In this document: positions 1 through 64,000 of the stretch, piece by piece
Numbering within the stretch: position 1 is the first letter of the stretch
Layout of the letters: each line of letters starts with the position of its first letter
NCBI GenBank assembly: GCA_028285945.1
Contig: JAPYNE010000009.1
Span: 19,585-83,584 of the forward strand
Direction of reading: 5' to 3'
DNA length: 64,000 bases
Source: Gammaproteobacteria bacterium
Lineage (GTDB): Bacteria; Pseudomonadota; Gammaproteobacteria; Steroidobacterales; Foliamicaceae
Program-made: the position numbers and the translations under genes
The notes under the pieces: generated by a model
Seen by the model: the letters and a program-made list of their open reading frames with translations, nothing else
Database searches by the model: none
Told to the model about the DNA's origin: nothing

Positions 1-494
1 GGGAGTGGGCAGGCCGCCGATGGTTTGGGAAAACCGCGTGGAATTTCTTCCTCGATCCTCGCCTACATAATCCAAGTCTAACGTCAGCGTTTCATCGGCT
101 CCGGACAATTCGTCATGCGCCTGCAAAAGCGCGACCAAGCTGTAGGGATCACCATTCCGCACAATGGATTCCACATCCACAAAGCCGATTTCACCGCCGA
201 ACAGGAGAAAGTCTGTTTTAGCCCCGACCACCTTGTGCCGATAGTTCTCGGGGTCAATGCGCTCAATGGCTGCCCGTACAGCCGGGTCTATTTCGGCGAC
301 GGCGCGTTCTTTCGCACGGGTAGCATCAGACGACGGTCCAGCGGATGCTTCGCCCGAGGAGGGAGCAGGCTCCTCCGCAGCGCTGAATTCCTCTGAAACG
401 CCCCGGCGCTCCGGCGGGTGCTCCGCCAGCAAAACATACGCGGCAATTGCGGCTAGAACGGACGCGAATAAAGCAATAGCGGCAAGTTTCCTCA
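1..494 (-). CDS. hypothetical exported or membrane-anchored protein (N-terminal part; gene runs off the window edge)
   Basis: Manual minus-strand translation from ATG 492-494: MRKLAAIALFASVLAAIAAYVLLAEHPPERRG... has a hydrophobic N-terminal anchor/signal. The frame stays open to position 1, so it is absent from the ORF track. Confidence 0.45.
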
Positions 495-499
495 TGCGG

Positions 500-1198
500 C
501 TATTCCTTCTGAAGGGCGGTTTTGGCGGTTTGTCCGTACAGCATCTTGCGCTGTTCCTCGGTGAGCGGCTGGTCCGAGCGAAGCTCCGCGCCCGCCTCCA
601 TGCCGCGCTGCACAGCGGGGCGCGCCTTGACTCTCTCGGCCCAGGCGGCCACGAGCGGCAATTCATCGAGGCTTTGGCCCAGCCTCTCATGGGACCATAC
701 CCAAGGGTAGCAGGCCATGTCCGCGATCGAGTATTCGCCGGCCAGGTAGTCGCGGTCGCGCAGGCGCCGCTCCATGACCGCTAGCAGCCGCCCGTATTCG
801 GCGGTGTAGCGCTCGGTGGCGTAGGCGTGCTTGCCTTCCTGGTAGATCCGGAAATGGCTGGCCTGCCCGGCCATCGGCCCCAGGCCCGCCATCTGCCAGA
901 ACAGCCATTGCAGCGCGTCGAATCGCCGGCGCGCGTCCGCAGGCAGGAAACGGCCGGCCTTCTCGGCCAAGTACACCAGAATGGCCCCGGACTCGAACAC
1001 CGAAAGCGGCCCGCCTGGCGCGTCCCGGTCCACGATGACCGGCATGCGGTGGTTCGGGTTCAGCGCCAGGAACTCCGGGGCGAACTGGTCGCCGGCGCCG
1101 ATATTCACCGGCACCAGCTTGTACGGCAGGCCGCACTCCTCGAGCATGATCGAAATCTTGAATCCGTTGGGCGTGGGCCAGTAGTAAAGGTCAATCAA
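500..1198 (-). CDS. glutathione S-transferase, Nu-class (YfcG/YghU-like)
   Basis: (M)IDLYYWPTPNGFKISIMLEECGLPY..., SGAILVYLAEK and the C-terminal helical GST domain. I prefer the internal TTG at 1196-1198, preceded by GGAGA, over the ORF-track start at 1222. Confidence 0.8.
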   Translation of the reverse strand: MIDLYYWPTPNGFKISIMLEECGLPYKLVPVNIGAGDQFAPEFLALNPNHRMPVIVDRDAPGGPLSVFESGAILVYLAEKAGRFLPADARRRFDALQWLFWQMAGLGPMAGQASHFRIYQEGKHAYATERYTAEYGRLLAVMERRLRDRDYLAGEYSIADMACYPWVWSHERLGQSLDELPLVAAWAERVKARPAVQRGMEAGAELRSDQPLTEEQRKMLYGQTAKTALQKE

Positions 1199-1272
1199 GT
1201 TGCGTCTCCAATGGGGCGCCAAGCGGGCGCGGCGCTACGCGACAATACACGACGCATGGAGCGGCGCCGGGA

Positions 1273-2475
1273 TCATTCCGCGCGCAGCGCCCGCACCGGG
1301 TTCATGCGCGCCGCGCGCACCGCGGGCGCCACGCCCGCCAGCATGCCGATCAGCACCGCGATCAGCAGGGCGGCGGCGGCATAGGGCGCTGACACGCTAA
1401 CCGGAACGGCCGGCGCCAGCGCCCCCAGCAGCCAAGCGGCCAATTGTCCCAGAACCAGGCCCAGCAATCCGCCTGCCGCGCCCAGCGCCAGCGCTTCGGC
1501 CAGAAACAGCCGCCGCACCTCGCGGCGGCGCGCGCCCAGCGAGCGCAGCAGCCCGATTTCGAAGATGCGCTCCTGGATGGCAATGGTCATGATCGTGAAG
1601 ATGCCCACGCCGCCCACCAGCAGCGAGATTCCGCCGAGCGCCGCAACGGCGCCGGTGATGGTGCCCAGTATGCCCCGCATGGTGTTGAGCATCTGGTCCT
1701 GGGTGGTGATCTCGAAGTCCTCCGAGCCGTGCCTCGCCGTTAGCAGCCGGGTGATGTCGCCCTCCACCTCGGCCGCAGGCCGGTCTTCCCGGTAGCGCAC
1801 GTCGATTTCCTGAAGGCCCAGCACATTGTAAATTTCCATGGTGTGCTTCACCGGCACGTAAACCATGTCGTTGAGGTCGAAGCCCACCGTGGTGCCCGCA
1901 TCCGCCAGTACGCCAATCACGCGGAAGCGCTGCCCGGAAACCCGTATGTGCGCTCCGAGCGCGCTGCCGGCGCCGAACAGCTCGTTTTTCAGCTTGCTGC
2001 CCAGAACGGCGAGCGGCCGCGCCGCCAGGAAATCCTCGTCCGGCAGGAAGCGGCCCGACGCCACCTCGAACGAAAAAATTTCGGGAAGCTCCGGGCCGGT
2101 GCCCAGCGCCGTGACGTTGCGCTTCACGCCTTGGCGCTCGACTTCGGCCAGGCCCATTACCGCCGGGGCCACCGCCACCACCGAGTCGAGCCGCCGGATC
2201 GCCAGCGCATCGTCGAGGGTGAGGGGCCGCACGGTGTTGGTGCTCAGGCCCGGCGGGCCGCCGAAGGTTTCGTTCTTGCCGGGGTTGATCACCAGGAAAT
2301 GCGTGCCGAAGCGGGTGGCCTCGTGCTCGATGAAGTCGTGCAGTCCTTCGCCGATGGAGGTAAGCAGCACAACGGCCGCCACGCCCACGCCGGTCCCCAG
2401 GGCGGTCAGCAGGGTTCGCAGCCGGTGCATGGTGAGCGCCCGCAGGGCCAGACGCATGAGATCAAGCCCGTTCAT
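1273..2475 (-). CDS. ABC transporter permease, FtsX/MacB family
   Basis: N-terminal TM LRTLLTALGTGVGVAAVVLLTSIGEG, a large periplasmic domain, and a C-terminal FtsX bundle with EIGLLRSLGARRREV. Confidence 0.85.
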   Translation of the reverse strand: MNGLDLMRLALRALTMHRLRTLLTALGTGVGVAAVVLLTSIGEGLHDFIEHEATRFGTHFLVINPGKNETFGGPPGLSTNTVRPLTLDDALAIRRLDSVVAVAPAVMGLAEVERQGVKRNVTALGTGPELPEIFSFEVASGRFLPDEDFLAARPLAVLGSKLKNELFGAGSALGAHIRVSGQRFRVIGVLADAGTTVGFDLNDMVYVPVKHTMEIYNVLGLQEIDVRYREDRPAAEVEGDITRLLTARHGSEDFEITTQDQMLNTMRGILGTITGAVAALGGISLLVGGVGIFTIMTIAIQERIFEIGLLRSLGARRREVRRLFLAEALALGAAGGLLGLVLGQLAAWLLGALAPAVPVSVSAPYAAAALLIAVLIGMLAGVAPAVRAARMNPVRALRAE

Positions 2476-2480
2476 TGCGG

Positions 2481-3692
2481 CTACATCCGTTCCTTAAGCG
2501 CTTGCACCGGATCCATCCGCGCCGCTTTGCGGGCCGGAAGGGCGCCGAAGAGGAGTCCGCTCCCGACCGCGGTGGCCAGGGCCGCCGCCACCGCCCACCA
2601 AGGCGGGCGGATCACCAGGCTGGGGAAGGCCTGTTGCGCCGCCCAGATCAGCAGATAGCCGATCACCAGGCCGCACGCCGAGCCCATCACCGCCAGGATG
2701 GCCGCTTCGCTTACAAAAAGGCGCATGATTTGCCGGCGGGCGGTGCCGAGCGCCATGTAGAGGCCGATTTCCGGAGTGCGCTGGCTCACGGCCACCAGCA
2801 TCACGTTCATAATGAGGATGCCGGCCACGATCAGGCTGATTCCGGCAATCCCGCCGAGCGCCGCCGTGATGGCGTTGAAGATGCCGTCGAACACCGACAG
2901 CACGGCATCCTGGGTAATGGTCACGAAATCGTGCATGCCGTAATGCGAATCGATAAGCCGCCGGGTCAGCTCGGCGGCGACTTCGGGCACCGCTTCGCGC
3001 GAGCGCGCCTGAACCATGATGTTGGTGAGCGCCTCGGTGTTGTACACCGTGGCCATGAATCCCACCGGCGCCACTACGATTTCGCCGGTGTTGATGCCGA
3101 TGCTCTGCCCGCTGTCGGCAATAATCCCCACCACCCTGCAACGCGACTCGCCCAGGCGCAGCCAAGTGCCTATGGCCGGCGCCGAGCGGTGCAGCTCGGC
3201 CACGACTTTCTCGCCCGCCGCGCACACCGGCGAGACGCGGTCCATGTCCATGCGCGGGAAGAATGCGCCCGCTTTCATTTCCATCTTGCGGATTTTCGCG
3301 TAGTCGTGGTTGGCGCCCACCACCAGCGTTTCGCGCTCGCGCCCGCCGTAGGACACCGGCAGCCGGCCGAGCATGATGGGCGCCGCCCGCGCCACGCCCG
3401 GCACGCGGCGCGCGATCTCCACATCCCTGAAGGTGAGGTCGCGGGGCGTCTCCCCCATGAATCCGAAAGGATTGGAGCCGGAGGTGCCGGGATTGCCGGG
3501 CTGCACGATGATGAGCTCCGTGCCCAGCACCCGGAACTCGCCGGTCACGAACAGCCGCCCCGCTTCGCCCAGCGCCGTGAGCAGCAGCACCGACACGATG
3601 CCGATGGAAGTGGCCAGCAGCATCATGCCCGTGCGCAGCCGGTAGCGGAGCATGGCGCGCGCCGCCATCATCAGCAGGTCGTTGAGCTTCAT
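2481..3692 (-). CDS. ABC transporter permease, FtsX/MacB family (paralogue of the downstream gene)
   Basis: Same architecture as 1273-2475: LRTGMMLLATSIGIVSVLLLTALGEA ... EIGLYMALGTARRQI. Confidence 0.85.
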   Translation of the reverse strand: MKLNDLLMMAARAMLRYRLRTGMMLLATSIGIVSVLLLTALGEAGRLFVTGEFRVLGTELIIVQPGNPGTSGSNPFGFMGETPRDLTFRDVEIARRVPGVARAAPIMLGRLPVSYGGRERETLVVGANHDYAKIRKMEMKAGAFFPRMDMDRVSPVCAAGEKVVAELHRSAPAIGTWLRLGESRCRVVGIIADSGQSIGINTGEIVVAPVGFMATVYNTEALTNIMVQARSREAVPEVAAELTRRLIDSHYGMHDFVTITQDAVLSVFDGIFNAITAALGGIAGISLIVAGILIMNVMLVAVSQRTPEIGLYMALGTARRQIMRLFVSEAAILAVMGSACGLVIGYLLIWAAQQAFPSLVIRPPWWAVAAALATAVGSGLLFGALPARKAARMDPVQALKERM

Positions 3693-3789
3693 CGGCGTGG
3701 GTTTTCCCGGCGCTTGAATTGTGCCTTATGTTGTTTCAGGATGCGGGGCGGTTACAGTAGCCGTTCTTTAATCAGCCCCATCCGCGCCC

Positions 3790-4533
3790 ATGTTTGCCGA
3801 ACTCGAACCATTCCTCCAGCAGCACCAGGCTTGGCTGTGGTGCCTCACGGTCATGCTGGACCTCGGCTTCGCCGTGCTGATGTTCCGGCTGTTCGGGCGC
3901 TACGGCCTCTACGGGGTCATCGTGTTCAGCTTGCTGCTGGCGAATATCCAAGGCCCCAAGCTCACCATGATTCTGGGCCTGCAAACCAGCATGGGCGTGA
4001 TTCTGTACTCCAGCATCTTCTTCGCCACCGACCTCTTAAGCGAGAAGTACGGGCGCCGCGAGGCCCAGCGCGCGGTGCTTTTGGGCTTCGCCGCCAGCGT
4101 GATGCTGGTGGTGCTCACCCAGGTGGGCCTGCTGTACCGGCCCACGCCTCAGCCGGAAACCGCCGCCCACGCGCTGCGTGTCCACGAGGCCATGTCGGCG
4201 CTGTTCGGCTACACGCCGCGCTTTGTTTTCGGTTCGCTGCTGGCCTATCTCCTAAGCCAGAGCTTCGATGTTTGGGTGTTCCACCGGATCCGCAATGCGA
4301 CCGGAGGGAAGCATCTGTGGCTGCGCAACACCGGCTCCACGCTGCTTTCGCAAGTGATCGACACGCTGATCTACGGGCTGGTGGTGTGGTGGGGAATCGT
4401 CGATTTCGCGACCGCGCTGCAACTGGCCGCGGCGAAGTACGTGTTCAAGTTCTGCATCGCCGTGATCGACACGCCCTTCATCTACTGGGCGAAACGCTGG
4501 AGAAGGCCAAGCCCGGCCAAGCAAGCCGCATGA
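3790..4533 (+). CDS. yhhQ: queuosine-precursor transporter, YhhQ/VUT family
   Basis: Polytopic membrane protein with FVFGSLLAYLLSQSFDVWVFHRIR and LWLRNTGSTLLSQVIDTLIY, as in YhhQ (DUF165). Confidence 0.75.
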   Translation: MFAELEPFLQQHQAWLWCLTVMLDLGFAVLMFRLFGRYGLYGVIVFSLLLANIQGPKLTMILGLQTSMGVILYSSIFFATDLLSEKYGRREAQRAVLLGFAASVMLVVLTQVGLLYRPTPQPETAAHALRVHEAMSALFGYTPRFVFGSLLAYLLSQSFDVWVFHRIRNATGGKHLWLRNTGSTLLSQVIDTLIYGLVVWWGIVDFATALQLAAAKYVFKFCIAVIDTPFIYWAKRWRRPSPAKQAA

Positions 4534-4727
4534 GGGCCATTCCGCAGGCGAGGCGCGCGGTCCCGCCAATGGGATCGATCGTATAGCTGGCTATTGTTTT
4601 CCGTTCCGGCAATTTCACGCAAAGCGTTGCGGATGTTGATGGGAAGCGCGAGCGCGCCGCACGGCGCAATGGCCAGCAACGCCCCGACAAACAGCGCGCC
4701 GCCGGTGGCGCGCTCCTTGAAAGCGGC

Positions 4728-5069
4728 TTACAAGCTGCCCTTGGTGACGAGTTTCCAGGCGCGCACGCCGAGAATGGCCACGCCTCCGGCCAGATAGACG
4801 ATGGCGACCTGATCGACGATTTTGTCGAGGTGGGTGCCGAGGCCCATAAGAAAATCCAAGCTCTCAAGCATATTGGACTCGCCGGCGGCCCACACAACCA
4901 GCGCGGTGGTGAGGAAAGCCTGGGGGTTCGCCGCCTCGATATTCATGACCGCGTAGATTGCGCCTAGCACGACCATGGCGAGCGGCAGAACGCCGCCAAG
5001 CGTTTGGTTCGATAAACCTACAACTACCGCGGCCAGAATTGCGAGGCCATAGACGATTCTTATTGCCAT
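4728..5069 (-). CDS. small hypothetical membrane protein
   Basis: 113-aa ORF with several hydrophobic helices (IVYGLAILAAVVVGL, VLPLAMVVLGAIYAV, VAIVYLAGGVAILGV). No family recognised. Confidence 0.5.
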   Translation of the reverse strand: MAIRIVYGLAILAAVVVGLSNQTLGGVLPLAMVVLGAIYAVMNIEAANPQAFLTTALVVWAAGESNMLESLDFLMGLGTHLDKIVDQVAIVYLAGGVAILGVRAWKLVTKGSL

Positions 5070-5210
5070 AATCTGAATTTCTCCCGTTGTTGGACAGCGT
5101 AAGGCTTTGCGGGCCTTGCGGAGCCAACCTTATCACGGCTTTTTGGCCTCTCAGGGATGCTCGGCGATGGCCGCGCATGCCCGGCGGTGTCTCGGAAGCT
5201 TCCAAGCCGC

Positions 5211-5885
5211 TCAAACGTGCTCGTCGCCGCCGATGCGTCCGTCCAGCATGGTCAGCCGCCGCCGCGCGCGCCGACCAAGCTCCGGGTCGTGGGTCACGAT
5301 CAGCAGCGTCAGCCCTTCCTCGTTGAGCGACTCCAAAAGCCGGATGATCTCGGCGCTGGAGCGCGAGTCCAAGTTGCCGGTGGGCTCGTCGGCCAGCAGC
5401 AGCTTCGGCTGCATCACGATCGAGCGGGCGATCGCCGCGCGCTGCAACTGGCCTCCCGAAAGCTGGTTTGGGCGGTGTTCCATGCGGTCGGCGAGTTCCA
5501 CGCGCCGCAAAGCCCGCTCCGCCGACTCGCGGCGCTTGCGGCGGCGCCAGCCGGCCAGTGTGAGCGGCAGCTCCACGTTCTCGAACGCGGTGAGCCGCGG
5601 CACCAGGTGGAAGAACTGAAAAACGAAGCCGATCACTTCGCGGCGGGCGCGCGCCAGCTGGTCGTCCGACATCTTCGAGGTGTCCTCGCCCAGCAGCCGG
5701 TAGGTTCCGGCATCCGGCGAATCCAGAAGCCCAATCATGTTCAGCAGCGTTGATTTCCCCGAACCGGAAGGCCCCATGATGGACAGGTACTCGCCCGATT
5801 CGATTTGAAGCGTGACGTTGCGAAGCGCACGGACCACCTGGTCCCCCACCGGGTAGTCGCGGAAAACGCTGGTTAGGGCCAGCAT
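5211..5885 (-). CDS. ABC transporter ATP-binding protein (MacB/LolD-like)
   Basis: Walker A GPSGSGKST, signature LSGGQLQRAAIARS, Walker B LLLADEPTGNLD, H-loop IVTHD. Confidence 0.92.
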   Translation of the reverse strand: MLALTSVFRDYPVGDQVVRALRNVTLQIESGEYLSIMGPSGSGKSTLLNMIGLLDSPDAGTYRLLGEDTSKMSDDQLARARREVIGFVFQFFHLVPRLTAFENVELPLTLAGWRRRKRRESAERALRRVELADRMEHRPNQLSGGQLQRAAIARSIVMQPKLLLADEPTGNLDSRSSAEIIRLLESLNEEGLTLLIVTHDPELGRRARRRLTMLDGRIGGDEHV

Positions 5886-5903
5886 CTGCCGGGACCCTCG
5901 TTC

Positions 5904-7052
5904 CTAGTTTTCCGCGGCCACCGCCCGGGCGCCTGCCTCCACGCCCGCGCGGTCGAGACTTAAGACCACCTTCTCGCCCGCCCCGGCGCCGGAAGTGATT
6001 TCGGTGAACTCCCAGTTGCTCAAGCCCACCGACACTTCGCGCTCCTCGATCAGGCCCTCGCCCTCATCAAGCACCAGGATGCGCGCGTCCTCCACCACCG
6101 CCTCGGTGGGCACGCGCAGCGCGTCGGGGCGCGTGTCCACGATCACCTCCACATCGGCGCTGTAGCCCGGCATCAGCCCGTAGCGTTGCGGCTCGCTGAT
6201 TTCCGCTTCGATTTCCACGGTGCGCGCCTGTTTTTCGAGGTCCAGCACGTAGGGCGCCACCCGGCGGACCACGCCCGGGAAGAACCGGCCGGGAAAGGCG
6301 TCGAGCACGATCCGCGCGTTCTGCCCCGCCTTCACCAGCGGCGCATCGACCTCGTCGATCGGCGCGGTGATGTAAAGGCAGGTGTTGTCGATCACGTCCA
6401 CCGTGGGCAGGGTGGCCACCCCCACCGGGGACGGCGTGACGAACTCGCCCAGCTCGCCGTTGATTTCCGCGATCACGCCGTCGAACGGCGCCCGCAAAAA
6501 GGTGCGCTCCAACCGCGCGCGGTTCACTTCCACGCGCGCCTCGGCGGCGCGCGCCGCGTCGTTCGCCGCCTTGCAGGAAGCCGCCCGCGCCTCGGCCTCG
6601 GCCTCGGCCCGCTCGCGCTCCTCCTCCGACACCAGCTTGTCCTCGTGCAGCTTGGCCAGCCGCAGCGCCTCGCGCGCCGCCAAATCGGCGCGGGTGCAGC
6701 TTTCCGCCGCGCGTGATTTCTCCGCCACCCGGTTGCGCTCGGACAGCTCGATTTCGGACTTCATGTCCTCGTTCCATATTTCCAGCAGCACCTGGCCTTG
6801 GCTCACGGCCTCGCCTTCCTCCACCGCAAGGCGGGCGATCTGCCCGGCGGATGCCGGCGACATCCTTGCGCGGCGACAGGCATCGACGGTGCCGGCGCGC
6901 GTGTTCAGCACCGTCTTGCGGATTTCGCCGCGCGAAACTTCCGCCACCCGCACTTCGAGCGCATCGTCGCGGATGAACAGCCAGTTGGCGGCGGCGAGCA
7001 GCGCAACGAGGCCCGCAACGGTCAGCAGGCTGTATTTGAGTGCCGGTCGCAT
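5904..7052 (-). CDS. efflux transporter periplasmic adaptor (HlyD/MFP family)
   Basis: Signal anchor MRPALKYSLLTVAGLVALLAAANWLF, an Ala/Glu/Arg coiled-coil hairpin and a beta-barrel C-terminus. The ORF-track start at 7346 is rejected in favour of ATG 7050-7052. Confidence 0.85.
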   Translation of the reverse strand: MRPALKYSLLTVAGLVALLAAANWLFIRDDALEVRVAEVSRGEIRKTVLNTRAGTVDACRRARMSPASAGQIARLAVEEGEAVSQGQVLLEIWNEDMKSEIELSERNRVAEKSRAAESCTRADLAAREALRLAKLHEDKLVSEEERERAEAEAEARAASCKAANDAARAAEARVEVNRARLERTFLRAPFDGVIAEINGELGEFVTPSPVGVATLPTVDVIDNTCLYITAPIDEVDAPLVKAGQNARIVLDAFPGRFFPGVVRRVAPYVLDLEKQARTVEIEAEISEPQRYGLMPGYSADVEVIVDTRPDALRVPTEAVVEDARILVLDEGEGLIEEREVSVGLSNWEFTEITSGAGAGEKVVLSLDRAGVEAGARAVAAEN

Positions 7053-7122
7053 GGCCGCGTGAGTATAGCGGCCCCGTCGCGGCGGCAACCCGTCCGCGTC
7101 ATATAGCGGTATATTTCCGGGT

Positions 7123-8271
7123 GTGGCCGCTCCGCCCCGAAATCCGCTCCCCCAATCCGGCCATTCCATCCGCGGCCGGGGAGCGCGCGGCAACCTCCCG
7201 GGACGGTTCGAGCGGCGGACCATCGAACTTGATGAAGGCATCGCCGAAACGGCGCCGCGCCCGGACACCGAGCTGATTCCCGAACGCAGCAAAACCATCA
7301 TCAGCCGCAACCAGTCGCCGGACATCCGCTTCAGCCAATCCATCAATCCCTACAAAGGCTGCGAGCACGGCTGCATCTACTGCTTCGCGCGCCCCACGCA
7401 CGCCTATCTGGATTTCTCGCCCGGCCTCGACTTCGAGACCCGGATCGTGCATAAGCCCAACGCCGCCGATCTGCTTAGAAAGGAACTGGCCAAGCCCGGA
7501 TACCGTTGCTCGCCGATCGCGCTGGGAATCAACACCGATGCCTACCAGCCGTTCGAGAAGCAGTTGCGCACCACCCGCTCGCTGCTTGAGATCATGCTCG
7601 AAACCCGCCATCCGGTCACGATCGTGACCAAGTCCGCGCTGGTGGAGCGCGATTTGGACCTGCTGGGCGAGCTGGCCCGGCTGGGCCTCGCGCAGGTGGC
7701 GCTCAGCATCACCACGCTGGACGACGAGCTCAAGCGGCGCATGGAGCCGCGCGCCGCCTCGCCCCGCCGCCGGCTTGCGACCATCGAGCGCCTGGCCGAG
7801 GCGGGCGTTCCCGCCGCGGTGATGTTCGCGCCCGTCATCCCCGCGCTCAACGACCACGAGCTCGAGGCCGTGCTCAAGGCCTCCGCCGAGGCCGGCGCGC
7901 TATGGGCCGGCTACACGCTGCTGCGCCTGCCCAACGAAGTCCGCCCGCTGTTCAAGGACTGGCTGGCCGAGCAATATCCCTTGCGCGCCAAGCATGTGAT
8001 GAGCCGCGTGCGCCAAATCCGCGGCGGCAAGGAAAACGATGCCGCCTTCGGCCGCCGCCATCGCGGCCAGGGCCTGTACGCCGACCTGCTCCGGCAACGC
8101 TTCGACCGTGCCTGCCGCCGCTACGGCCTCAACCGCGGCGCCTTCGGCACCCGCCCGCCACTCGACACCACCCAGTTCCGTCCGCCGCCCGCGAAGCCCG
8201 GGCCGCTCCCTAGCCGCCGCCGCGCTGCTTCCGGTGCCGATCGCCGCGATCAGCTTTCGCTGCTGGACTAA
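7123..8271 (+). CDS. radical SAM protein (PA0069-type)
   Basis: CxxxCxxC cluster CEHGCIYC. The N-terminal IRGRGARGNLPGRFE is typical of this radical-SAM subfamily. Confidence 0.8.
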   Translation: MAAPPRNPLPQSGHSIRGRGARGNLPGRFERRTIELDEGIAETAPRPDTELIPERSKTIISRNQSPDIRFSQSINPYKGCEHGCIYCFARPTHAYLDFSPGLDFETRIVHKPNAADLLRKELAKPGYRCSPIALGINTDAYQPFEKQLRTTRSLLEIMLETRHPVTIVTKSALVERDLDLLGELARLGLAQVALSITTLDDELKRRMEPRAASPRRRLATIERLAEAGVPAAVMFAPVIPALNDHELEAVLKASAEAGALWAGYTLLRLPNEVRPLFKDWLAEQYPLRAKHVMSRVRQIRGGKENDAAFGRRHRGQGLYADLLRQRFDRACRRYGLNRGAFGTRPPLDTTQFRPPPAKPGPLPSRRRAASGADRRDQLSLLD

Positions 8272-8498
8272 GTGAACAGTCCGAAGGCCGCCACGGTTGC
8301 GGCCAGCCCCATTGCGACAGCGTAGATGCGATGGGTCAGGCGCGTTTCGAGAGCCGCTAGGTCCAACTTCGTTGCATAGTCCTGGCGCCGCTGTATCGCA
8401 TTGGCGATGGCTTCCGCTTGGGCGCGCTCCACGCCCGCCGACTCAAGGGCGCGCGCCGCTCGGAAAGTATCGAAAGCGCCGCAAGCCATGCCGCGCAT
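8268..8498 (-). CDS. DUF1640-like small coiled-coil/membrane protein (paralogue of 22811-23074)
   Basis: MRGMACGAFDTFRAARALESAGVERAQAEAIANAIQ... plus C-terminal TM AVAMGLAATVAAFGLF. Start chosen at the ATG conserved with the paralogue. Confidence 0.65.
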   Translation of the reverse strand: MRGMACGAFDTFRAARALESAGVERAQAEAIANAIQRRQDYATKLDLAALETRLTHRIYAVAMGLAATVAAFGLFT

Positions 8499-8669
8499 TG
8501 TAACGTCCGACGAAGCGCAGCCGCCTCCGAAACCAAACGCGAATGCGCCCATTTCCGCAGTGGAGGCGATGGCCGACAACCGCGCCGCCTTTCGTGCGCG
8601 GCGCGTGGCTATACTGGAACGCGCCGCCCGCCTTTAAGGAGGATGCCGGGAAGCGGCACGGCATTGAAC

Positions 8670-9881
8670 ATGGATCAACTTGCCCTTGCAAAGCCGGAAA
8701 CGCCGGTTCGCTCAAGCGAAATTCGGCAAAACCGGGAAAACTACATTCGCGCCGGCGACCGCGCCCGGGCCGGCCCCGATCCCTATTTCGTGGGCCGCGA
8801 AAGCGAAATCGCCATGTTTCTTCAGGCGCTGGAGCTTACCGCCGCCAACAACGGCAACGGCAGCGCCGGCAAGGATGAAACGCTGCTGGTCCAAGGCCCG
8901 CCCGGCGCCGGCAAAACCGCGCTGCTCGAGGAATGCGCGGCGCTGGCCGCGCAACGCCCGGACTGCGCGGTGGTGCGGGTGCTGCCGGAGGAGCTGGGCT
9001 CCGCGCGCGGCCTTATCGAAGCCATCGACCGGGCGGTTGGCGTTCCCGCCCCCACTCGCCTGGGGCGCGCCTTGCATGAGCGGGGCTGGCAGGTGGGTCC
9101 CGTGGGCGTGCCGCCTAGTCCGGCCCGCCCGGAATCCATGGCCGCGCTTATGAAGACGCACGAGGGGGCATGGAAGGATCGCGTGATTCTACTGCTGGTG
9201 GACGAAGCCCAGAATATTCCCTCGAACGCCTCTCAGGCCCGCGCCGTCATTTCCTATCTCCACGGCGCGTGCCGGAAAGCGCGCATTCTGCTTGCCTGCT
9301 GCGGCCTAGGGAACACGCAGGACAAACTGGCGGAACTCGGCGTTTCCCGCTTGGCGCGCGAACGCCTGACCACGCTACAGCCGCTGGCTGTGGAGCAAGC
9401 CGAGGAATCGCTCCGCCGCGTTTTCTCGACCTGCGGAGTAGCGGGCGCCGCCGGGGAGCGCCAACGATGGCTCAAGACCCTGGCTTCGCTCTCATTGGGC
9501 TGGCCGCAGCATTTGCGGGCCATCGCGGCCGTGGCCCTTGAGCACTTGGCCGCCCGCCGGATGAACGTGTCCGACGGCTCCCTCGATGCCGTCGCGCAGG
9601 CCGCCCGCGAGGCGCGCGAGCGCTACTACGACCAGCGCTTAAGCGGCGTGGCGCTATGGCGGCCGGCGTACCGCGAAATCGCCGAGGCGCTGCGCCGCGC
9701 CGAAGCCCCGCATTTGCGCCTCGACCGCATCGCCGAAATCGCCCGCACCCATCTGGCCCGCTGGAACGAACCGCTGCACACGTTCATCGCCAACTCCCTG
9801 CGCGCCGGCGTGCTGGGCGCGGAAAATTCCCGCTACTCCATCCCCATCCCGTCCTTCGCCGACCACCTGCTCCGCCCCTAA
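8670..9881 (+). CDS. AAA/P-loop ATPase (ORC/Cdc6- or STAND-like, AAA_16-type)
   Basis: FVGRESEIAMF...LLVQGPPGAGKTALLEE (Walker A) and ILLLVDEAQNI (Walker B), then a helical C-terminal half. Start moved to ATG 8670 (MDQLALAK...). Confidence 0.7.
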   Translation: MDQLALAKPETPVRSSEIRQNRENYIRAGDRARAGPDPYFVGRESEIAMFLQALELTAANNGNGSAGKDETLLVQGPPGAGKTALLEECAALAAQRPDCAVVRVLPEELGSARGLIEAIDRAVGVPAPTRLGRALHERGWQVGPVGVPPSPARPESMAALMKTHEGAWKDRVILLLVDEAQNIPSNASQARAVISYLHGACRKARILLACCGLGNTQDKLAELGVSRLARERLTTLQPLAVEQAEESLRRVFSTCGVAGAAGERQRWLKTLASLSLGWPQHLRAIAAVALEHLAARRMNVSDGSLDAVAQAAREARERYYDQRLSGVALWRPAYREIAEALRRAEAPHLRLDRIAEIARTHLARWNEPLHTFIANSLRAGVLGAENSRYSIPIPSFADHLLRP

Positions 9882-9882
9882 C

Positions 9883-9910
9883 CCCGCTGCGCACAGAAAT
9901 GGCCGCAGCG
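9883..9910 (+). terminator. GC-rich hairpin just after the ATPase stop (possible terminator, no T-tract)
   Basis: CCGCTGCG (9883-9890) pairs with CGCAGCGG (9903-9910), a perfect 8-bp stem with a 12-nt loop. Confidence 0.3.
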
Positions 9911-10020
9911 GCCACTGCCGGGTCCTGCGGGCCAATTCGCCGCAAACGCGGAGAGTTACCTTGTTCCCGCCATCTGATGTTCGCGCATAGTATGCTTTTG
10001 ACCCGAACCGGGAGACACTC

Positions 10021-10245
10021 ATGACCAAATCAAACCGCAAGAGCCCCGCAGCGGCCCAAAGCGACGACGACAGGAGCGCTCTGCTCGCGGAATTACTTGA
10101 GTCCGGGCGAAACATGTCGGTTGCCGACTTCAAAGCTCAGCAGATGTCTTACGTAATCGGCTGCGTGGCCGGAGACGATAAGAACGCTCAGGAGAAGGTG
10201 CGGCAATATCTTGAGAAAACTCACGACATGCAAGCCGGCACGTGA
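10021..10245 (+). CDS. small hypothetical protein, translationally coupled to the Fic gene (possible Fic partner/antitoxin)
   Basis: 74-aa ORF at the start of the AT-richer island. Its TGA (10243-10245) overlaps the GTG start (10242) of the Fic gene. Confidence 0.5.
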   Translation: MTKSNRKSPAAAQSDDDRSALLAELLESGRNMSVADFKAQQMSYVIGCVAGDDKNAQEKVRQYLEKTHDMQAGT

Positions 10246-10829
10246 TTCTCCATGAGTTTGTTGGGCGGGATGAGGAGCATCCGCTCTACCAGAAGCTGCA
10301 CTCCTCAAACTATCTGCGCCAGCTTGGATTCCTCCAGTCCATGGTGCTTGCAGCCTTGGAATCCGAGAGGCCGTTTCTTTCACAAACCGTCATTAAGGCG
10401 CTAAATTATCATGCCATTGCTTGTTTGCATCCGTACGCTGGGGAGTATCGCCCTTGCCAAGTGCATGTGGGGTCATACCAGGCACCAGAAGAATATAGGG
10501 TTATGGCGCTTATGGATGACTTCGTCAACAACGTCAATCGGCACTGGATAAACGAAGACCCAATTAGGCTTTCGGCTTACGTTCTATGGCGGCTGAATTG
10601 GATACATCCCTTCATTAACGGCAATGGGAGAACCGCTCGGGCAGCGTGTTATTTTGTGTTGTGCGTCAAAACCGGAGGTTGGCTGGGCGGCAAAGTCATT
10701 TTGCCGGAACTGCTGCGCCGCGAAAGACCACGGTACGTCGAAGCGCTTAAGCAAGCCGATGCTTCAGGAGATGTCAGTGAGATCAGCAATCTCATATATG
10801 AGCTGCTGGGCAGGCAGCGGCAATTCTGA
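10242..10829 (+). CDS. Fic/DOC family protein (putative AMPylase-type toxin)
   Basis: Canonical Fic motif HPFINGNGRTAR (HPFxxGNGRxxR). Confidence 0.85.
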   Translation: MILHEFVGRDEEHPLYQKLHSSNYLRQLGFLQSMVLAALESERPFLSQTVIKALNYHAIACLHPYAGEYRPCQVHVGSYQAPEEYRVMALMDDFVNNVNRHWINEDPIRLSAYVLWRLNWIHPFINGNGRTARAACYFVLCVKTGGWLGGKVILPELLRRERPRYVEALKQADASGDVSEISNLIYELLGRQRQF

Positions 10830-11000
10830 ACCCTTGCGTATAGGCTTACAATTCCGCCAAGACTGGCTCTCCATGTGGTTCGCAGCACCTAGCCGGCGCG
10901 AAGGAAATCATCCTTGTTGTGTGCGTTGGCGACGCTTCTTCGTCCGTTTTGCTGCTATGCGGCGACCGGTTGGCGCATAGAAAGCTTGTTCAGAGCTTCC

Positions 11001-11044
11001 AAAACCCATGAGCAATTTCAACGCTAGTTAATTTTGCTCATGGG
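11001..11044 (-). terminator. rho-independent terminator of sspA (also closes the convergent Fic transcript)
   Basis: Perfect 11-bp stem CCCATGAGCAA (11005-11015) / TTGCTCATGGG (11034-11044). On the minus strand it is followed by TTTTGG. The stem overlaps the sspA stop codon. Confidence 0.6.
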
Positions 11045-12228
11045 CATTGTCCGATAGATGCTAGAGAGGACAGCGCCTGCAGGACCAGATTTGCAGCTTG
11101 TTCTACATCTTTTTCCAATGTGAAGCGGCCAAAACTGAATCGGATTGATGCCTCGCTCTCTTCATTTGATAGTCCTAGAGCACTCAGAACATGTGAGGGC
11201 TCGGGAGTTCCAGAAGTGCAGGCGGCTCCAGTGGATGCGGCTAGGCGAGGCTGCAACACGCCAAGAATGTCCCGTGCGTTGTGTCCGACGAAACAAGCGT
11301 TGGCATTTCCAGGGTGGCGATATTCATTGGATGGCCCGTTAAGAATCATTTCAGCGCCACCTTTCTGCAAGTGTTTTACAAAAGAATCTCTTAGCCTCGC
11401 TATCTCCCGTCGTTCGATGCTTGCCTGCTCGTTTGCGCAGAGGGAAGCGGCGGCGCCCATTCCGACGCAAAGCGGCAAGGGCAGAGTGCCTGACCGAATG
11501 CCTTCCTGCTGACCGCCGCCGTGAATGAGCGGTTCGATCCTGTCATGCAGATCGCGCCTGACATACAGGGCGCCAATGCCTTGCGGCCCATATATCTTGT
11601 GTCCGGAAAGACTTATTAGATCGGCGTGATAGGCGAGATCGTGCAGATCCATCGCGCACGGCGCTTGTGCGGCATCGGTGTGCAAGAGGATTCCAGAGGG
11701 AGCAAGCAGCGCCGCAATTGCCGGCATGTCTTGGATTACGCCCACTTCGTTATTGACCGCCATGATTGAAACCAGCAGCATGTCGTCGTCGAGCATCTCC
11801 TTGAGGGCGCATAAGTCAATTCGGCCCTCTGAATCGACCGGAACATGCTCCACAGTGAACTTCTCGCGATCCTCCAATGCTCTCGCAGCGGCCAACACGC
11901 ACTTATGTTCTATAGCACTGACCAAAATGCGCCGCCGTTTGTTGGAGGTATGCCGCGCCAGACCAAAAAGCGCCAGGTTATTGGCTTCCGTGGCACCGGA
12001 CGTAAAGATAATTTCGTCGGTATCCGCGCCAATTAAGGCCGCTACCAAAGAAGTGGCGTTTTGCGTCGCTTTTTCAGCTTTCCAGCCGACTATGTGATCC
12101 GTAGAGTGCGGATTGCCGAATGCCTCGCGCCAATGCGGCTCCATGGCTGCCAAGACACGCGGGTCAACCGGCGTGGTGGCCTGATAGTCGGCGTAGATGC
12201 ACTTTTCCATTCGCATTGGCAGCCGCAT
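11038..12228 (-). CDS. sspA: cysteine desulfurase (IscS/NifS/DndA-like), SspA of the Ssp cluster
   Basis: IYADYQATTPVD N-terminus, PLP-lysine motif SGHKIYGPQGIGALYV, active-site loop STGAACTSG. Divergent from sspB. The true start may be the internal ATG at 12210 (MEKCIYADY). Confidence 0.8.
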   Translation of the reverse strand: MRLPMRMEKCIYADYQATTPVDPRVLAAMEPHWREAFGNPHSTDHIVGWKAEKATQNATSLVAALIGADTDEIIFTSGATEANNLALFGLARHTSNKRRRILVSAIEHKCVLAAARALEDREKFTVEHVPVDSEGRIDLCALKEMLDDDMLLVSIMAVNNEVGVIQDMPAIAALLAPSGILLHTDAAQAPCAMDLHDLAYHADLISLSGHKIYGPQGIGALYVRRDLHDRIEPLIHGGGQQEGIRSGTLPLPLCVGMGAAASLCANEQASIERREIARLRDSFVKHLQKGGAEMILNGPSNEYRHPGNANACFVGHNARDILGVLQPRLAASTGAACTSGTPEPSHVLSALGLSNEESEASIRFSFGRFTLEKDVEQAANLVLQALSSLASIGQCP

Positions 12229-12309
12229 CTGGAAGGTTCATCCAGTAACGGACTTACCTTAACCTAACATGGTAGTATTGTCATCTACTCGTACTACACG
12301 GAAGCGCCG

Positions 12310-13245
12310 ATGCGGAGAGGGCCGCTCTACCGAGAAAGTTATCGTCCGCGCCTTTCAGGACACGAGACTTTTCCTCTACGCTACGGATGGCTTAAGAAGG
12401 CGTTCGACGCTGTCGAAGATTCCCCTCACGAAACAAGCGCCAAATCCGTTTTCTTGGCAGACGATGCCATTGCCCGCTTCGGCGTGGGCAAGAACATGGT
12501 GGCGTCCATTCGCCATTGGGCCAATGCAACGGGCGTACTTGATGAAGACGGATGCTTGAACGGGCGCGCAACAACGCCGATCGGGAATCTGCTTTTCGGC
12601 AGGAACGGGATCGACCCCTATTTTGAGCATCCGGCCACCGCATGGCTTATTCATTGGCAGCTTGCCGGCCGCTCGCGAAAAACAACATGGCATTGGGCCT
12701 TCAATTACTACCCGTCCATCTTTTTTGACCGGGAGCAACTCGCTTCAGGCTTGCTGAGCCTTGCGCGGGATCGCGGATGGTCGCGGGCGGCGCCCGCCAC
12801 GGTAAAAGCAGATGTGGCGTGTTTCATTAGAACCTATGTTTCCATGCCGCCATCCGGCAAGGCGAGCCATGAGGATGTCCTTGAGTCCCCGCTTACAGAA
12901 CTGGGCTTGGTGAAACCTGTGGGCAAGCGGGACGGGTTCCGATTTGTGCGCGGGAACAAACCCTCCTTGGGCCATGGTGTGTTTTGCTGCGCCATTACGG
13001 ACTTTTGGTCGCAGTTTTCCGCTGCGCGAACCCTCTCACTGGAGGCAATCGCTCACGAACCCGGTTCGCCTGGCCGGGTGTTTTTGCTTGACGAGAACAG
13101 TTTGGCGGAGCGCCTAGTGCATCTTGAGGAATCGAGCAATGGCCTTTACCGATGGTCGGAGACTGCCGGCCTCAAGCAGCTTGAGCGAACAGGCAAACTG
13201 AGCGCGAGCGATGCCTTGGAATTTGTCTTAAGGGACTACCCCTGA
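12310..13245 (+). CDS. sspB: DUF4007-family protein, SspB-like
   Basis: N-terminal LSGHETFPLRYGWLKKAFD is the DUF4007 hallmark. The gene sits immediately upstream of the large ATPase and the PAPS-reductase-like gene. Confidence 0.75.
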   Translation: MRRGPLYRESYRPRLSGHETFPLRYGWLKKAFDAVEDSPHETSAKSVFLADDAIARFGVGKNMVASIRHWANATGVLDEDGCLNGRATTPIGNLLFGRNGIDPYFEHPATAWLIHWQLAGRSRKTTWHWAFNYYPSIFFDREQLASGLLSLARDRGWSRAAPATVKADVACFIRTYVSMPPSGKASHEDVLESPLTELGLVKPVGKRDGFRFVRGNKPSLGHGVFCCAITDFWSQFSAARTLSLEAIAHEPGSPGRVFLLDENSLAERLVHLEESSNGLYRWSETAGLKQLERTGKLSASDALEFVLRDYP

Positions 13246-13270
13246 TGCGAAATAAGGAGATTCGAGACTA

Positions 13271-16200
13271 ATGGGGCTGGAGAATCACGTTCGGATCCTT
13301 CGGCGCTACCAACGCGCTATTCGCATCAACACGGATTTGCATGATCCCGCCGCGCTTGAAGGGTATGTTTGCCCTCGATCATCCGCCGCCGCCTTGGAAA
13401 CGATGGCTCGGCACCTGCAAGAGGCCGGGCAGGCGGCCTTCACCTGGACCGGGCCCTATGGCAGCGGCAAATCCAGCCTTGTGATTGCTCTTGCCGCCGC
13501 CCTAAGCGGCGACGAAGAGCGGCGTAAGAGAGCGGCGTCAATTTTAGGAAAGGACACAACCGCTCGGCTTTGGGAGGCTTTGCCGTCTCGAAAACGGGGT
13601 TGGCGAATGTTGCCCGTCGTTGGTCGGCGCGGTGATTCGGCGCAAGTGATTGGAGAAGCGCTCCAGGCTGCCAGACTCGTCCGAAAGAATGCGCCTAATG
13701 AATGGGATGAGAATCGGCTCTTGGCCACGTTGGAGGAGATTGCGTCTAAGTATCCGCGTGTGGGAGGCGGATTGGTGGTCTTCGTTGACGAGATGGGGAA
13801 GCTCCTTGAGGCGGCGGCGGAAGACGGATCGGATATCTATCTCTTCCAGCAACTCGCGGAAACCGCCTCCCGAAGTGGCGGGCGCCTTGTTGTTATTGGA
13901 ATACTCCATCAAGCATTTGAGGAGTATGCGCATCGCCTTTCACGGGAGGCGCGCGATGAATGGTCAAAGATTCAGGGCCGATTCGTTGACTTGGTCATCA
14001 ATGCTGCCGGCGACGAGCAAATTGATCTTCTTGCACGGGCCATAAAGTGCGATCGGCGACCTAGCCGGCAAAGTGCTCTGGCTAAGCTTGTTGTTCGGCA
14101 GGTGCAGAGAGATGTTGCTCCGGAGCTAGCCAACACTCTGAGCGATTGCTGGCCGTTACACCCTGTTGTTGCCTGCCTTCTAGGCCCCGTTTCCCGGCGA
14201 CGCTTCGGACAAAACCAGCGCAGCATATTCAGCTTCTTGAACTCCGCGGAGCCTCAAGGATTCCAGGATTTCCTGCGGTCGGCGAAAAAGACTGATCTTT
14301 ACCGAGTCGATCAGTTATGGAATTACCTGCGGTTTAATCTTGAGCCCGCCATCCTGGCATCGCCCGACGGACATCGCTGGGCCTTGGCAATCAACGTGCT
14401 GGATCGTTGCGAGCCGGCAGGTGGCGAGGAGCTGCACGTTCGGCTGCTCAAAGCGATTGCGGCGATTGATATGCTCAAAGACAGGTCGGGGCTGATCGCT
14501 AGTACGGAATTACTAAAGCTCGCGCTTGATGATTGCGATCCAGAGCAAATTGATGCTGCTTTGGATGACCTGCAGAGATGGTGTCTGGTCATATTCCGCA
14601 AGTTCACGAACGCCTATTCGGTGTTCGAGGGCAGTGACTTTGATATCAATGAAGCCATAGAGCAGGCTTTGGATGAAACTCGCGAACTCGACCTTTTCTC
14701 GTTCGACGCGCTTCCGAATCTACAGCCTATAGTCGCCAAGCGGCATTACCATGAGACGGGCGCGCTTCGCTGGTTCGACGTGGAGCTAGTGCCCTCGGCT
14801 GAAATATCAAATGTGGTCGAGCAATACGAGCCAAAGCACGGTGCCATAGGAGCGTTCCTGCTGGCCGTGCCTACGCAAGGCGAATTGGAATCAGAGGTAA
14901 GAGAAACATGCCGCCTTGCCTCGGAAAGGGCGCGTGAATGGGATATTGTCGTTGGGCTTTCTCAAAGCGCATGGAGGATTCCGGCGTTAGCGCATGAGAT
15001 CATCGCGCTGGAGCGTGTACGGAGCACATCACCGGAATTGCAAGGCGATCGGGTTGCGCGAATAGAGGTGCGGGCGCGAATTGCCGACATGCAGAGCAGG
15101 CTTGAATCCGAGGTTTCCGCTGCTTTTGACGGAGCGCGCTGGTATTGCCGGGGATCCGAGCCGAAAAGTTTGTTGCATGCGGAACTGAACAGTTTGGCTT
15201 CGAGTCTTGCCGAAGCGCGATTTTTCCAGGCGCCCAAGCTGCGAAACGAGCTGGTTGTTCGAGTCAAACCCTCTAGCAATGCAATAGCGGCGCGCAACGC
15301 TTTGCTCCGGCGCATGGCGCTCAATGAACGGGAGCAGCGCCTAGGCATAAGCGGCTTCCCTGCGGAAGCGGGTCTCTACGCCTCTCTTTTGGAAGCCACT
15401 AGGCTGCATCAGAATACTGGTGAAGGTTGGCGTTTTATCTCTCCCGCCGACATCCCGTGCGATCCATGCCGATTGGCGCCCGCTTGGGAAGCGGCAATCC
15501 AATTCTTAAAGAAGAAGTCGCATCGCACCGTCTTGTGGTCGGAGATATACGGCATCTGGAGCGCGCCTCCATTCGGCATCAAGAATGGGCTGCTGCCGAT
15601 TCTTTCCGTTGCGTTTCTGATGTCCCAGAGCGGTTCACTGGCCTTTTATCGCGATTGCATATTCCAAGCACGGCTGTCTGATCTGGATATCGACTACCTA
15701 GTCAGAGATCCGGACGATATCCAAGTGCGCTGGATGGACCTTTCGGCAAACTCGCGTCGCCTCTTGTCTTCAATGGCCGACATTGTTCGAGACTTGGATT
15801 CCGAGAACACCTTGATCAACCTGCAGCCAATAGACGTGGCCAAGGGCTTGGTTGCAATTTACGATCGTTTGCCGCTTTGGGTTGGGCGCACGCAGCGGCT
15901 ATCCGGCACCGCAAAGCGCCTTAGACAACTTTTCAAGCAAGCGAATGATCCCAACAAGCTGGTCTTCGACGATATTCCGAATGTGCTCGGAACGGACAGT
16001 TCGGACGAGGACAAGTCAGCAACGGAAAAGATCGCAAAACAGGTTTGCGATGGTCTGATTGAGCTGCAGCAAGCCTATCCGGCAATGTTGCATCGACTGC
16101 GCGATATTCTGCTTGCTGAACTCCAGGCCCCGAACACCTCGGCGGCGACGCTGGCTGAGTTAAGGGAAAGAGCCAAGAATATACGCGAGCTCGGCGGCGA

Positions 16201-16663
16201 TCATCGACTAGAAGCCTTCATTGTGCGGATTGCACAATTCCAAGGCACTGATGTGGACGTTGAGGGCTTGGCTGGCTTGGCAGTGAACAAGCCTCCTCAA
16301 ACTTGGGTCGATACGGATATTGACCGCGCAGAGGTGGGCCTCGCGGAATTGGCGCAGAATTTTTTGCGTGTCGAAGCGTTCGCTCGCGTGAAAAGCAGGC
16401 GCGACAAGAGACACTCAATGGCTGTTATTGTGGGCATAGACGGTCGTCCAGCCCCCGTGCATGAAGAATTTCAAATCGCGGATCAAGACCACAGGGAAGT
16501 GAACGCGCTAATTGAGCGGGTTGATCGATCCTTGCGCGCAAGCGGGGTGGAGCGACGAAACATTATTCTTGCGGCCCTTGCTGAATTAAGTGCGCGTTAC
16601 CTGGATCCTCGCGCGGAGCAGGAAAGAAAAGCCAGTCCTCAAAGCAAAAAGGTTGCTAGCTAG
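13271..16663 (+). CDS. sspC: large P-loop ATPase, SspC-like
   Basis: 1130 aa, with Walker A GPYGSGKSS and Walker B-like LVVFVDEMGKLLE. Position between sspB and sspD. Confidence 0.7.
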   Translation: MGLENHVRILRRYQRAIRINTDLHDPAALEGYVCPRSSAAALETMARHLQEAGQAAFTWTGPYGSGKSSLVIALAAALSGDEERRKRAASILGKDTTARLWEALPSRKRGWRMLPVVGRRGDSAQVIGEALQAARLVRKNAPNEWDENRLLATLEEIASKYPRVGGGLVVFVDEMGKLLEAAAEDGSDIYLFQQLAETASRSGGRLVVIGILHQAFEEYAHRLSREARDEWSKIQGRFVDLVINAAGDEQIDLLARAIKCDRRPSRQSALAKLVVRQVQRDVAPELANTLSDCWPLHPVVACLLGPVSRRRFGQNQRSIFSFLNSAEPQGFQDFLRSAKKTDLYRVDQLWNYLRFNLEPAILASPDGHRWALAINVLDRCEPAGGEELHVRLLKAIAAIDMLKDRSGLIASTELLKLALDDCDPEQIDAALDDLQRWCLVIFRKFTNAYSVFEGSDFDINEAIEQALDETRELDLFSFDALPNLQPIVAKRHYHETGALRWFDVELVPSAEISNVVEQYEPKHGAIGAFLLAVPTQGELESEVRETCRLASERAREWDIVVGLSQSAWRIPALAHEIIALERVRSTSPELQGDRVARIEVRARIADMQSRLESEVSAAFDGARWYCRGSEPKSLLHAELNSLASSLAEARFFQAPKLRNELVVRVKPSSNAIAARNALLRRMALNEREQRLGISGFPAEAGLYASLLEATRLHQNTGEGWRFISPADIPCDPCRLAPAWEAAIQFLKKKSHRTVLWSEIYGIWSAPPFGIKNGLLPILSVAFLMSQSGSLAFYRDCIFQARLSDLDIDYLVRDPDDIQVRWMDLSANSRRLLSSMADIVRDLDSENTLINLQPIDVAKGLVAIYDRLPLWVGRTQRLSGTAKRLRQLFKQANDPNKLVFDDIPNVLGTDSSDEDKSATEKIAKQVCDGLIELQQAYPAMLHRLRDILLAELQAPNTSAATLAELRERAKNIRELGGDHRLEAFIVRIAQFQGTDVDVEGLAGLAVNKPPQTWVDTDIDRAEVGLAELAQNFLRVEAFARVKSRRDKRHSMAVIVGIDGRPAPVHEEFQIADQDHREVNALIERVDRSLRASGVERRNIILAALAELSARYLDPRAEQERKASPQSKKVAS

Positions 16664-16665
16664 AA

Positions 16666-17502
16666 ATGGTAAAGGCCGAACGACATGTCTTGGGATTGTC
16701 GGGCGGGCGCGACAGTGCTGCGCTTGCCGTGTACATGAGGGAAAACCACCCCGAACTCGATATTGAGTATTTCTTTACCGACACCGGCAAAGAACTCCCC
16801 GAGGTCTATGAGTATCTTGTGAAACTCGAAGGGTTTCTGGGCAAACCCATCCTAAGGCTGAATCCAGATCGGGACTTTGACTTCTGGCTCAAGCAGTACA
16901 ACGACTTTCTCCCCTCGCCCCAGACACGCTGGTGTACTCGACAGCTCAAGTTGAGGCCATTCGAGCAATGGGTGCGCCCCATGCTCGACGAAGGAGCACG
17001 CGTTTACAGCTACGTCGCCATCCGTGCCGACGAGCAATACCGGCAAGGCTATTCTTCAAAGCAGGACGATTTGCAGGTTCGCCTGCCGCTAAAGGAAGCG
17101 GGGATCGACAAGGCAGGCGTGCTGGAAATTCTCGAAGGCACGGGTCTTGGCCTGCCTTCCTATTATGAATGGCGCACCCGCAGCGGCTGCACCTTCTGCT
17201 TCTTCCAGCAGAAGATCGAATGGGTGAGGCTGCGCGAGCGCCACCCTGAGTGTTTTCAGGAAGCGAAGGATTATGAAAAAAACGCCTTGGAACACGGATC
17301 GCCATTTACTTGGAGCCAAGGCGAGTCGCTTCATGAATTGGAGCAGCCGGAACGCTTGGAAGAGATACGAAAGGATCACGAGTTGCGGCTTGTCCGCAGT
17401 AAAGCTAGGTCTCAACCTAATCCATTAAGACCCAATTCCGAGCCTTTAGATATTGATGATGTATACGGCAAAGCTAAAGTTTGTCTTGCCTGCCACAAGT
17501 AA
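16666..17502 (+). CDS. sspD: PAPS-reductase/PP-loop ATP pyrophosphatase, SspD (DndC-like)
   Basis: PP-loop LGLSGGRDSAALAV; Cys motifs RSGCTFCFF and C-terminal CLACHK. Starts 2 nt after the sspC stop. Confidence 0.8.
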   Translation: MVKAERHVLGLSGGRDSAALAVYMRENHPELDIEYFFTDTGKELPEVYEYLVKLEGFLGKPILRLNPDRDFDFWLKQYNDFLPSPQTRWCTRQLKLRPFEQWVRPMLDEGARVYSYVAIRADEQYRQGYSSKQDDLQVRLPLKEAGIDKAGVLEILEGTGLGLPSYYEWRTRSGCTFCFFQQKIEWVRLRERHPECFQEAKDYEKNALEHGSPFTWSQGESLHELEQPERLEEIRKDHELRLVRSKARSQPNPLRPNSEPLDIDDVYGKAKVCLACHK

Positions 17503-17576
17503 GCGACTAATACCTATGCAGATGCCGGAGACTAGATTCTACTCAATGGAAACAATAGCCATGCGAGTCAAATGCT

Positions 17577-19865
17577 ATGCGTAAAGTGAAAGATCTTTTT
17601 GAGGCCAAAGCCGACAACCTTTGGGACACCCTAACTAGCCATGGTGGCTCGGCGGGTTTTCGAGTTCCGGAGTATCAGCGCACTTATGACTGGGGCCAAG
17701 AGAAGATCGCTCGGCTACTTGAGGATTGTGCCAATGGTTTGTACCAACTTCGTCGCAAAGGCAAGGAAGAATCGTATACCTTTCTTGGCACACTAATCCT
17801 TGTGAACGAGAGAAGTGAAAACACATTTGACGGAAAAACACTTGACATCGTAGATGGCCAACAGCGCCTAACCACACTTCTTCTAATTTGTTGTGCTCTA
17901 ATCGAGAAAATCAACGCGAATCTTCGGTCAGCTGAGTGTCTACCACCAGCTACCAGGACATTGATACTAGACGAAGCAGATATGCACATCAGCGAACTAT
18001 TTGAGTGCGTTGTTGGCGAGTTACCAGGACTTAGGCAAAGGGCGCGATATCCAAGAATAGTACGCCACGGGGATAAGAGAGCCAAGGAGAGAACAAATTC
18101 GCATTACACTTCCACAATTGCCAGATTTCTAAGGGATTTTTCTGACCATTACAGCGGTTCTCCCAGGGAGGAGTTTAAGTTTCCAGAGATCAGCGATAAC
18201 GATGGAGCAAGCGAGAGGCTCCGGAAAAACTACAGCTTCATCAAGGATCAAATCGCCTATATTGCTGACTTGCCGGAACAAAACAAAGGGATTGATTGCG
18301 AGATAGTCCCATATGGAGATTTTCAGCGTAAAGGGTATACGAATCTTCTGCCAAAAATAAATCGCCAAAGCCACATGGATAGAAATAATGCACAGAGTGA
18401 AATAGATAACATTTGCTCGGAAATAAGTAAGCTCGGAGATTCCAATAGCCTAGTACGCTTGGTGTTGTTCGCATCGTATATTAGTCGTTGCGTCGTATTG
18501 ACTCGCGTTGAGACAGAAGACCAAGATTCTGCATTTGATATTTTTGATGCACTGAACACAACAGGGGAACCGCTCACTGCAATTGAAACCCTTAAGCCTA
18601 GGGTCATTCAGACAGAAAGGAATAGTTATAAGGGATCAGAGTCCGAGATCGCATTTGGTGAAATTGAGAGACGGTTTGAGAAGATCGAGAATCCGTATGA
18701 GCGACAAAAGGAAGCTAAGGAGATTGTGGTTTCTTTCGCACTCTATAAGGACGGGGAAAAGGTAGCGAACGATTTAAGAGAACAAAGGCGATACTTGGGG
18801 AATACCTATGACAAATGTGAGTCCATTGAAGCAAAACGGAGATTTGTTACAGGGCTTGCGGAAATGACGCAATTCCGAAGTGAGTGTTGGAGGAAGGATG
18901 GCATCAAAGACGCTGCCTATCTGGAGCCAGACTCGAGACTTTGCTTACAAACAATTAAGGACATGAACACAAGCTTGGCGCTGCCCCCAATTGCACGCTA
19001 TTGGGCAAAGCGGCACGAGCCAAATGGTGAACAGAGATTTGCCCAAATAGTGAATGCAGTGACTGCATTTCTGGTCCTGAGACGTTCGGCAACAGGCACT
19101 ACCGGGGGTATCGACGCAGTTCTGCGCACCTTGATGAAACAGCAGAGCGGTGAGGGTGACCCATTGTGTGTTGGATTGGGGGCAGAGAATAAATTGCTGA
19201 ATGTAACTCAATTCAAAGCGCACTTGCGCTCCCTTCTGGCAAAGCGGCCTATCGAAGTGACAAATAAAGAGTCATGGGTTAAGGCGGTAAGAGAAGTACC
19301 GATTGCTAATCACGCAAAAGCGTTGGCAAAATTTCTTATCCTTGCTGCGTCGCAATATGCCAAGCCTGATCCACAACAACCCGGGCTCTTGACTCGGGCT
19401 GGATTTCGCAAGAGCGATGAGCAGGAGTACTTGACCTACGAGAAATGGACATCGGCGGAGTACAAGACAATTGAGCATGTCGCGCCCATTACTGATCCGG
19501 GTGAAGGGTGGGACGAAGGGATATACAGCAGACCATACATTAGGCACACTTTAGGAAATCTGGTGCTTTTGCCGCAGAGGGAGAATGCCAGTCTTGGTAA
19601 TAGCGTATGGCGCCGGAAACATTTGTTCTACTTAGCCCTCACTGAATCCGACGATAGTGAACAAGAGAAGTGGTTGCGCAAAGCCGAAGAAGAAGGACTA
19701 GAGTTTCCCAAGAGAACAAGAGACCTCATAAAGAGAGGACGCAGACTTCATTTGCTAGACCCCATTCGAGATGTTCGGGAGTGGAATGAAATGCTAGTTC
19801 GTGGCAGGACAGAAAACATCTTGGGTTTGGCATGGGATACCTTGGCAGAGTGGCTGTGGAAGTGA
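17577..19865 (+). CDS. sspE: DUF262 + DUF1524 (GmrSD-family) nuclease, SspE-like PT-sensing restriction component
   Basis: N-terminal FRVPEYQRTYDW and IVDGQQRLTTLLL (DUF262). C-terminal TIEHVAPI ... GNLVLLPQRENASLGN (DUF1524 His-Me finger). Confidence 0.8.
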   Translation: MRKVKDLFEAKADNLWDTLTSHGGSAGFRVPEYQRTYDWGQEKIARLLEDCANGLYQLRRKGKEESYTFLGTLILVNERSENTFDGKTLDIVDGQQRLTTLLLICCALIEKINANLRSAECLPPATRTLILDEADMHISELFECVVGELPGLRQRARYPRIVRHGDKRAKERTNSHYTSTIARFLRDFSDHYSGSPREEFKFPEISDNDGASERLRKNYSFIKDQIAYIADLPEQNKGIDCEIVPYGDFQRKGYTNLLPKINRQSHMDRNNAQSEIDNICSEISKLGDSNSLVRLVLFASYISRCVVLTRVETEDQDSAFDIFDALNTTGEPLTAIETLKPRVIQTERNSYKGSESEIAFGEIERRFEKIENPYERQKEAKEIVVSFALYKDGEKVANDLREQRRYLGNTYDKCESIEAKRRFVTGLAEMTQFRSECWRKDGIKDAAYLEPDSRLCLQTIKDMNTSLALPPIARYWAKRHEPNGEQRFAQIVNAVTAFLVLRRSATGTTGGIDAVLRTLMKQQSGEGDPLCVGLGAENKLLNVTQFKAHLRSLLAKRPIEVTNKESWVKAVREVPIANHAKALAKFLILAASQYAKPDPQQPGLLTRAGFRKSDEQEYLTYEKWTSAEYKTIEHVAPITDPGEGWDEGIYSRPYIRHTLGNLVLLPQRENASLGNSVWRRKHLFYLALTESDDSEQEKWLRKAEEEGLEFPKRTRDLIKRGRRLHLLDPIRDVREWNEMLVRGRTENILGLAWDTLAEWLWK

Positions 19866-19961
19866 GAGCAAGGGAACCCAAGCGGCAGATGAGCAATCGT
19901 GTTCATGGTGCCTGAAAGAAATCTGTTCATGAAATAACGGCGCTCCCCACCCGAACCAGCC

Positions 19962-21692
19962 ATGCTCACGAAGATCACTATTCGCAACTTCAAGCGCTTC
20001 GGCGAGGTTGAGGTTGAACTGGGCAGCCCGGTGGTGTTCATCGGGCCGAATAATTCGGGCAAGACCTCCGCGATGCAGGCGCTGGCTTTGTGGGACATTG
20101 GCCTGAAGCGCTGGAACGAGAAGCGTTCGGGCAAGAGCGCGCCGGAGCGGCGGCCGGGAGTGACCGTTAACCGGAGGGATTTGCTGGCTATTCCTGTTCC
20201 CAGCGCGTCGCTTTTATGGCGGGCGCTTCGGGTGCGGAATGTGCGGCGAGCGAACGGGCGGCCGCACACCGAGAATGTGCGCCTCGACCTGGTCGTTGAG
20301 GGTGTGACTGCCGATAAGGCCTAGTCTTGCGGCCTGGAATTCGACTACGCCAACGAGGAATCCTTCTACTGCCGTCCGCTGCGGTTGTCCCAAGGAAAGA
20401 CGCCGGACCGCATGCCCATTCCGGAAGCGGCGAGGGCGGCCCAAATCGTTTTCCTGCCACCCATGTCCGGTCTGGCGGCCACCGAAACGCGGCTCGATCA
20501 GGGGGCGGTGAACGTGCGGATCGGCGAAGGGCGCACGGCGGAAGTGCTGCGGAATCTCTGCCTGCGGATTAACGACGAAACCCCCGAGCTGTGGCAACGG
20601 CTGGCGGCGCAAATCAGAGAACTTTTCGTCGTTGAGCTTGACGAGCCGCGCTATATCTCCGAGCGGGGCGAAATCGTGATGGCCTATCGCGAAGAGGGGA
20701 CGAAGCTGGACCTGTCCTCAAGCGGCCGGGGATTGCAGCAAACCCTTCTCATGCTGGCCTACATGTGCGCCAACCCCGGCGCGATCATCCTGCTCGACGA
20801 GCCGGACGCGCACCTCGAAATTCTCCGCCAGCGCCAGATCTACAAGCTCATCACCGATGTCGCGCTGGAAAACGGCAATCAAATCATTGCGGCAAGCCAT
20901 TCCGAGGTGCTTCTGAACGAAGCGGCCAGCCGCGACATGGTCATAGCTTTCGTGGGCCAGCCGCATCGCTTGCAGGATCGGCCCAGCCAAGTCCATAAGG
21001 CGCTCAGCGAGATCGGATTCGACCAGTACTATCAAGCCGCGCAGGCAGGCTGGGTGCTGTATCTGGAAGGCGCATCGGATTTGGCGATATTGCAGTCTTT
21101 CGCCGAGCGCCTGGGCAATGAGGCGGCGTTGCAGGCGTTGCAGCGCCCATTTGTGCGCTATGTGGGCAACCAGCCGAGGGCGGCGGCGCAGCACTTCTAC
21201 GGTTTGCGGGAGGTGCTTCCGGAGCTTTCCGGCGTGGCGCTGTTTGATCGTCTCGACAGTGAGCCGGAGCCGGACGGCGCCTTGCAATGCATGATGTGGA
21301 AACGACGGGAAATCGAGAACTATTTGTGCTCGCGGGCAACGCTCGAAGCCTATGCCATCGCCTCGGCGCGAGTGGATGAGCCGGCGCCGCTGTTCTCGGA
21401 CATGGAAAAAGACAGGCGCCTGTCGGCTATGCGGGAAGCGGTCGCCGAGGTTGAGGAAGCCATGAGCACACTCGGCAAAGGTTCGCCTTGGGATTCGCAA
21501 GTGAAGGCAAGCGATGACTTTCTCATCCCGCTCTTCAAAACCTACTTCGCAAAACTCGAATTGCCGAACCTCATGGACAAGAAGCAGTTCTATGAGCTTG
21601 CGGCGCACGTGCCGGAGGAGAAGCTCGCCCCGGAAATCAACGAAAAATTGGACAAGATCGCAGACGTGTCCGCCTCAGCACCGTCCATGTAG
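19962..21692 (+). pseudogene. ABC-type ATPase fused to a DUF4435/Toprim-like C-terminal domain, interrupted by one in-frame TAG (20322-20324)
   Basis: ORFs 19962-20324 and 20385-21692 are in the same frame. Walker A GPNNSGKT lies upstream of the stop. Downstream are signature-like SSSGRGLQQTLLML, Walker B IILLDEPDAHL, H-loop IAASHSE, then YLEGASDLAIL ... LFDRLD ... WKRREIENYL. Confidence 0.75.
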
Positions 21693-21752
21693 TGAACCTG
21701 CCGCTATCACTTTCGAATTGACCGAAACTTGTCGCTCAACTGGAGTCACCGA

Positions 21753-22010
21753 TCAGTACACTCGTTCGGCATGCTGCTCAAACCACTGTAAACGGCGATC
21801 GGTTTCTATGCTCGGGTCGGCATCGATTAATCGATCAATGATCTCCGGCAGTTCGTGGAAGCTTGCGCGACTCTTCGGGCCGCAAACTGACCGTTCCCCG
21901 CGATCCGAGCCACTCCGGATGTGGAAAATTCAGACCCTTAATGGGGTGGTGCGTAGCACTTGATCCAAATGCTATATGTGTGCTCGAAGAGCATTGCGGG
22001 AAACTTTTGG
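21753..22010 (-). pseudogene. unidentified gene remnant (frame-broken)
   Basis: The minus strand gives ...FHELPEIIDRLIDADPSIETDRRLQWFEQHAERVY* ending at 21753. Upstream pieces (MLFEHTYSIWIKCYAPPH*, GSEFSTSGVARIAGNGQFAARRVAQAS) are in other frames or stopped. Confidence 0.25.
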
Positions 22011-22050
22011 GTGGCTGGCCATCTTCCCTCTGCCTTACTCCTTGGTCGCG

Positions 22051-22524
22051 TTAACGAAGGTTCATTAGCCACCTAATGCCATGTTGTGCAAGAACGAAAA
22101 GGCCGCCGCCGCCCAGCGCAGCGAAGAACCACACCGCGAGCTGTTGAGCGCGAGCGGCCTGATGTTCCGAGCCAAAAAACATCATGTAGAGAATTGCAAA
22201 TAGCAGCAAGGCGACAACTGCACCCATCCCGAAAGCCAATTTTGATCCGAGGGAAATGCGGGCCATTGCCAATCTCTCGTCGGCCTTGAGGCGTTCCATG
22301 TGGTAGTTGTATTGCCGCGTGTCGGAAGCATCACCCAGCTCAACCGCCCGCAACGCTACTTCGGTGCGGCGGTCTTGACTCTTGATGCGCTCGCGCTCAA
22401 TTTGAAGAACCTGATCAAACAGGACCAATTGCCGAGGATCGGGGCTTTCGTCTGCAGATCCTTCTGAGGGCAGAAGGTCGCCCCCGCCGTGCGTCTTACC
22501 GCTATCGGATACTACTTCGCCCAT
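22051..22524 (-). CDS. hypothetical two-TM membrane protein
   Basis: 157-aa ORF in AT-richer DNA. It has an acidic or coiled N-terminal half, then LAFGMGAVVALLLFAILYMMFF and LAVWFFAALGGGGLFVLAQ. Confidence 0.5.
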   Translation of the reverse strand: MGEVVSDSGKTHGGGDLLPSEGSADESPDPRQLVLFDQVLQIERERIKSQDRRTEVALRAVELGDASDTRQYNYHMERLKADERLAMARISLGSKLAFGMGAVVALLLFAILYMMFFGSEHQAARAQQLAVWFFAALGGGGLFVLAQHGIRWLMNLR

Positions 22525-22810
22525 TCGGACGCTTGTGGCCTAAAACCAGGGAGACGCGAAATGGGAGATGGGCCATCCGCGATACTCGAGAATCGAAATA
22601 AGCGGTCGCAATTGGAATCATTTTTTGCAAGTTCTCCCCCCACCCTAGGTGCGGAAGTAAACTCTACCACGGTATGAATTTTCCGGGTTCATGCGAGTGT
22701 CTTGTCCTGTGGAGATTTACCACGAAAGGGGTGACTGATCAGGTTGCCAGTCAGTTCGGGGCCCCATCGCGATCAAGCGCACCGGTTCGACATCGCCGTT
22801 CGGAGCTAGG

Positions 22811-23074
22811 CTACGCGAAAAGGCCAAATGCCGCAACCGTCGCGGCCAGTCCGGCGGCGACAGCGTAGAAGCGGTTGGTCAGGCGCGTTTCGAGCGCGCC
22901 CATTTCTGCCCGCAGTTCGCTGCCCAGCTTTGCGACATCTGATTTCGTTGCGTAGTCTTGGTGCTGCTGTATCGCTTCGGCAATAGCTTCCGCCTGAGCG
23001 CGCTCCACGCCTGCGGATTCGATCGCCCGCGCAGCTTGGAAGGTATCGAAAGCGGCGGCAGCCATATCGCGCAT
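22811..23074 (-). CDS. DUF1640-like small coiled-coil/membrane protein (paralogue of 8268-8498)
   Basis: MRDMAAAAFDTFQAARAIESAGVERAQAEAIAEAIQ... AVAAGLAATVAAFGLFA. Nucleotide similarity to 8268-8505 includes the CGTTACA just 5' of the ATG. Confidence 0.65.
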   Translation of the reverse strand: MRDMAAAAFDTFQAARAIESAGVERAQAEAIAEAIQQHQDYATKSDVAKLGSELRAEMGALETRLTNRFYAVAAGLAATVAAFGLFA

Positions 23075-23183
23075 TGTAACGCTGGGAGGCGTGGTGGCCA
23101 GCTCGAAATGAGGCGCGTATATGCGTATTTCCGCATAGTCTTCGCCAGCCTCGCGCAGCAATGCCGGTAACTTTGGCAGAAAT

Positions 23184-23541
23184 AGGCGCGTTGATCCATT
23201 CGCCGCTCGGCTTCATCTCGAAAGCAAAGTTTTTGCTGTGGTCGTCACGATTGCCGCCAACCACATTGAACACCATGCGCCGGAAAAGCTGGGTCTTCTC
23301 GGCGTGCGACCGTGTTAGCCAATCGCTGAGCTTGAGCAGCTCGAGGGAGTCGAAGTCCGGCATGTGGAAGTTGGAATGCACCAGTCCGGCAACGCTGTGG
23401 ATATGTCGGCGGCGGTTGCCGGAGTAGCGGTCGAAGCGGCGGGTGATGAAGTAGGCGTTGCCCGCGGCCGTAGCCCAGCCGGCCAAGGAGCGCCGGCGCG
23501 CCGCCGCCCAGCCCGTGGAAATAGACCCGCAGCTCTTTCAT
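23184..23541 (-). pseudogene. hipA: hipA kinase-toxin remnant (large internal deletion/frameshift and 3' truncation)
   Basis: N-terminal MKELRVYFHG... (frame of 23245-23541) jumps to the C-terminal-domain frame: YFITRRFDRY...RRMVFNVVGGNRDDHSKNFAFEM...GEWINAP. Similarity then stops. Confidence 0.7.
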
Positions 23542-23828
23542 GCGCTGCCGTGCGTGGCTAGCAGTTCATCCATGGTGGCGGGGCCAGGCTGGGGAAACAG
23601 CCCTTCAGCATGCTTCAGATCGCCATAAGAGGCGCACAACATCAGGAATTGGCGCAGCGAAATTTCGCCGCTGGTCTCAAACCGGCGAATGGTGGGGGCC
23701 GGCACCCCGCTTACCCTCGCTGCCTCTTGCCGACTGTGCTTGCGGGCGCGCCGCCGCTGCCGCAGTGCCGCCGCCAAATGATCCTGCACTTCCCGAGGCG
23801 TTCCAAAAAGGAATATCGGAGTATTCAT
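23538..23828 (-). CDS. hipB: XRE-family HTH antitoxin, HipB-like
   Basis: HTH segment SRQEAARVSGVPAPTIRRFETSGEISLRQFLML. ATGA overlap with the hipA remnant start. Confidence 0.75.
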   Translation of the reverse strand: MNTPIFLFGTPREVQDHLAAALRQRRRARKHSRQEAARVSGVPAPTIRRFETSGEISLRQFLMLCASYGDLKHAEGLFPQPGPATMDELLATHGSA

Positions 23829-23830
23829 AT

Positions 23831-23880
23831 TTTCTAAAAAAGTTTATTTTGAGATATTCTTGTATCAATTTTTTTAGAAA
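23831..23880. promoter_or_regulatory. AT-rich promoter/operator region with a perfect 11-bp inverted repeat upstream of hipB
   Basis: TTTCTAAAAAA (23831-23841) and TTTTTTAGAAA (23870-23880) are exact reverse complements separated by 28 bp, immediately 5' of the hipB ATG (23828). Confidence 0.5.
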
Positions 23881-24074
23881 TTATGCGCAAGCGCGGGATC
23901 AACAAGGCTAAGCGCATGGCGCAAATCCGAGATCGCATGCCGAAGCTGCTAGAATGGAACCATTCTCTCCGCTAGTTGGCGGTCTGTTCCGCAACGGGGA
24001 ACCCGGCCCGCAGGCGCGCTGCTTGCAATCCGCAAGGCGGTTCGCTTGCAACGCGAAGCGGACTGTCCCGGCAA

Positions 24075-26513
24075 ATGCAAACGAGCCCTCGGATACCGCT
24101 TAAATCCTGCCCGCAAGCCCTGTTTGCGTTGCTTGCCGGCATGGCTCTTCTGAAGGCCGCGCTGCTTGCGCCCGCCGCTTTCGCCGAGGTTCGCGCAGCC
24201 GGCGGTGCGGTGGCGCGAATCGCTTTTCTGATCGACCGCGAGGACCCGCTGGCGGCGCAAATCCGCGCTTTGGCGCGCGAGGAGTTGCTGGCGCTGGCGC
24301 GCGACGAATTCGACGTGCGCCTGCCGGAGGAGCGGGTGGTGACCGCGGATGGCACGGCGGCCGGCATCGCCAAGGCCTTGGAGCGGCTGATCGCGGACGA
24401 GCAAACCGCAATCATCGTGACCCAAGGGCTTATTTCCTCCGAGCTGGCGGCGCGCGCCGCGCCTTGGCCGAAGCCTGTCATCGCGTCAACGGTGCTCGAC
24501 GCGCGCCTTCAGGGGCTTCCCGAAAGCTCGGGCGCCAGCGGCGTGGCCAACCTCACCTACATCGCCTATCCCTCGCCGGGGCCGGTCCTCCGCGACCTGC
24601 GTAAATTCCAAGAGCTCGCGGACTTCTCCAATGTGGCCATCCTAGTGGACGAGGAGGATGCCGTGGCTTTCGCGGGACTTCTTGAGCGGCTGCGCGCAAC
24701 CTCGGCGGACATGGGCATCATGCTGCGTCCGGCGTCCGTGGGCGCAACCGCAGCCAGCGCCCTCGACCGCCTTCCGCCGGATGTCGAGGCCGTGTATCTG
24801 GCGCCGCTCAATGGCTTGGATCCGGGCGAGTTCGAGCGCCTCGCCGAAGGACTCGCCGAGCGCCGCCTGCCGTCCTTCTCCTATTCCGCCGCCGACGTGG
24901 GCCGGGGCATTATGGCCTCGCTGGAGGCGGTTGACGTTGCGCTCGTGGCCCGGCGGATTGCCCTCAACGCCTACCGTATCCTCTTAGGCGACGATCCCGC
25001 CTCGCTCCCGGTCACCATCGTGCCGACCGGGAACCTTGTGTTGAACATGCGCACTATGCGGCGGCTGGGCGTTCTGCCGCCCCTGCAAACGCTGCTCGAG
25101 GCCACGCGGCTGTTCGAGGAGCCCGAAGGCGTGGAGCGCAGCGTGACCATCGAGAGCGCCATGCGCGAGGCGCTTGCCGCCAACCTGGCGCTCGCCGCCG
25201 AGGAGCAGGCGGTCCGGGCCGGCGCCGAGGAGGTCCGCTTGGCGCGCGCGCGCCGTCTGCCGATGGTGGAAGCCGGATTGACGGGCTCGGCCATTTCCAG
25301 GCGGGAGGCGGAATCGTCCTTCGGATTGCGCCCGCAGCGCAACGTGGACGGCGGCTTCACCTTAAGCCAGCTCATCTTCTCGCACGAGGCGAACGCGAAC
25401 GTGTCGATACAGCGGTCGCTGCAGGCATCGAGGGAATGGGACCAGGCGGCTCTTGAGCTCGACGTGGCGCTAGAGGCCGCCGAAGCGTATCTGGACGTTC
25501 TGCGCGGCAAGTCGCTGGAGCAGGTGCAGCAAGACAATCTCGACCTCACGCTCGCATCGCTCCGCTTGGCGCAGGAGCGCGAGCGGATCGGCGCGGCCGG
25601 GCCGGGCGAGCGTTTGCGGCTCAACAGCGAGCTGGCCCGGAGGCGGGCGGAGCGCATCAATGCCTACGCGGCGCGCGCCGCCGCCGAGATGTCGCTGAAC
25701 CAAATCCTCGACCGTCCGATCAGCGAGCCCTTCGCGACGCCCGAAGCCGGACCGGAGGGGCGGGGCCTGCTGGAGGGCAGCCTGGCCATCCGCTACCTGG
25801 CCGATTTGAGCAGGGTCGGCATCCTGGATGACTTCCTGGTCCATGAGGCGGCGGGCATCGCGCCCGAAATCCGCAGCCTCGATGCCGCAATCGCGGCCCA
25901 AAAGCGGCGTTTGGCCTCCACGCGCCAAGCGTTCTATCTTCCGAAGGTGGCGCTTGAAGGCAATGTGGCCGACAACCTGCTGCGCGAAAGCGCGGGAGGC
26001 TCGGGAAGCGCAGCGCCGTCGGGCCTGCCTGCGCCCGCCTCGACGGACGAATCCTGGCAGCTTGGCTTGTCCGTCACCCTGCCGATTTTCCAAGGGAATT
26101 CCCGCAACGCAAGCCGCCGGCAGGCCGCGGCCACTTTGAGCCGGCTGCGCCGCCAGCGCGAACTGGCGGCGCAGCGCATCGAGCAGAACGTGCGGGTTCA
26201 GCTTCTGTTCGCCCGCGCCCGCCTGGCCGTGGTGAGCGAAACCGAAACCGCCGCGGAGAGCGCCCGGCAGTCGCTGGAGCTGGTTACGCAGTCCTACGGG
26301 CAGGGGCTCCTGAGCGTTGTCGATCTGCTGGAAGCGCAAACCAGCGCGTTGGTGAGCGAAATAGGGGTTGCCAACGCCGTATATGACTATTTGGCGAGCT
26401 TGAAGCGCGTCGAGCGCGCCGTCGGACAGTTCGAGGCGCTCGCCACGCCCGAGGAAAGCGCCGATTTCCTGCGGCGGCTGGCCGAATACGAGCGCGTCCG
26501 GAAGCGCGGCTGA
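24075..26513 (+). CDS. TolC-family outer-membrane efflux protein with an extra ~390-aa N-terminal periplasmic-binding-protein-like domain
   Basis: Start at ATG 24075 (MQTSPRIPLKSCPQALFALLAGMALLKAALLAPAAFAE, signal peptide). The C-terminal half has the two TolC/OEP repeats (SAMREALAANLALAAEEQAVRAGAEEVRLARARRLP...). 812 aa in total. Confidence 0.7.
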   Translation: MQTSPRIPLKSCPQALFALLAGMALLKAALLAPAAFAEVRAAGGAVARIAFLIDREDPLAAQIRALAREELLALARDEFDVRLPEERVVTADGTAAGIAKALERLIADEQTAIIVTQGLISSELAARAAPWPKPVIASTVLDARLQGLPESSGASGVANLTYIAYPSPGPVLRDLRKFQELADFSNVAILVDEEDAVAFAGLLERLRATSADMGIMLRPASVGATAASALDRLPPDVEAVYLAPLNGLDPGEFERLAEGLAERRLPSFSYSAADVGRGIMASLEAVDVALVARRIALNAYRILLGDDPASLPVTIVPTGNLVLNMRTMRRLGVLPPLQTLLEATRLFEEPEGVERSVTIESAMREALAANLALAAEEQAVRAGAEEVRLARARRLPMVEAGLTGSAISRREAESSFGLRPQRNVDGGFTLSQLIFSHEANANVSIQRSLQASREWDQAALELDVALEAAEAYLDVLRGKSLEQVQQDNLDLTLASLRLAQERERIGAAGPGERLRLNSELARRRAERINAYAARAAAEMSLNQILDRPISEPFATPEAGPEGRGLLEGSLAIRYLADLSRVGILDDFLVHEAAGIAPEIRSLDAAIAAQKRRLASTRQAFYLPKVALEGNVADNLLRESAGGSGSAAPSGLPAPASTDESWQLGLSVTLPIFQGNSRNASRRQAAATLSRLRRQRELAAQRIEQNVRVQLLFARARLAVVSETETAAESARQSLELVTQSYGQGLLSVVDLLEAQTSALVSEIGVANAVYDYLASLKRVERAVGQFEALATPEESADFLRRLAEYERVRKRG

Positions 26514-27832
26514 TGGCTCGCTGCGCTGGCGCTCGCTCTGCGTCCATCCCCGCCTCGCGGGAGCGGCCGGGGCAGGATGCCCCCGCCGAGCCCCATGGAC
26601 GGGTTCAGGCGTCTTCCGCGAGGCGGGGATGGACGCAAGCCGAGAGGGAAGCCACGCGCCAGCGCTACATCGGGGTTCATGCGTCTCCTGCGAGGCGGGG
26701 ATGGACGCAGAGCTTTAGCCTGCTTATTGCGCCCAGCCGTGCGAGCCGCGCGGCGCTGCTGCTGGCCTTCGCGCTGGGTGCCGGATGCGCCGAGCCGCCG
26801 GCCACGGACGCCGAGGAAATCCGCCCGGTGCGCTACGCCCGCGCGTTCGTGGCGAGCCATGACCAAGTCCGTGCCTTCGCCGGCGTCGCCCAAGCGGCCT
26901 CGGAGCAGGATCTGGCGTTCCGCGTGGCCGGAACGGTCACCGCCGTGGAGGTGGATGTGGGCAGCCGGGTGCGGCGCGGACAGGTGCTGGCGCGGCTCGA
27001 TTCCGGCGATCTGGAGCTGAGGCGGCAGCAGGCCGAGGCCGGCGTCGCCCATGCCCATGCCCAGGCCCGCAACGCCCGGGCCAACTACGAGCGGGTGGTG
27101 GCGCTGTATGAGAGCGGCATCGCGTCGATGAGCGACTTCGATGCCGCGCGCGCCAGTTACGAGTCCGCGAACGCTTCCGAAACTTCGGCGGCAACCGCGT
27201 TGCGTTTGGCCGAGCAGCAGGTTGCCTACGCCCGCCTCGTGGCGCCGGCCGACGGCTCGGTCACGCAGGTGGCGGTGGATATCAACGAAGCGGTGCGGGC
27301 GGGCCAGCCGGTGATCGTGGTGATCGACGCGCACGGCAGCCCTGAGGTGCGGGTAACGGTTCCGGAAGCTTTCATCGCCGGCCTTGAGCCGGGCCGCCCG
27401 GCGCAAGTGGCCTTCGGCGCCGTGCCGGGCAGGATCTTCGCCGCCACCGTCACCGAAGTGGGCACGGCGGCGGCGGATGCTGCGGGCTTTCCCGCGTTCG
27501 TGCGTCTCGACGCGGCGGCCGGGGCGGCCGGGGTTCGTCCCGGAATGGCCGCCGAAGTCACATTCGCGGTGGAAGGCCAAGCCGCGCCGTCCGGGGTGCT
27601 CGTGCCGCCGGAGGCGGTGGGGCAGGACGCGAAAGGCCGCTTCGTGTTCGTGCTCACGCCGCCGGATTCAAACAACATCGCCACGGCCGAGCGCCGCAGC
27701 GTGCGCACCGGCGCGCTCACGCCCCGGGGGCTTGAGGTTCTCCACGGCGTCGCGGCCGGCGAATACGTGGCCACCGCCGGGCTGGCCACGCTCGCGTCCG
27801 GCCAGCGCCTGCGTTTGCTGGGCGCCCGATAG
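26513..27832 (+). CDS. RND efflux periplasmic adaptor lipoprotein (MFP); start codon uncertain
   Basis: Lipobox LLLAFALGAGC at ~26756-26790, then typical MFP barrel and hairpin. The only canonical in-frame start is ATG 26513 (overlapping the TolC stop), ~75 codons upstream and running through the REP cluster. Confidence 0.75.
   Translation: MARCAGARSASIPASRERPGQDAPAEPHGRVQASSARRGWTQAEREATRQRYIGVHASPARRGWTQSFSLLIAPSRASRAALLLAFALGAGCAEPPATDAEEIRPVRYARAFVASHDQVRAFAGVAQAASEQDLAFRVAGTVTAVEVDVGSRVRRGQVLARLDSGDLELRRQQAEAGVAHAHAQARNARANYERVVALYESGIASMSDFDAARASYESANASETSAATALRLAEQQVAYARLVAPADGSVTQVAVDINEAVRAGQPVIVVIDAHGSPEVRVTVPEAFIAGLEPGRPAQVAFGAVPGRIFAATVTEVGTAAADAAGFPAFVRLDAAAGAAGVRPGMAAEVTFAVEGQAAPSGVLVPPEAVGQDAKGRFVFVLTPPDSNNIATAERRSVRTGALTPRGLEVLHGVAAGEYVATAGLATLASGQRLRLLGAR
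26539..26709. repeat. REP-like GC-rich palindromic element cluster (3 copies, one inverted)
   Basis: TGCGTCCATCCCCGCCTCGCGG (26539-60) is the reverse complement of CCGCGAGGCGGGGATGGACGCA (26616-37). A third copy, CTGCGAGGCGGGGATGGACGCA, lies at 26688-709. The two direct copies extend to ~37 bp. Confidence 0.7.
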
Positions 27833-27897
27833 GAACGTTCGTGCCTGCGCTTCCACGCGGCCATGACGCGGCGCCTGCGCCCGCGCCACGCCGCTGA

Positions 27898-30800
27898 ATG
27901 AACCTTACCCGCCACGCGATCGACCGGCGCGCCGTGACCTTCGTGGCGCTGGCCGCGATCGCGGTTTCAGGCGTTTTGGCCTACCGCGACCTCCCGCGCG
28001 CGGAGGACCCCGGATTCATCGTCCGCAACGCCATCGTAAAGACGCGCTTTCCCGGCGCGGCCCCCGAGCGGGTGGAGCTGCTGGTCACCGACAAGCTGGA
28101 GAAGGCGATACAGGAAATCCCCGAAGTGGCCCACATCACCAGCGAATCCCGCACCGGCCAGTCCATCGTTACGGTGGAGGCGCGCGAGAGCGTGACCGAC
28201 TTGCGCCCGGTATGGGACCGCCTGCGCCGCAAGGTGGATCAAGCCGCCGCCGCGCTGCCCGAAGGCATCTCGCCGGTGGTGGACGACGAGCTGGGCGAGG
28301 TGTTCGGAACCGTGCTGGCGCTCACTGCCGACGGCTTCTCCTACGCCGAGCTGGAGGAAATCGCCAACCAAGTGCGGGATTTCTTGCTCAAAATCGACGA
28401 TGTCGCCAAGGTTGATATCCACGGGGCGCAGGAGGAGCGCGTCTATGTGGATTTCGACAATGCGCGGCTGGCCGGGCTGGGGCTGTCGGCGGCGCAGCTC
28501 CAAGGCATCCTGCAATCAAGCAACATCATCATTCCCGGCGGCGCGGTGGAAACCGGCGTTGAGCGGATCGTGCTGGACCCCACCGGCAACTTCACTTCCT
28601 TAGAGGACATCCGCCGTGCGCTGCTCACGCTGCCGGGCACCACGCAAACCCTGTACTTGGGCGATGTCGCCGACATCCGCCGCGGCTACGCGGATCCGCC
28701 CGGCAGCCGGGTGCGGGCCAACGGCCGTGCGGCCTTGGTGCTGGCGGTGTCGATGCGCGAGGGCGGCAACATCGTGCGCTTAGGCGAGAACATCCTCTCG
28801 GCCTTGTCCGAGCTGGAAGGGCGCTACCCGGTGGGCGTGGCCTTCGACATCCTCGCGTTCCAGCCCGATGTGGTCCACCGCGCCGTCACCACTTTCGTCA
28901 GCTCGATCCTCCAGGCCGTCGGTATCGTGCTGGCCTGCATGCTCCTGTTTTTGGGGCTGCGCACGGGCCTGGTGGTGGCCACGCTGGTGCCCATGACCAT
29001 CCTGGCCACGCTGATGCTGATGCGCTACCTCGGCATCGGCCTCGATAAGATGTCCCTGGCCTCGCTGATCATCGCGCTGGGGCTGCTGGTCGATAACGCC
29101 GTTGTGATGAGCGAGTCCATCGTGGTGCGGATGCGGGCCGGCGAGAAAGCGCGGGAGGCGGCCCTGGCTTCGGCGCGGGAGCTGCGCGTTCCGCTGCTCG
29201 TCTCCTCGCTCACCACCATCGCCGCCTTTCTTCCCATCGTGCTGGCCGAGAGCGCGGTCGGGGAGTACACCGCGCCGCTGGCGCAGGTGATCGCCATTAC
29301 GCTGCTTTCCTCTTGGATTTTGGCGATCACGATGATCCCGCTGCTGTGCGTGCTGTTCCTCAAGATCAAGCGGCGGCCCGATGCGGCGGCGGGCGGCGGC
29401 TCCGGCGCGGAGTTCGACACGCCTTTCCACCGGCGCTACCGCCGCCTGCTGGCGGCCCTGCTCCGCCGGCCGCTGCGGGTTCCGCTCGGTGCGCTGGCGC
29501 TGCTGGCCGCGGCGCTGGGGATGTTCCGCTTCATCGAGCAGAGTTTCTTCCCGGACAGCACCGAAGTGCTGTTCACCGGCAGCTTCGAGCTGCCCTACGG
29601 CACGTCCTTCGCCTACACCGAAGGCGCCATGCTCGACATCGAGCGGTTCCTCTCCGAGGAGCTCGCGGCCGGAGACGGCCGCGAGGGCGTGCGCAACTGG
29701 GCCTTCTTCATGGGCGCGGGCGCGCCGCGCTTCTCCTTGGGCTACGAACCGGCGCAGGGCCACGCAGGCTATGCGGCCTTCATCGGCAACGCCTCCTCGC
29801 TGACGGCGCTGCCCGGTTTGATCGAGCGCCTTAGGGAATACGTCGAGGCCAACCACCCCGGCATCGAAGCGACGCTTAAGCCGCTCGCCACGGGTCCGGG
29901 CAGCGGCAGCCCGGTGGAAGTGCGTCTTTCCGGGGAGGACGAGGAGGTTTTGTTCGATCTGGCCGGCGAGGTGAAGGCGCACTTGGCGTCGCTGCCGGGC
30001 ACCCGCAATATCAGCGACAACTGGGGCGTGCAAACCAAGAAGCTCGTGGTGAACATCGACAATGCCCGGGCCCGGCGGGCCGGCATCACCAACCGGGATA
30101 TCGCCGTGTCGCTTCGCACCGCCCTGTCGGGCTCCGCGGTCACCGAGTACCGCGAGGGCGACAAGGCGATTCCCGTGGTGCTGCGGTCCGAAGCGGGCGG
30201 CCGCGAGGACATCGGCAAGCTGGAGTCGATCAACGTGTATGCCGAGTCCGGCCGCAACGTGGCGCTTAGGCAGGTCGCGGACATCGAGCTCGCGTTCGAG
30301 CCGTCGAGGATTCTCCGCCGCGATCTTTCCAAAACCCTGTCGGTTTTGTCCGACCTCGACTCCGGCTCCGGCGCCACGGCCCTCAGCACGGCCGCGGCCG
30401 CGGATGCCTGGCTGGCCGAACAGCAGGCGCGCTGGCCGGCCGGCTACAGCTACGGGATTGGCGGCACCTTCGAGAGCTCCGCCAATGCCAATGCGGCCAT
30501 CGCCGCCAAGCTGCCCGTGGCCGGCCTCATTATCCTGCTGCTGCTCGTCGGCCAGTTCAATTCCATCCGCCAGCCGCTCATCGTGCTGCTCACCATTCCC
30601 TTGAGCCTCATCGGCGTGGCGGCCGGCCTGCTGCTCACCGGCGAGCCTTTCGGATTCATGACGCTGCTCGGCGTGATTTCGCTGGCCGGCATCGTGATCA
30701 ACAACGCCATCGTGCTTCTCGACCGCATCCGCATCGAGATCGAGGAGAACGGACTCGACCCGGCCCGAGCTGTTCTCGAAGCGGCGCAGCGGCGCCTGCG

Positions 30801-30990
30801 GCCCATCGTGCTGACCACCGCCACCACCGCCGGCGGGCTGCTGCCGCTGTGGCTGGGCGGCGACCCGCTGTTCGTGTCGATGGCGGTCGCCATTCTCTTC
30901 GGCCTCGTGTTCGCCACCTTCCTCACACTGAGCGTGGTCCCGGCGCTCTACTGCCTGCTATTCGGAGTGCGCTGCCGCGCCAGCCTTTGA
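27898..30990 (+). CDS. RND efflux permease (AcrB/HAE family)
   Basis: 1030 aa with 12-TM RND topology and two large periplasmic loops. Typical N-terminus: MNLTRHAIDRRAVTFVALAAIAVSG. Confidence 0.9.
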   Translation: MNLTRHAIDRRAVTFVALAAIAVSGVLAYRDLPRAEDPGFIVRNAIVKTRFPGAAPERVELLVTDKLEKAIQEIPEVAHITSESRTGQSIVTVEARESVTDLRPVWDRLRRKVDQAAAALPEGISPVVDDELGEVFGTVLALTADGFSYAELEEIANQVRDFLLKIDDVAKVDIHGAQEERVYVDFDNARLAGLGLSAAQLQGILQSSNIIIPGGAVETGVERIVLDPTGNFTSLEDIRRALLTLPGTTQTLYLGDVADIRRGYADPPGSRVRANGRAALVLAVSMREGGNIVRLGENILSALSELEGRYPVGVAFDILAFQPDVVHRAVTTFVSSILQAVGIVLACMLLFLGLRTGLVVATLVPMTILATLMLMRYLGIGLDKMSLASLIIALGLLVDNAVVMSESIVVRMRAGEKAREAALASARELRVPLLVSSLTTIAAFLPIVLAESAVGEYTAPLAQVIAITLLSSWILAITMIPLLCVLFLKIKRRPDAAAGGGSGAEFDTPFHRRYRRLLAALLRRPLRVPLGALALLAAALGMFRFIEQSFFPDSTEVLFTGSFELPYGTSFAYTEGAMLDIERFLSEELAAGDGREGVRNWAFFMGAGAPRFSLGYEPAQGHAGYAAFIGNASSLTALPGLIERLREYVEANHPGIEATLKPLATGPGSGSPVEVRLSGEDEEVLFDLAGEVKAHLASLPGTRNISDNWGVQTKKLVVNIDNARARRAGITNRDIAVSLRTALSGSAVTEYREGDKAIPVVLRSEAGGREDIGKLESINVYAESGRNVALRQVADIELAFEPSRILRRDLSKTLSVLSDLDSGSGATALSTAAAADAWLAEQQARWPAGYSYGIGGTFESSANANAAIAAKLPVAGLIILLLLVGQFNSIRQPLIVLLTIPLSLIGVAAGLLLTGEPFGFMTLLGVISLAGIVINNAIVLLDRIRIEIEENGLDPARAVLEAAQRRLRPIVLTTATTAGGLLPLWLGGDPLFVSMAVAILFGLVFATFLTLSVVPALYCLLFGVRCRASL

Positions 30991-31047
30991 TCCGATCAAT
31001 AGCCCGGCTCGGCCAGGCGAGGGAGCGGGCGTCTTTCCGGCGGACCG

Positions 31048-31659
31048 CTAGCCTGATCCTCCCGCCCTTTCATAGGCGGGGCGGCTGGTGCAACTCATCA
31101 CCCACTTATGCACATTCGGCCATGGTTCAAGGCGGAACTCGAGCCGGCTCAGCATGTCCAGCACCGATACGCACAACAGGTCCGCCGCCGTGAACTGGTC
31201 GCTCAGAAGGTAGGAGCGCTTCTTGAGCTGCTTGTCCAGCGTTTCCAAAGGACCCGCGAGAGTCTTCTTCGCGGCTTTTACAGCGGCTTCGCTGTGATTC
31301 TTGCCCGTATGCACGAATTTCTGCATGAATAGGGTCGCGATGGGCGGCTCCAGCTCCGTCATGGCGAAAAACGCCCACTGCATCACGCGGGCGCGGTCCG
31401 CCTGGCTGGCGGGCCAAAGCTCCCGGTCGTCGTACTTGGAGGCCAGATACAAGTTGATGGCGGCGGACTCGAACAGCTTGAGCGATCCGTCCTCCATGGC
31501 CGGAGCCTTGCCGGTCAGCGCAACCTTGCTGATCTTCTCGCGTCGCTGCTCGCGGGAAAGGTCGTCCATGGGAACATGCTCGTAAGGGATGGCCAGTTCC
31601 TCCAGCATCCAAAGGCAGCGTCTTGCCCGGGAGTTGAGCGGGCCGTACAGGCGAATCAT
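31048..31659 (-). CDS. glutathione S-transferase
   Basis: MIRLYGPLNSRARRCLWMLEELAIPYEHV thioredoxin-like N-domain plus a helical C-domain. Confidence 0.8.
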   Translation of the reverse strand: MIRLYGPLNSRARRCLWMLEELAIPYEHVPMDDLSREQRREKISKVALTGKAPAMEDGSLKLFESAAINLYLASKYDDRELWPASQADRARVMQWAFFAMTELEPPIATLFMQKFVHTGKNHSEAAVKAAKKTLAGPLETLDKQLKKRSYLLSDQFTAADLLCVSVLDMLSRLEFRLEPWPNVHKWVMSCTSRPAYERAGGSG

Positions 31660-31702
31660 CTAGAGTTCTCCTTGGGGTGTGACTACCAATCGTTTTTCAC
31701 TG

Positions 31703-32368
31703 CTACGGGCCGAATACAGTGCCCGAGAACGCGGCCACGATGGTCATGGCGTAGATAAACAATACCCATCCATAAACGGGTTGCAACTGCTGGCGATACC
31801 TCTGCTCCAGTTCCGGCGCGGAGCCCGACTGCGCGATGGCTGCGAAGGTGGCGACGGCAGGGGCAAAGCCGCGGTCCAGCAGCACCGCCGCAAAACCGAT
31901 CAGGCCCACCGCCGCCAGCTTCACCGCCAGCCACAGCGGCGCGTCAAGCGCGGCGACGGTTTGCGTGGCCGCGGCAAACGCAAGCGCGCCCGCGCACAAC
32001 AGCAGGCTGAACGGCATGCTGGTCTTCTCGGAGAATTTCTCGGCCGGCGTTCCGGGATTGAGAAAGCCGCGCCACATGATCAGGACCCATAGCAGGCCGA
32101 GAACCCAGATCGCCGCCAGAATCCAGGCAGGCACGGCGATTATTTCCAGATTGGCGATCAACTGCAGGCCGCTGGGGAAGATCAGCGCGTTGCATGTGCG
32201 CGGGAGCCGGTCCAGCACCATTCCTAAGCGCAATACGCTGGAGCGGGTTTCCATGCTGAGCGACGAGTTCTCGGACATCTTTGCGGCCAGGAACACGCCA
32301 AGGTCCGTCCCCAGCCAGAACACCCATAGCGAAATATGGAAGAACACCAGTATTTTATGCTCCAGCAT
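31703..32368 (-). CDS. hypothetical polytopic membrane protein
   Basis: Start at ATG 32366-32368 (MLEHKILVFFHISLWVFWLGTDLGVFL), sharing 1 nt with the upstream gene stop (TAATG). About 6 hydrophobic helices; no family recognised. Confidence 0.6.
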   Translation of the reverse strand: MLEHKILVFFHISLWVFWLGTDLGVFLAAKMSENSSLSMETRSSVLRLGMVLDRLPRTCNALIFPSGLQLIANLEIIAVPAWILAAIWVLGLLWVLIMWRGFLNPGTPAEKFSEKTSMPFSLLLCAGALAFAAATQTVAALDAPLWLAVKLAAVGLIGFAAVLLDRGFAPAVATFAAIAQSGSAPELEQRYRQQLQPVYGWVLFIYAMTIVAAFSGTVFGP

Positions 32369-32676
32369 TATTTCTTCCCCTTCTCCCCCAGTTCCTCGAA
32401 CGGCGCCAGCACCTTGCGGATCAGTTCGCCGTTGGCCGCCGCCCACTCGGCCGCCTGTTCCGCATCAGGCTCGAACCCCTCGATTTCCTCGCGGCTCGCC
32501 AGCCCCTTGCGGAGAACCAGCGTTTCCAGGCTCATCAGTCGTTCGCGCACCACCCAGTGCTCCGCCATTAGCTTGAGCAGGCCGGCCAGCAGCGCGTCGG
32601 TGGCCGGGTCCTCAAAGAAATACTTTCGGCCGCCCTTGATGCGGCGGCTCAAGCGCTCCCCCGATGCCGCGTTCAC
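32368..32676 (-). CDS. small hypothetical soluble protein
   Basis: 102 aa. The GTG start lies 1 nt after the methyltransferase stop. Helical and acidic: ...LLKLMAEHWVVRERLMSLETLVLRKGLASREEIEGFEPD... Confidence 0.5.
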   Translation of the reverse strand: MNAASGERLSRRIKGGRKYFFEDPATDALLAGLLKLMAEHWVVRERLMSLETLVLRKGLASREEIEGFEPDAEQAAEWAAANGELIRKVLAPFEELGEKGKK

Positions 32677-32677
32677 T

Positions 32678-33874
32678 TCAGCCCTGCTTCACCGAGCCGA
32701 AGCCGTACCAGAAAATGATGTCCGAAAGCCGCCCGGTGTCCTCGCCGAACTTCGGGCCCGCCTGCGCCATGGCGATGAAGTCTTCCTCTGCGGTGTAGGT
32801 GTAGCGCGGCATGACGCCCTCGAAGTAGGCATCCGCGGAAAAGCCGGCCTCCGTCGTGAGCTGCTTGGGGTTCTGGTCGCGGAAGTCCTTGTAGAACGGC
32901 TCGTTGTTGTAGTAGCTGTCCCAGTCCAGATAGAACTGCTCGTAGGCCGCCATGCGGTCGTTGGGCGGCAGTTCCATGTTCAGCAGCACGCCGCCCGGCT
33001 TGAGCACGCGGTGCGCCTCGGCCAGATAGTTGCGGATGGCCTTCCTCGGAAGCTCGTGCAGGAACATGGAACTGAACACCACGTCCATCGAGCGGTCCGG
33101 GAAACGGATGCTCTCGGCGCTTTGCTGATGGAAGTGCGCCTCGATGCCCATGGCCTCGGCGCGCGCATGCGCGTAACGGAGGCAGGGCGCGGCCACGTCG
33201 ATGCCGTGTACTTCGGCGTCAGGAAATACCTGCTTCCAAGGCAGGGTGTTGTGCCCGATGGTGCAGCCCGCGTCCAGAATCCGGCCGGGCGCGGGATTGT
33301 TGAAGCGCAACTTATAGAAATTCGCCATCGACCAGCCGATATCGTTCAGCTCCTTGCCCATGGCGCCGAAGGCGAACACGTTCAGCCCCTGGTCGTAAAT
33401 GGCGCCCGCCGCCAAGTCCTCGCCGCCGTGCTCGCGGTAATAGCAGCCGGGCATGAGATGCACGTCAACCGCTTCCACGTAGCGCGGAATCCCGAGCGAC
33501 GGGTCGAGTTCCAGCGTGCCGCCGGCGCTGGCCCCGTTCATCAGTTCCTTGCCGGCGGCGTTCAGGCGTTCGCGCTGCCGCTCCACGCTGTCCATCACCA
33601 CGTCCCACACCATCTGCTGGGCGGTGCAGCGGGCCGAGGAATAGGCCTTGAAGATAGCCCGCTTGCGAATGGCGCGATGCACGCCTGCGCCGTCCATCGG
33701 CCCGGCATTCGCTTCATTCTCCACCCCGGCGGCAACGCTGGAGTCGAAGTCCTCGCGCATGGCGCCGGCAAGATCGTTAAGGACGTAGCCGCGCAGGCCG
33801 GAAACGAACCTTTCCCGCGCCCGTGCGTCCCGGCTGCGGTCCAAGGCCAGCGCATGGCTAATCGGTTGGGTCAT
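32678..33874 (-). CDS. class I SAM-dependent methyltransferase with a ~180-aa N-terminal domain of unknown function
   Basis: Motif I ILDAGCTIGHNT, VVFSSMFLHELP, post-II LKPGGVLLNMEL. Confidence 0.75.
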   Translation of the reverse strand: MTQPISHALALDRSRDARARERFVSGLRGYVLNDLAGAMREDFDSSVAAGVENEANAGPMDGAGVHRAIRKRAIFKAYSSARCTAQQMVWDVVMDSVERQRERLNAAGKELMNGASAGGTLELDPSLGIPRYVEAVDVHLMPGCYYREHGGEDLAAGAIYDQGLNVFAFGAMGKELNDIGWSMANFYKLRFNNPAPGRILDAGCTIGHNTLPWKQVFPDAEVHGIDVAAPCLRYAHARAEAMGIEAHFHQQSAESIRFPDRSMDVVFSSMFLHELPRKAIRNYLAEAHRVLKPGGVLLNMELPPNDRMAAYEQFYLDWDSYYNNEPFYKDFRDQNPKQLTTEAGFSADAYFEGVMPRYTYTAEEDFIAMAQAGPKFGEDTGRLSDIIFWYGFGSVKQG

Positions 33875-33994
33875 GGCTCGATTCTCGCTTGATTCCTGCG
33901 CCCGATTGTTGCGGATTCAGGAACAAAATGCAAAGCGAATAAAATCTCTCGGCGTGCTTGCGCGCCCGCCCGCAATGACGAGGAGCAACCCCTG

Positions 33995-35194
33995 ATGGCC
34001 GGACCCCTGGACGGAATTCGAGTGCTGGAGCTGACCAGTGTGGTTCTGGGGCCCTGGGCTTGCCAGTTGCTCGCCGATATGGGCGCGGATGTGATCAAGG
34101 TGGAACCGCCGTACGGCGACTCCAACCGGTCTCTCGGCGCTTATCACACTCCCGGAATGGCGGCGCTGTACCTCACTTGCAACCGCAATAAGCGCGGCAT
34201 CGTGCTGGACCTGAAAAAGCCCGCCGGGCGGGAGGCGGTGCTGCGCCTGGCCCGCAACGCGGACGTTCTGGTTCACAACAACCGCCCCGGCGTGATGAGC
34301 CGGCTGGGGCTCGAGTACGCCGACTTGCGGGCGGTCAACCCGCGGATCATCTACTGCGGAACCTACGGCTACGGGAAAGACGGACCGTACGCGCAGCGCG
34401 GCGCGCTGGACGACTCGATTCAGTCGGTGAGCGGCTTCGCCATGCTGCACGCGATGGTGCAGGGCGAACCGCGCTACGTGCCCAGCGTGGTGGCGGACAA
34501 GACCACCGCCATTACGGTGGTTTACGGCGTGCTGGCGGCGCTGTTCCACCGGCAGCGAACAGGCGAGGGGCAGGAGCTGGAAGTGCCGATGTTCGAGACC
34601 ATGGTGTCGTTCGTGATGGCGGAGCATCTTTGGGGCCAGGTGTTCGAACCGCCCTTGGACACGGCCGGCTACAAACGCTTGATGAGCAAGCACCGCAAGC
34701 CTTACAAGACCTTGGACGGCTACATTGCCGTGCTGCCGTACCTCGACCGCCACTGGGAGCTTTTCTGCGCCCGGGCGGGGCGCGAGGACCTGATCGGGGA
34801 CGAGCGTTTCCGCACGCTGTCGGACCGGGTGCGGAATATCGACGAAACTTACGAGGAAACGGGCCGCATCCTGGCCACACGAACCACCAGCGAGTGGATG
34901 GAGTTGTTTGAAGGCAGCAGCGTGCCGGTCAACGCGGTCAATTCGCTCGACGACCTGCAGAACGACGAGCACCTGAACGCCGTCGGCTTCTGGAGCGAAA
35001 TGGACCACCCCACCGAAGGCAAGCTGAAAATGCCGGCATTCCCGGTCAATTTCTCTGCCAGCCCCGCCAGCATTCGCCGCCATCCTCCCCAACTGGGCGA
35101 GCATAGCGTGGAGGTGCTGACCGAAGTGGGCTATTCCAAAGCGGAAATAGAAGGCATGCTCGCCAGCGGAGCGACCCGCGCTCCCCGGCAATGA
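33995..35194 (+). CDS. family III CoA-transferase (CaiB/BaiF)
   Basis: GIRVLELTSVVLGPWACQLLADMGADVIKVEPPYGD is the family signature N-terminus. Confidence 0.88.
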   Translation: MAGPLDGIRVLELTSVVLGPWACQLLADMGADVIKVEPPYGDSNRSLGAYHTPGMAALYLTCNRNKRGIVLDLKKPAGREAVLRLARNADVLVHNNRPGVMSRLGLEYADLRAVNPRIIYCGTYGYGKDGPYAQRGALDDSIQSVSGFAMLHAMVQGEPRYVPSVVADKTTAITVVYGVLAALFHRQRTGEGQELEVPMFETMVSFVMAEHLWGQVFEPPLDTAGYKRLMSKHRKPYKTLDGYIAVLPYLDRHWELFCARAGREDLIGDERFRTLSDRVRNIDETYEETGRILATRTTSEWMELFEGSSVPVNAVNSLDDLQNDEHLNAVGFWSEMDHPTEGKLKMPAFPVNFSASPASIRRHPPQLGEHSVEVLTEVGYSKAEIEGMLASGATRAPRQ

Positions 35195-35206
35195 TTCCGC
35201 GTTGGA

Positions 35207-37483
35207 TTAGAAATCCTTGCGGAAATTGACGGTCCAGGTGCGCGGGTCCTGTAGATAGAGGCCCACGAAGAACGAAGTGCCCTGCTCGCGGTCGGTGCAG
35301 TTCTGGCATTCGGCGCTGATCGACCAGTCCTGATCGAGGTTGCGCAGCGTGACCGAAGCGGTGAGCACCGAGTAGCCGTCGCTGAGCGCAACGGGTATGC
35401 CGCTTGAGCCGATGCTGTGCTTGCCGATCGTATAGACGAAGGCGCTGGGACGCAGCTCCCAGTTTGAGGCGATCGGAATGTCGTAGGCGGCGCCCGCTGT
35501 GAGGGTGTAGTCGGGCGCCCGCACGGGATCGGCGATCTCGCCCAGATGATTGATGACGCCCTCGCCGCAGAAATCGCTGTCGGCGAAGGCGGTTCCGGCC
35601 GCAAGGTCCGCTCGGCAGAGGGTCTGCTGCTCAACAATGGAGGGGTTCAGCTCCGCGTACTCCGCGTCTTGGGTTCCGAAGTTCACGAACACGGTGAGTC
35701 CGTCGATAAGGACAGCGGTCAGCTCCACCTCCACGCCCTGGTTTTCCAGCGATGCGTAGTTCCTTGTGTTGAAGGCTGGAGCGCCGGTCACGGGATCGTA
35801 AACCGCCGAAGGCAACTGGAAGTCGGTGACGTCGGTGCGGAACACGGTGGCGTTGAGGCGCAGCCGTCCGCCCAGCCAGTCCGAGCGCAGCCCCGCTTCA
35901 TACGACCACACTTTCTCCGGCCCGAACGCTTCAATCTGGGCCGCCGAGGTTCCCCGCGCGTTCCAGCCGCCCGATTTGAAGCCCCGCGTGGCCGAGGCGT
36001 AGGCCATCACGTCGTCGTTGAACGCATACTCCAGCGCGAGGCGCGGAGTGGTGATCTTGGCGTTCTGCTCCAGCGGGTAGCCCAGCGCGGCGATGTCGGT
36101 GGAATCGAAGGCGCCTGCATTGGGCACCGGAATCCTAGGCCAGTTCGGGTTCGGCGTGTAAATGATGTCTTTGGTCTCGTCGGTCCAGCGGGCGCCGGCC
36201 GTGAGAGTGAGTTGGTCGCTGGCGTGGTAGTCCACTTGGAGATACGCCGCCAGCGCGTCGGCATCATTCTCTAGAACGCGGTCGGCCAGCAGCACCGGCT
36301 GGAAGCCGTTGAATGCGCCGCCAGCGCCTAGCAGATCGGCGAAATCGGTGGTGTTTTCCTCCTGAATAAAGAAAACGCCTGCCACATAATCGAGCAATCC
36401 GTTTCCGGTCGAGCCCGTCAGCTTGACTTCCTGCGTGAACTGGTGGTGCTCTGAGGCATTGGCGATGGTGAAGCCCCCGTACGGTCGGGCGAGATTGAGA
36501 AAGTCAAGCGTAAAGTCGTGGTCCAGGAATCGCTGGCCGGTAATGATGTTCAACAGGCCGAACGCCGTATCGACTTCGATGTTCGAGTATAGCGAAAGCG
36601 AGTTGACCCAGTTGCCCAGCGGCCTGCCGGCCTTGGCGCCGTGGATGGGCGTGGGCCAGGGAGGCGGCTCATCGGAGCGCAGGCCGGTGAGGGTGTAGCG
36701 CTCGTCCTCCTCCGGGTCGTGCAGGTTGAGCAGGTTGGAATGCTCGTTATCGACGTAGGCCACCGCCGCATCCCAGGTTGCGGTTTCGCCAAGCCAGCGG
36801 ACCGCGGCGCGCACGCCCATGTTCTTCTCGTAGTTGATGCCGTCTTCGCCCGTGGTGCGGTTTTCCACGAAGCCGTCGTCGTCGATCGCGTAGGCCGAGA
36901 GTTTCAGCAGCAGATTGTCCTGAATCGGAAGGTCCACGCTGCCGCGGAAGCGAACCTCGCTGAAGCGGCCGAACCCCAGTTCCACGTAGCCGCCGAACTC
37001 CTCGGCGGGCTTCTTTAGAATGACGTTCACCGCGCCGCCGGTGGTGTTGCGGCCGAACAGAGTGCCTTGAGGCCCGCGAAGCACTTCGACGCGGTCGATG
37101 TCGAACAGCGCGAAGTTGTTGGCGTTCTGGCGGCTGATGAAGATGTCGTCCACGTAGCTGCCCACGGGCGGGTCGAAGGTGGCGACCGATTCGGTGTTGT
37201 TGAGCCCGCGCAGCGAATAGACGTTGGCCGTGCCCAGGCCGGTGTTGTTGCTGCCGATCAGATTCGGCACCAGCCGGGTGATGTCCAGCAGCTCGGTCAC
37301 TTGCAGCTCGCGAAGCTGGGCATCGGAATACGCGCTCACCGCGATCGGCACATCCTGCACGCTCTCCGCGCGACGTTGCGCGGTCACGATCACTTCCTCG
37401 ATCAATTCGTTGTCCTGCGCCGAGGCAGGAGCGATCAAGGCGGCGCCGAGCAGCGCGCCCAAGGATTTGCAAAGTGGTTTCAT
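35207..37483 (-). CDS. TonB-dependent receptor
   Basis: Signal peptide MKPLCKSLGALLGAALIAPASAQ, TonB box/plug EEVIVTAQRRAESVQDVPIAVSA, C-terminal ...TVNFRKDF. Start moved to ATG 37481-37483. Confidence 0.9.
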   Translation of the reverse strand: MKPLCKSLGALLGAALIAPASAQDNELIEEVIVTAQRRAESVQDVPIAVSAYSDAQLRELQVTELLDITRLVPNLIGSNNTGLGTANVYSLRGLNNTESVATFDPPVGSYVDDIFISRQNANNFALFDIDRVEVLRGPQGTLFGRNTTGGAVNVILKKPAEEFGGYVELGFGRFSEVRFRGSVDLPIQDNLLLKLSAYAIDDDGFVENRTTGEDGINYEKNMGVRAAVRWLGETATWDAAVAYVDNEHSNLLNLHDPEEDERYTLTGLRSDEPPPWPTPIHGAKAGRPLGNWVNSLSLYSNIEVDTAFGLLNIITGQRFLDHDFTLDFLNLARPYGGFTIANASEHHQFTQEVKLTGSTGNGLLDYVAGVFFIQEENTTDFADLLGAGGAFNGFQPVLLADRVLENDADALAAYLQVDYHASDQLTLTAGARWTDETKDIIYTPNPNWPRIPVPNAGAFDSTDIAALGYPLEQNAKITTPRLALEYAFNDDVMAYASATRGFKSGGWNARGTSAAQIEAFGPEKVWSYEAGLRSDWLGGRLRLNATVFRTDVTDFQLPSAVYDPVTGAPAFNTRNYASLENQGVEVELTAVLIDGLTVFVNFGTQDAEYAELNPSIVEQQTLCRADLAAGTAFADSDFCGEGVINHLGEIADPVRAPDYTLTAGAAYDIPIASNWELRPSAFVYTIGKHSIGSSGIPVALSDGYSVLTASVTLRNLDQDWSISAECQNCTDREQGTSFFVGLYLQDPRTWTVNFRKDF

Positions 37484-37840
37484 CCGTACATTTCTCCTTC
37501 GGTATATGGAACGATGCACACAATGAGCGAAAGCTCGCAAACCTTAAATAGTGGAGCGAGCCTCACACTTGAACAGGGCGGGGATTATAGTTGGGAAACA
37601 ATTGGCCTTTCGCATGCCGCGATTTTCGCGTCCTCGCAATGGGAGTTTTAGGGTGTGCTTGCCCGGGCTCTCGCGGCCTGTCTTCGCCGCGCCTTCGCAG
37701 GGGCATGCGGGGCCATGGCAGCCGCCGCCGAGCGCACAGGGAATCCCAAGCATCAGGCCAACGTGCGGGTTGTGTTTGCATTGATTGGGCCTTTTGTGCG
37801 AGTATTCCGCGCCTGCATTTTCTTTGAGGGAGGCCGTCGG

Positions 37841-38101
37841 GTGCCAAAGAATCTGATCGAGTACGAGAAGTCCGCCGAGGCGCAGCAGTGGATTCGCGAC
37901 GAGAGCGCTGAGCAGGAGAAGCGCTACCAGCAAATCGTCAAGGAAATGGATGATCTTTCCGGGGAGCGCGATGTTTGGGTGGAGAAGTTCTTTGAGCGCA
38001 TCCAAACGCGCGGCTTCAACGTGCATTACAACAATCGCCGCCAAATTCCGGACGACGAAATTCCCACCCGTCCTGACCGGCCTTTCAAGGTCGTCTTTTG
38101 A
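37841..38101 (+). CDS. small hypothetical protein
   Basis: GTG 37841 is preceded by GAGGGAGG: VPKNLIEYEKSAEAQQWIRDESAEQEKRYQQIVKEMDD... The upstream part of the track ORF (37655-) looks non-coding. Confidence 0.45.
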   Translation: MPKNLIEYEKSAEAQQWIRDESAEQEKRYQQIVKEMDDLSGERDVWVEKFFERIQTRGFNVHYNNRRQIPDDEIPTRPDRPFKVVF

Positions 38102-38118
38102 GATAAGGGAGCACGCGC

Positions 38119-39030
38119 ATGGGCCGCCCGCATATCGAACCGTACGTAGAAACCGACGTTCCCTTCCGGCGCATGACCCTGCCTGGCTTCGGCAAGGGCA
38201 TGCACTACAAAGTGCTGAGCCTCGACAGCGACACCGGCGCCTGCTCGCTGGTGGTGAAGTTCGAGTCCGGCTATTCGCTGCCTCCGGGCATGAGCTACAC
38301 CGAAATGGAGCTCTACGTTGCCGAAGGCAGCCTCAAAGTTGGCGACAAGACCTTCGAGACCGGCCACTACCTGTGGCTGCCCCCCGGCGTTTCAATGCCT
38401 GCCATCAGCGCTCCCAACGGCGCGCGCTGCCTGATGTTCTACAACCACGGCGAGCCGAGTTTCGTGGAGTCCGACGAGGACCATCCGCGCGCCGAGCGCC
38501 ACAAGCTGGTGAGCGTTAACGCGCTGGAGGACATCGCTTGGGGGCCGGCCAATGTGTCGCCGGCGGTGGCGCCGGGCTGCTTCGTGAAGGTGCTTAAATT
38601 CGACCCGCTCACCCACGGGTTCACTTTCCTCTACTGCATGACGGCCAGTTTCTGGCAGGACAACATTTCCTACCACGATTGCATGGAAGAGGGCTATCAC
38701 ATCTGGGGCACTTCCTGGATGATGCAGTTCGGCCAGCTGCCCACCGGCGGCTATTTCTGGCGCCCGCCATGGATCAACCACGGCGCGTTCCAGAGCACTT
38801 ACGGCTGTATCGCCATCGGGCGCACGGACTCGCAGTTGCACAACTACTTCCACTTCAATCCGTGGACCACGCCCGAGGAGAACCAGGAGCGCGCCGCGGC
38901 CCAGCTGTACCGCCAGAAGCGCAACCTTTACGAGTGGGTCCGCGCCCAGGACGGCCACAACCACCCGCACGACTTCGAGCACCCGCACTACCGCGACCAC
39001 ATCCACCACGACGGCCACGACCACGACTGA
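38119..39030 (+). CDS. cupin-like protein with a histidine-rich C-terminal tail
   Basis: 303 aa. The tail HNHPHDFEHPHYRDHIHHDGHDHD has 10 His in the last 24 residues. The body has beta-rich, cupin-like segments; the family is not certain. Confidence 0.55.
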   Translation: MGRPHIEPYVETDVPFRRMTLPGFGKGMHYKVLSLDSDTGACSLVVKFESGYSLPPGMSYTEMELYVAEGSLKVGDKTFETGHYLWLPPGVSMPAISAPNGARCLMFYNHGEPSFVESDEDHPRAERHKLVSVNALEDIAWGPANVSPAVAPGCFVKVLKFDPLTHGFTFLYCMTASFWQDNISYHDCMEEGYHIWGTSWMMQFGQLPTGGYFWRPPWINHGAFQSTYGCIAIGRTDSQLHNYFHFNPWTTPEENQERAAAQLYRQKRNLYEWVRAQDGHNHPHDFEHPHYRDHIHHDGHDHD

Positions 39031-39273
39031 TCCCGCCCGCTCCCGGTAGGCCTTGGGCTGAAACGGTCATAATCTCGGCCCTGAGACCGGCAAGCCTGCT
39101 TGGGTTTGTGTCTCTCCTGCTGATGTCGGCAATGCACACTACGATTGTTTGGAGCAGCCAGACTGCACGTTTTCTCTGCACAACGGTCGATTCGACTACT
39201 CCGCCATGCAAGAAATCGGCTCTCGACCGCCCGTAGAAGCAGTCGCAGCCACAAAGAACAGAGGAGGCCTTGA

Positions 39274-40806
39274 ATGATCCTAGGCGACGCGCTTGAACGG
39301 CTCCTGCAAGACGTAACAGCGCCCTTTGTTACTGAGTTATTCCTCTACCTGCTGCTCAGCTTGTTTGTTACGGCGCTATGGTGCCTTCGGAAGAACCGTG
39401 CCGTGCGCTTCACAAGCTGGGCTCCCACGCTGCTTACCTCGGTTGGCATTCTTGGTACTTTCGTGGGTGTCGTAGTGGGGTTGCTTGACTTCGACCCCAA
39501 TCCAAATCGTCTTGCGGAGAGCACCGGGGAATTGCTCGAGGGCTTGAAGACGGCTTTCGTGAGCAGCATAGCCGGCATGTTTGGCGGCGTTCTGTTCCGC
39601 CTTGTCTCCTTTGCCTCGTGGATGCAGCCCGAGCAACAAGAGCATTCCGACAACGTGAGTTCGGGTGACATCCTCCGTGCTTTGCGCGATCAGTCGCAGC
39701 TTCTCGAAGCGGTGCGAGATGTAATTGGCGGCACCGAAGAGTCTAGCTTGGCAGGGCAGATCAAGCTGTTTCGCACCGACATGGCGGACATGCACCGCGA
39801 GAATCGAACAGCGAGAGCCGAGTTGCTCGCCGATCTTCGCACACGGCTCGACAAATTCGCCGATCAGCTTTCGAAGTCCGCCACAGAGCAAGTGATTCAG
39901 GCGCTTGAGCAGGTGATCCGGCAGTTCAACGAGAACCTGACCGAACAGTTCGGCGATAACTTTAAGGCACTGAACACTTCGGTTCAGAAACTCGTTGAAT
40001 GGCAGGAAAAGTACCGCGAACAACTTCAGCAGCTGCACCAGCTTTACGAGCAATCGGCAAAATCAATTACCACTATCGAAGCGGCTACTGCGAAAGTGGC
40101 CGAATCATCGGCCTCAATTCCAGACTCTATGGCAGGTTTGACCACCATCATGCAAACCGCCAATCATCAAGTCACTGAGTTGGAGCGGCATCTCGAAGCA
40201 TTCCAAGAGCTTCGCAACCATGCGATTGAAGCGCTCCCACAGGTACGGGAGCATGTGAAGAAGGCGACCGATGGCATGTCTGCAATGGTTACTTCTCTTG
40301 GGGAGCAGCAAAGGGAACTGCTGAGCCAGTCGGAGAGTTACGCGCAGCAGCAAAGCCAGTTGGCGCTTCAGCTGCTTGAATCCCAGAGGGAGGCTGTCAA
40401 GCAAGCTGAGAATTCGTTCGCTGAGGCTGGCAATGCGATTCAGAGTGCTGCGAGCGAGGCGCAAAAGCGGGTTGCGGAAACCAGCCAGAAAGCCAGCGAT
40501 GCCATGCAAGGCGCACTGAACGGCATTGTCGAAACCCAAGAGCGGGTAACGAAGGAATCGATGGAAAGTCTTGTGTCGCAGCTAAGCGAAGCGTCCAGCC
40601 GCACTGCTGAACAAATCAACCGGCAGATGCAGACGCAGTCTGAAGCAATGGGTAAGGAAGTCGAGCGCGTCTTACAGGAGTTGGGTCAGTACCTTGGCCA
40701 GATTTCTGGCAAGTTTGTTGAGGACTATAAGAAGTACGCAGAGGCCATGGAAAACTTTGTGAGGGAGACAAGGTCCCCATACGGTAGGTCGCCTAACAAC
40801 CCATGA
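39274..40806 (+). CDS. zorA: MotA/ExbB-like membrane protein with a ~390-aa coiled-coil tail (ZorA-like)
   Basis: RBS GAGGAGG. Three N-terminal TM helices including the MotA/ExbB-type GLKTAFVSSIAGMFGGVLF, then a long Q/E/L-rich heptad region to the C-terminus. Confidence 0.7.
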   Translation: MILGDALERLLQDVTAPFVTELFLYLLLSLFVTALWCLRKNRAVRFTSWAPTLLTSVGILGTFVGVVVGLLDFDPNPNRLAESTGELLEGLKTAFVSSIAGMFGGVLFRLVSFASWMQPEQQEHSDNVSSGDILRALRDQSQLLEAVRDVIGGTEESSLAGQIKLFRTDMADMHRENRTARAELLADLRTRLDKFADQLSKSATEQVIQALEQVIRQFNENLTEQFGDNFKALNTSVQKLVEWQEKYREQLQQLHQLYEQSAKSITTIEAATAKVAESSASIPDSMAGLTTIMQTANHQVTELERHLEAFQELRNHAIEALPQVREHVKKATDGMSAMVTSLGEQQRELLSQSESYAQQQSQLALQLLESQREAVKQAENSFAEAGNAIQSAASEAQKRVAETSQKASDAMQGALNGIVETQERVTKESMESLVSQLSEASSRTAEQINRQMQTQSEAMGKEVERVLQELGQYLGQISGKFVEDYKKYAEAMENFVRETRSPYGRSPNNP

Positions 40807-41492
40807 TGGCGAATATGGAGCGATTTATCGGGCCTCGCGGTCGCGGTGAGGGTGAGCATTGGCTTACCGTGTCCGACCTGATGGCGGGCCTGATGATGGT
40901 GTTTTTGTTCATTGCTGTTTCGCTTATGCGCAGTGCATTCGAGGTGGCGGTGGACTATAGAGATAGTCGTATGGCAATCAACGATGCTCTGGAGAAGGAA
41001 TTCCGGGACGACTTGGAAAGATGGGATGCTGATATCAATACAGATCGCCTTTCCTTCGAATTCACGGGTCCTGATGTGCTTTTTGAGGCTGGCAGTGAAG
41101 TTATGAGGCCGCGCTTCGAGGAAATTCTGGAGGACTTCTTTCCTCGGTATGTCAAAACGCTCTCTGAGTTCCTGGATTCCATTGAGGAGATACGGGTGGA
41201 AGGCCATACTTCCAGCGAATGGCGTAATCTGCCGCCCGAGGAGGCGTACTTCAACAACATGCGGCTATCTCAGGGCCGGACGCGCTCCGTGCTTCGTCAT
41301 GTTGTGGAGCTGCCTGAAGTTTTCAAACATCGCGATTGGATCAAGAGGCACATGGTGGCCGTGGGGTATTCGTCCTCACAGCTCAAGACGACCCCCGGAT
41401 CAAACCAAGAGGAAAAGGACGCCTCGCGCCGTGTGGAGTTTCGGGTCTTGACGAATGCGGATACCCAGATTCGCAGAATCATCGAGCAATGA
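40803..41492 (+). CDS. zorB: MotB/OmpA-like stator partner (ZorB-like)
   Basis: ATGA overlap with zorA. TM with the conserved Asp (WLTVSDLMAGLMMVFLFIAV). OmpA-like C-domain: RVEGHTSS...NMRLSQGRTRSV...AVGYSSSQ...ASRRVEFRV. Confidence 0.75.
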   Translation: MMANMERFIGPRGRGEGEHWLTVSDLMAGLMMVFLFIAVSLMRSAFEVAVDYRDSRMAINDALEKEFRDDLERWDADINTDRLSFEFTGPDVLFEAGSEVMRPRFEEILEDFFPRYVKTLSEFLDSIEEIRVEGHTSSEWRNLPPEEAYFNNMRLSQGRTRSVLRHVVELPEVFKHRDWIKRHMVAVGYSSSQLKTTPGSNQEEKDASRRVEFRVLTNADTQIRRIIEQ

Positions 41493-42676
41493 GACCGGAA
41501 GTGCGGCTTGAAGTGGATTTGTCTCCGCTGCGTGATGCAGTACGCCGCATGGGAGCACACCGCCATGACGTGAAGCCAGTCGTACGTCGCAATCCCGCGC
41601 CACTGGCACCCATCGATATTCAGCTGGATGAGGGAATTGAACTATCAACGGATGAGGTTCATTTTTCGAGTGGGCTTGTCAGCCATAAGGGGCATCAGGT
41701 TTTGCTTTACATCCAAGATCATGGAACGAAAGTAGAAGATGTGCTGGAAGACGGAAGCCGAGGTAATAAGTTTCACCTTGCCAATTGCGTAACGCTGCAA
41801 AATATGCGGAGCAAGAACAGATTCGGTCGCTATGTCGTGACCAACAGGTTGGACGGTCATTTCTATATTACCGGTCGGGATCGTGAAACCGGAAAACATG
41901 TTGAAAGCAAGAAAGCGCGGCTTGACGTGTGCAAGAACTGCCTCTCTTACTTGAATTACGAAGGGTATGAAAGCGCAAAGGAGTCGGGTTATGCGAGCTA
42001 TGAAAAACGAACCCAAATCTTCGAACGCTTCGACCTAGCTAGGTTCTTCGAGAACTACAGTTCATTTTTTGCTCATATGCCGAGGCGCTTTTCGGGAGAG
42101 TTTGACGGCGATTACACTGGAGATTGGGCGGAAGTATCGAAAAGAGTCAGGCGTGACCTCGATTTTGTTTGCGAAATCTGCCGGACCAGCCTCAAGGACG
42201 AACCCCGTCTTTGCCACACGCATCACAGGAACGGTGTGAAGACAGACAACAGGCCATCCAATCTGCAGGTCCTATGCGCTGACTGTCACCGGAAGCAGCC
42301 TATGCATGAGCACATGCATGTTTTGCACAAGGACATGCGCAAGCTCGCGGAGCTGCGGCGAGAGCAGGGAACCAACAGGGTGTGTAGTCGGGATGAAGTA
42401 TTCAAGTTATCCGACCCCGGCGTGCATGGAGCGTTTCATTACATTTGCCCCGAATTCGGCTTGCCTGAGGTTGGATATTTCTTTTCCGTTGGCGGCGGGC
42501 AAGACTGCTATTTGGAGCTAGCATGGCCTAACAAAAATTACGGAATATGTATTTCCGAGGAAGCTAGGCGGCAAGCACAACTGAAACTGATCGATTGGAA
42601 GGTGGAATTGCCCAATGAGATTACTGCACGGGAAGACGACTTACGCCATCGGAACCAAACACGCGGCAGGCACTGA
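41489..42676 (+). CDS. zorE: HNH endonuclease-domain effector (ZorE-like)
   Basis: ATGA overlap with zorB. HNH motif FVCEICRTSL...LCHTHHRNGVKTDNRPSNLQVLCADCHRKQ. Start moved from the ORF-track 41336 to ATG 41489. Confidence 0.7.
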   Translation: MRPEVRLEVDLSPLRDAVRRMGAHRHDVKPVVRRNPAPLAPIDIQLDEGIELSTDEVHFSSGLVSHKGHQVLLYIQDHGTKVEDVLEDGSRGNKFHLANCVTLQNMRSKNRFGRYVVTNRLDGHFYITGRDRETGKHVESKKARLDVCKNCLSYLNYEGYESAKESGYASYEKRTQIFERFDLARFFENYSSFFAHMPRRFSGEFDGDYTGDWAEVSKRVRRDLDFVCEICRTSLKDEPRLCHTHHRNGVKTDNRPSNLQVLCADCHRKQPMHEHMHVLHKDMRKLAELRREQGTNRVCSRDEVFKLSDPGVHGAFHYICPEFGLPEVGYFFSVGGGQDCYLELAWPNKNYGICISEEARRQAQLKLIDWKVELPNEITAREDDLRHRNQTRGRH

Positions 42677-42695
42677 GCCGGGAGACGGGTACCGA

Positions 42696-42743
42696 GAGGA
42701 TGAAGTGCATCCTCGGGCAGAACCACAATTTCCCAAATTGTGG
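42696..42743 (+). terminator. two tandem hairpins downstream of the HNH gene
   Basis: GAGGATG/CATCCTC (42696-42714) and CCACAATTT/AAATTGTGG (42723-42743), both perfect stems. No strong T-tract. Confidence 0.35.
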
Positions 42744-42834
42744 TCGCTGCGTATTTGGAAGGCCCAATCCAAAGCGAGCTTCTCCGATTGAGGTGAATGA
42801 ACGGGAAGAGCTCGTGCCGGAGCCTGCGTTTTCC

Positions 42835-43119
42835 TTAACGGTCGGTTTGCACCAGCCCTATTGTTAGCCGTGTTCCGGTTGCTTGGGCGTAGCGCCGCAG
42901 GGTTGCGAAGGATGGCGAAACCTTGCCGCCCTCCAAGCGGGCGATGGCGGACTGGGTGGTGCCAATTCGCCGGGCTAGTTCCGCCTGCGTCAGATTCGCG
43001 GCCGCCCGCGCCCGAACGAGAGCCTCGACCAGCGCGAACTCCTCGTCGGCGCGCGCGTACTCCTCGCGAAAGGCCGGATCCTGCATGAACCGGTCTTTTA
43101 GCTCTTTCAGTCTGGTCAT
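42835..43119 (-). CDS. higA: XRE-family HTH antitoxin (HigA-like)
   Basis: MTRLKELKDRFMQDPAFREEY...LTQAELARRIGTTQSAIARLEGGK. The start at 43117-43119 overlaps the toxin stop (ATGA). Confidence 0.8.
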   Translation of the reverse strand: MTRLKELKDRFMQDPAFREEYARADEEFALVEALVRARAAANLTQAELARRIGTTQSAIARLEGGKVSPSFATLRRYAQATGTRLTIGLVQTDR

Positions 43120-43430
43120 GTCGTCACCTGTCTCATTCGCTCCATGGCGGTCGCCAGCGCACGGCGCGGCGTCTTGCGCGTTTTCTTCGCAAACACATGC
43201 AGCACCACCAGCCTTCTTCCCGCCATCGTCAAGTGGATTCCGCGAGCTACGCCCTCCTTGGCTTTTACTCGAAGCTCCCACAGCTTGCCTTCGAGATGCC
43301 GCCCATGCGGCGCACGAAGCGCTTCCAGCCCAACGTTTTCCACAGCCTCTAGCAGCCGGGCGCGCAAAGCGGGGGGAAGCGCCTGAATTTCTGCATCGGC
43401 TGCCGAAAACGTCTCAACCTTCCATGGCAT
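43116..43430 (-). CDS. higB: RelE/ParE-superfamily toxin (HigB / Gp49-like)
   Basis: 104 aa: ...GKLWELRVKAKEGVARGIHLTMAGRRLVVLHVFAKKTRKTP, typical of Gp49/HigB-type toxins located upstream of their antitoxin. Confidence 0.75.
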   Translation of the reverse strand: MPWKVETFSAADAEIQALPPALRARLLEAVENVGLEALRAPHGRHLEGKLWELRVKAKEGVARGIHLTMAGRRLVVLHVFAKKTRKTPRRALATAMERMRQVTT

Positions 43431-43439
43431 TTCCGATTT

Positions 43440-43455
43440 ATAGCGTATCCGCTAT
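43440..43455. promoter_or_regulatory. palindrome upstream of higB (candidate operator)
   Basis: ATAGCGtatcCGCTAT lies 10 nt 5' of the higB start codon. Confidence 0.35.
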
Positions 43456-43729
43456 GCGGGGTCAACCATTCGCACGACTCAGCGCTTCGGCGTTAACGCT
43501 CAAGCGGCTAAGCGATTCCGCTTCTTTTGCCAGCTTCCTCCGCTGTAATCCCGGCAGCGCCGGCCGGACAGGAAATCGAGACGCTGGATTGCATCGCCGA
43601 TGCCGGGAGCGCCGCTTCCGCGGAGAGCGTGTTGGAGCAATTCGAGAAGCCGCCAAGAGGGATCAGTCGCTAACCCGCTTGAGAGGAAATCGGATAGGCT
43701 AGGGCGCTGATGCCGAACAAGGACAACCC

Positions 43730-44281
43730 ATGAGAATCAACAATCACCGATGGGCGGCGCTGGCGGTTGCTGCGCTGATTCTGGCGGGCTGCGGGCCTTC
43801 GGAGGAAGAGAAGCTCGTAGATGCTTGTACCGCGAAGTCGGTAGGGATGAAGGCGACCGTGCTGCCACTGCACTGGGCGATAGGGGACGGCAACGTGGAT
43901 TCTGTGCGGGCGCTGATTGAAGCGGGGGCTGACGTGAATGCGAAGGACGTTAGAGGAGCAACGGCGCTTCACCAGGCGGCGTATGGAAACAATGCGGCGG
44001 TAGCGGCGCTCTTGATTGAAGCGGGGGCTGACGTGAATGCGAAGAACGTTAGGGGAGCAACGGCGCTTCACCAGGCGGCGTATGGAAACAATGTGGCGGT
44101 AGCGGCGCTCTTGATTGAAGCGGGGGCTGACGTGAATGCTGTTGCGACGTTGGGGGCATCCCGAACGCGGGAACTGGCGATACGAGGATGGCGAGGAACG
44201 CCGCTGGAACTGGCGGCGGTGAGAGGCCATGCGGAGGTAGAGAAGCTGCTTCGGGAAGCGGCCGCGCCGGCGGTGGGATAA
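43730..44281 (+). CDS. ankyrin-repeat lipoprotein
   Basis: Lipobox LAVAALILAGC. Repeated LIEAGADVNAK.VRGATALHQAAYGNN.AVAALL ankyrin units. Confidence 0.8.
   Translation: MRINNHRWAALAVAALILAGCGPSEEEKLVDACTAKSVGMKATVLPLHWAIGDGNVDSVRALIEAGADVNAKDVRGATALHQAAYGNNAAVAALLIEAGADVNAKNVRGATALHQAAYGNNVAVAALLIEAGADVNAVATLGASRTRELAIRGWRGTPLELAAVRGHAEVEKLLREAAAPAVG
43913..44139 (+). repeat. 99-bp tandem repeat (2.3 copies) inside the ankyrin gene
   Basis: Units 43913-44011 and 44012-44110 differ at about 4 positions. A third, partial unit spans 44111-44139. Confidence 0.85.
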
Positions 44282-44364
44282 CCCGAATGCTTTCCCGAAA
44301 AGGGATCTCTCTATCTGGATCTGTTGTGGAAGCCCGAAGGGGATGAAGAGGCCGGGCCCTGAGA

Positions 44365-44904
44365 TTACTCGGGGCTGTAGGGCAGCGATGAATGATGAAG
44401 ATTGATCTTCAGCTTGCCGTCAACAAGGATGTAGCCAAAGCTGTACTCAACTTTTGTTTCGTTGCCGTCCGGGCCTGTGAAGTAGTAGTTGCCCATGGCC
44501 ATGGCGGAGATATCGTTGGTGTAGATGCCGTTGTTCTCCCACCGAACGTGGGTCCAGCCTTTGATCGCGAAGCCTGCGTCCTCTGTTCCTGCCTGCCCGA
44601 TGAAATAGCTTAGAGCCTCTTCGAATGTTTCACGGAACTGATCTTCCGATGCCAAGGTTGGCTTGAACATGACTTTTGCATCGCCGTAGGCGTAAAGGTT
44701 ATTGATGTGCTCCGTCGCGCGGGCGGCGTAGTCGCCGCCGTCGGCGTGCATTTTGGCGATCGCGACAATGCCCTCGCCCCAGGTTTTCTGCGCGTCAATC
44801 ACAGCCTGCTCGGAGATCGGCTCCGCATTGGCAGACATCGCAATGGCGCCAAGGGCGAGGCCGGAGGCCGCAGTCACAACAGGGCGTGGCTTCTTCTTCG
44901 TCAT
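44365..44904 (-). CDS. secreted NTF2/SnoaL-like protein
   Basis: Signal peptide MTKKKPRPVVTAASGLALGAIAMSANA, then ...QKTWGEGIVAIAK...YAYGDAKVMFKPTLA... The fold assignment is tentative. Confidence 0.5.
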   Translation of the reverse strand: MTKKKPRPVVTAASGLALGAIAMSANAEPISEQAVIDAQKTWGEGIVAIAKMHADGGDYAARATEHINNLYAYGDAKVMFKPTLASEDQFRETFEEALSYFIGQAGTEDAGFAIKGWTHVRWENNGIYTNDISAMAMGNYYFTGPDGNETKVEYSFGYILVDGKLKINLHHSSLPYSPE

Positions 44905-45079
44905 GGGTGTTCTCTTCTTTTATGAAATCGACGGGATGGTGGTCCCGGGGGCAATTTTAAGCAACCGTTTCATGCCGCCGTATCAATAGCCGCGAAAGCC
45001 TCGAAGCGATTGGCGGCGGAACCCCGCCGAGCGATCTGCGCGGCGCCCGAAAATATGGTCCGCTTGACTGCCGCGCGCA

Positions 45080-46459
45080 TCAGCTGCGCTTATTGAAGTT
45101 ATTGCACCGCAGCGCTTTTCCGGCGGGCGTGCCGCTTAATCGCCCGCCGCTGAAAACCACCGCGCCGTTCACGAACGTTTTGTCCACGCGGGCGCTGAAC
45201 CGATGGCCTTCAAGCGGCGACCAGCCGCACTTGTAGAGCAAGCCATTGCTGGATACGGCTTGGCCGCCTTCGGGATCCACCAGGACGCAGTCGGCGAAAT
45301 AGCCTTCGCGCAGAAATCCGCGCTCGGCGATGCCGTAGAGGCGGGCGGGCGCGTGGCAGGCCCCTTCCACAGCGCGCTCCGCCGTGAAGTGGCCTGCGCG
45401 CGCGAGGTCCAGCAGCATCAGCAGCGAATGTTGAACCAGCGGCAGCCCTGCGGGCGCGTTCTCGTAGCCGGCGGATTTTTCCTCTTGAGTGTGCGGCGCA
45501 TGGTCGGTGGCGATGATGCTCAAGCGGCCGTCGCGCAGCGCCTTTCGCAGCGCCGCCCGGTCGGTTGCGGATTTGATCGCCGGGTTGCACTTGATCCGGT
45601 TGCCCAGGCGCTCGTAGTCCCGGTCGTCGAACCACAAATGGTGAACGCACACCTCCGCCGTAATGCTGTCGCGGGCTTCCAGGTCCGCAGCGGGATCGAA
45701 CAATTCAAGCTCCCGCTCGGTGGTCAGATGCAGCACATGCAGTTTGGCACCGTGCTTTTTGGCCAGGCCGACGGCCATGCTTGAGGAGCGGTGGCAGCAT
45801 TCGGCATCGCGGATTTCCGGATGCGTGCGCGGCGGAATCTCGTTCCCATGCTCGCGCTTCGCCCGCTCCAGGTTGCGCTCTATCACCGCGCTATCCTCGC
45901 AGTGCGTGGCGATCAGAACGGGGCAGTTGGCGAAAATCCGCTCCAGCGCCGCCGGATCCTCCACCAGCAGGTTGCCCGTGGACGTGCCCATGAACACCTT
46001 GACTCCGCAGGCTTCGCCGCCTTCCAGGGCCTGAATCTCCGCCAGATTGCTCTCGGTGGCGCCTAGGTAGAAGGCGTGGTTGCCCCAGGCGCGGCCCTTT
46101 GCGGCGGCGTATTTGGCGGCGAGCCGCTCGCGGGTGCTGGTGGCGGGCGAAACGTTGGGCATGTCCATGAAGCTGGTGACGCCGCCGGCCACGGCCGCCG
46201 CCGATTCGCTGGCGATGTTGCCCTTGTGCGTGTGGCCGGGCTCGCGGAAGTGGACCTGGTCGTCGATCAGGCCGGGCAGCAGCCATTTCCCTTCCGCCTC
46301 GATTTCGATGGCGCCCGCGCGCGCCTTGGGCGAGCCGCCGATCTGCTCGATGCGCTCGCCGCGAATCAGCACATCCTGCTCGGAGCGCCTGCCCTCGTTG
46401 ATCAGGGTCGCGCCCCGAATCACCGTGTCGCCACGTTCTTGCGCGGCAGAAGATGTCAT
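45080..46459 (-). CDS. dihydroorotase-like cyclic amidohydrolase
   Basis: Metal-binding motifs GLIDDQVHFREPG and IATDHAPH. 459 aa. Confidence 0.8.
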   Translation of the reverse strand: MTSSAAQERGDTVIRGATLINEGRRSEQDVLIRGERIEQIGGSPKARAGAIEIEAEGKWLLPGLIDDQVHFREPGHTHKGNIASESAAAVAGGVTSFMDMPNVSPATSTRERLAAKYAAAKGRAWGNHAFYLGATESNLAEIQALEGGEACGVKVFMGTSTGNLLVEDPAALERIFANCPVLIATHCEDSAVIERNLERAKREHGNEIPPRTHPEIRDAECCHRSSSMAVGLAKKHGAKLHVLHLTTERELELFDPAADLEARDSITAEVCVHHLWFDDRDYERLGNRIKCNPAIKSATDRAALRKALRDGRLSIIATDHAPHTQEEKSAGYENAPAGLPLVQHSLLMLLDLARAGHFTAERAVEGACHAPARLYGIAERGFLREGYFADCVLVDPEGGQAVSSNGLLYKCGWSPLEGHRFSARVDKTFVNGAVVFSGGRLSGTPAGKALRCNNFNKRS

Positions 46460-47517
46460 AGCACCCCCTCCTTGGCCAGGCGCTCGATGTCCTTCTCAAG
46501 CAGCGCGCGGAACTCGCCTTTTTGCGGAATGCGGACCTTGCCTGCGTCGTCGAGAAGCGGCCTTCCGGAATTCATCACCTTGCCGGCGTAGGTTGACGCG
46601 AAAGCCTGCATCGGCACCCGGGCCAGCGTATGGGTCATGCCCGCCATGCCTCTGCGGGCGCGCAGGCCCGCCAAATCGATGCTCGCATGCGCCACCATGC
46701 TTTCGCCGCCGTGCGCCGCCGCCGCGAGGATATGGCCCTCGAAATCGACGATTTTCGACATGCCGGTGCATGAATGCGAGGGTATGGGTATGTTGTCCAG
46801 CCACGCTGAATTGGCGCTCACCACGTAGGCGATGTTCTCCACCGCCCTAGCGCGCCGGGCCAGCTCTTTGCCTGTGGCGCGGTTGCTTCCGGCTTCGCTG
46901 GTGGGATGGACGAAGATTTCCGCGCCCCTCACCGCATGCGCCCGGGCGATTTCCGGATAGAGGATTTCCTCCGACGCGATCGCCGCGAGCCTGCCGATCG
47001 GCGTGTCCGCCACCGGAAACACGCCGTCTTCCCCGTAGAGGTCGAGGTAGGCCTCCCACACGTCGAACGGCGTTGGCGCGTTCATCGAGATCATCCTCCG
47101 GTAGCGGAGGATCACGTTGCCGGACGGATTGATGATGAAGCACGTCTGGAAGAATAATTCGGCGAACGCCGGGTCGATCTCGTAGCAGTTGCCGGCTAGG
47201 TAAACGCCGTTGCGTTGCGCCATCCCGCAGAGTTCGGCGTATTCCGGCCCGTCTTGCTCCAGCGCCGCGAGGTCCCGCCATTGATCGATGCACGACCCCA
47301 TCGGGAACCCGGTAAGAAAGTATTCCGGGAGAACGATGAGCTTGGGGGCCTCGCCCGAGTATTGCGTCGAAAAGGCGCAGCTTCCCGCAACGGCCCGCTC
47401 CGTCCGCCCAAGGTTCTCGCGCATCCGCCCGCGCGCCTCCTCGCGGCTTTTGCAGAAGCTGACCGCATGCGTGCCGGTTTGCAGGGCCAGCGCCGTATAT
47501 CGACCCACCGTATCCAT
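46456..47517 (-). CDS. carbon-nitrogen hydrolase (nitrilase superfamily) protein
   Basis: LIVLPEYFLTGFP (catalytic Glu region) and GRLAAIASEEILYPEIAR...GAEIFVHPTS. Overlaps the amidohydrolase start by 4 nt. Confidence 0.7.
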   Translation of the reverse strand: MDTVGRYTALALQTGTHAVSFCKSREEARGRMRENLGRTERAVAGSCAFSTQYSGEAPKLIVLPEYFLTGFPMGSCIDQWRDLAALEQDGPEYAELCGMAQRNGVYLAGNCYEIDPAFAELFFQTCFIINPSGNVILRYRRMISMNAPTPFDVWEAYLDLYGEDGVFPVADTPIGRLAAIASEEILYPEIARAHAVRGAEIFVHPTSEAGSNRATGKELARRARAVENIAYVVSANSAWLDNIPIPSHSCTGMSKIVDFEGHILAAAAHGGESMVAHASIDLAGLRARRGMAGMTHTLARVPMQAFASTYAGKVMNSGRPLLDDAGKVRIPQKGEFRALLEKDIERLAKEGVL

Positions 47518-47656
47518 GCGCCCATTATGGCCGCTACGGGTCGCCCATGTAAGCCAGCGCTTTTAAGCGCCCCGTCGTTTCGGGCCATCGCAGCTTGTTA
47601 ATTGCATCGCAATCGTCATTAGAATGAGGGCAACTGCGTGAACGGAGGGCATGGCC

Positions 47657-47899
47657 ATGGCTAGCATTACGATCCGAAACCTCGATGACGAGGTGAAGAC
47701 GCGCCTGCGTGTGCGCGCGGCCATGAACGAGCGCTCGATGGAAGAAGAAGCGCGCCTGATTTTGCGCGATGCCGTCGGACGCAAGCCGGGCGTTCAAAAT
47801 CTCGCGGCGGCCATACGCGCCCGGATCGCCCCGCTTGGCGGCGCGGATCTGGAGTTGCCGCCGCGCGGCCCCGACCGCGCACCGCCGGCTTTCGGCTGA
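47657..47899 (+). CDS. vapB: VapB/FitA-type (ribbon-helix-helix) antitoxin
   Basis: MASITIRNLDDEVKTRLRVRAAMNERSMEEEARLILRDAV. GGAGGG lies 6 nt upstream of ATG 47657. Confidence 0.75.
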   Translation: MASITIRNLDDEVKTRLRVRAAMNERSMEEEARLILRDAVGRKPGVQNLAAAIRARIAPLGGADLELPPRGPDRAPPAFG

Positions 47900-47909
47900 G
47901 GCTGGCTTG

Positions 47910-48044
47910 ATGACCGTGCTGCTGGACACGAATGTGGTGTCCGAAATGCCGCGCCCGCTGCCAAATCCGGCAGTGGCCACGCGCAACGTCCGGGACTTCG
48001 AGGGCATGGGCATCGAAGTCATCAATCCTTGGACGGCCGGGTGA
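47910..48044 (+). pseudogene. vapC: vapC/fitB PIN-toxin remnant with a large in-frame internal deletion
   Basis: The 44-aa product MTVLLDTNVVSEMPRPLPNPAV|ATRNVRDFEGMGIEVINPWTAG joins the PIN N-terminus directly to the C-terminal TRNxxDF...INPW motif. Confidence 0.65.
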
Positions 48045-50185
48045 GCGGCACGACCGAAGCGTTCGCGCGGGTCAAGATCGACGCGCTGCTCAAGGATGCG
48101 GGCTGGGACCTGACCGATGGCTCAAGTGTCCTGTTCGAGCACGCGCTGCCGGACGGCACGCAGGCCGACTACGTGCTCTGCGACCGGCAGGGCCGCCCGA
48201 TGGCGGCGCTGGAGGCCAAGCGCGCGAGCGTTGATCCCATTGCGGCGCAGGACCAGGGGCGGCGCTACGCCGAGCAGCTCGGCGTGCCGTTCGTGTTCCT
48301 TTCGAACGGCGAGGAAGTGCGGTTCCTTGACCGCCAGGCCGATGCCCATGCGCGCAGGATCGCGGGCTTTTACGCGCAGGACGATCTTGAACGGCGAATC
48401 GCCGCCCGCCGGGTGCGTCGCGACCTGTCCAAGGTTGCCATCGACCGGAAGGTCGTTGACCGAGACTACCAGATCGAATGCGTCGAGGCGCTGTGCGCCG
48501 AAGTCTCCAGCGGTCGGCGCAAGCTGCTGGTCGAGATGGCCACCGGAACCGGCAAGACGCGCATGGCGGCGGCTTTCATCAAGCGGCTGTTCGAGGCGGG
48601 CATCGTCACCCGCGTGCTGTTTCTCGTTGACCGCATCGCCCTGGCCCGGCAAGCCGAGGACGCCTTCACCGACCATCTGCGGGACTACCCCTGCCACGTT
48701 CTGCGGCCCGGCCGCGGCTTCGACCGCGCCAAGCGCGTGACGATAGCGACGCTGCAAACCATGGTCGCGGAGTACCGCGGCCTTTCCCCGGGCTACTTCG
48801 ATCTGGTCGTCACCGACGAATGCCACCGCTCGATCTACGGCAAGTGGAGCGGCGCGCTGCGGCATTTCGACGGCATCCAGCTCGGCCTCACGGCCACGCC
48901 CTGCACGGCGGACGCGGACGCGCCGCCCGATCCCGAGGACGGGAAGTTCGTGCGCGACACCCTCCGGTTCTTCGAGCTTGCCGAGCCCACCTACCGCTAC
49001 ACGCTGCCGCAGGCCATCGAGGAGGGCCACCTCGCGCCCTACCGCATCTACAAGGCGATGACGGTCAAGACCGCCGCCGAGGGCGGGTTCGAGGTCCGCC
49101 GCGGCGATCTCGACTGGAGCGCGATGGACAACAGGACGCGGGACGAGTTCGAGGCGCTGTTCGCCGGTTCGGAGACGATCGCAATGGATCCGAACGCCTT
49201 GGAGCGCAAGTTCACCGTGCCCGAACGCAACCGCGCCTTAGTACGGGAGTTCCGCGATGTGCTCGAAAAGGGCTTCACGGGCGGGGACGGCGTGCGGCGC
49301 TGGCCCGCTTGGGGCAAGACCATCGTGTTCGCGGTCACCAAGCGCCACGCCGAGACGCTGGCGGAGATGTTCGACGAGCGCTTCGCGGACAGGAAGCCGC
49401 ATCCGTCCACGCGCTACGCGGACTTCGTGGTGAGCGACCTGGGCGGCGGCCCCGCGCCCGACGCAAGCGCCGTCATCAAGCGCTTCAAGGACGAGGACTT
49501 CCCGAAGATCCTCGTGAGCGTGAACATGCTGGACACGGGTTTCGATTGCCCGGAAGTCGTTAATCTCGTGATGGCGCGGTTCACCCGCAGCGCGATTCTC
49601 TACCGGCAGATGCGCGGACGCGGCACGCGCAAGGCGCCGCACATCCGCAAGCACGACTTCACGATCTTCGACTTTGCGGGCGTGGCCGATTTCCACGGCG
49701 ACGACGAAAGCGAGATCAAGGGCGGGCCGGTCCGCGAGGTTGACCGGCCGGGCCGCCCTTCCGACCCCCGCATGCTGCTGACCTTGGATGTGGACGACCA
49801 CATCGATCCGGCGAGCCGCGAGTGGCTGACTCTGGACGAGAACGGCCGGATCGCGCGCGCGGCGGAGCACGAGGCGCGCGCCTGCGAGGTGGGCGTGCGC
49901 TTCGAGGCATGGCGGGGAGAGCAGGAGGATTTCAATGCGGAGCAGGCGCGCTGGGCGGGGCTGATCGGCAGCCGCGTGAAGGCGGACGCGATGGGCATGG
50001 ACGCGTTCGGCGAATGGAATTTCGACGAGCATCCCTTCGCCGCCCTCGGCGGCTACGACCAGGCGCGCCGCGTGTTCGGCGGCGGGCAATCCCTCGACCG
50101 GCTGATCGCCGGGTTCAACGCCGCGGTGTTCGGCCAGGGGCAGGCGGCGCGCAATGCCGGAAGCGGCCCCGCCGGAGAGGGCTAG
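48041..50185 (+). CDS. hsdR: type I restriction enzyme R subunit (EcoEI-like)
   Basis: N-terminal nuclease-like domain (KIDALLKDAGW...ADYVL), helicase motif I MATGTGKT, motif II VVTDECH, LGLTATP, and a C-terminal EcoEI_R_C-like tail. GTG 48041 overlaps the vapC-remnant stop; TTG 48029 is an alternative start. Confidence 0.85.
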   Translation: MSGTTEAFARVKIDALLKDAGWDLTDGSSVLFEHALPDGTQADYVLCDRQGRPMAALEAKRASVDPIAAQDQGRRYAEQLGVPFVFLSNGEEVRFLDRQADAHARRIAGFYAQDDLERRIAARRVRRDLSKVAIDRKVVDRDYQIECVEALCAEVSSGRRKLLVEMATGTGKTRMAAAFIKRLFEAGIVTRVLFLVDRIALARQAEDAFTDHLRDYPCHVLRPGRGFDRAKRVTIATLQTMVAEYRGLSPGYFDLVVTDECHRSIYGKWSGALRHFDGIQLGLTATPCTADADAPPDPEDGKFVRDTLRFFELAEPTYRYTLPQAIEEGHLAPYRIYKAMTVKTAAEGGFEVRRGDLDWSAMDNRTRDEFEALFAGSETIAMDPNALERKFTVPERNRALVREFRDVLEKGFTGGDGVRRWPAWGKTIVFAVTKRHAETLAEMFDERFADRKPHPSTRYADFVVSDLGGGPAPDASAVIKRFKDEDFPKILVSVNMLDTGFDCPEVVNLVMARFTRSAILYRQMRGRGTRKAPHIRKHDFTIFDFAGVADFHGDDESEIKGGPVREVDRPGRPSDPRMLLTLDVDDHIDPASREWLTLDENGRIARAAEHEARACEVGVRFEAWRGEQEDFNAEQARWAGLIGSRVKADAMGMDAFGEWNFDEHPFAALGGYDQARRVFGGGQSLDRLIAGFNAAVFGQGQAARNAGSGPAGEG

Positions 50186-50189
50186 CAGC

Positions 50190-51818
50190 ATGCCCATGAC
50201 GCCCGAGCTGCGGCGCGGCATCGACCGCATCCGCGATTATCTGTTCGGCGGCGGCTACCCGAACCCGGCCCAGAACGCCGAGCAGCTCAGCTTCCTGATC
50301 TATTTCTACATGCACGAGGCTGCGGACGCGGCGCGAGCTCGCGCGGCGCAGCGGCCAGGCGCCGCGCCCCACGTCGGCGCGTACGAAGGCGAATGGAGCC
50401 TGCGCGACCCGCGCAATGCCAGCGAACCGGATGCGGCCGCCGTGCCGCGCGGGCTTCTGCGCTGGTCGTCCTGGGCGCACGCGCTGAACGGGGAGCGGCT
50501 GGTCAACTGGGTGCGCGAAGAGGTCTTTCCATTCCATGCCGAGCTGGCGGCGGGCGGCGTGACGGACTTCATGGACGGCGCCCGGCTGGTGATCGACGAG
50601 CCGACCGTGCTCACCCAAGTGGTGAGCCAGTTGAGCGATCTGCGTCTCGACCGGGTGGATGCGGACACGAAGGGCGACTTGTTCGAGCATGTGCTGCGCC
50701 AGATCCGGAAGGCGGGCGAGCTCGGCCAGTTCCGAACGCCGCGCCATGTCATCCGCGCCCTGGTGCGGCTGGTCGATCCCCGGATCGGCGAGACCATCTA
50801 CGACCCGGCCGCCGGAACGGCCGGCTTCCTGGCCGCCGCGTGGGACCATATCCGGCTCGCCAACTCCTCGCCCGACGGGATTGAGGAGGTCAAGGCGGAT
50901 GGCAAGACCGTCCAGCGGGGCCTCGGCGACATGCTGAGCCGCGGCGCCGTGAAACAATTGCGCGAAGCGACCTTCTACGGCGCCGACGTGGATCCTCAGA
51001 TGGTCCGCCTCGCCACCATGAACCTGACTTTGCGGGGGCTGGACCGGGTGAGGATCCTGAGGCGCGACGCGCTGACCCGCTCCCTCGACCGGGCGGCCAA
51101 GGCGGAACTCGGCTTTCCGGCGCGCGGCTTCGACGTGATCCTCGCCAATCCCCCATTCTCCGGCCGGCTGGACAAGGACCGCATCGTCGAGGACGTGAGG
51201 ATCGGCCGCACGGCGCAAACCGAACTGCTGTTCCTGCAATACATGCTCAACCACCTTGTGGATGGCGGGCGCTGCGGCGTGGTCGTGCCTGAGGGCGTGC
51301 TTTTCGGCGGCAGCGGCGCGCATAAGGAATTGAGGCGCAAGCTGATCGAGAACAACACCGTCGAAGCCGTGCTGTCGCTGCCGGGCGGCGTGTTCAACCC
51401 CTATTCCGGCGTCAAAACCTCGGTGCTGGTCTTCCGCAAGGGCGGCGCGACCGAGCGCGTGATGTTCCTGAACGCCGGCAACGACGGCTTCAAGCTCGAC
51501 GCCAACCACGACCAGCCCATCGACGAGGACGACCTGCCCGGCCTGATCGAGGCGTTCCGCGACCGGGAGGCAAGGTGGCGCGCATGGCAGGACCGTGATG
51601 CGAAGGCCGACTGGACTGAAAAGTGGTGGTTCGCGGATGCCGACGCGATCCGCGCCGCCGACCTCAACCTCAGCGCCAACCGCCACCGCCCACAGAGCCG
51701 CGCAAAGGCGGAGCATCGCGATCCGCTGGAAATCCTGGAGGAGTTGCGGGCTATCGAAACGGAGATACTCGGCGAAATCGACGCGCTAGCCGAAGCTGTT
51801 AGTGGAGCCGGCTCGTGA
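50190..51818 (+). CDS. hsdM: type I R-M N6-adenine DNA methyltransferase subunit
   Basis: HsdM N-domain (IRDYLFGGGYPNPAQNAEQLSFLI), SAM motif IYDPAAGTAGFL, catalytic ILANPPFSG. Start moved to ATG 50190. Confidence 0.9.
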   Translation: MPMTPELRRGIDRIRDYLFGGGYPNPAQNAEQLSFLIYFYMHEAADAARARAAQRPGAAPHVGAYEGEWSLRDPRNASEPDAAAVPRGLLRWSSWAHALNGERLVNWVREEVFPFHAELAAGGVTDFMDGARLVIDEPTVLTQVVSQLSDLRLDRVDADTKGDLFEHVLRQIRKAGELGQFRTPRHVIRALVRLVDPRIGETIYDPAAGTAGFLAAAWDHIRLANSSPDGIEEVKADGKTVQRGLGDMLSRGAVKQLREATFYGADVDPQMVRLATMNLTLRGLDRVRILRRDALTRSLDRAAKAELGFPARGFDVILANPPFSGRLDKDRIVEDVRIGRTAQTELLFLQYMLNHLVDGGRCGVVVPEGVLFGGSGAHKELRRKLIENNTVEAVLSLPGGVFNPYSGVKTSVLVFRKGGATERVMFLNAGNDGFKLDANHDQPIDEDDLPGLIEAFRDREARWRAWQDRDAKADWTEKWWFADADAIRAADLNLSANRHRPQSRAKAEHRDPLEILEELRAIETEILGEIDALAEAVSGAGS

Positions 51819-53095
51819 AGCCGCAACCTGTAAAGCATATGCCCCTTGGCGAAGTGGCCGATGTGATTCGCGGCGTCACTTTTAGGAAGTCGGACGCCGC
51901 TGACTCTCCTGCGTCAGATCGAACGCCAGTGCTGCGAGCAGGAAATATCGGCAAGGACCTGGATTTAGACAATGGTCTTGTATGGGTGCCGAGTGATCTT
52001 GTGCTTCAAAAGCAACGTACGTTGCGAGGCGACATCGTGATGTGTGCATCATCGGGTAGTTCGGTTGTTGTGGGCAAAAGCGCTCCTCTTCGGCAACAGT
52101 GGAACGGAACGATCGGGGCATTTTGCATCGTCATTCGACCCAAATCGAAAGCTTGCGATCCCGGATTTCTTGGATTTTTTCTTGGGAGTCCTCATTTTCG
52201 CCAATGGGCGTCACAGGCTCCCGGAGCCAACATAAAAAACATCCGCAAGAGTGATTTGCAGCAGTACCTTGTTCCCCTCCCGCCTCTCGACGAGCAGCGG
52301 CGGATCGTCGCCATCCTGAACCGGGCGGCGAAGATCGAGCGGCTGAAGAAGCAAGCGCAGGAGCGGCTGCGGGAATTCATCCCCGCGCTTTTCGTCAAAA
52401 TGTTCGGCGATCCGGCCGGGAACCCTATGGGGTGGCCTGTTCTCTCTCTCGGTGAACTGTCGGTAATTGGTCCTCAGTACGGAGCCAATGCCCGGTCGAA
52501 AACGCTCTTGTCAGGCGAACCACGTTATGTGCGCATCACTGATATACAAGAAGGAGGAGGGTTGTCAGACGAAGCCGTCGGAGTGCCGCTTCCGAACTGG
52601 GAGAAGTATCGGCTCCGCGATGGAGACCTTCTTTTTGCACGAAGCGGCGCTACTGTAGGAAAGCCATACATTTATCGACCGCAAGACGGGCTTTGTGTTT
52701 TTGCGGGGTATCTGATTCGCTTCCGGCTGGAGGCAACTAAACTTCATCCTGAAGTCTTATTTGGGCTGACCCAGACTTATGCCTATAGCGCGTGGGTCAA
52801 GAGTAAACGACGTACAGTTGCACAACCGAATATCAACGGTCGGGAATTTGCCACACTGAGAATCCCGGTGCCTCCGCGAAGGCTTCAAAATCAGTACGTC
52901 CAAATGGTCGAAGCGGCGCGTTCCACCGCTGCCTTGGCAGACTCCGGCGTTGCAGTTAGCTCGGCGCTAAACATGTCACTCATGCCCCAACTGCTGCAAA
53001 ACCAAAGCCCGTCAATGCAATATCATCCGAGCCAAATGGACATGTCGCTGAGCTTAAGGCAGAGCGGCGGGCCAGCTAGTGGAGAAGAGAAATGA
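51815..53095 (+). CDS. hsdS: type I R-M specificity subunit
   Basis: Two target-recognition domains separated by the conserved helix LPPLDEQRRIVAILNRAAKIERLKKQAQERL, with a second conserved helix near the C-terminus. The GTG start overlaps the hsdM stop (GTGA). Confidence 0.85.
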   Translation: MKPQPVKHMPLGEVADVIRGVTFRKSDAADSPASDRTPVLRAGNIGKDLDLDNGLVWVPSDLVLQKQRTLRGDIVMCASSGSSVVVGKSAPLRQQWNGTIGAFCIVIRPKSKACDPGFLGFFLGSPHFRQWASQAPGANIKNIRKSDLQQYLVPLPPLDEQRRIVAILNRAAKIERLKKQAQERLREFIPALFVKMFGDPAGNPMGWPVLSLGELSVIGPQYGANARSKTLLSGEPRYVRITDIQEGGGLSDEAVGVPLPNWEKYRLRDGDLLFARSGATVGKPYIYRPQDGLCVFAGYLIRFRLEATKLHPEVLFGLTQTYAYSAWVKSKRRTVAQPNINGREFATLRIPVPPRRLQNQYVQMVEAARSTAALADSGVAVSSALNMSLMPQLLQNQSPSMQYHPSQMDMSLSLRQSGGPASGEEK

Positions 53096-54147
53096 TTCAC
53101 TTGAGTAGCTTTACGGCAGTTAGGTACCGTGGAATTGATGGATTGTCGGTGCCTAAACTGACGAGGGCTAATCTTTTCACAGGAGTGAATGGCATCGGCA
53201 AAACGGCATTGCTCGAAGCCATATGGCTTTTCACAGGAAGGTACAACCCTGGTCTGTTGTGGAACGCTAACGTGCAGCGTTCTGGGGGGCCGCTTGTGGA
53301 CCCCCTTTCCCGGCTAACGCATGACAAGCTGGAGCTTCGCGGGATGGAGAACGGCGAAGATCGTTGCCTCAGTTATGTTTTTGAGAAAATCAACGGTTCT
53401 GTTGATCGGGCGCCAGCTGCCCATCCCCTGCGGGAAGACATTGCCAATTTGCCGCCAGTTGTTGGCCTAATCCGCGCTTACCTAGATGGCAAGCCCTTAG
53501 AAGAGGATTCTAGAGGCCTGCATGTAACTCCCTCTGGAGCGGTGCTGCATCAATCCGGCGAGATGGCTTCCGAACGTCCCAGCTGTGTCATCGAGAACAC
53601 AAGATTCCATAATGAAGTTCCACTCGAGTATTTGCAGAGATATTCCGATCTGGTAAGGGAAGGCCAAAAAGCCGAGTTAGTAGGCGCAGTCAATATGGTT
53701 GTTGAGGGAATCGAAGACTTGGAGATTTTGACCGAAGACAGCGGTGGGACATACCTCTCGGTAGTGATGAGGCATGGGAAGCCGCGGTCGATTCATGATC
53801 TGGGAGGTGGAGCAGTCAGGCTGGCTAGGCTGCTGCTTGGTTTTTCTGCATCCCGGAACGGCATTTTCCTATCGGATGAGATGGAGAACGGTATCCATTA
53901 CCGCGCCCAACGGTCAATTTGGGATAGAGCGCGAGAATGGATGACTCAATGGAATGTGCAATTTGTAGCCACCACCCACAGTGGTGAACTGGTCAATGCA
54001 GCGATCGAAGCGTTTGCGGAAAAGGCTGCGGATGATCTCTCGATACACCAAATCTTCCAAAACGACAGGACAGGACAGTTGGAGATTGCGACTTTTACCG
54101 GCGAGTCACTCGCGGGCGCACGAGACCTCAACCTGGAGGTCCGTTGA
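53092..54147 (+). CDS. ABC/SMC-type AAA ATPase (AAA_21-like; AriA/AbiLi/RloA-like)
   Basis: Walker A GVNGIGKT, signature-like LGGGAVRLARLLL, Walker B IFLSDEMENGIH, H-loop VATTHS. ATGA overlap with the hsdS stop. Confidence 0.8.
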   Translation: MIHLSSFTAVRYRGIDGLSVPKLTRANLFTGVNGIGKTALLEAIWLFTGRYNPGLLWNANVQRSGGPLVDPLSRLTHDKLELRGMENGEDRCLSYVFEKINGSVDRAPAAHPLREDIANLPPVVGLIRAYLDGKPLEEDSRGLHVTPSGAVLHQSGEMASERPSCVIENTRFHNEVPLEYLQRYSDLVREGQKAELVGAVNMVVEGIEDLEILTEDSGGTYLSVVMRHGKPRSIHDLGGGAVRLARLLLGFSASRNGIFLSDEMENGIHYRAQRSIWDRAREWMTQWNVQFVATTHSGELVNAAIEAFAEKAADDLSIHQIFQNDRTGQLEIATFTGESLAGARDLNLEVR

Positions 54148-54806
54148 TGCGGCCCTCTGACGATGGTTATTCCCAGAAACCCGAAGGCGGATTGAGAATT
54201 CAATCCGACCGGTTGCTGCTGGTTGAAGGCCGAGACGAAGTCAATTTTCTGTCTGTTTTGATCCGCGAGTGCATTGGCGAGGATGCAGGTGTTCAGCTGA
54301 TCGACGCAGGTGGAAAGGACCAATTCGCTACAAATCTAGAAGCGATACGAATCTCGGCAAAAACTCGCCCGACCTTGGGTTTCATCGGTGTTATTCGGGA
54401 CGCGGACGATGATGCACGAGGTGCCTTTGAGAGCGTGCGTAGCGCGCTTCGCAAGGTTGGATACGAATCCCCAAGCTCCCATGGAAACTTTTCGGACTCG
54501 TCTCCTTCCATTGGCATTTTCATTGTTCCGGACGGAGTGAGCAGCGGTGCCATTGAAACCTTGTGCCGCCGGTCTGTGGAAAATTCCGCTGCGGGTAGAT
54601 GCGTAAACATGTATCTCGATTGCCTCGTTGAGCACAACGCCATGGAATCATCGAACAAGGATAAAAGTTTTTCGCACGCATACTTGGCTTCCATGCGTAA
54701 TCCGGTGGCCAGAGTTGGAGAAGGCGCGTTGGGCGGTGCTTGGAATTTCGATTCCCCTGTGTTTCGAGACATCCTAGACTTCATTCGCACGCTCCAATCC
54801 CAATAA
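54147..54806 (+). CDS. Toprim-like small protein (DUF3226/DUF4435/RloB-type)
   Basis: LLLVEGRDEVNFL (Toprim Glu), GVIRDADDD (DxD), IFIVPDG...GAIETLC. The ATG shares 1 nt with the ATPase TGA. Confidence 0.65.
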   Translation: MRPSDDGYSQKPEGGLRIQSDRLLLVEGRDEVNFLSVLIRECIGEDAGVQLIDAGGKDQFATNLEAIRISAKTRPTLGFIGVIRDADDDARGAFESVRSALRKVGYESPSSHGNFSDSSPSIGIFIVPDGVSSGAIETLCRRSVENSAAGRCVNMYLDCLVEHNAMESSNKDKSFSHAYLASMRNPVARVGEGALGGAWNFDSPVFRDILDFIRTLQSQ

Positions 54807-54852
54807 CAGTCTTCACCGAATCCTTGGCTTGTTGGCGGAGCGGGAAACAGAG

Positions 54853-55062
54853 ATGGAATATACAGCCGTCATTAAGAAGAGCGGCGAATGGTGGATTGGC
54901 TGGATTGAGGAGGTTCCCGGCGTGAATTGCCAGGAACCTACGCGCGAGGAGCTGCGTCGAAGCCTTTCGGAGACGCTTGCCGAGGCTTTGGAATTCAATC
55001 GGCAAGACGCACGGGCCGCTGCCGGCGATCATTATTTTGAGGAGAAGGTTGCTATCGCATGA
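54853..55062 (+). CDS. hicB: HicB-family antitoxin
   Basis: MEYTAVIKKSGEWWIGWIEEVPGVNCQEPTREELRRSLSETLAEALE is a typical short HicB fold signature. Confidence 0.7.
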   Translation: MEYTAVIKKSGEWWIGWIEEVPGVNCQEPTREELRRSLSETLAEALEFNRQDARAAAGDHYFEEKVAIA

Positions 55063-55085
55063 AGCGATTTGAGCTGCTCAAGTAG
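55059..55085 (+). pseudogene. hicA: hicA toxin remnant (8 codons then TAG)
   Basis: ATGA overlap with hicB. MKRFELLK* matches the usual HicA N-terminus (MK..EL.K), and nothing HicA-like follows. Confidence 0.35.
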
Positions 55086-55186
55086 TTCCGGCATCGCGCA
55101 ATCCAAAAACGGACAGCGGAAAACCTTGAGGCCTACTTGTATAATTTTGGCTTCCAGCGAGCGGTCGCGCTTCCTGCGGGGCTTTG

Positions 55187-57046
55187 ATGCAGCCCACCGA
55201 TACACGTAATCCAGACTATTTCCATCGGGTTGTCGATTGCCAGTGGGGCTGCCCCGCGCATACCGACGTTCCCGAGTACATCCGGCTGATTGCCCAGGGG
55301 CGCTACGCGGATGCCTACATGCTCAATCGGCAGTCCAACGTGTTTCCGGCCATTCTGGGCCGGGTGTGCGACCGCCCTTGCGAGCCGGCCTGCCGGCGCG
55401 GCCGGGTGGAGGACAAGCCGGTGGCGATTTGCCGGCTCAAGCGGGTGGCGGCGGACCTGCGCGGCAATATCGACCACCGCCTGCCGCAGGCGCCGGATCA
55501 GAAGAACGGCAAGCGCGTGGCGCTGATCGGCGCCGGCTGCGCCTCGCTCACCGTGGCCAACGACTTGGCGCCGCTGGGCTACGAGCTGGTCATGTACGAA
55601 TTGCTGGACAAGCCCGGCGGGCTGATGCGCAGCAACATCCCGGCGTTCCGCCTGCCGGAGGAAGTGCTCGACGAGGAGATGGGCCAGATTCTTCGAATGG
55701 GCATCGACCTGCGCTTAGGGCAGGGCGTCACCAGCATGAAGGACCTGTTGGACAACGGCGGTTACGACGCCGTGTTCGTGGGCACCGGCGCGCCCAAGGG
55801 CAAGGAGCTGAGCTTGCCGGGCCGCCACGACACCCAGTCCGTGCATATCGGCATCGAGTGGCTGGAGAGCGTGGCTTTCGGGCATCTCGATTCCATCGGC
55901 GAGCGCGTTCTCATTATCGGCGTGGGCAACACGGCCATGGACTGCTGCCGCACCTCGCTGCGCTTGGGCGCGAAGGACGTGAAGGTGATGGCGCGCAAGC
56001 CCCGGGGCTTCTTCAAGGCTTCGGACTGGGAGCTGGAGGATGCCGAGGAGGAGCGGGTGGAAATTGTCGTCAACCATTCGCCGAAGGAATTCGTGATCGA
56101 GGACGGCAAGCTCAAGGGCATGCTCTTCGACTTGATGGAATACGACATCGACGCCGGCGGCAAAATCGCCGCCAGCCGCGCGGCCGGCGAGCAGTTCATC
56201 CCCTGCGACGAGGTGATCCTGGCGATCGGCCAGGACACCGCCTTCCCCTGGGTGGAACGCGATATCGGCATCGAGTTCGATCAGTGGGAAGTCCCGGTGG
56301 TGGATCGCGTCACTTACCAGTCCACCCGCGAAGGCGTGTTCTTCGGCGGCGACGCGGCCTTCGGCCCCGAGAACATCATCTGGGCCGTGGAGCACGGCCA
56401 CCAGGCGGCCATTTCCATCCACAAGCATTGCCATGGCGAGCCGGTTGCCGAGCGGATGCCCCGGGGCATGAACCTGCTGGCGGCCAAGATGGGCATTCAC
56501 GAATGGAGCTATTCCAACGACTACGAAACCGCGCCGCGCCGGGCCATGCAGCACATGAGCCTGGAGAAGCGCTTCCGCAAGCTGGACATCGAGGTGGAGC
56601 TGGGCTTCACGCCGGAGCAGGCGGCGCGCGAGGCCGAGCGCTGCCTGAATTGCGACATACAAACCGTGTTCGAGGCGCCGCTTTGCATCGAGTGCGATGC
56701 CTGCGTCGATATTTGCCCGGTGCATTGCCTCACCATCGCGCCCAACGGCGAGGAGGAGGAGCTGCGCGCGCGCCTCACCGCTCCGGCCCGCAATCTCGAC
56801 CAGCCGCTTTATGTTTCCGCGGAATTGCCCCAGACCGGCCGGGTGATGGTGAAGGACGAAGACCTGTGCGTGCATTGCGGCCTGTGCGCGGAACGCTGCC
56901 CCACGGCGGCCTGGGACATGCAGAAATCCGAGTTGCTCGTCCCTTATGCGAGCCACGAGGCGGGCGCCCGCCCGCCCGCGGGATCCGCGCCGCGGAAGGA
57001 GCCGCAATTCGATGAGGGGGCCGGTCAGGTGCGCTCAGCCGCCTGA
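55187..57046 (+). CDS. FAD/NAD(P)-dependent oxidoreductase with Fe-S domains (glutamate synthase small-subunit-like)
   Basis: N-terminal Cys cluster (CQWGCPAHTDVPEYI...CDRPCEPAC), Rossmann VALIGAGCASL, second dinucleotide site VLIIGVGNTAMD, C-terminal 2x[4Fe-4S] CLNCD...CIECDACVDICP / CVHCGLCAERCP. Confidence 0.8.
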   Translation: MQPTDTRNPDYFHRVVDCQWGCPAHTDVPEYIRLIAQGRYADAYMLNRQSNVFPAILGRVCDRPCEPACRRGRVEDKPVAICRLKRVAADLRGNIDHRLPQAPDQKNGKRVALIGAGCASLTVANDLAPLGYELVMYELLDKPGGLMRSNIPAFRLPEEVLDEEMGQILRMGIDLRLGQGVTSMKDLLDNGGYDAVFVGTGAPKGKELSLPGRHDTQSVHIGIEWLESVAFGHLDSIGERVLIIGVGNTAMDCCRTSLRLGAKDVKVMARKPRGFFKASDWELEDAEEERVEIVVNHSPKEFVIEDGKLKGMLFDLMEYDIDAGGKIAASRAAGEQFIPCDEVILAIGQDTAFPWVERDIGIEFDQWEVPVVDRVTYQSTREGVFFGGDAAFGPENIIWAVEHGHQAAISIHKHCHGEPVAERMPRGMNLLAAKMGIHEWSYSNDYETAPRRAMQHMSLEKRFRKLDIEVELGFTPEQAAREAERCLNCDIQTVFEAPLCIECDACVDICPVHCLTIAPNGEEEELRARLTAPARNLDQPLYVSAELPQTGRVMVKDEDLCVHCGLCAERCPTAAWDMQKSELLVPYASHEAGARPPAGSAPRKEPQFDEGAGQVRSAA

Positions 57047-57063
57047 GTGGGGCGCTAAGGCTT

Positions 57064-58863
57064 ATGCCGTCAGACAACGACTTCACGATTCGCATCGCCA
57101 ATGTGAACGGCACGGGTTCGGCCAGCGCCAATTCCCTGCTGATGAAAACCCTGTTCCGGATGGGCATTCCGGTGGCCGGCAAGAACTTCTTCCCGTCCAA
57201 CATCCAGGGCTTGCCCACTTGGTACGAGGTGCGCGCCAGCCACCGCGGCTATCTGGCGCGCTCGGGCAGCGTCGATATCGCGGTGGCCATGAACGCCGAG
57301 ACCTACCAGCGCGATCTTCGCGAGCTGTCGTCCGGCGGATACCTGATATACGACTCCACCTGGCCGCGCCGCGACGTGCTGCGCCGCGAGGACGTGAGCA
57401 TACTGGCCGTGCCGCTGGCGCGCCTGTGCAACGAGAGCTTCGACAACGCCCGCGCCCGCATCCTGATGAAGAACATCGCCTATGTGGGCGTGCTGGCCGC
57501 GCTGCTGGAGCTCGATCTCGACATCATCCGCGAATTGCTGCGCGAAACCTTCGCCCGCAAGAAGCCGCTGCTTGAAGCCAACCAAACCGCCATCGGCATG
57601 GGATACGACTATGCGCGGGAGCATCTGAACTGCCCGCTGCCGTTCGTGGCCCGTTCCATGGACGGGCCGGGATCGAAGATCATCATCGACGGCAACACCG
57701 CCGCCGCGCTGGGCTGCGTGTATGCCGGCGCCACCTTCGGCGCCTGGTACCCGATCACGCCCTCCACCTCGCTGATGGATGCTTTTCGCAGCTTTTGCGC
57801 TCGTTTCCGCACCGCCGAGGACGGCGCGCGCGACTACTGCGTGATTCAGGCCGAGGACGAGCTGGCGGCCATCGGCATGGTGCTGGGCGCGAGCTGGAAC
57901 GGCGCCCGGGCCTTCACGCCCACTTCGGGGCCCGGCATCTCGCTGATGTCGGAATTCCTGGGCTACGGCTACTACGCCGAGATTCCCGCCGTGCTGTTCG
58001 ATGTGCAGCGGGTGGGCCCCTCCACGGGCATGCCCACCCGCACCCAGCAGGGCGACATACTGTCCAGCGCCTACGCATCGCATGGCGACACCCGCCATGT
58101 GCTGCTGTTTCCATCCAGCCCCAAGGAATGCTTCGAGTTGGCGGCGGCGGCCTTTGATTTGGCCGAGAGGCTGCAAACCCCGGTCATCGTGCTGTCCGAT
58201 CTGGATTTGGGCATGAACGACTGGGTGAGCGAGGAATTGACTTGGGACGACAGCTACCGGCCGGACCGGGGCAAGGTGCTGGGCGCGGAGGAGCTTGAGA
58301 AGGCGGAGGCGTTCCACCGCTATCTGGATGTGGACGGAGACGGCGTTCCGTACCGCACGCTGCCGGGCGAGCATCCCAAGGGGGCCTTTTTCACGCGCGG
58401 ATCCGGCCACAATAGTCACGGCGGCTACACTGAGAACGCTGGCGAGTACCAAGAAGTCATGGATCGGCTGCGCCGGAAGTGGGACTACGCCGCCACCATC
58501 GTGCCGGCGGCGGAAATCCGCCCGGCCAAGGGCGCGCAGGCGGGTCTGATCACCATGGGCACCGGCGATTCCGCCTGCCGCGAGGCGGCGGACATTCTGG
58601 CCGGCCGCGGCGTGGCGCTGGATTACATGCGGATTCGGGCCTTTCCCTTCGGCGAGGAAGTCTGGCGTTTCCTGCGCGGGCATTCGCGCGTTTACGTGGT
58701 TGAGCAAAACCGCGATGCCCAATTGCGCGCGCTGCTGATCAACGAGGCGGGCGGGCGCGCCGAGCAGCTGGTGGAGGTGCTGCACTACAACGGCATGCCG
58801 CTTCCCGCCACTGCGGTGGTGAGCGCCATTGAAGCGGACATGACGAGGGTTCAGGCGGCATGA
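57064..58863 (+). CDS. korA: 2-oxoacid:ferredoxin (acceptor) oxidoreductase alpha subunit
   Basis: IRIANVNGTGSASANSLLMKTLFRMGIPVAGKNFFPSNIQGLPTWYEVR. 599 aa, typical of two-subunit OFOR alpha. Confidence 0.85.
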   Translation: MPSDNDFTIRIANVNGTGSASANSLLMKTLFRMGIPVAGKNFFPSNIQGLPTWYEVRASHRGYLARSGSVDIAVAMNAETYQRDLRELSSGGYLIYDSTWPRRDVLRREDVSILAVPLARLCNESFDNARARILMKNIAYVGVLAALLELDLDIIRELLRETFARKKPLLEANQTAIGMGYDYAREHLNCPLPFVARSMDGPGSKIIIDGNTAAALGCVYAGATFGAWYPITPSTSLMDAFRSFCARFRTAEDGARDYCVIQAEDELAAIGMVLGASWNGARAFTPTSGPGISLMSEFLGYGYYAEIPAVLFDVQRVGPSTGMPTRTQQGDILSSAYASHGDTRHVLLFPSSPKECFELAAAAFDLAERLQTPVIVLSDLDLGMNDWVSEELTWDDSYRPDRGKVLGAEELEKAEAFHRYLDVDGDGVPYRTLPGEHPKGAFFTRGSGHNSHGGYTENAGEYQEVMDRLRRKWDYAATIVPAAEIRPAKGAQAGLITMGTGDSACREAADILAGRGVALDYMRIRAFPFGEEVWRFLRGHSRVYVVEQNRDAQLRALLINEAGGRAEQLVEVLHYNGMPLPATAVVSAIEADMTRVQAA

Positions 58864-59915
58864 GCTATATCGCCCGCCCCAAAGTCAGCCATCCCGCGCT
58901 GGCCCGCAACGACCTGGGCCTGACCATGCGCGATTACCAGGGCGGCATGTCCACGCTGTGCGCGGGGTGCGGGCACGACTCGATCACCGGCTCGCTGATT
59001 CAGGCTGTTTTCGAGCTTTCCATCCCGCCCCACCGGATGGCCAAGCTCAGCGGCATCGGCTGTTCCTCCAAAACGCCCGCCTATTTCGCCTCGTCGTCGC
59101 ACGGGTTCAATTCGGTGCATGGGCGCATGCCTTCCGTGGGCACCGGCGCGGCGGCCGTGAACGGCCGGCTGCAATACATCGGGATTTCCGGCGACGGCGA
59201 CTCGCTGTCGATCGGCATCGGCCAGTTCGTGCATGCCATGCGCCGCAACCTCAACATGCTGTACCTGATTGAGGACAACGGCGTTTACGGGCTCACCAAG
59301 GGCCAGTTCTCGGCCTCGGCGGACACCGGCAGCACCGCCAAGCGCGGCGAGGTGAACGAGCAGCCGGCCATCGACCCCTGCCTGCTGGCCATTGCCGCGG
59401 GATGCGGTTTCGTGGCGCGCGGTTTTTCCGGCGACCGCGCCCAGCTCGTGCCGCTGCTCAAGGCCGGCCTGTCGCATCGCGGGTTCGCCATGATCGATGT
59501 GATCTCGCCCTGCGTGACCTTCAATGACCATGAGGGCTCCACCAAGAGCTACCGCTTTACCCGCGAGAATGCGTTCCCGATCGACCACACGGATTTGATT
59601 CCCCCGGAAGCGGAGATCAAGGCCGATATTGGCCGAGGGGAATCGCAGCGCGTGGAATTGCATGGAGGCGGCAGCATCCTGTTGCGCAAACTGGCCCGGG
59701 AATACGATATCGGCGACCGGGGCGAGGCCTACCGCTATCTCGACGCGCGCCAAGGCAAGGGCGAGGTTGTGACCGGTTTGCTTTTTCTTCAGGAAGGCGG
59801 GGCCGACATGCACGAGCTCAGCCGGCTGGGAGAAACGCCGCTGGCGGCTCTCCCCTACGGCCGCCTCTGTCCGGGATCGGATGCCTTGGCCGAACTGCAG
59901 AATCGCCTGCGTTAG
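58860..59915 (+). CDS. korB: 2-oxoacid:ferredoxin oxidoreductase beta subunit (TPP/Fe-S)
   Basis: CAGCGHDSI Fe-S/TPP motif and GISGDGDSLSIG. ATGA overlap with korA. Confidence 0.85.
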   Translation: MSYIARPKVSHPALARNDLGLTMRDYQGGMSTLCAGCGHDSITGSLIQAVFELSIPPHRMAKLSGIGCSSKTPAYFASSSHGFNSVHGRMPSVGTGAAAVNGRLQYIGISGDGDSLSIGIGQFVHAMRRNLNMLYLIEDNGVYGLTKGQFSASADTGSTAKRGEVNEQPAIDPCLLAIAAGCGFVARGFSGDRAQLVPLLKAGLSHRGFAMIDVISPCVTFNDHEGSTKSYRFTRENAFPIDHTDLIPPEAEIKADIGRGESQRVELHGGGSILLRKLAREYDIGDRGEAYRYLDARQGKGEVVTGLLFLQEGGADMHELSRLGETPLAALPYGRLCPGSDALAELQNRLR

Positions 59916-60589
59916 CGCGGGCGCTGTCCAACCAGCAGGGTGTTGGGCAACTCGCGCCAGGCGCAACGGGCCTCGAAGCCGGCGCTGCGCATGGCGCGGA
60001 GTTCATCGTCCAGCGGAAAGTAGGTGTCTTCGCCCGCCCACTCCTTGAAGTGCTTGTAGGCGCGAGCCCTGTCGATGCCGCGGGCTTGCAAGTGGGCGGC
60101 CCAATGGGCGTAATCCGCATCGCGCTGGGCGCCGGAAGCGGGCATCGTGACATCCGCATTCACGAATACGCCGCCGGGGGCCAGCGCTTCGCAAATCCGC
60201 CCGTAGAGCCGGGTCTTGTCCGCCATCAGCGGCACGTGGTGCAGCGCCAAGGATGCGGCCGCCGCATCGCATGAAGGCAATGGGTCGAGGAAGGATTCCT
60301 GCCTGAAGCGCGCCCGGTTCCCGAAGCGCTTGAGCCGCGCCCTGGCCACGGCGAGCATCTCCGCATCCACATCCAGCAGCTCCACCACGGCCGTATCCGA
60401 TTGCGCGAGGATGAACTCGGACAACGCTCCCGTTCCGGCGCCTAGGTCGAGAACCTTCCGGGGCCTTGCGCGAGCAACCTCCTCCGCGGCCCGCAAAAGC
60501 CCCGTTTCATATCCCGGAATGAACTTCCGTATGCTCTGATCGTAGGATTCAATTTCGAGCCGGAGGTGGCGCCTGACGGAATGGTTCAT
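59912..60589 (-). CDS. class I SAM-dependent methyltransferase
   Basis: Motif I VLDLGAGTGALSEFI. 225 aa. Confidence 0.75.
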   Translation of the reverse strand: MNHSVRRHLRLEIESYDQSIRKFIPGYETGLLRAAEEVARARPRKVLDLGAGTGALSEFILAQSDTAVVELLDVDAEMLAVARARLKRFGNRARFRQESFLDPLPSCDAAAASLALHHVPLMADKTRLYGRICEALAPGGVFVNADVTMPASGAQRDADYAHWAAHLQARGIDRARAYKHFKEWAGEDTYFPLDDELRAMRSAGFEARCAWRELPNTLLVGQRPR

Positions 60590-60661
60590 GGGTTGCGGGA
60601 AGGCTTTTAGGCGAAGCGGGGCCCAAGAGGTATTCTAGGCGCTGGCAACGGGGGAAGCAGA

Positions 60662-61168
60662 GTGGCGGACCAAGACATCATCGATCAAAAGGGCTACAGG
60701 CGCGGCGTGGGAATTGTCGTTTGCGACCGCCGCGCAAGGGTGCTGCTGGCCCGCCGCCGCGACCATCGGGGCTGGCAGTTTCCGCAAGGCGGGGTGAGGC
60801 CGGACGAATCGCCGCGTGACGCCATGTACCGCGAACTGAAGGAGGAGCTCGGCTTGGATCCGGCGGATGTGCGCGAAGTGGCCCGCATGCGAAGTTGGGT
60901 GAGCTATCGCCTGCCCGCGCGCTACCGGCGTTCGGCGGAGTCTCCATGCATCGGGCAGAAGCAGCTCTGGTGGCTGTTGCGTCTGGAGTCCGGCGACGGG
61001 GCGGTGCGCCTCGAACTCGCCGACGAACCCGAGTTCGACGACTGGAAGTGGGTGGATTACTGGCTTCCGGCGAGGGAAGTCGTGTTCTTCAAGCGCGCGG
61101 TTTACAGGCAGGTGCTTAAGGAGCTTGAGGAGAGCATCGCTGTGCGGGCGGCGGGCTCCATGCGGTAA
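60662..61168 (+). CDS. rppH: RNA pyrophosphohydrolase (Nudix)
   Basis: GYRRGVGIVVCD, and Nudix box GWQFPQGGVRPDESPRDAMYRELKEELGL. Confidence 0.85.
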   Translation: MADQDIIDQKGYRRGVGIVVCDRRARVLLARRRDHRGWQFPQGGVRPDESPRDAMYRELKEELGLDPADVREVARMRSWVSYRLPARYRRSAESPCIGQKQLWWLLRLESGDGAVRLELADEPEFDDWKWVDYWLPAREVVFFKRAVYRQVLKELEESIAVRAAGSMR

Positions 61169-61255
61169 AGTAACGGGATATTTCCTATTGCGGGCCTATC
61201 GGCTGCATTGGGAGAGTAGCCACTGTCGGGTAATTTGCCTGCTTGAGATTCGGGC

Positions 61256-61933
61256 GTGCTGGGCCAAAACAAAATTCTCGTATGGAGCGGGCGCTACTCC
61301 GCCGCGGTCATCATATTGCTTGCCGCCTTGTTCGCCGTCGGCGGCGGCGCGGGCTGGTGGTTGCAAGGCCAGCGGTTGAGCGACAAAATTGCCGGCATGC
61401 AGGCGCGCATCGAGAGCTTGGAGATGCGCAACCTCGAGCTCAGCCGGATGATTGATGAGGAGGCCATGGCGGCGCTGAGGTCGCAGGTGCGAAACCTGCA
61501 GGGCCAAGTGATGAACCAGAGGATGACGATCCAGGGTCTTCAGGAGATCATCACGCCGCAGGAGGCGCGGGCGGGCTTGAGGATCCACTCGGTCAATGTG
61601 GAGTCTGGCGCCGAGGTGCAGGATTACCGGCTGAGCCTGGGGCTGACGCAGGCGCTGCTGGCCAGATCGCAGCGCGCCCGCGGCCATGTGGAGTTGCTGC
61701 TGGCCGGCACGATGGACGGCGGCGGCGCGGAACTGCCGCTGGAGGAAGTTAGCAAGCGAGGGACCCGCCGCATTGAATTCAACTTCGCAAGCAGCACGAT
61801 TCTGCGCGCTGACATGACCTTGCCATACCGCTTCGAACCTAGCACAATCACTGTGCGCGTAACGCCCGATCCGGACGAGGAGCACCAATTCGAGCGCGAG
61901 TTCCCTTGGGTTTTGCGCCCGCCAAAAACATGA
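61256..61933 (+). CDS. membrane-anchored coiled-coil protein (DUF6776-like), upstream partner of bactofilin
   Basis: N-terminal TM AAVIILLAALFAVGGGAGWW, then coiled coil MQARIESLEMRNLELSRMIDEE... Confidence 0.6.
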   Translation: MLGQNKILVWSGRYSAAVIILLAALFAVGGGAGWWLQGQRLSDKIAGMQARIESLEMRNLELSRMIDEEAMAALRSQVRNLQGQVMNQRMTIQGLQEIITPQEARAGLRIHSVNVESGAEVQDYRLSLGLTQALLARSQRARGHVELLLAGTMDGGGAELPLEEVSKRGTRRIEFNFASSTILRADMTLPYRFEPSTITVRVTPDPDEEHQFEREFPWVLRPPKT

Positions 61934-62361
61934 AGACTCGAATGACCAAGTCCATTACCACGCTGGTTGGGGCCGATACCAGCATTGCCGGCAACCTGCT
62001 GTTCGGGCGAGGCTGCCATGTGGCCGGCCTTGTTCAGGGCGACGTGATGGGCAAAGACGACGGGAAGGCCGAGCTCACCATGGCGCAGAGCGGAAGGATC
62101 GAGGGCAACGCGCGTGCCTTGCGCATGCTCATTGAAGGCACGGTCGTGGGCGACCTTTTCTGCGCCGGGACCGTTTCCCTAGGCGCCTCGGCTCGGGTGG
62201 AAGGATCCATCGAGTACGAAAAAATCGAAATCGAAAAAGGGGCTGTGGTGACCGGCTTGCTAAGGAGAAAGGGCGCGGACGCGGTCGCGCAGGCCGCAGT
62301 GGAACCCGATGATTCAGCCGAACTAGCGGGCGCGGCGCAAGCGCAGGCATTGCCGGGCTGA
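61930..62361 (+). CDS. bactofilin-family cytoskeletal protein
   Basis: MKTRMTKSITTLVGADTSIAGNLLFGRGCHVAGLVQGDV...IEGTVVGDLFCAGTVSLGASARVEGSIEY beta-helical repeats. ATGA overlap with the upstream gene. Confidence 0.8.
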   Translation: MKTRMTKSITTLVGADTSIAGNLLFGRGCHVAGLVQGDVMGKDDGKAELTMAQSGRIEGNARALRMLIEGTVVGDLFCAGTVSLGASARVEGSIEYEKIEIEKGAVVTGLLRRKGADAVAQAAVEPDDSAELAGAAQAQALPG

Positions 62362-62370
62362 GCCGCAGCT

Positions 62371-62733
62371 ATGGAACCGCAGTACCACGCACCCGAACAG
62401 GAGAGCGCTCCGCTCATCTTTACCGAGGCGGCGGCCCGCAAGGTGGGGGAGCTGCTCAAGGAGGAGGACAACCCCGAGTTGATGCTGCGCGTGTACATTT
62501 CCGGCGGCGGCTGCTCGGGTTTTCAATATGGCTTTACGTTTGACGAAAAGCGCGAGGAAGGCGACGCGGAAGTGGAGCAACTGGGCGTTACCTTGCTGGT
62601 GGATCCAACGAGCCTGCAATATCTCGAAGGCGCCGAAATCGACTTCAAGGACGACCTGAGCGGCGCCCGGTTCGTGATCCGCAACCCCAACGCGCAAAGC
62701 ACCTGCGGCTGCGGTTCAAGCTTTTCGGCCTGA
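62371..62733 (+). CDS. erpA: iron-sulfur cluster insertion protein ErpA (IscA family)
   Basis: [20 protein letters not shown] and C-terminal CGCGSSFSA. Confidence 0.9.
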
Positions 62734-62793
62734 GCCGCCAAACAGGGCCAAGGTGGCAAAACTTCCGAGGCCCGAAGCCTCCCAATTGAAGCG

Positions 62794-63297
62794 ATGAACC
62801 CGCTGCTGGCCAGCGCCCTGCTCGCGCTCGCGCAAGGTCCTTACAGTCCGGCGCCGCCCGGCCAGGCGCCGCCGGACGCGCCTCTATGGATTGCCGGCCA
62901 GATGGTCGAGGAACATGCATTCCGCGTGACCGCCGAGTTCCAGTGCCCGCCGGAAGCGGTCGGCGAGGTCTTGCAGGTGTCCATTTCGGACACCGTGGCG
63001 CGCGCCGAGTTCAGCGGCGAGGAAAGCAATGGCCGGCGGGAGTTGACCCTTCGGGTTCCAAGCAAGCAATTGCAGGGCTTGAGGCCGGAGCTGTTTTGCC
63101 CCCGGCCAGCCGGAGCGGAGCAGCAGGTTTTGCGGCTTGCGTCGAGGTTCACCGCGCAGGGCGCATTGATATGCCGCGATGCAGCAGGGAAGAAAGCGTT
63201 GGCGCATCGCTCCGTAGTGCTGGATGCATGGGTGCTGTGCCCGCCCGCCCCGGCGGCCACCGGACCCGAAATCAGCCCGAATGGAGATCCGGAGTGA
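62794..63297 (+). CDS. hypothetical secreted protein
   Basis: 167-aa ORF with an N-terminal signal-like MNPLLASALLALAQG. No family recognised. Confidence 0.45.
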   Translation: MNPLLASALLALAQGPYSPAPPGQAPPDAPLWIAGQMVEEHAFRVTAEFQCPPEAVGEVLQVSISDTVARAEFSGEESNGRRELTLRVPSKQLQGLRPELFCPRPAGAEQQVLRLASRFTAQGALICRDAAGKKALAHRSVVLDAWVLCPPAPAATGPEISPNGDPE

Positions 63298-63299
63298 GG

Positions 63300-63740
63300 A
63301 TGATCTTGCCGAAGTGATTGCGCGGTTTCCTCGCCAATGGTCATAAGGCCTATGTCGATGACCTGCTGATCCGTGTCGCGGCGCACCAGCGCCGGCACAT
63401 CGTCGCGCTTGTAGTTATAGGCCGCGTCTGCGCCCCATTGCCGGGCCATATCGAGCTTGGGGGAGCGGCTGGCGGTGCCGGCCACCCAGCAGCCCGCCCA
63501 TTTCGCGATCTGAAGGGCGGCGCTGCCCCCCGCCCGACGCAACGGCTTCGATCAGCACGCGGCTGCCCTTTCCGCATTCCGGCCACCGCGTCCAGCACGT
63601 GCCATGCCGTCAGCCAGCTAGCCGGAATGCGACTGAACCGATCCCGGGCGGCGGCATCCGGCAGCGGCTCGCGCTGGCCACCTTCCACATCCACGACGAA
63701 CTGAAGAAGTTGGCCCTGGCGCGCGGCGTAGCTGCCTAAG
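63300..63740 (-). pseudogene. zinc-type dehydrogenase / quinone oxidoreductase remnant (frameshifted, truncated at both ends)
   Basis: Two minus-strand frames carry consecutive MDR pieces: ...GSYAARQGQLLQFVVDVEGGQREPLPDAA...LTAWHVLDAVAGMRKGQ and AGGSAALQIAKWAGCWVAGTASRSPKLDMARQWGADAAYNYKRDD. Confidence 0.55.
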
Positions 63741-63742
63741 CG

Positions 63743-64000
63743 CTATCTGGCGTTGGACAAGGCGAGCAACCTCGGATTGGATGTGGCAAAGTCCTCATGT
63801 ATTGAACTGTCCAAGATCAGCGATTGGTGCGCCGAACGGGAAATCCAATTTGTCGAATACCTAGTGCCCGACTTCAACGGCATTGCCAAAGGCAAGACGC
63901 TTGAAGTTGCGGCCCTTGACGCAGGGGAGATACGCATCGCCGAAGCCATCTTCGGCCAGGACATTCTTGGCAGGTGGGTGGAAGACCGCGAGCTTATTGA
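63743..64000 (+). CDS. glutamine synthetase-family protein (N-terminal part; runs off the window)
   Basis: Manual translation: ...ISDWCAEREIQFVEYLVPDFNGIAKGKTLEVAALDAGEIRIAEAIFGQD, the GS beta-grasp N-domain pattern. Start uncertain (TTG 63743, TTG 63767 or GTG 63773). Confidence 0.55.

Follow-up and report, generated by a model that had tools for sequence, protein, structure and literature searches.

Two unrelated, self-contained modules of an ATPase and a Toprim-type nuclease follow the restriction effectors in the 64-kb window, i.e., in the whole stretch of DNA analyzed. This is our favored and probable reading, according to which the pair at the end of the hsd operon would be an autonomous cassette of the PDC-M38 type, and the neighbor of sspE would be an incidental, inactivated OLD-like gene. 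The sequences of the two ATPases support two independent acquisitions and not a duplication, as the earlier note had proposed, because identity is only 26% and is confined to about 100 residues; the GC3 values of the two modules also differ. The description of both modules as "PARIS-like" had to be abandoned, since a Pfam search found DUF4435, which the PARIS detection rule requires, in neither of them.

The ssp cluster contains a phosphorothioate modification module, sspB-sspC-sspD (12310..17502, plus strand), and the effector gene sspE. The following features were annotated in this region:

11038..12228, minus strand: sspA (cysteine desulfurase), a 396-aa ORF divergent from sspBCDE
12310-13245, plus strand: sspB (PADLOC SspB, 5.5e-104)
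13271-16663, plus strand: sspC (PADLOC SspC, E=0)
16666-17502, plus strand: sspD (PADLOC SspD, 3.6e-137)
17577..19865, plus strand: sspE, effector with DUF262 and DUF1524, GmrSD-type (PADLOC SspE, 6.7e-246)
19962..21692, plus strand: OLD-type ABC ATPase with a Toprim-like C-terminus, 577-aa family; disrupted by a nonsense codon and most likely a pseudogene
20322..20324, plus strand: in-frame TAG (TGG to TAG) at the conserved Trp121 codon, seen in sequence and translation

SspE matched the Pfam families GmrSD_N (7e-31) and GmrSD_C (2e-8). SspA to SspD are 85-88% identical to their counterparts at the related locus L004, where the syntenic homologue of sspA (85%, tblastn) belongs to Aminotran_5, whereas SspE is only 62% identical. 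The GC3 of sspBCD is 0.59-0.63, compared with about 0.85 in the flanking host genes, and that of sspE (0.47) resembles neither sspABCD (about 0.6) nor the next gene (0.76).

This next gene starts at 19962, separated from sspE by 96 bp, and its product contains the motifs GPNNSGKT and ILLDEPDAHL, all as originally reported. Matches to Pfam AAA_15 and AAA_21 flank its stop codon on both sides, and PADLOC returned partial matches to AriA, AriAB, and GajA. The best PDB matches by sequence profile and by fold (Foldseek), aligned over the full length, were the class-1 OLD protein of Thermus scotoductus (6p74) and GajA. Even with the threshold relaxed to E<=10, no Pfam family matched the C-terminal 238 residues, and therefore the Toprim label applies at the level of the fold only; the model of the whole protein had a pLDDT of 72 and a pTM of 0.45. 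Sequence and model suggest that the gene encodes, on its own, an OLD-type nuclease of class 1. Class 1 includes P2 Old and the T. scotoductus protein 6P74 (PMC10568477, PMC12392090), and its members are encoded by solitary genes that have no conserved partner (PMC10568477), which is also true for the 577-aa gene. In contrast to that class, the 577-aa protein has no Pfam OLD-like_TOPRIM match, its acidic motif (E369/D373 ... D429-x-x-[DE]) includes no clear DxD, and the family is unusually conserved, with 57-93% identity over many phyla; moreover, the copy in the window is truncated. The immediate neighbors of the family are heterogeneous and mainly housekeeping genes, the commonest upstream family being Methylase_S (3/69). 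On a Nostoc plasmid, a distant homologue is located between pglX and pglZ. In the island analyzed here, a hipA gene beside the 577-aa gene is decayed.

The gene had been described as a fused ATPase-Toprim gene. It has the layout of an ATPase with a Toprim-like C-terminus, but it does not form one ORF, since the TAG codon splits it into ORFs of 120 aa and 435 aa in the same frame. Trp121 is at least 90% conserved over 11 homologues and invariant over 47. The truncation to 120 aa was found on at least five contigs, as two haplotypes and in independent assemblies. Because the stop codon affects a near-invariant Trp and the nonsense allele recurs in independent assemblies, the gene in the window is most likely a pseudogene. 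The frame stays open for the 455 codons behind the TAG, without a second disruption, and thus either the mutation would be of recent date or the gene may have kept its function. Function could be retained by readthrough or suppression, or by a split protein consisting of the 120-aa Walker-A fragment and the 435-455-aa remainder, and the persistence of the TAG allele as two haplotypes in several samples would fit such a view. Nevertheless, we regard a functional gene as very improbable, because the split lies inside the N-terminal lobe of the ABC ATPase, at the invariant Trp, and because one polypeptide is the rule in the family: more than 120 homologue clusters are each intact (576-587 aa), and all 80 of 80 species loci encode a single polypeptide of about 577 aa. 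In addition, the 90% cluster of the window's gene contains not only an intact allele of 577 aa (P0365) but also a 293-aa allele (P0364) with a frameshift of independent origin; this frameshift and the decayed hipA gene indicate erosion of the island.

The earlier note had inferred a recurring design in which modification-dependent restriction comes first and an ATPase-Toprim suicide or backup layer sits behind it, and it had regarded the pairing with Ssp as new. In such a case, both arrangements would be functional two-layer units with dedicated backups, and the combination with Ssp would be new and selected. The short gaps between genes on the same strand in the window are in line with this proposal, and so are the close relatives L004-L009, in which the 577-aa gene is intact and begins only 10-69 bp behind sspE, in the same orientation; in these genomes the two genes may be co-transcribed and cooperate. 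In relatives without ssp, the 577-aa gene neighbors a phosphorothioate-related nuclease of the ScoMcrA type (SBD-HNH), and therefore it accompanies phosphorothioate-linked systems in this lineage. However, ssp genes were not found within 10 kb of the 577-aa family in any of 80 loci from other species. Likewise, the 577-aa gene is absent downstream of sspE in seven further SspE lineages whose flanks could be read (85%, 61%, 49%, 46%, 36%, 31%, and 29% identity; the readable flank of the 31% case, L097, is only about 300 bp). These independent SspE contexts are few, amounting to about eight lineages, and a metagenome scan for more returned mostly generic DUF262 genes. Furthermore, one hotspot of variable defense content, delimited by a radical-SAM gene and a proline dehydrogenase gene, occurs in three states, with both ssp and the ATPase gene (the window, L004-7), with ssp only (L176/177, L190), and with the ATPase gene only (L001-3). 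The difference in composition between sspE and the 577-aa gene, the nonsense mutation, and the independent frameshift in a relative also speak against a functional unit. SspBCDE is frequently the only system present in Acinetobacter, where the lineage with near-universal Ssp lacks PARIS (bioRxiv 10.1101/2025.08.01.668115). Two-layer units at both sites are therefore a proposal to which we give little credence. The adjacency of sspE and the 577-aa gene is lineage-restricted, and the data argue against a general association of Ssp with ATPase-Toprim genes. Because the window's copy is inactivated and the gene is resident in a variable hotspot, beside which the lower-GC ssp cluster sits, the apparent pairing would be an incidental juxtaposition, and its novelty is unsupported.

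The two-layer principle itself is already in print for RloAB, PARIS, BREX, and Dnd (PMC10802264, PMC9122126, PMC12839542, PMC10853773), including type I restriction-modification (R-M), and could thus not be upheld as new. BREX and related systems contain an OLD-ABC/Toprim "backup effector layer" (PMC12839542), and Dnd is backed up by adjacent suicide nucleases of other, stand-alone types (PMC10853773). These systems share with the inferred design a modification-based first line and a nuclease inside or beside the operon, but neither SspABCDE nor type I R-M was within the scope of the surveys, which dealt with BREX, related systems, and Dnd. What remained of the recurring design concerns type I R-M, for which recurrence of the arrangement is supported: the window's pair follows hsdS, and in 3 of 69 other species (L049, L083, L087) the unrelated 577-aa gene occupies the position directly after hsdS on the same strand, in L083 behind hsdRM genes that are 58-59% identical to those of the window.

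The hsd operon is followed by a split ATPase and Toprim pair (53092-54147 and 54144-54806), as had been noted before. The features of this part of the window, including a third nuclease-bearing defense system that has no ATPase-Toprim neighbor, are:

39274-42676: Zorya type II
48029..50185, plus strand: hsdR, EcoAI-like type I restriction subunit, 718 aa (Pfam ResIII 3.5e-34, HSDR_N, Helicase_C, EcoEI_R_C)
50154..51818, plus strand: hsdM, N6-adenine methyltransferase (Pfam N6_Mtase 1.7e-55; GC3 0.86)
51815..53095, plus strand: hsdS, specificity subunit (Pfam Methylase_S 9e-22, two stretches; 4-bp overlap with hsdM)
53092..54147, plus strand: ABC ATPase, PDC-M38A-like / AbiLi-like (Pfam AAA_21 4e-14, AAA_15 5e-11)
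54144..54806, plus strand: DUF3226 Toprim-type nuclease partner, PDC-M38B-like, 220 aa (Pfam DUF3226 1.9e-29, 103 bits)

HsdR matched PADLOC REase_I (4.6e-75) and, below the cut-off of that model, NCBIfam restrict_EcoAI (3.2e-72). The ATPase has intact Walker A, Walker B, and H-loop motifs (GVNGIGKT, IFLSDEMENGIH), and its best PADLOC match was PDC-M38A (7.9e-34), followed by AbiLi (2.7e-27). Its partner matched PDC-M38B (3.5e-10) and reached 20.2 bits with OLD-like_TOPRIM, which is under the cut-off. Eight residues that are invariant or at least 90% conserved over 39 homologues (E28, G29, D31, E32, D86, D88, D130, E138) are intact. An AF2 model (pLDDT 83, pTM 0.80) supports the assignment as a predicted Toprim protein, the top Foldseek matches being the C-terminal Toprim region of Xanthomonas OLD (6njv, 6njx; E 5e-4, probability 1.00), retron Eco2, and GajA.

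Several known systems resemble this pair. Both genes match PDC-M38A and PDC-M38B, respectively, and overlap as in that system, which is a PADLOC candidate defense system only; a literature search retrieved no paper mentioning PDC-M38 or DUF3226. The structure 6NJV is the top match for the DUF3226 protein and also for lactococcal AbiLii, which was modeled as an OLD-type Toprim (PMC13064643), although the DUF3226 protein matches no AbiLii model. PARIS (AriA/AriB) likewise combines an ABC ATPase of the AAA_15/AAA_21 type with a Toprim nuclease, as two genes or fused, but DUF4435 is missing from both modules of the window, and the PADLOC matches to AriA and AriAB extend over the ATPase core and only part of the junction. 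RloAB ("restriction-linked ORFs") was described inside type I R-M loci of Campylobacter jejuni (Miller et al. 2005, as cited in PMC10802264 and PMC12065111) and possibly synergizes with R-M as a partner, according to the authors of the PARIS structure. In both cases an hsd operon includes, or ends with, genes for an ABC ATPase and a small putative nuclease of the Toprim superfamily; however, the nuclease here is DUF3226, without an RloB match even at E<=10, and the hosts are unrelated. The hsdS-linked pair thus adds a new case to an arrangement known from earlier papers.

The pair is tightly coupled to the operon by 4-bp overlaps (hsdM/hsdS, hsdS/ATPase, and ATPase/DUF3226), and hsdR, hsdM, hsdS, and the two genes form a string of five whose stop and start codons overlap. 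The GC3 values of hsdS (0.55), the ATPase gene (0.545), and the DUF3226 gene (0.54) are closely similar, in contrast to hsdR (0.89, host-like) and hsdM (0.86), and the pair may have arrived together with hsdS. This is weak evidence for co-acquisition, because hsdS genes generally have an atypical composition. Translational coupling by the overlaps, the common GC3, the reuse of the position after hsdS by another ATPase-Toprim family, and the precedents of RloAB and of the PARIS/Ocr logic (PMC10802264, PMC9122126) could also mean that the pair is integrated with type I R-M, guarding HsdRMS and firing when an anti-restriction protein blocks it, like PrrC with EcoprrI. We consider this rather unlikely, though worth bearing in mind. 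In relatives, the overlapping ATPase and DUF3226 genes always occur together, but an R-M system adjoins them in only two of about six sampled contexts. They adjoin a Type ISP-like R-M system in L185-187, lie among housekeeping genes with no R-M nearby in L184 and L189, are found in viral contigs (L194), and are the sole cargo of 4.1-kb ColE1-type Klebsiella plasmids (117 records). The pair is autonomous, as judged from its occurrence on its own. PARIS, the one relative whose mechanism has been solved, also protects cells that have no R-M system (PMC9122126).

The autonomous two-gene cassette would thus have become attached to the hsd operon at its 3' end, in a slot used elsewhere by other ATPase-Toprim genes. 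PARIS causes abortive infection when triggered by the anti-restriction protein Ocr (PMC9122126, PMC11464382), and therefore, in concept, R-M or BREX would be the first layer and PARIS the second. If the hsd-linked pair works in analogy to PARIS, AbiL, and RloAB, its ATPase would hold the Toprim nuclease inactive until a phage cue, possibly an anti-restriction protein, caused its release; the freed nuclease may then cut tRNA or DNA, and the infection would be aborted. In this way, the pair would serve as a backup to R-M while being mechanistically independent of it.

The SspABCD-SspE system of the window is complete, with PADLOC profiles for sspB, sspC, sspD and sspE matching at E-values of 1e-104 to 0 and with sspA also present. 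The positions of sspA and sspE are as follows.

11038-12228, minus strand: sspA, divergent, cysteine desulfurase
17577-19865, plus strand: sspE, DUF262 plus DUF1524 (GmrSD_N and GmrSD_C in Pfam)

SspE shares 62% identity with its counterpart in the L004 locus of another genome (7641-9932), whereas the values are 85-88% for SspA-D and 86% for the ATPase encoded behind sspE. The GC content at third codon positions (GC3) is about 0.60 for sspABCD, 0.47 for sspE, 0.76 for the 577-aa ATPase gene, and about 0.85 for host genes. Because SspE is less similar than SspA-D and the GC3 of sspE lies below that of sspABCD, the effector gene seems to have been exchanged independently of the modification genes. 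A Fic-domain gene (10242-10829; Pfam Fic 2.9e-15; PADLOC SoFic 1.2e-16, also PDC-S04) is situated between a gene for a STAND-like ATPase with AAA_16/AAA_22 (8418-9881) and sspA. Judged by its low GC3 (0.58), it probably belongs to the same inserted block as ssp.

The earlier note had described sspE as being followed by a fused ATPase-Toprim gene. Indeed, the next reading frame starts at 19962, 96 bp past sspE, and the quoted Walker A and B strings are present. The gene and its position were thus confirmed, but an in-frame TAG at 20322-20324 interrupts the frame (19962-21692), which is therefore not an intact ORF in the window. At this position, W121, Trp is at least 90% conserved in an alignment of 11 homologues and invariant in an alignment of 47, which points to a TGG to TAG change. 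All homologue clusters, more than 120 in number at 70-93% identity, and 80 loci of other species encode one polypeptide of about 577 aa. A sequencing error was ruled out as the cause of the TAG, because the truncation recurs in two haplotypes on at least five contigs from different sources: the exact 120-aa product is recorded in NCBI, JGI and Logan assemblies, and a second 120-aa haplotype was found on four more contigs. The 90% cluster containing the product of 19962-20321 (proteins P0361-P0365) also includes P0365, an intact allele of 577 aa, and P0364, an independent frameshift allele of 293 aa in a 2.48-Mb genome. With truncations in several assemblies and haplotypes next to intact and independently frameshifted alleles, the stop is a real polymorphism. 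At least two inactivations of the OLD-like gene took place in this lineage, one by the W121 amber codon (two haplotypes) and one by the frameshift, and the gene appears to be eroding. The inactivations alongside a persisting intact allele suggest that selection on the gene is relaxed or that carrying it is costly. In this genome, the gene adjoining sspE is most likely without function.

A decayed hipBA toxin-antitoxin locus is found at 22806-23828. Compared with a sister genome, about 630 bp of the neighbouring hipA are gone; remnants of about 280 bp and 90 bp adjoin the HTH antitoxin gene (23538-23828), and full HipA proteins of 422-435 aa are encoded in the loci L001 and L004.

The ATPase part of the 577-aa protein was recognized by AAA_15 in the N-terminal fragment (44.2 bits) and by AAA_21 in the C-terminal fragment (47.2 bits), and the last 238 residues, scanned as an isolated domain, matched no Pfam model at E<=10. 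In an AlphaFold model (pLDDT 72 for the whole protein, 80-95 for its C-terminal part), the C-terminal domain was modelled as a beta-alpha-beta-alpha-beta-beta core, on which the conserved residues E369, D373 and D429 sit. The best Foldseek match was the class-1 OLD of Thermus scotoductus (TsOLD; 6p74) with a full-length alignment of 641 columns, and GajA was also aligned over its full length (653-675 columns); for both, the TM value is only about 0.2, because the domains of the model are poorly packed. TsOLD was also the best PDB match of the sequence profile. Based on these alignments and this profile match, the protein is predicted to be class-1-OLD-like, and the Toprim part of the earlier description holds at the level of the fold only.

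The family is unusually conserved, with 57-93% identity across many phyla (L010-L089; P0001-P0120) and matches at loci of more than 500 GTDB species, many of them from sponge-symbiont MAGs. We fetched 80 loci from different GTDB species (57-75% identity), which represented Nitrospinota, Chloroflexota, Acidobacteriota, Latescibacterota, Alpha- and Gammaproteobacteria, and one Bathyarchaeota MAG. In these other species, the immediate neighbours (69 upstream, 75 downstream) were mixed and mostly housekeeping genes, and no family occurred more than three times. Class-1 OLDs have been described as lone genes (PMC10568477), and this heterogeneity agrees with that; the 577-aa gene, too, stands alone, with no helicase, retron or other gene as a conserved partner. 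An experimental study of the family was not found in the literature.

None of the 80 loci contained an ssp gene within 10 kb, and none had an SspE-like neighbour. The close relatives were more informative: blastn synteny placed the ssp region of the window in a chromosomal hotspot that is flanked upstream by a radical-SAM gene and downstream by a proline dehydrogenase gene and exists in three states. The ssp genes and the ATPase gene occur together in the window and in L004-L007; ssp occurs without the ATPase gene in L176/L177, which encode the closest SspE (85%), and in L190; and the ATPase gene occurs without ssp in L001-L003, which carry a methyltransferase instead. Moreover, the 577-aa gene is absent beside distant SspE homologues of Nitrospinota (49% identity), a Gammaproteobacteria MAG (46%) and a Sphingomonas plasmid (29%), and beside those of two metagenome contigs (36% and 31%, the latter with only about 300 bp of readable flank). 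A metagenome scan with an SspE alignment relied on the generic DUF262 motif DGQQRLTT; of the loci it yielded, about 77 had DUF262 genes other than sspE and only 3 were SspE-like, which gave no usable statistics. The three hotspot states, the lack of ssp at all 80 loci, the SspE lineages without the ATPase gene, and the differing GC3 values and identities together indicate that ssp and the ATPase gene are independent hotspot cargo and not a co-inherited pair. The pairing of Ssp with an ATPase-Toprim gene was the sole new claim of the earlier note, and as a new unit it is not supported by these data.

At the same hotspot, L001 (7678-8598) and L002 (159-1079), both without ssp, contain a gene for a ScoMcrA-type nuclease with a sulfur-binding domain (SBD) and an HNH domain, which is a type of phosphorothioate-dependent restriction enzyme. 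As this nuclease occurs where sister genomes have no ssp, strains thus alternate at one locus between writing phosphorothioate and restricting phosphorothioated DNA.

A different ABC-ATPase system adjoins Ssp in a Nitrospinota lineage (L178-L183, 2597-7646), where sspE follows a Pbe-like set and is convergent with sspBCD. This set comprises an HKD-SNF2 helicase, a small protein, a 714-aa AAA_15 ABC ATPase and a 156-aa protein, and it has no Toprim domain. Menshen (NsnA with DUF262, an NsnB ATPase with DUF3696, and the effector NsnC) was also considered, since a DUF262 gene precedes an NsnB-like ATPase gene in the window. It was ruled out, as DUF3696 and a third gene are missing, the NsnB match covers the ABC core only (residues 234-321), SspE has its own DUF1524 nuclease, and at other loci the 577-aa family shows no link to DUF262 genes. 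In Acinetobacter, SspBCDE is often the sole system present, and PARIS is missing from a clone with near-universal Ssp (bioRxiv 10.1101/2025.08.01.668115).

The third nuclease-bearing defence system of the window, a complete Zorya type II system (39274-42676; PADLOC 1e-85 to 1e-137), lies in a low-GC patch (0.53) and is not followed by an ATPase-Toprim gene.

39274-40806: zorA
40803-41492: zorB
about 41500-42676: zorE, HNH nuclease

An ankyrin-repeat protein gene is found at 43730-44281. This gene, and the many relatives that the defence genes have in sponge MAGs, suggest a sponge symbiont as the source organism. Identical contigs are present in GCA_028285955.1 and in the JGI samples 3300009875, 3300009876 and 3300009887.

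The second ATPase-Toprim module stands at the end of an operon of five genes on one strand.

48029-50185, plus strand: hsdR, helicase and nuclease, 718 aa
50154-51818, plus strand: hsdM, N6_Mtase
51815-53095, plus strand: hsdS, two target-recognition domains
53092-54147, plus strand: ATPase, AAA_21 53.8 bits, AAA_15 43.3 bits
54144-54806, plus strand: DUF3226 protein, 220 aa, DUF3226 103.4 bits

With hsdR, hsdM and hsdS in one operon, the locus encodes a type I restriction-modification (R-M) system, and HsdR has the same length as its 58%-identical homologue in L083. Overlaps of 4 bp join hsdM to hsdS, hsdS to the ATPase gene, and the latter to the DUF3226 gene. The two ATPases of the window are only 26% identical over about 100 residues, in line with the earlier view that the two modules did not arise by duplication. 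A profile-profile comparison (hhalign) of the 577-aa and DUF3226 families was non-significant (E 0.07, around an 'LxxEG' strand only), so a relationship between the two nuclease domains could not be shown from sequence. In Pfam, the DUF3226 protein matched OLD-like_TOPRIM below threshold. Its model (pLDDT 83, pTM 0.80) was most similar to the C-terminal Toprim region of the Xanthomonas OLD (6njv, 6njx; Foldseek E 5e-4), followed by retron Eco2, GajA and TsOLD, and the acidic residues of Toprim nucleases (E28, D31/E32, D86-x-D88, D130 and E138) are conserved and intact. NCBIfam gave no family-level name for any of the four key proteins, and promoter and terminator scans around both loci revealed no excess of sites over shuffled sequence and are uninformative.

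Elsewhere, the ATPase-DUF3226 pair is clearly autonomous: two genomes have it among housekeeping genes, a third has it next to a Type ISP-like R-M system, and it was also found in viral contigs. Klebsiella plasmids of about 4.1 kb, ColE1-type and non-mobilisable, carry an ATP-binding protein gene and a DUF3226 gene as essentially their sole cargo besides rop and an HTH gene (L197, NZ_CP030721.1, 4119 bp, and 116 others, 117 records in all), which suggests that the pair is a stand-alone defence or plasmid-maintenance module there.

In the window, GC3 is 0.54-0.55 for hsdS and the pair versus 0.86-0.89 for hsdRM. This shared low value was given less weight as proof that hsdS and the pair were transferred together, since the composition of hsdS is atypical at other loci as well. 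The hsdS gene occurs in the population in forms of 426, 425, 418, 417, 351 and 267 aa (51815-53095; P0370-P0378; L092), and the downstream ATPase and DUF3226 genes are 100% identical across these variants, which would fit continued shuffling of the specificity subunit.

For the pair, the domains, the catalytic residues, the coupling of the genes and their autonomous occurrence at other loci were observed. In the mechanism proposed as most likely, the ATPase would hold the DUF3226 nuclease inactive; upon a phage cue, it would release or activate the nuclease and infection would be aborted. Co-transcription with hsdRMS would bring both layers together in the cell.

The earlier note had called both modules OLD/PARIS-like. 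Under the published PARIS rule (AAA_15 at 32 bits or more or AAA_21 at 27 bits or more, plus DUF4435, PF14491, at 27 bits or more; PMC9122126), both window ATPases exceed the AAA_15/AAA_21 cut-offs, but DUF4435 is lacking in both modules, with no match at E<=10 in the 577-aa C-terminus and 11.1 bits (E 0.32) in the 220-aa protein, so that the PARIS-like label has to be given up. In PARIS, the DNA mimic Ocr activates the system and the released Toprim nuclease cleaves tRNA-Lys, and PARIS is active without any R-M system (PMC9122126). The PARIS structure preprint counts AbiL, a Nostoc pair and Campylobacter RloAB among the systems of an ABC ATPase with Toprim/OLD. Like RloAB, the window pair belongs to a type I hsd locus, the end of which it occupies, but its partner is a DUF3226 protein without an RloB match at E<=10. 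The ATPase matches AbiLi (2.7e-27), whereas no AbiLii model matches the partner; both AbiLii and the DUF3226 partner structurally resemble 6NJV (PMC13064643). The best matches were PDC-M38A for the ATPase (7.9e-34) and PDC-M38B for the partner (3.5e-10), and, as in PDC-M38, a candidate two-gene system of PADLOC, the genes are adjacent and overlap. Anti-phage testing of PDC-M38 was not found in the literature searched.

According to a 2026 survey, BREX and related loci in at least 1242 taxa contain OLD-ABC modules linked to Toprim, which it regards as a 'backup effector layer' (PMC12839542), and a 2024 survey proposed backup suicide nucleases beside Dnd (PMC10853773). With the PARIS/RloAB, BREX and Dnd papers, the general two-layer idea had thus already been published. 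The design proposed for the window stands for the type I R-M system, as a known pattern, and falls for Ssp. One further case of such embedding was found on plasmid pNsp_c of Nostoc sp. ATCC 53789 (L199), where a 625-aa AAA family ATPase (6001-7878), distantly related to the 577-aa gene product (26% identity over 476 residues), is encoded between pglX and pglZ of a BREX-1 operon; this operon also contains a HEPN gene between brxC and pglX.

The Hsd adjacency is more meaningful than the Ssp adjacency, though it is not new. Methylase_S was the commonest upstream neighbour of the 577-aa family (3/69 loci, always on the same strand, from a 4-bp overlap to a gap of 166 bp), a large excess when random placement in a genome is taken as the baseline. 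The slot after hsdS is occupied by the DUF3226 pair in the window and by the fused 577-aa gene in L083, L049 and L087. As HsdR and HsdM of L083 are 58-59% identical to those of the window, related hsd operons bear different ATPase-Toprim modules in the same slot. It is conceivable, though we consider it unlikely, that structurally unrelated ATPase-Toprim abortive modules dock recurrently, and under selection, just 3' of hsdS and move with it as an exchangeable 3' cassette. Type I specificity and backup nuclease would then be swapped together, implying functional coupling, for example by sensing anti-restriction proteins aimed at the HsdS/HsdM complex.

Had the Ssp pairing been real, Ssp would have joined the modification-based systems that recruit an OLD-ABC/Toprim backup; for this gene family, the evidence speaks against it. 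The locus instead offers a clean example that adjacency in a defence hotspot is not partnership, as sister genomes exhibit both single-occupancy states. The 577-aa OLD-like family itself is widespread and highly conserved, with a C-terminal domain outside any Pfam model. Within the known class of R-M-embedded ATPase-Toprim modules, only the DUF3226/PDC-M38 type is new here; translationally coupled to type I R-M genes, it adds a new nuclease family to the RloAB/PARIS theme.

Follow-up and report, generated by a model that had tools for sequence, protein, structure and literature searches.

The window analysed here is a 64-kb stretch of DNA from an uncultured symbiont-type gammaproteobacterium, and at 19962–21692 on the + strand it carries a disrupted gene for an OLD-family ABC-type ATPase with a putative AriB-like Toprim domain. 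Translated in frame 1, this segment comprises 577 codons (576 amino acids and the natural TAG stop at 21690–21692, +), with a sole internal stop, an in-frame TAG at 20322–20324 (...EGVTADKA*SCGLEFDYANEE...); frameshifts and any further stops are absent. Two ORFs are listed for the segment (19962–20324, 120 aa; 20385–21692, 435 aa), and because their starts are 423 nt, or 141 codons, apart, they share a common frame. The upstream ORF (+) is the N-terminal fragment, which contains Walker A (GPNNSGKT; aa 28–35, nt 20043–20066) and ends at the premature stop. The remainder of the gene continues in the same frame (20325–21692, +), and encodes the ABC signature (SSSGRGLQQ; aa 252–260, nt 20715–20741), Walker B (IILLDEPDAHL; aa 275–285, nt 20784–20816), and the H-loop (ASHSE; aa 311–315, nt 20892–20906), followed by three Toprim-like motifs with conserved acidic residues: YLEGASD (aa 367–373, nt 21060–21080), LFDRLD (aa 427–432, nt 21240–21257), and REIENYL (aa 449–455, nt 21306–21326), all on the + strand. 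The full motif set of an ABC-type ATPase is thus present in the read-through sequence. These coordinates bear out a sequence-only reading of the same DNA, which had placed both ORFs in one frame with the TAG as the only interruption, and had assigned Walker A to the near side of the stop and the remaining ATPase motifs and Toprim-like tail to the far side. It had also proposed a 576-aa single-chain product of the OLD/PARIS type, and this architecture is likewise correct.

Upstream of the disrupted gene is an apparently intact phosphorothioation defence cluster (11038–19865), in which PADLOC identified SspA (1.3e-131), SspB (5.5e-104), SspC (E = 0), SspD (3.6e-137), and SspE (6.7e-246, whole model). 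SspE is the gene immediately upstream (17577–19865), preceded by SspB, SspC, and SspD, with SspA on the opposite strand. The cluster is a neighbour only: the adjacency to sspE pointed out in the sequence-only reading is real, but it has no functional meaning, in that the disrupted gene is not an Ssp component (see below).

The read-through protein matches thousands of uninterrupted single-chain relatives (577–580 aa) from end to end. The best 120 homologues are all single proteins of 577–587 aa (98–100% query coverage, 70–93% identity), the top relative being P0001 (93% identity, 1183 bits). Because the read-through protein aligns over 99–100% of its length to single-chain proteins of 577–580 aa, the two ORFs are not a chance juxtaposition. 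Among GTDB genomes, 78 of 80 primary copies are also uninterrupted; an exception, L049, has a Trp>TAG change too, at another position. L002 has a second, degraded copy in addition to an intact one. A naturally split gene is ruled out by these single-chain homologues and uninterrupted genomic copies, and the homologues, which were checked for a natural two-gene break at this point, therefore do not refute the claim of a disrupted gene.

In a MAFFT alignment, the column of the premature stop is occupied by Trp in 120 of the 120 best homologues, as had been suspected from the sequence; the lesion is therefore a single G>A transition, TGG>TAG, at Trp121 (20322–20324, +). This Trp is located in a strongly conserved block (W-x-C-G-L-E-F-D-Y-A-N-E-E), is nearly invariant also among 85 diverse homologues (32–88% identity to P0001), and falls within a β-strand (residues 119–129) of the structure model (pLDDT 93.4). 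At the codon level, L001, both copies in L002, and L008 have GCG TGG where the window has GCC TAG, and L084–L089 have GCA or GCT followed by TGG. Look-ups of the exact proteins (SspE and both fragments) returned one JGI contig (two samples) as the sole match, and no sister strain with a repaired allele.

Pfam assigns the read-through protein to AAA_15 (1.7e-20) and AAA_21 (2.8e-18), and also to SMC_N. A profile of the family, searched against the PDB, matches the class 1 OLD structure 6P74 from Thermus scotoductus at 1.4e-17, and a Foldseek search with the full-length AlphaFold model recovers OLD, GajA, and PtuA at 1e-13 to 1e-12, with the alignments to OLD and GajA covering both domains. The C-terminal domain was assigned solely via relatives and fold comparison. 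For the window protein itself, the C-terminal 241–252 aa have no Pfam match at E ≤ 10 and no PADLOC match at E ≤ 1, and a profile of the C-terminal domain retrieved only noise from the PDB (nuclear receptors, E ~0.2). When the C-terminal domains of 38 family members were scanned singly, 14 of 38 matched PADLOC AriAB (best 5.4e-7) and four of 38 matched AriB, with Pfam recognizing OLD-like_TOPRIM in three (best 1.7e-4), DUF4435 in one (E = 0.029), and DUF3226 in one. The label "DUF4435-like" given in the sequence-only reading hence holds at the family level and not for the window protein. The C-terminal domain, modelled separately with AF2 (pLDDT 94.9), consists of alternating β-α units and, after these, a helical bundle. 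In the PDB it is best matched by the AriB chains of the two PARIS structures, 8ux9_A (E 5.2e-3, probability 0.80) and 8v46_D, with low TM-scores (~0.2), and next by the Toprim regions of GajA and OLD. E369, D373, D429, E450, E452, N453, and Y454 are invariant or nearly so among the 85 diverse homologues. We interpret the protein as a probable OLD-family ATPase–Toprim fusion with a nuclease domain nearest to AriB, at the level of distant homology, based on sequence and structure models.

Several characterized systems share this architecture. [quoted passage not shown] D429, which are spaced as AriB E26/D30 ... D88; E450/E452-N-Y also fits (PMC11464382). However, Pfam DUF4435 (PF14491) is silent on the window protein and detects only the single relative mentioned above, and the PADLOC model PDLC02981 aligns only residues 273–455 of the protein to positions 331–521 of its 694 (E 1.7e-15). 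The strongest PADLOC "AriA" matches appear generic; these models have lengths of 373 and 304, identical to those of Pfam AAA_15 and AAA_21. In addition, members of the present family are chromosomal genes of uncultured MAGs and do not sit in P4-like satellites. PARIS is activated by a phage anti-restriction protein and cleaves tRNA (PMC11464382, PMC12409363).

Class 1 OLD nucleases include P2 Old, Thermus scotoductus OLD (6P74), and Vibrio cholerae OLD (PMC7049728, PMC10568477, PMC12392090). The family resembles these in that 6P74 is the top PDB match both by profile and by fold (the latter at 1.7e-13, 641 aligned columns), and in being a solitary gene (PMC10568477), with no conserved helicase, reverse transcriptase, or other partner across 80 loci. 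It differs in that sequence similarity hardly extends beyond the ATPase (residues 2–42 are all that the PADLOC Old model covers), and in that its Toprim domain is nearer to that of AriB than to that of OLD. The ATPase plus Toprim fold is shared with Gabija GajA (OLD class 2) as well (Foldseek 2.7e-13 to 8u7i_A), and several PADLOC GajA models were matched weakly, but no UvrD-like GajB helicase is adjacent in the window or the related loci, and the window protein is shorter than GajA-type proteins. The class placement leans toward class 1-like as a solitary gene, and toward merged AriAB (class 4) by its nuclease.

Gene context was surveyed across 80 loci from GTDB species representatives (66–98% identity to P0001). 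There is no conserved neighbour: the most frequent ones are housekeeping genes (SDR, PQQ dehydrogenase, FtsZ, and PurH), and no neighbour family is present in more than 18 of the loci. A collinear SspE homologue is directly upstream in L002 only; L001 has only a partial match to SspE (43% identity) on the opposite strand. SspE is absent from 78 of the 80 loci, and SspA–D were found within 10 kb in none. Adjacency to Ssp was seen only in the window strain, L085–L087, and L002. In L085–L087, an intact copy (P0003, 86% identical) has SspA(-)BCDE directly upstream, and a PIN/Phd pair and an intact 435-aa HipA with its HTH partner downstream. L084 and L088 retain the left flank of the window (a radical-SAM gene and an AAA_16 gene), and between this flank and the ATPase gene L084 carries a methyltransferase plus HNH; the corresponding cargo of L088 and L089 is a ScoMcrA-like SBD-HNH plus methyltransferase, to which L088 adds a PIN/Phd pair. 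Because relatives hold other cargo in this position, the ATPase gene forms the conserved right-hand border of a slot with variable defence genes, for which Ssp is one of several alternative inserts. Membership of the Ssp system is ruled out by the general absence of SspE and by the alternative cargo in close relatives. Incompatibility with Ssp is ruled out as well: L002 retains an intact copy beside SspE, and the coexistence of SspABCDE and an intact copy in L085–L087 gives no sign of it.

Apart from the premature stop, the gene still resembles one under selection. Among the 178 alignment columns without any variation in the 120 homologues, the window protein deviates privately at two (the stop and A418V), compared with 0–3 in intact homologues. 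Nei–Gojobori dN/dS for the window gene against L001 and L002 is 0.16 and 0.15 overall (0.13–0.19 upstream of the stop and 0.15–0.17 downstream), and the value between the two intact genes, L001 and L002, is 0.18. Of the codon changes specific to the window, 28 are nonsynonymous and 56 synonymous; the corresponding counts in the relatives are 11:34 and 9:25. The neutral expectation for this ratio is ~3:1; 28:56 is far from it, and only slightly above the ratios of the relatives, a slight excess that a brief phase of neutrality could account for, but that does not prove one. As a rough estimate, no more than a few per cent of the branch leading to the window lineage would have been unconstrained. 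These substitution patterns indicate that purifying selection probably acted on the gene until recently, and the mutation is recent, given that selection is still apparent in the remainder of the gene.

We consider it very probable that the locus is a young pseudogene, in which a solitary gene for an OLD-family protein of ~577 aa was recently inactivated by a genuine loss-of-function G>A mutation (TGG>TAG). Of the three explanations offered in the sequence-only reading (a recent nonsense mutation, a sequencing error, and suppressed or programmed read-through), it is the first that the Trp column, the dN/dS values, and a second assembly favour. That assembly is contig Ga0131715_100050 (44.7 kb, two samples) of JGI metagenome 3300009875, found by exact look-up of the 120-aa fragment, in which the same TAG is present and gene calls give the same 120-aa product. 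The contig is 100% identical to positions 9962–25017 of the window apart from 128 bp that are absent from the window at 22586, and it stops where the window goes on; the relative L001 runs on into the extra segment. The 128-bp indel and the different contig ends identify Ga0131715_100050 as a separate assembly or haplotype, although the reads behind the two assemblies may be shared in whole or in part. An artefact, or a minority allele taken into the consensus of a genome that in truth has TGG and an intact gene, could be suspected, given that the TAG allele is known from assemblies alone, that the lesion is one base, and that all else in the gene looks functional. The occurrence of the same allele in the separately assembled contig makes a sequencing error unlikely, and other long genes of the window are free of interruptions (SspC, 1130 aa; an RND pump, 1030 aa; SspE, 762 aa), so that this assembly is not error-rich. 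CTAG and CCTAG are also not over-represented, and there is therefore no systematic CCWGG>CCTAG miscalling. We regard an artefact or minority allele as improbable, with a small residual chance.

Readings in which the stop is genuine and the gene still functional are less likely again. In programmed or conditional read-through, a suppressor tRNA (of the host or borne by a phage) or a leaky context would yield low or cue-dependent amounts of the full-length protein; low or conditional output would be a plausible design for a toxic effector, the part downstream of the stop is perfectly preserved, and a second family member, L049, has its own Trp>TAG. However, a recent lesion accounts equally well for the preserved downstream part, and the stop is not conserved (0 of 120 homologues have a stop at this column, and the genomic copies are nearly all uninterrupted). 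TAG is moreover a common terminator in the window: of 38 long non-overlapping ORFs, 12 stop at a TAG, sspC and the disrupted gene itself among them, by which reassignment of TAG is ruled out. The 64-kb window contains no tRNA genes, and an Rfam scan of 19000–24000 at E ≤ 1 matched no RNA or recoding element. The residue lost is an invariant Trp in a buried strand, which a suppressor inserting Gln or Tyr would not restore. Read-through is thus unsupported and very unlikely, and we give the same low standing to a functional split, in which the 120-aa Walker A piece and a re-initiated C-terminal protein would reassemble, or the C-terminal piece would work alone. In favour of such a split, gene calling at JGI gives a 426-aa ORF that starts at ATG 20412, and in PARIS the ATPase and nuclease can act as separate chains (PMC11464382). 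Yet the break lies inside the ATPase core and not at the ATPase/Toprim boundary, and no family member examined has a natural break at this point. Re-initiation would cost residues 121 to 141 (from TTG 20385) or to 150 (from ATG 20412), and with them the conserved block, here extending to W-x-C-G-L-E-F-D-Y-A-N-E-E-S-F-Y-C-R-P; the only Shine–Dalgarno-like sequence, AGGA, is poorly spaced, ~16 nt ahead of ATG 20412. The most speculative possibility, to which we attach the least weight of all, is that the amber codon is a conditional switch, such that the toxic nuclease is made only once an amber-suppressor tRNA arrives, e.g., with a TAG-recoded phage; if this were true, the "pseudogene" would be a trap by which invaders that recode stop codons are sensed. 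The sole hint of such a switch is the independent Trp>TAG in L049, both alleles being TAG and not TGA.

The same two alleles have the pattern CCTGG>CCTAG, which would fit a Dcm-type hotspot through deamination of 5mC. As a post hoc pattern with n = 2, this carries little weight. The relatives have GCG, GCA, or GCT before TGG, neither a special depletion of CCWGG nor an enrichment of CTAG is seen, and no C5-methyltransferase motif was found within the window.

The locus is therefore best described as an ordinary young pseudogene and not as a recoding signal. In the ancestral protein, the N-terminal ABC-type ATPase would, by analogy, have served as a sensor or regulator, and the C-terminal Toprim domain as a metal-dependent nuclease. 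If it operated as PARIS does, the ATPase would hold the Toprim nuclease in check until detection of a phage protein, and the released nuclease would then cut tRNA and arrest translation (PMC11464382, PMC12409363); if it operated as class 1 OLD does, the protein would instead nick DNA or act as an exonuclease (PMC7049728, PMC12392090). By analogy with these systems, we infer that the intact protein was a single-chain abortive-infection or defence effector. The G>A change in the invariant Trp121 codon should end translation after 120 residues, and re-initiation at TTG 20385 or ATG 20412 would have no well-placed ribosome-binding site. The product is predicted to be non-functional, because Walker A is cut off from the signature, Walker B, the H-loop, and the nuclease.

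Other genes at the locus are also reduced in the window strain: a gutted hipA lies beside an intact hipB-like gene, the PIN/Phd pair of its relatives is absent, and a small neighbouring ORF has a 128-bp deletion. These losses fit a general decay of toxin and defence genes in this part of the genome. The suggestion in the sequence-only reading that a toxic effector was silenced goes further than the data, and loss through selection against such an effector is one hypothesis for the disrupted gene. The locus offers a clean example of a defence- or toxin-type gene lost recently by one nonsense mutation, beside another broken toxin gene, hipA. An annotation should join the two ORFs and flag them as a pseudogene, and should avoid the label of Ssp component.

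The mutation itself matters little, and the analysis is more useful for what it shows of the family and of the variable slot. A search of a phage collection returned no match to the family, and plasmid matches were at ≤26% identity. The family comprises 523 clusters (50% identity) at E ≤ 1e-30, and its members are 66–98% identical across MAGs of more than 10 phyla. As an uncharacterized, solitary OLD/AriAB-like ATPase–Toprim family it is of more interest than the single mutation, and the intact P0001 and P0003 are good candidates for a role in phage defence and for distinguishing tRNA from DNA cutting.

Members of the ATPase gene product's family (~577 aa) are 66–98% identical to the intact homolog P0001 across MAGs (80 loci, L001–L080) labeled as Gamma- and Alphaproteobacteria, Chloroflexota/Dehalococcoidia, Vicinamibacterales, Bryobacterales, Latescibacterota, Nitrospira, Spirochaetia, Rhodothermales, Binatia, Thermodesulfobacteriota, and others. 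The names of many of these MAGs are ones that we take to be usual for genomes from sponge or coral holobionts, and the genes flanking the family in these loci are unrelated housekeeping genes. This distribution points to a solitary gene that has spread widely and recently by horizontal transfer inside one kind of community.

A Gammaproteobacteria MAG (L002:4068-11734; OZ243929.1) encodes an SspE homolog (61% identical) together with two copies of the ATPase gene. The degraded second copy (6372-7722) starts 10 bp past the SspE homolog, and has lost approximately residues 279–388 in addition to carrying a frameshift; the intact copy (10001-11734) lies 2.3 kb beyond it. This arrangement suggests that the ATPase gene was duplicated or imported together with an island, and that the redundant copy then decayed.

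A family member from another phylum, in a Binatia MAG (L049:10001-11743; OZ243984.1), also contains an in-frame TAG, at codon 510 (11528-11530), with the loss of a conserved Trp (GKGSPW to GKGSP*). The sequence at both stops, that of the window gene (20322-20324) and that of L049, is CCTAG, which would come from CCTGG, an unproven derivation. CCTGG matches CCWGG, a Dcm-type hotspot for deamination of 5-methylcytosine on the opposite strand; additionally, the complement of TGG is CCA, the motif modified by Ssp. Deamination at a CCWGG hotspot might thus have given rise to both stops, but this proposal is unproven, because it is drawn from two cases (n = 2), the pattern was recognized post hoc, and the codon preceding TGG in the relatives of the window gene is GCG, GCA, or GCT, and GCC in none of them.

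Upstream, a variable defense-gene slot (window 8272-19961) is bounded by the ATPase gene on one side and by a conserved radical-SAM/AAA_16 flank on the other. The slot holds Fic and SspABCDE in the window, SspABCDE in the relatives L085–L087, a methyltransferase and HNH in L084, and a ScoMcrA-like SBD-HNH protein and methyltransferase in L088 and L089, with PIN/Phd in addition in L088. Immediately upstream of the ssp cluster in the window are genes for a STAND/AAA_16-AAA_22-type NTPase (487 aa; 8418-9881, +) and a Fic-domain protein (195 aa; 10242-10829, +; PADLOC SoFic, 1.2e-16). As both adjoin the ssp cluster, the region is a multi-system defense island.

Downstream of the pseudogene are two small genes on the minus strand. 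The product of one, a 157-aa protein (22051-22524, −), has no family match, and that of the other, a 116-aa coiled-coil protein (22811-23161, −), has a faint CCDC90-like/DUF1640 match; the latter gene also adjoins the ATPase gene in L001, L002, L084, and L085, all close relatives. At junction 22586, the window lacks 128 bp that the JGI contig, which comes from the same strain, contains (L081:12626-12753), and relative L001 extends into this segment. The deletion shortens a small minus-strand ORF from 79 aa in L081 to 42 aa (window 22502-22630). The discrepancy indicates either heterogeneity at the strain level or a difference between the assemblies.

A second broken toxin gene, a hipA remnant (window 23184-23541, −, with 23538-23828, −), is located ~1.5 kb from the amber-split gene. 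A ~100-aa piece matches Pfam HipA_C (3.4e-19), spanning just model positions 62–155 of 213; what looks like the N-terminal start lies in a different frame. The adjoining hipB-like HTH gene (96 aa) is intact, and, unlike the window copy, the HipA genes at the corresponding place in L085 and L088 are intact (422–435 aa).

What the first reader, a model, noticed from the sequence alone, without database searches (positions are those of the whole stretch)
39274..42676. Three-gene MotA-like / MotB-like / HNH cluster: type II Zorya-like system
All three genes are coupled by ATGA overlaps (40803-40806, 41489-41492) and sit in a sharply AT-richer block. Gene 1 has 3 N-terminal TM helices with a MotA/ExbB-type GLKTAFVSSIAGMFGG helix, followed by ~390 aa of uninterrupted coiled coil. 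Gene 2 has the MotB plug/TM with the conserved Asp (SDLMAGLMMVF) and an OmpA-like peptidoglycan-binding domain. Gene 3 carries an HNH motif. Established: ZorA-ZorB-ZorE is the definition of type II Zorya. Mechanistic work has concentrated on type I (ZorCD), so how a ZorAB stator licenses an HNH nuclease remains poorly understood. That makes a compact example such as this experimentally attractive.
Basis: partly seen in the sequence, partly recalled or inferred. Interest (0 to 1): 0.6.

Follow-up and report, generated by a model that had tools for sequence, protein, structure and literature searches.

The report
Canonical type II Zorya defence operon
This is an intact but ordinary zorA-zorB-zorE (type II Zorya) anti-phage operon in an uncultured marine gammaproteobacterium, a system whose core structure and nuclease effector have been described since 2025.

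Summary
Three + strand ORFs (39274-40806, 40803-41492, 41489-42676) are joined by two ATGA overlaps. They lie in a block with 53% GC, against 62% for the whole window.

The interpretation also holds. PADLOC models call the genes ZorA2 (3.7e-137), ZorB2 (1.3e-85) and ZorE2 (7.3e-126). ZorA and ZorB match the solved type II ZorA5B2 complex (PDB 8vvi). ZorE keeps every HNH and zinc-site residue that mutagenesis of E. coli ZorE showed to matter. Seven related loci all have zorA-zorB-zorE adjacent and in this order.

- Generic Pfam models barely see the domains. MotA_ExbB gives no hit, and OmpA and HNH score below their curated cut-offs.
- The tail is not strictly uninterrupted.
- Type II is no longer unstudied. 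A cryo-EM core structure exists, and ZorE nickase activity, its recruitment to the membrane on infection, and synergy with Druantia III have been published.

The only mildly notable feature is that ZorE is the long form, with a C-terminal domain of about 100 aa. Structure prediction and fold search place this domain weakly but consistently with Vsr/DUF559-type restriction-endonuclease folds. No Druantia III lies in the window.

Verdict: a new, divergent member of a known kind, of low interest.

The parts
39263..39267 (+). Shine-Dalgarno-like GGAGG, 6 nt upstream of the zorA ATG
   Evidence: Read directly from the sequence. No convincing sigma-70 promoter match was found in the 244-nt upstream spacer.
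39274..40806 (+). zorA (510 aa): type II ZorA, the MotA/ExbB-like motor subunit with a long cytoplasmic tail
   Evidence: PADLOC ZorA2 PDLC00640 3.7e-137. NCBIfam NF041792 8e-104. PDB 8vvi_F 9.3e-33.
39310..39615 (+). ZorA transmembrane core, aa 13-114: three hydrophobic helices including the GTFVG (T62) and GLKTAFVSS (T93, S97) motifs
   Evidence: Hydropathy segments 13-40, 49-75 and 93-114. The motifs are conserved in the alignment to S. kujiense ZorA.
39631..40803 (+). ZorA cytoplasmic tail, aa about 120-510: helical, E/A/Q/L-rich, about 100-130 aa longer than in S. kujiense ZorA
   Evidence: Composition and heptad scan. The alignment to 8vvi_F skips query residues 334-431.
40803..41492 (+). 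zorB (229 aa): type II ZorB, with one TM helix carrying D25 (codon 40875-40877) and an OmpA-like peptidoglycan-binding domain (aa about 93-215)
   Evidence: PADLOC ZorB2 1.3e-85. PDB 8vvi_A 4.3e-48, with D25 aligned to SkZorB D21, and NxxLSxxR and RRVEF conserved. Pfam OmpA 23.7 bits, below the cut-off.
41489..42676 (+). zorE (395 aa): long-form ZorE effector
   Evidence: PADLOC ZorE2 PDLC00645 7.3e-126 over residues 6-379. NCBIfam NF041791 6e-90. 255 homologues, all carrying PF26739/DUF8245.
41489..42088 (+). ZorE N-terminal DUF8245 region, aa about 1-200, with an invariant H96/C100/C148/C151 putative zinc site
   Evidence: Invariant columns in alignment A1. Precomputed PF26739 on all homologues. 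Domain naming follows PMC13192584.
42170..42307 (+). ZorE HNH (beta-beta-alpha-Me) nuclease motif, aa 228-273: C228, C231, H245, H246, K251, N254, N258, C263, C266, H267, H273
   Evidence: All are invariant in A1. With a +20 offset they correspond to the E. coli ZorE residues H226, K231, N234, N238, H247 and H253, whose mutation abolishes defence. Pfam HNH is weak at 17.9 bits.
42362..42643 (+). ZorE C-terminal extension, aa about 292-385: a restriction-endonuclease-like (Vsr/DUF559-like) alpha/beta domain with invariant D309, E343, W346, P347 and W370, and near-invariant H313
   Evidence: Alignment A2. AF2 model with pLDDT 86.8 and topology a-a-b-b-b-a-b-a. Foldseek best hits are AbaSI/PvuRts1I and viral DUF559/Vsr/restriction endonucleases, all with E >= 0.035. 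No Pfam or PDB sequence-profile hit.

Best explanation
The locus is a complete, apparently functional type II Zorya anti-phage operon (zorA-zorB-zorE), translationally coupled and of foreign composition. It is fixed at one chromosomal site in a lineage of uncultured marine Gammaproteobacteria.

The mechanism below is inferred from homology to studied systems, not shown here:
- Five ZorA subunits surround two ZorB TM helices to form an ion-driven 5:2 inner-membrane motor.
- The ZorB OmpA-like domains anchor the motor to peptidoglycan and sense the envelope perturbation made by an injecting phage.
- Ion flow through ZorB D25 and the ZorA Thr/Ser ring drives or rearranges the pentameric ZorA tail, roughly 385 residues per subunit.
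- The activated tail recruits cytoplasmic ZorE to the membrane at the entry site. There its HNH domain nicks DNA, mainly supercoiled or partly single-stranded DNA, and so stops phage propagation.
- The C-terminal Vsr/DUF559-like domain of ZorE most likely helps to bind or position DNA, or provides an auxiliary nuclease or structure-recognition function.
For: Shown here:
- Family assignment by PADLOC and NCBIfam.
- Homology of ZorA and ZorB to the solved type II ZorA5B2 complex 8vvi, with D25 aligned to the critical D21 and the peptidoglycan-binding motifs conserved.
- Three TM segments in ZorA and one in ZorB.
- Every ZorE residue tested by mutagenesis in E. coli is invariant across 32 homologues.
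- A confident ZorE model, pLDDT 85.
- Intact ORFs with ATGA coupling.
- The A-B-E order is conserved in 7 of 7 related loci.
- The operon sits at the same site between the DUF4437 cupin gene and the amidohydrolase gene in the three relatives that include the flanks. The proteins remain full length despite 13-29% divergence, which implies purifying selection.

From the literature:
- 5:2 stoichiometry, requirement for the tail, peptidoglycan binding, ZorE nickase activity and infection-dependent membrane recruitment (PMC11890865).
- The tail as signal transmitter in type I (PMC11946911).
Against: There is no experimental evidence for this particular locus.

NCBIfam scores fall below the equivalog cut-offs (348 against 700, 228 against 400, 302 against 600), so these are divergent members. 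Generic Pfam MotA_ExbB, OmpA and HNH models do not reach their curated thresholds.

No promoter or terminator consensus was found around the operon. Stoichiometry and tail structure were not modelled here.

The fold assignment of the ZorE C-terminal domain rests on non-significant Foldseek E-values (0.035-0.2), supported only by a consistent theme among the hits.
Confidence: 0.92

Rival explanations
1. Same system, different outcome. Defence works mainly as population-level or abortive immunity, because recruited ZorE nicks the host chromosome as well as phage DNA. Under this view it does not selectively destroy the incoming phage genome at the entry site.
For: For E. coli Zorya II, host-DNA single-strand breaks during infection and a fitness cost at high MOI were reported (PMC11890865). 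Nothing in ZorE here suggests sequence or modification specificity. The HNH domain and zinc sites are generic.
Against: For type I, local and direct action on phage DNA was proposed (PMC11946911). ZorE prefers supercoiled or ssDNA-containing substrates, and phage DNA was more susceptible in vitro. The question cannot be decided from sequence.
Confidence: 0.4
2. The ZorE C-terminal Vsr/DUF559-like domain is a module specialised for cooperation with Druantia III, as proposed for long-form ZorE. The partner system would then lie elsewhere in this genome.
For: 90% of Druantia III-associated ZorE proteins carry this extension (PMC13192584). The window ZorE has the same extension: the NCBIfam ZorE model aligns to residue 355, and the fragment alone hits model positions 274-337.
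Against: No ORF longer than 1130 aa exists in the 64-kb window, and that ORF is SspC. No ORF longer than 900 aa lies within 10 kb of zorE in any of the seven related loci, so DruE is absent locally. 112 of the 120 best homologues are long form, so the extension looks like the default state of this ZorE clade and not a Druantia-specific addition.
Confidence: 0.15
3. The genes are a decaying or non-defence remnant. One example would be a MotAB/ExbBD-type motor used for another envelope function, with an unrelated HNH gene beside it.
For: Pfam does not recognise MotA_ExbB, and OmpA and HNH are below threshold. The flanking genes are housekeeping genes: a TonB-dependent receptor, a cupin and an amidohydrolase.
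Against: All three ORFs are intact and coupled. Catalytic and ion-path residues are conserved. Zorya-specific profiles score far above the MotB profiles: 285 bits for ZorB2 against about 27 bits for MotB, whose cut-off is about 300. The three-gene linkage is conserved from this lineage to Vibrio and Grimontia.
Confidence: 0.03

Closest known systems
Type II Zorya of E. coli ATCC 8739 (ZorA2-ZorB2-ZorE; functional studies in PMC11890865 and PMC13192584)
   Same: The gene order and three-protein composition are the same. ZorE has the same DUF8245 + HNH + C-terminal nuclease-like architecture. All tested ZorE residues (H226, K231, N234, N238/L239, H247, H253 and Y189 in E. coli numbering) are conserved with a +20 offset.
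   Different: The sequences are divergent, and NCBIfam equivalog scores are about half the cut-offs. The host is an uncultured, high-GC marine gammaproteobacterium. The operon is chromosomal and fixed at a syntenic site in relatives, with no mobile-element hallmarks found around it. No Druantia III lies nearby.
Sulfuricurvum kujiense type II ZorA5B2 (PDB 8vvi)
   Same: The TM core, the ZorB Asp (D21 there, D25 here), the peptidoglycan-binding domain motifs, and the start and end of the ZorA tail all align.
   Different: ZorA here is 510 aa against 378 aa. About 100 residues of the tail (334-431) have no counterpart. If the tail is a continuous helix bundle, it would be roughly 40% longer; this is an inference.
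Type I Zorya (ZorABCD; E. coli, PDB 8qyk and related entries; PMC11946911)
   Same: A ZorAB 5:2 motor with a long ZorA tail that signals to a cytoplasmic nuclease effector.
   Different: ZorA here lacks the roughly 85-residue N-terminal offset of type I (query residue 46 aligns to chain residue 131). No ZorC or ZorD is present, and the effector is a single HNH protein. Type I PADLOC models score much lower.
Flagellar stator MotAB and the ExbBD/TolQR motors
   Same: A 5:2 ion-driven architecture, a TM aspartate on the B subunit, and an OmpA-like peptidoglycan anchor (as in MotB).
   Different: No Pfam MotA_ExbB hit. MotB and MotS NCBIfam hits are about 25-28 bits against cut-offs of 260-300. 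ZorA has three predicted TM segments and a 385-aa tail that MotA does not have.

Membership tests
Zorya type II (ZorA-ZorB-ZorE) | ZorA: MotA/ExbB-like TM core followed by a long helical cytoplasmic tail | tested here: met
   PADLOC ZorA2 3.7e-137. 8vvi_F 9.3e-33. Three hydrophobic segments plus a 385-aa E/A/Q/L-rich tail.
Zorya type II (ZorA-ZorB-ZorE) | ZorB: single TM helix with the conserved Asp, plus an OmpA-like peptidoglycan-binding domain | tested here: met
   PADLOC ZorB2 1.3e-85. D25 aligns with SkZorB D21, and NxxLSxxR and RRVEF are conserved.
Zorya type II (ZorA-ZorB-ZorE) | ZorE: DUF8245 + HNH nuclease with intact catalytic and zinc residues | tested here: met
   PADLOC ZorE2 7.3e-126. 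PF26739 on all homologues. Invariant H246, N258 and H267, and C228, C231, C263 and C266.
Zorya type II (ZorA-ZorB-ZorE) | The three genes are adjacent, on the same strand, in the order A-B-E, and the linkage is conserved in relatives | tested here: met
   ATGA overlaps. Seven of seven related loci have A-B-E adjacent.
Zorya type II (ZorA-ZorB-ZorE) | Absence of the type I (ZorC/ZorD) and type III (ZorF/ZorG) partners | tested here: met
   The neighbours are a cupin/DUF4437 gene, HigBA-like genes, an ankyrin gene and hydrolases. None has a Zorya hit in PADLOC.
Zorya type II (ZorA-ZorB-ZorE) | ZorA5B2 stoichiometry and a pentameric tail bundle | not tested
This is inferred from 8vvi homology only.
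Zorya type II (ZorA-ZorB-ZorE) | Confers phage resistance that depends on all three genes | not testable with these tools
   Requires an experiment.
NCBIfam equivalogs ZorA2 / ZorB2 / ZorE (E. coli-like) | Score above the curated equivalog cut-off | tested here: not met
   348 against 700, 228 against 400 and 302 against 600 bits. These are the best hits but below the cut-offs, so this is a divergent subgroup that automatic annotation would not name.
Flagellar stator MotAB | Recognition by MotA_ExbB and MotB family models at their curated thresholds | tested here: not met
   No Pfam MotA_ExbB hit. MotB and MotS models score about 25-28 bits against cut-offs of 260-300.
Druantia III-linked Zorya II island | DruE and DruH within about 20 kb of zorE | tested here: not met
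   The largest ORF in the window is SspC at 1130 aa. The 1030-aa and 845-aa ORFs have no PADLOC hit. No ORF longer than 900 aa lies in the related loci. The rest of the genome is unknown.
Vsr/DUF559-type PD-(D/E)xK nucleases (for the ZorE C-terminal domain) | An alpha-beta-beta-beta-alpha-beta core with conserved acidic residues, and significant profile or fold similarity | tested here: inconclusive
   The topology fits, and D309, E343 and H313 are conserved. Foldseek hits are thematically consistent (AbaSI, PvuRts1I, DUF559, Vsr) but all have E >= 0.035. Pfam and PDB profiles give no hit. No canonical (D/E)xK is present on strand 3.

The most novel reading that the evidence does not exclude
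In this ZorE clade the C-terminal Vsr/DUF559-like domain may be a second, catalytically active or DNA-structure-sensing nuclease module. It would work in stand-alone Zorya II without Druantia III, for example by converting HNH nicks into double-strand breaks or by directing ZorE to distorted or partly single-stranded phage DNA. That would make long-form ZorE a dual-nuclease effector.
Probability: 0.15. Interest if true: 0.45.

Novelty: new member of a known kind. Interest (0 to 1): 0.2.

Why it matters
The locus adds a divergent, environmentally derived type II Zorya to a family that is already well catalogued. Its practical value is modest.

It shows that long-form ZorE, with its restriction-endonuclease-like C-terminal domain, occurs and is maintained at a fixed chromosomal site. 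This holds across at least four related marine lineages or samples, with no Druantia III in the neighbourhood. That tempers the recent suggestion that the extension is a Druantia-synergy feature.

It also offers a natural ZorA tail-length variant (510 aa against 378 aa) for comparison with the solved S. kujiense complex. It does not open a new question.

Tried and rejected
Searches that gave weak results or none:
- Pfam on the three proteins gave only sub-threshold OmpA and HNH hits and coiled-coil noise.
- A PDB sequence search with ZorE found nothing.
- Foldseek of full-length ZorE against the PDB gave no significant match.
- Pfam and PDB profile searches with the C-terminal-domain alignment found nothing.

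Search for mobile-element boundaries around the operon:
- There is no tRNA in the window.
- No flanking direct or inverted repeats beyond chance-level 14-21-mers were found.
- Relatives carry the operon at the same site. An insertion boundary could therefore not be defined.

The promoter and terminator scan was at background level.

Readings considered and rejected:
- MotAB or ExbBD stator.
- Type I or type III Zorya.
- A pseudogenised remnant.
Full report
**Observation**

The window carries three + strand ORFs at 39274-40806 (510 aa), 40803-41492 (229 aa) and 41489-42676 (395 aa from the ATG). A GGAGG lies 6 nt before the first ATG.

GC falls to 0.50-0.57 across 39-43 kb, against 0.61-0.68 on either side. 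GC3 of the three genes is 0.64, 0.63 and 0.56, against 0.81-0.87 for the neighbouring housekeeping genes. The block therefore has clearly foreign codon usage.

Hydropathy gives three N-terminal hydrophobic segments in gene 1 (aa 13-40, 49-75, 93-114) and one in gene 2 (aa 19-51, containing D25). Gene 3 has none. The gene 1 tail of about 385 aa is rich in E, A, Q, S and L and has a heptad-like pattern. It also contains Pro283, Pro322 and several glycines, so 'uninterrupted' overstates it slightly.

**Identity**

PADLOC-DB profiles assign the proteins to ZorA2 (3.7e-137, 456 bits), ZorB2 (1.3e-85) and ZorE2 (7.3e-126, covering residues 6-379 of the 375-position long-form model). Type I and type III models score far lower.

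In NCBIfam the best hits are the type II ZorA2, ZorB2 and ZorE equivalogs. All score at roughly half their curated cut-offs. These are therefore divergent members that automatic annotation would leave as 'HNH endonuclease' or hypothetical, and the source names of homologues confirm this.

Generic Pfam models almost fail. MotA_ExbB gives no hit, OmpA scores 23.7 bits (cut-off 27.2) and HNH scores 17.9 bits (cut-off 21.4).

ZorA and ZorB match chains F and A of PDB 8vvi, the Sulfuricurvum kujiense type II ZorA5B2 cryo-EM structure, at 9.3e-33 and 4.3e-48. ZorB D25 aligns with the critical D21 of that protein. The OmpA-type NxxLSxxR and RRVEF motifs are conserved.

**ZorE in detail**

The search found 255 homologues, all carrying PF26739 (DUF8245). 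A 32-sequence alignment (A1) shows these invariant residues:
- H96, C100, C148 and C151, an N-terminal zinc site.
- Y209.
- C228, C231, H245, H246, K251, N254, N258, L259, C263, C266, H267 and H273, the HNH beta-beta-alpha-metal finger with its CCCC zinc site.

With a +20 offset these are exactly the E. coli ZorE residues Y189, H226, K231, N234, N238/L239, H247 and H253. Mutating them abolishes defence or synergy (PMC13192584). The AlphaFold2 model is confident (pLDDT 85.1, pTM 0.79). No solved relative exists by sequence or by Foldseek.

ZorE here is the long form. Residues about 292-385 form an extra domain that is homologous to the C-terminal region of E. coli ZorE: the NCBIfam model aligns up to residue 355, and the fragment alone hits model positions 274-337.

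- Modelled alone, the domain gives pLDDT 86.8 and an alpha-alpha-beta-beta-beta-alpha-beta-alpha topology.
- Its conserved residues are D309, H313, E343, W346, P347 and W370 in full-length numbering.
- Foldseek finds no significant match, but the top of both hit lists is thematically uniform.
  - In the PDB the best hits are the Vsr-like domains of AbaSI and PvuRts1I, followed by Can2 and Bax1.
  - In BFVD the best hits are DUF559, Vsr, 'restriction endonuclease' and MutH/HJR-family proteins, with a best E-value of 0.035.
- Sequence profiles find nothing.

I read the domain as a divergent Vsr/DUF559-type PD-(D/E)xK fold. Its activity is undetermined, and it has no canonical (D/E)xK on strand 3. 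This agrees with, and slightly sharpens, the statement in PMC13192584 that the region is 'nuclease-like' but unassigned.

**Linkage and context**

A scan of one genome per species found four loci encoding a ZorE relative:
- A Gammaproteobacteria MAG, CAR4_bin_12, at 79% identity.
- Vibrio mimicus.
- Grimontia indica.
- Vibrio sp. WZ-1.

In all four, zorA and zorB lie immediately upstream. Three metagenomic contigs (one TARA, one Logan, one JGI; 71-99% ZorE identity) show the same arrangement.

In the MAG and the TARA contig the operon sits at the same site as in the window. The order is TonB-dependent receptor, DUF4437 cupin, zorABE, a variable stretch, amidohydrolase, CN-hydrolase. The Logan contig reaches the upstream flank and the JGI contig the downstream flank, and both agree. 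The operon is therefore an old acquisition, now inherited vertically in this marine lineage.

Against the MAG, the Zorya proteins are more diverged (87%, 74% and 79%) than the flanking proteins (88-98%).

No tRNA, integrase signature or flanking repeats mark an island boundary.

Immediately downstream lie a HigA-like HTH gene and a Gp49/HigB-like toxin gene on the opposite strand, followed by a variable ankyrin-repeat gene.

The window is rich in defence systems overall:
- SspABCD-SspE at 11.0-19.9 kb.
- A type I R-M system at 48.0-53.1 kb.
- A PDC-M38A/B (AbiL-like) pair at 53.1-54.8 kb.

Druantia III is absent. The recent preprint links it to long-form ZorE. The largest ORF in the window is the 1130-aa SspC. 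No ORF longer than 900 aa lies within 10 kb of zorE in any related locus. 112 of the 120 best homologues are long form.

**Mechanism (inferred by homology)**

ZorA5B2 forms a peptidoglycan-anchored, ion-driven motor. Phage-induced envelope perturbation is sensed through the ZorB peptidoglycan-binding domain. Ion flow through D25 drives or rearranges the pentameric ZorA tail.

The tail recruits ZorE to the membrane. There its local concentration allows Mg/Mn-dependent nicking of supercoiled or ssDNA-containing DNA (PMC11890865; PMC11946911; PMC13192584).

It remains open in the literature whether the outcome is selective destruction of phage DNA or population-level immunity through host DNA damage. 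It cannot be decided here.

The tail is about 100-130 residues longer than in S. kujiense ZorA, but falls within the range of PADLOC ZorA2 model lengths of 420-590.

**Comparison and verdict**

Every testable defining feature of type II Zorya is met. The stator (MotAB) and type I/III alternatives fail.

Its premise that type II is mechanistically neglected has been overtaken by a 2025 cryo-EM and biochemistry paper and a 2026 preprint.

This is a new, divergent member of a known kind, with low interest. One small lead remains: the conserved Vsr/DUF559-like C-terminal domain of ZorE in a lineage with no nearby Druantia III.

Noticed in passing
window 11038-19865: A complete Ssp phosphorothioate defence system. 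It comprises SspA (11038-12228, - strand, 1.3e-131), SspB (12310-13245, 5.5e-104), SspC (13271-16663, E = 0), SspD (16666-17502, 3.6e-137) and SspE (17577-19865, 6.7e-246). GC3 is very low (SspE 0.47). An AriA/AbiL-like ATPase ORF follows at 20385-21692.
   Followed up: partly
window 48029-54806: A type I R-M system: HsdR 48029-50185, HsdM 50154-51818 and HsdS 51815-53095. A PDC-M38A/AbiLi-like ATPase (53092-54147) and PDC-M38B (54144-54806) follow directly. The whole block is absent from relative L005, which has an HTH gene plus a PIN/PhdYeFM toxin-antitoxin pair there instead. It is partly rearranged in L001. This looks like a second variable defence slot.
   Followed up: partly
window 42835-43430 (- strand): A HigA-like HTH antitoxin (148 aa) overlaps a Gp49/HigB-like toxin (104 aa) directly downstream of zorE, convergent with it. 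The pair is conserved in L001 and L007 but reduced to a 33-aa HigA remnant in L005.
   Followed up: partly
window 43730-44281: An ankyrin-repeat gene contains near-perfect 99-nt tandem repeats (43914-44139). Its copy number and sequence differ from the 99%-identical contig L007 (150 aa there, 79% identity). L001 has 2.4 kb of different genes at this spot. It gives a weak PADLOC hit to PDC-M72A.
   Followed up: no
L004 7660-20983 (Vibrio sp. WZ-1): Zorya II (zorA2-zorB2-zorE) is followed immediately by ZorA1-like (11430-14027, 2.4e-163), ZorB-like (about 14072-14536) and ZorC-like (14673-17021, 1.8e-67) genes, then a type I HsdR. This is a tandem type II plus possibly partial type I Zorya. No ZorD was seen in the DNA held.
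   Followed up: partly
window 39274-42676 vs L001 7807-11179: Between the window and the syntenic MAG, the Zorya region is 85.6% identical at the nucleotide level while the flanks are 91-93% identical. ZorB is the most diverged protein, at 74% aa identity. This is compatible with faster evolution or allelic exchange of the defence genes.
   Followed up: no
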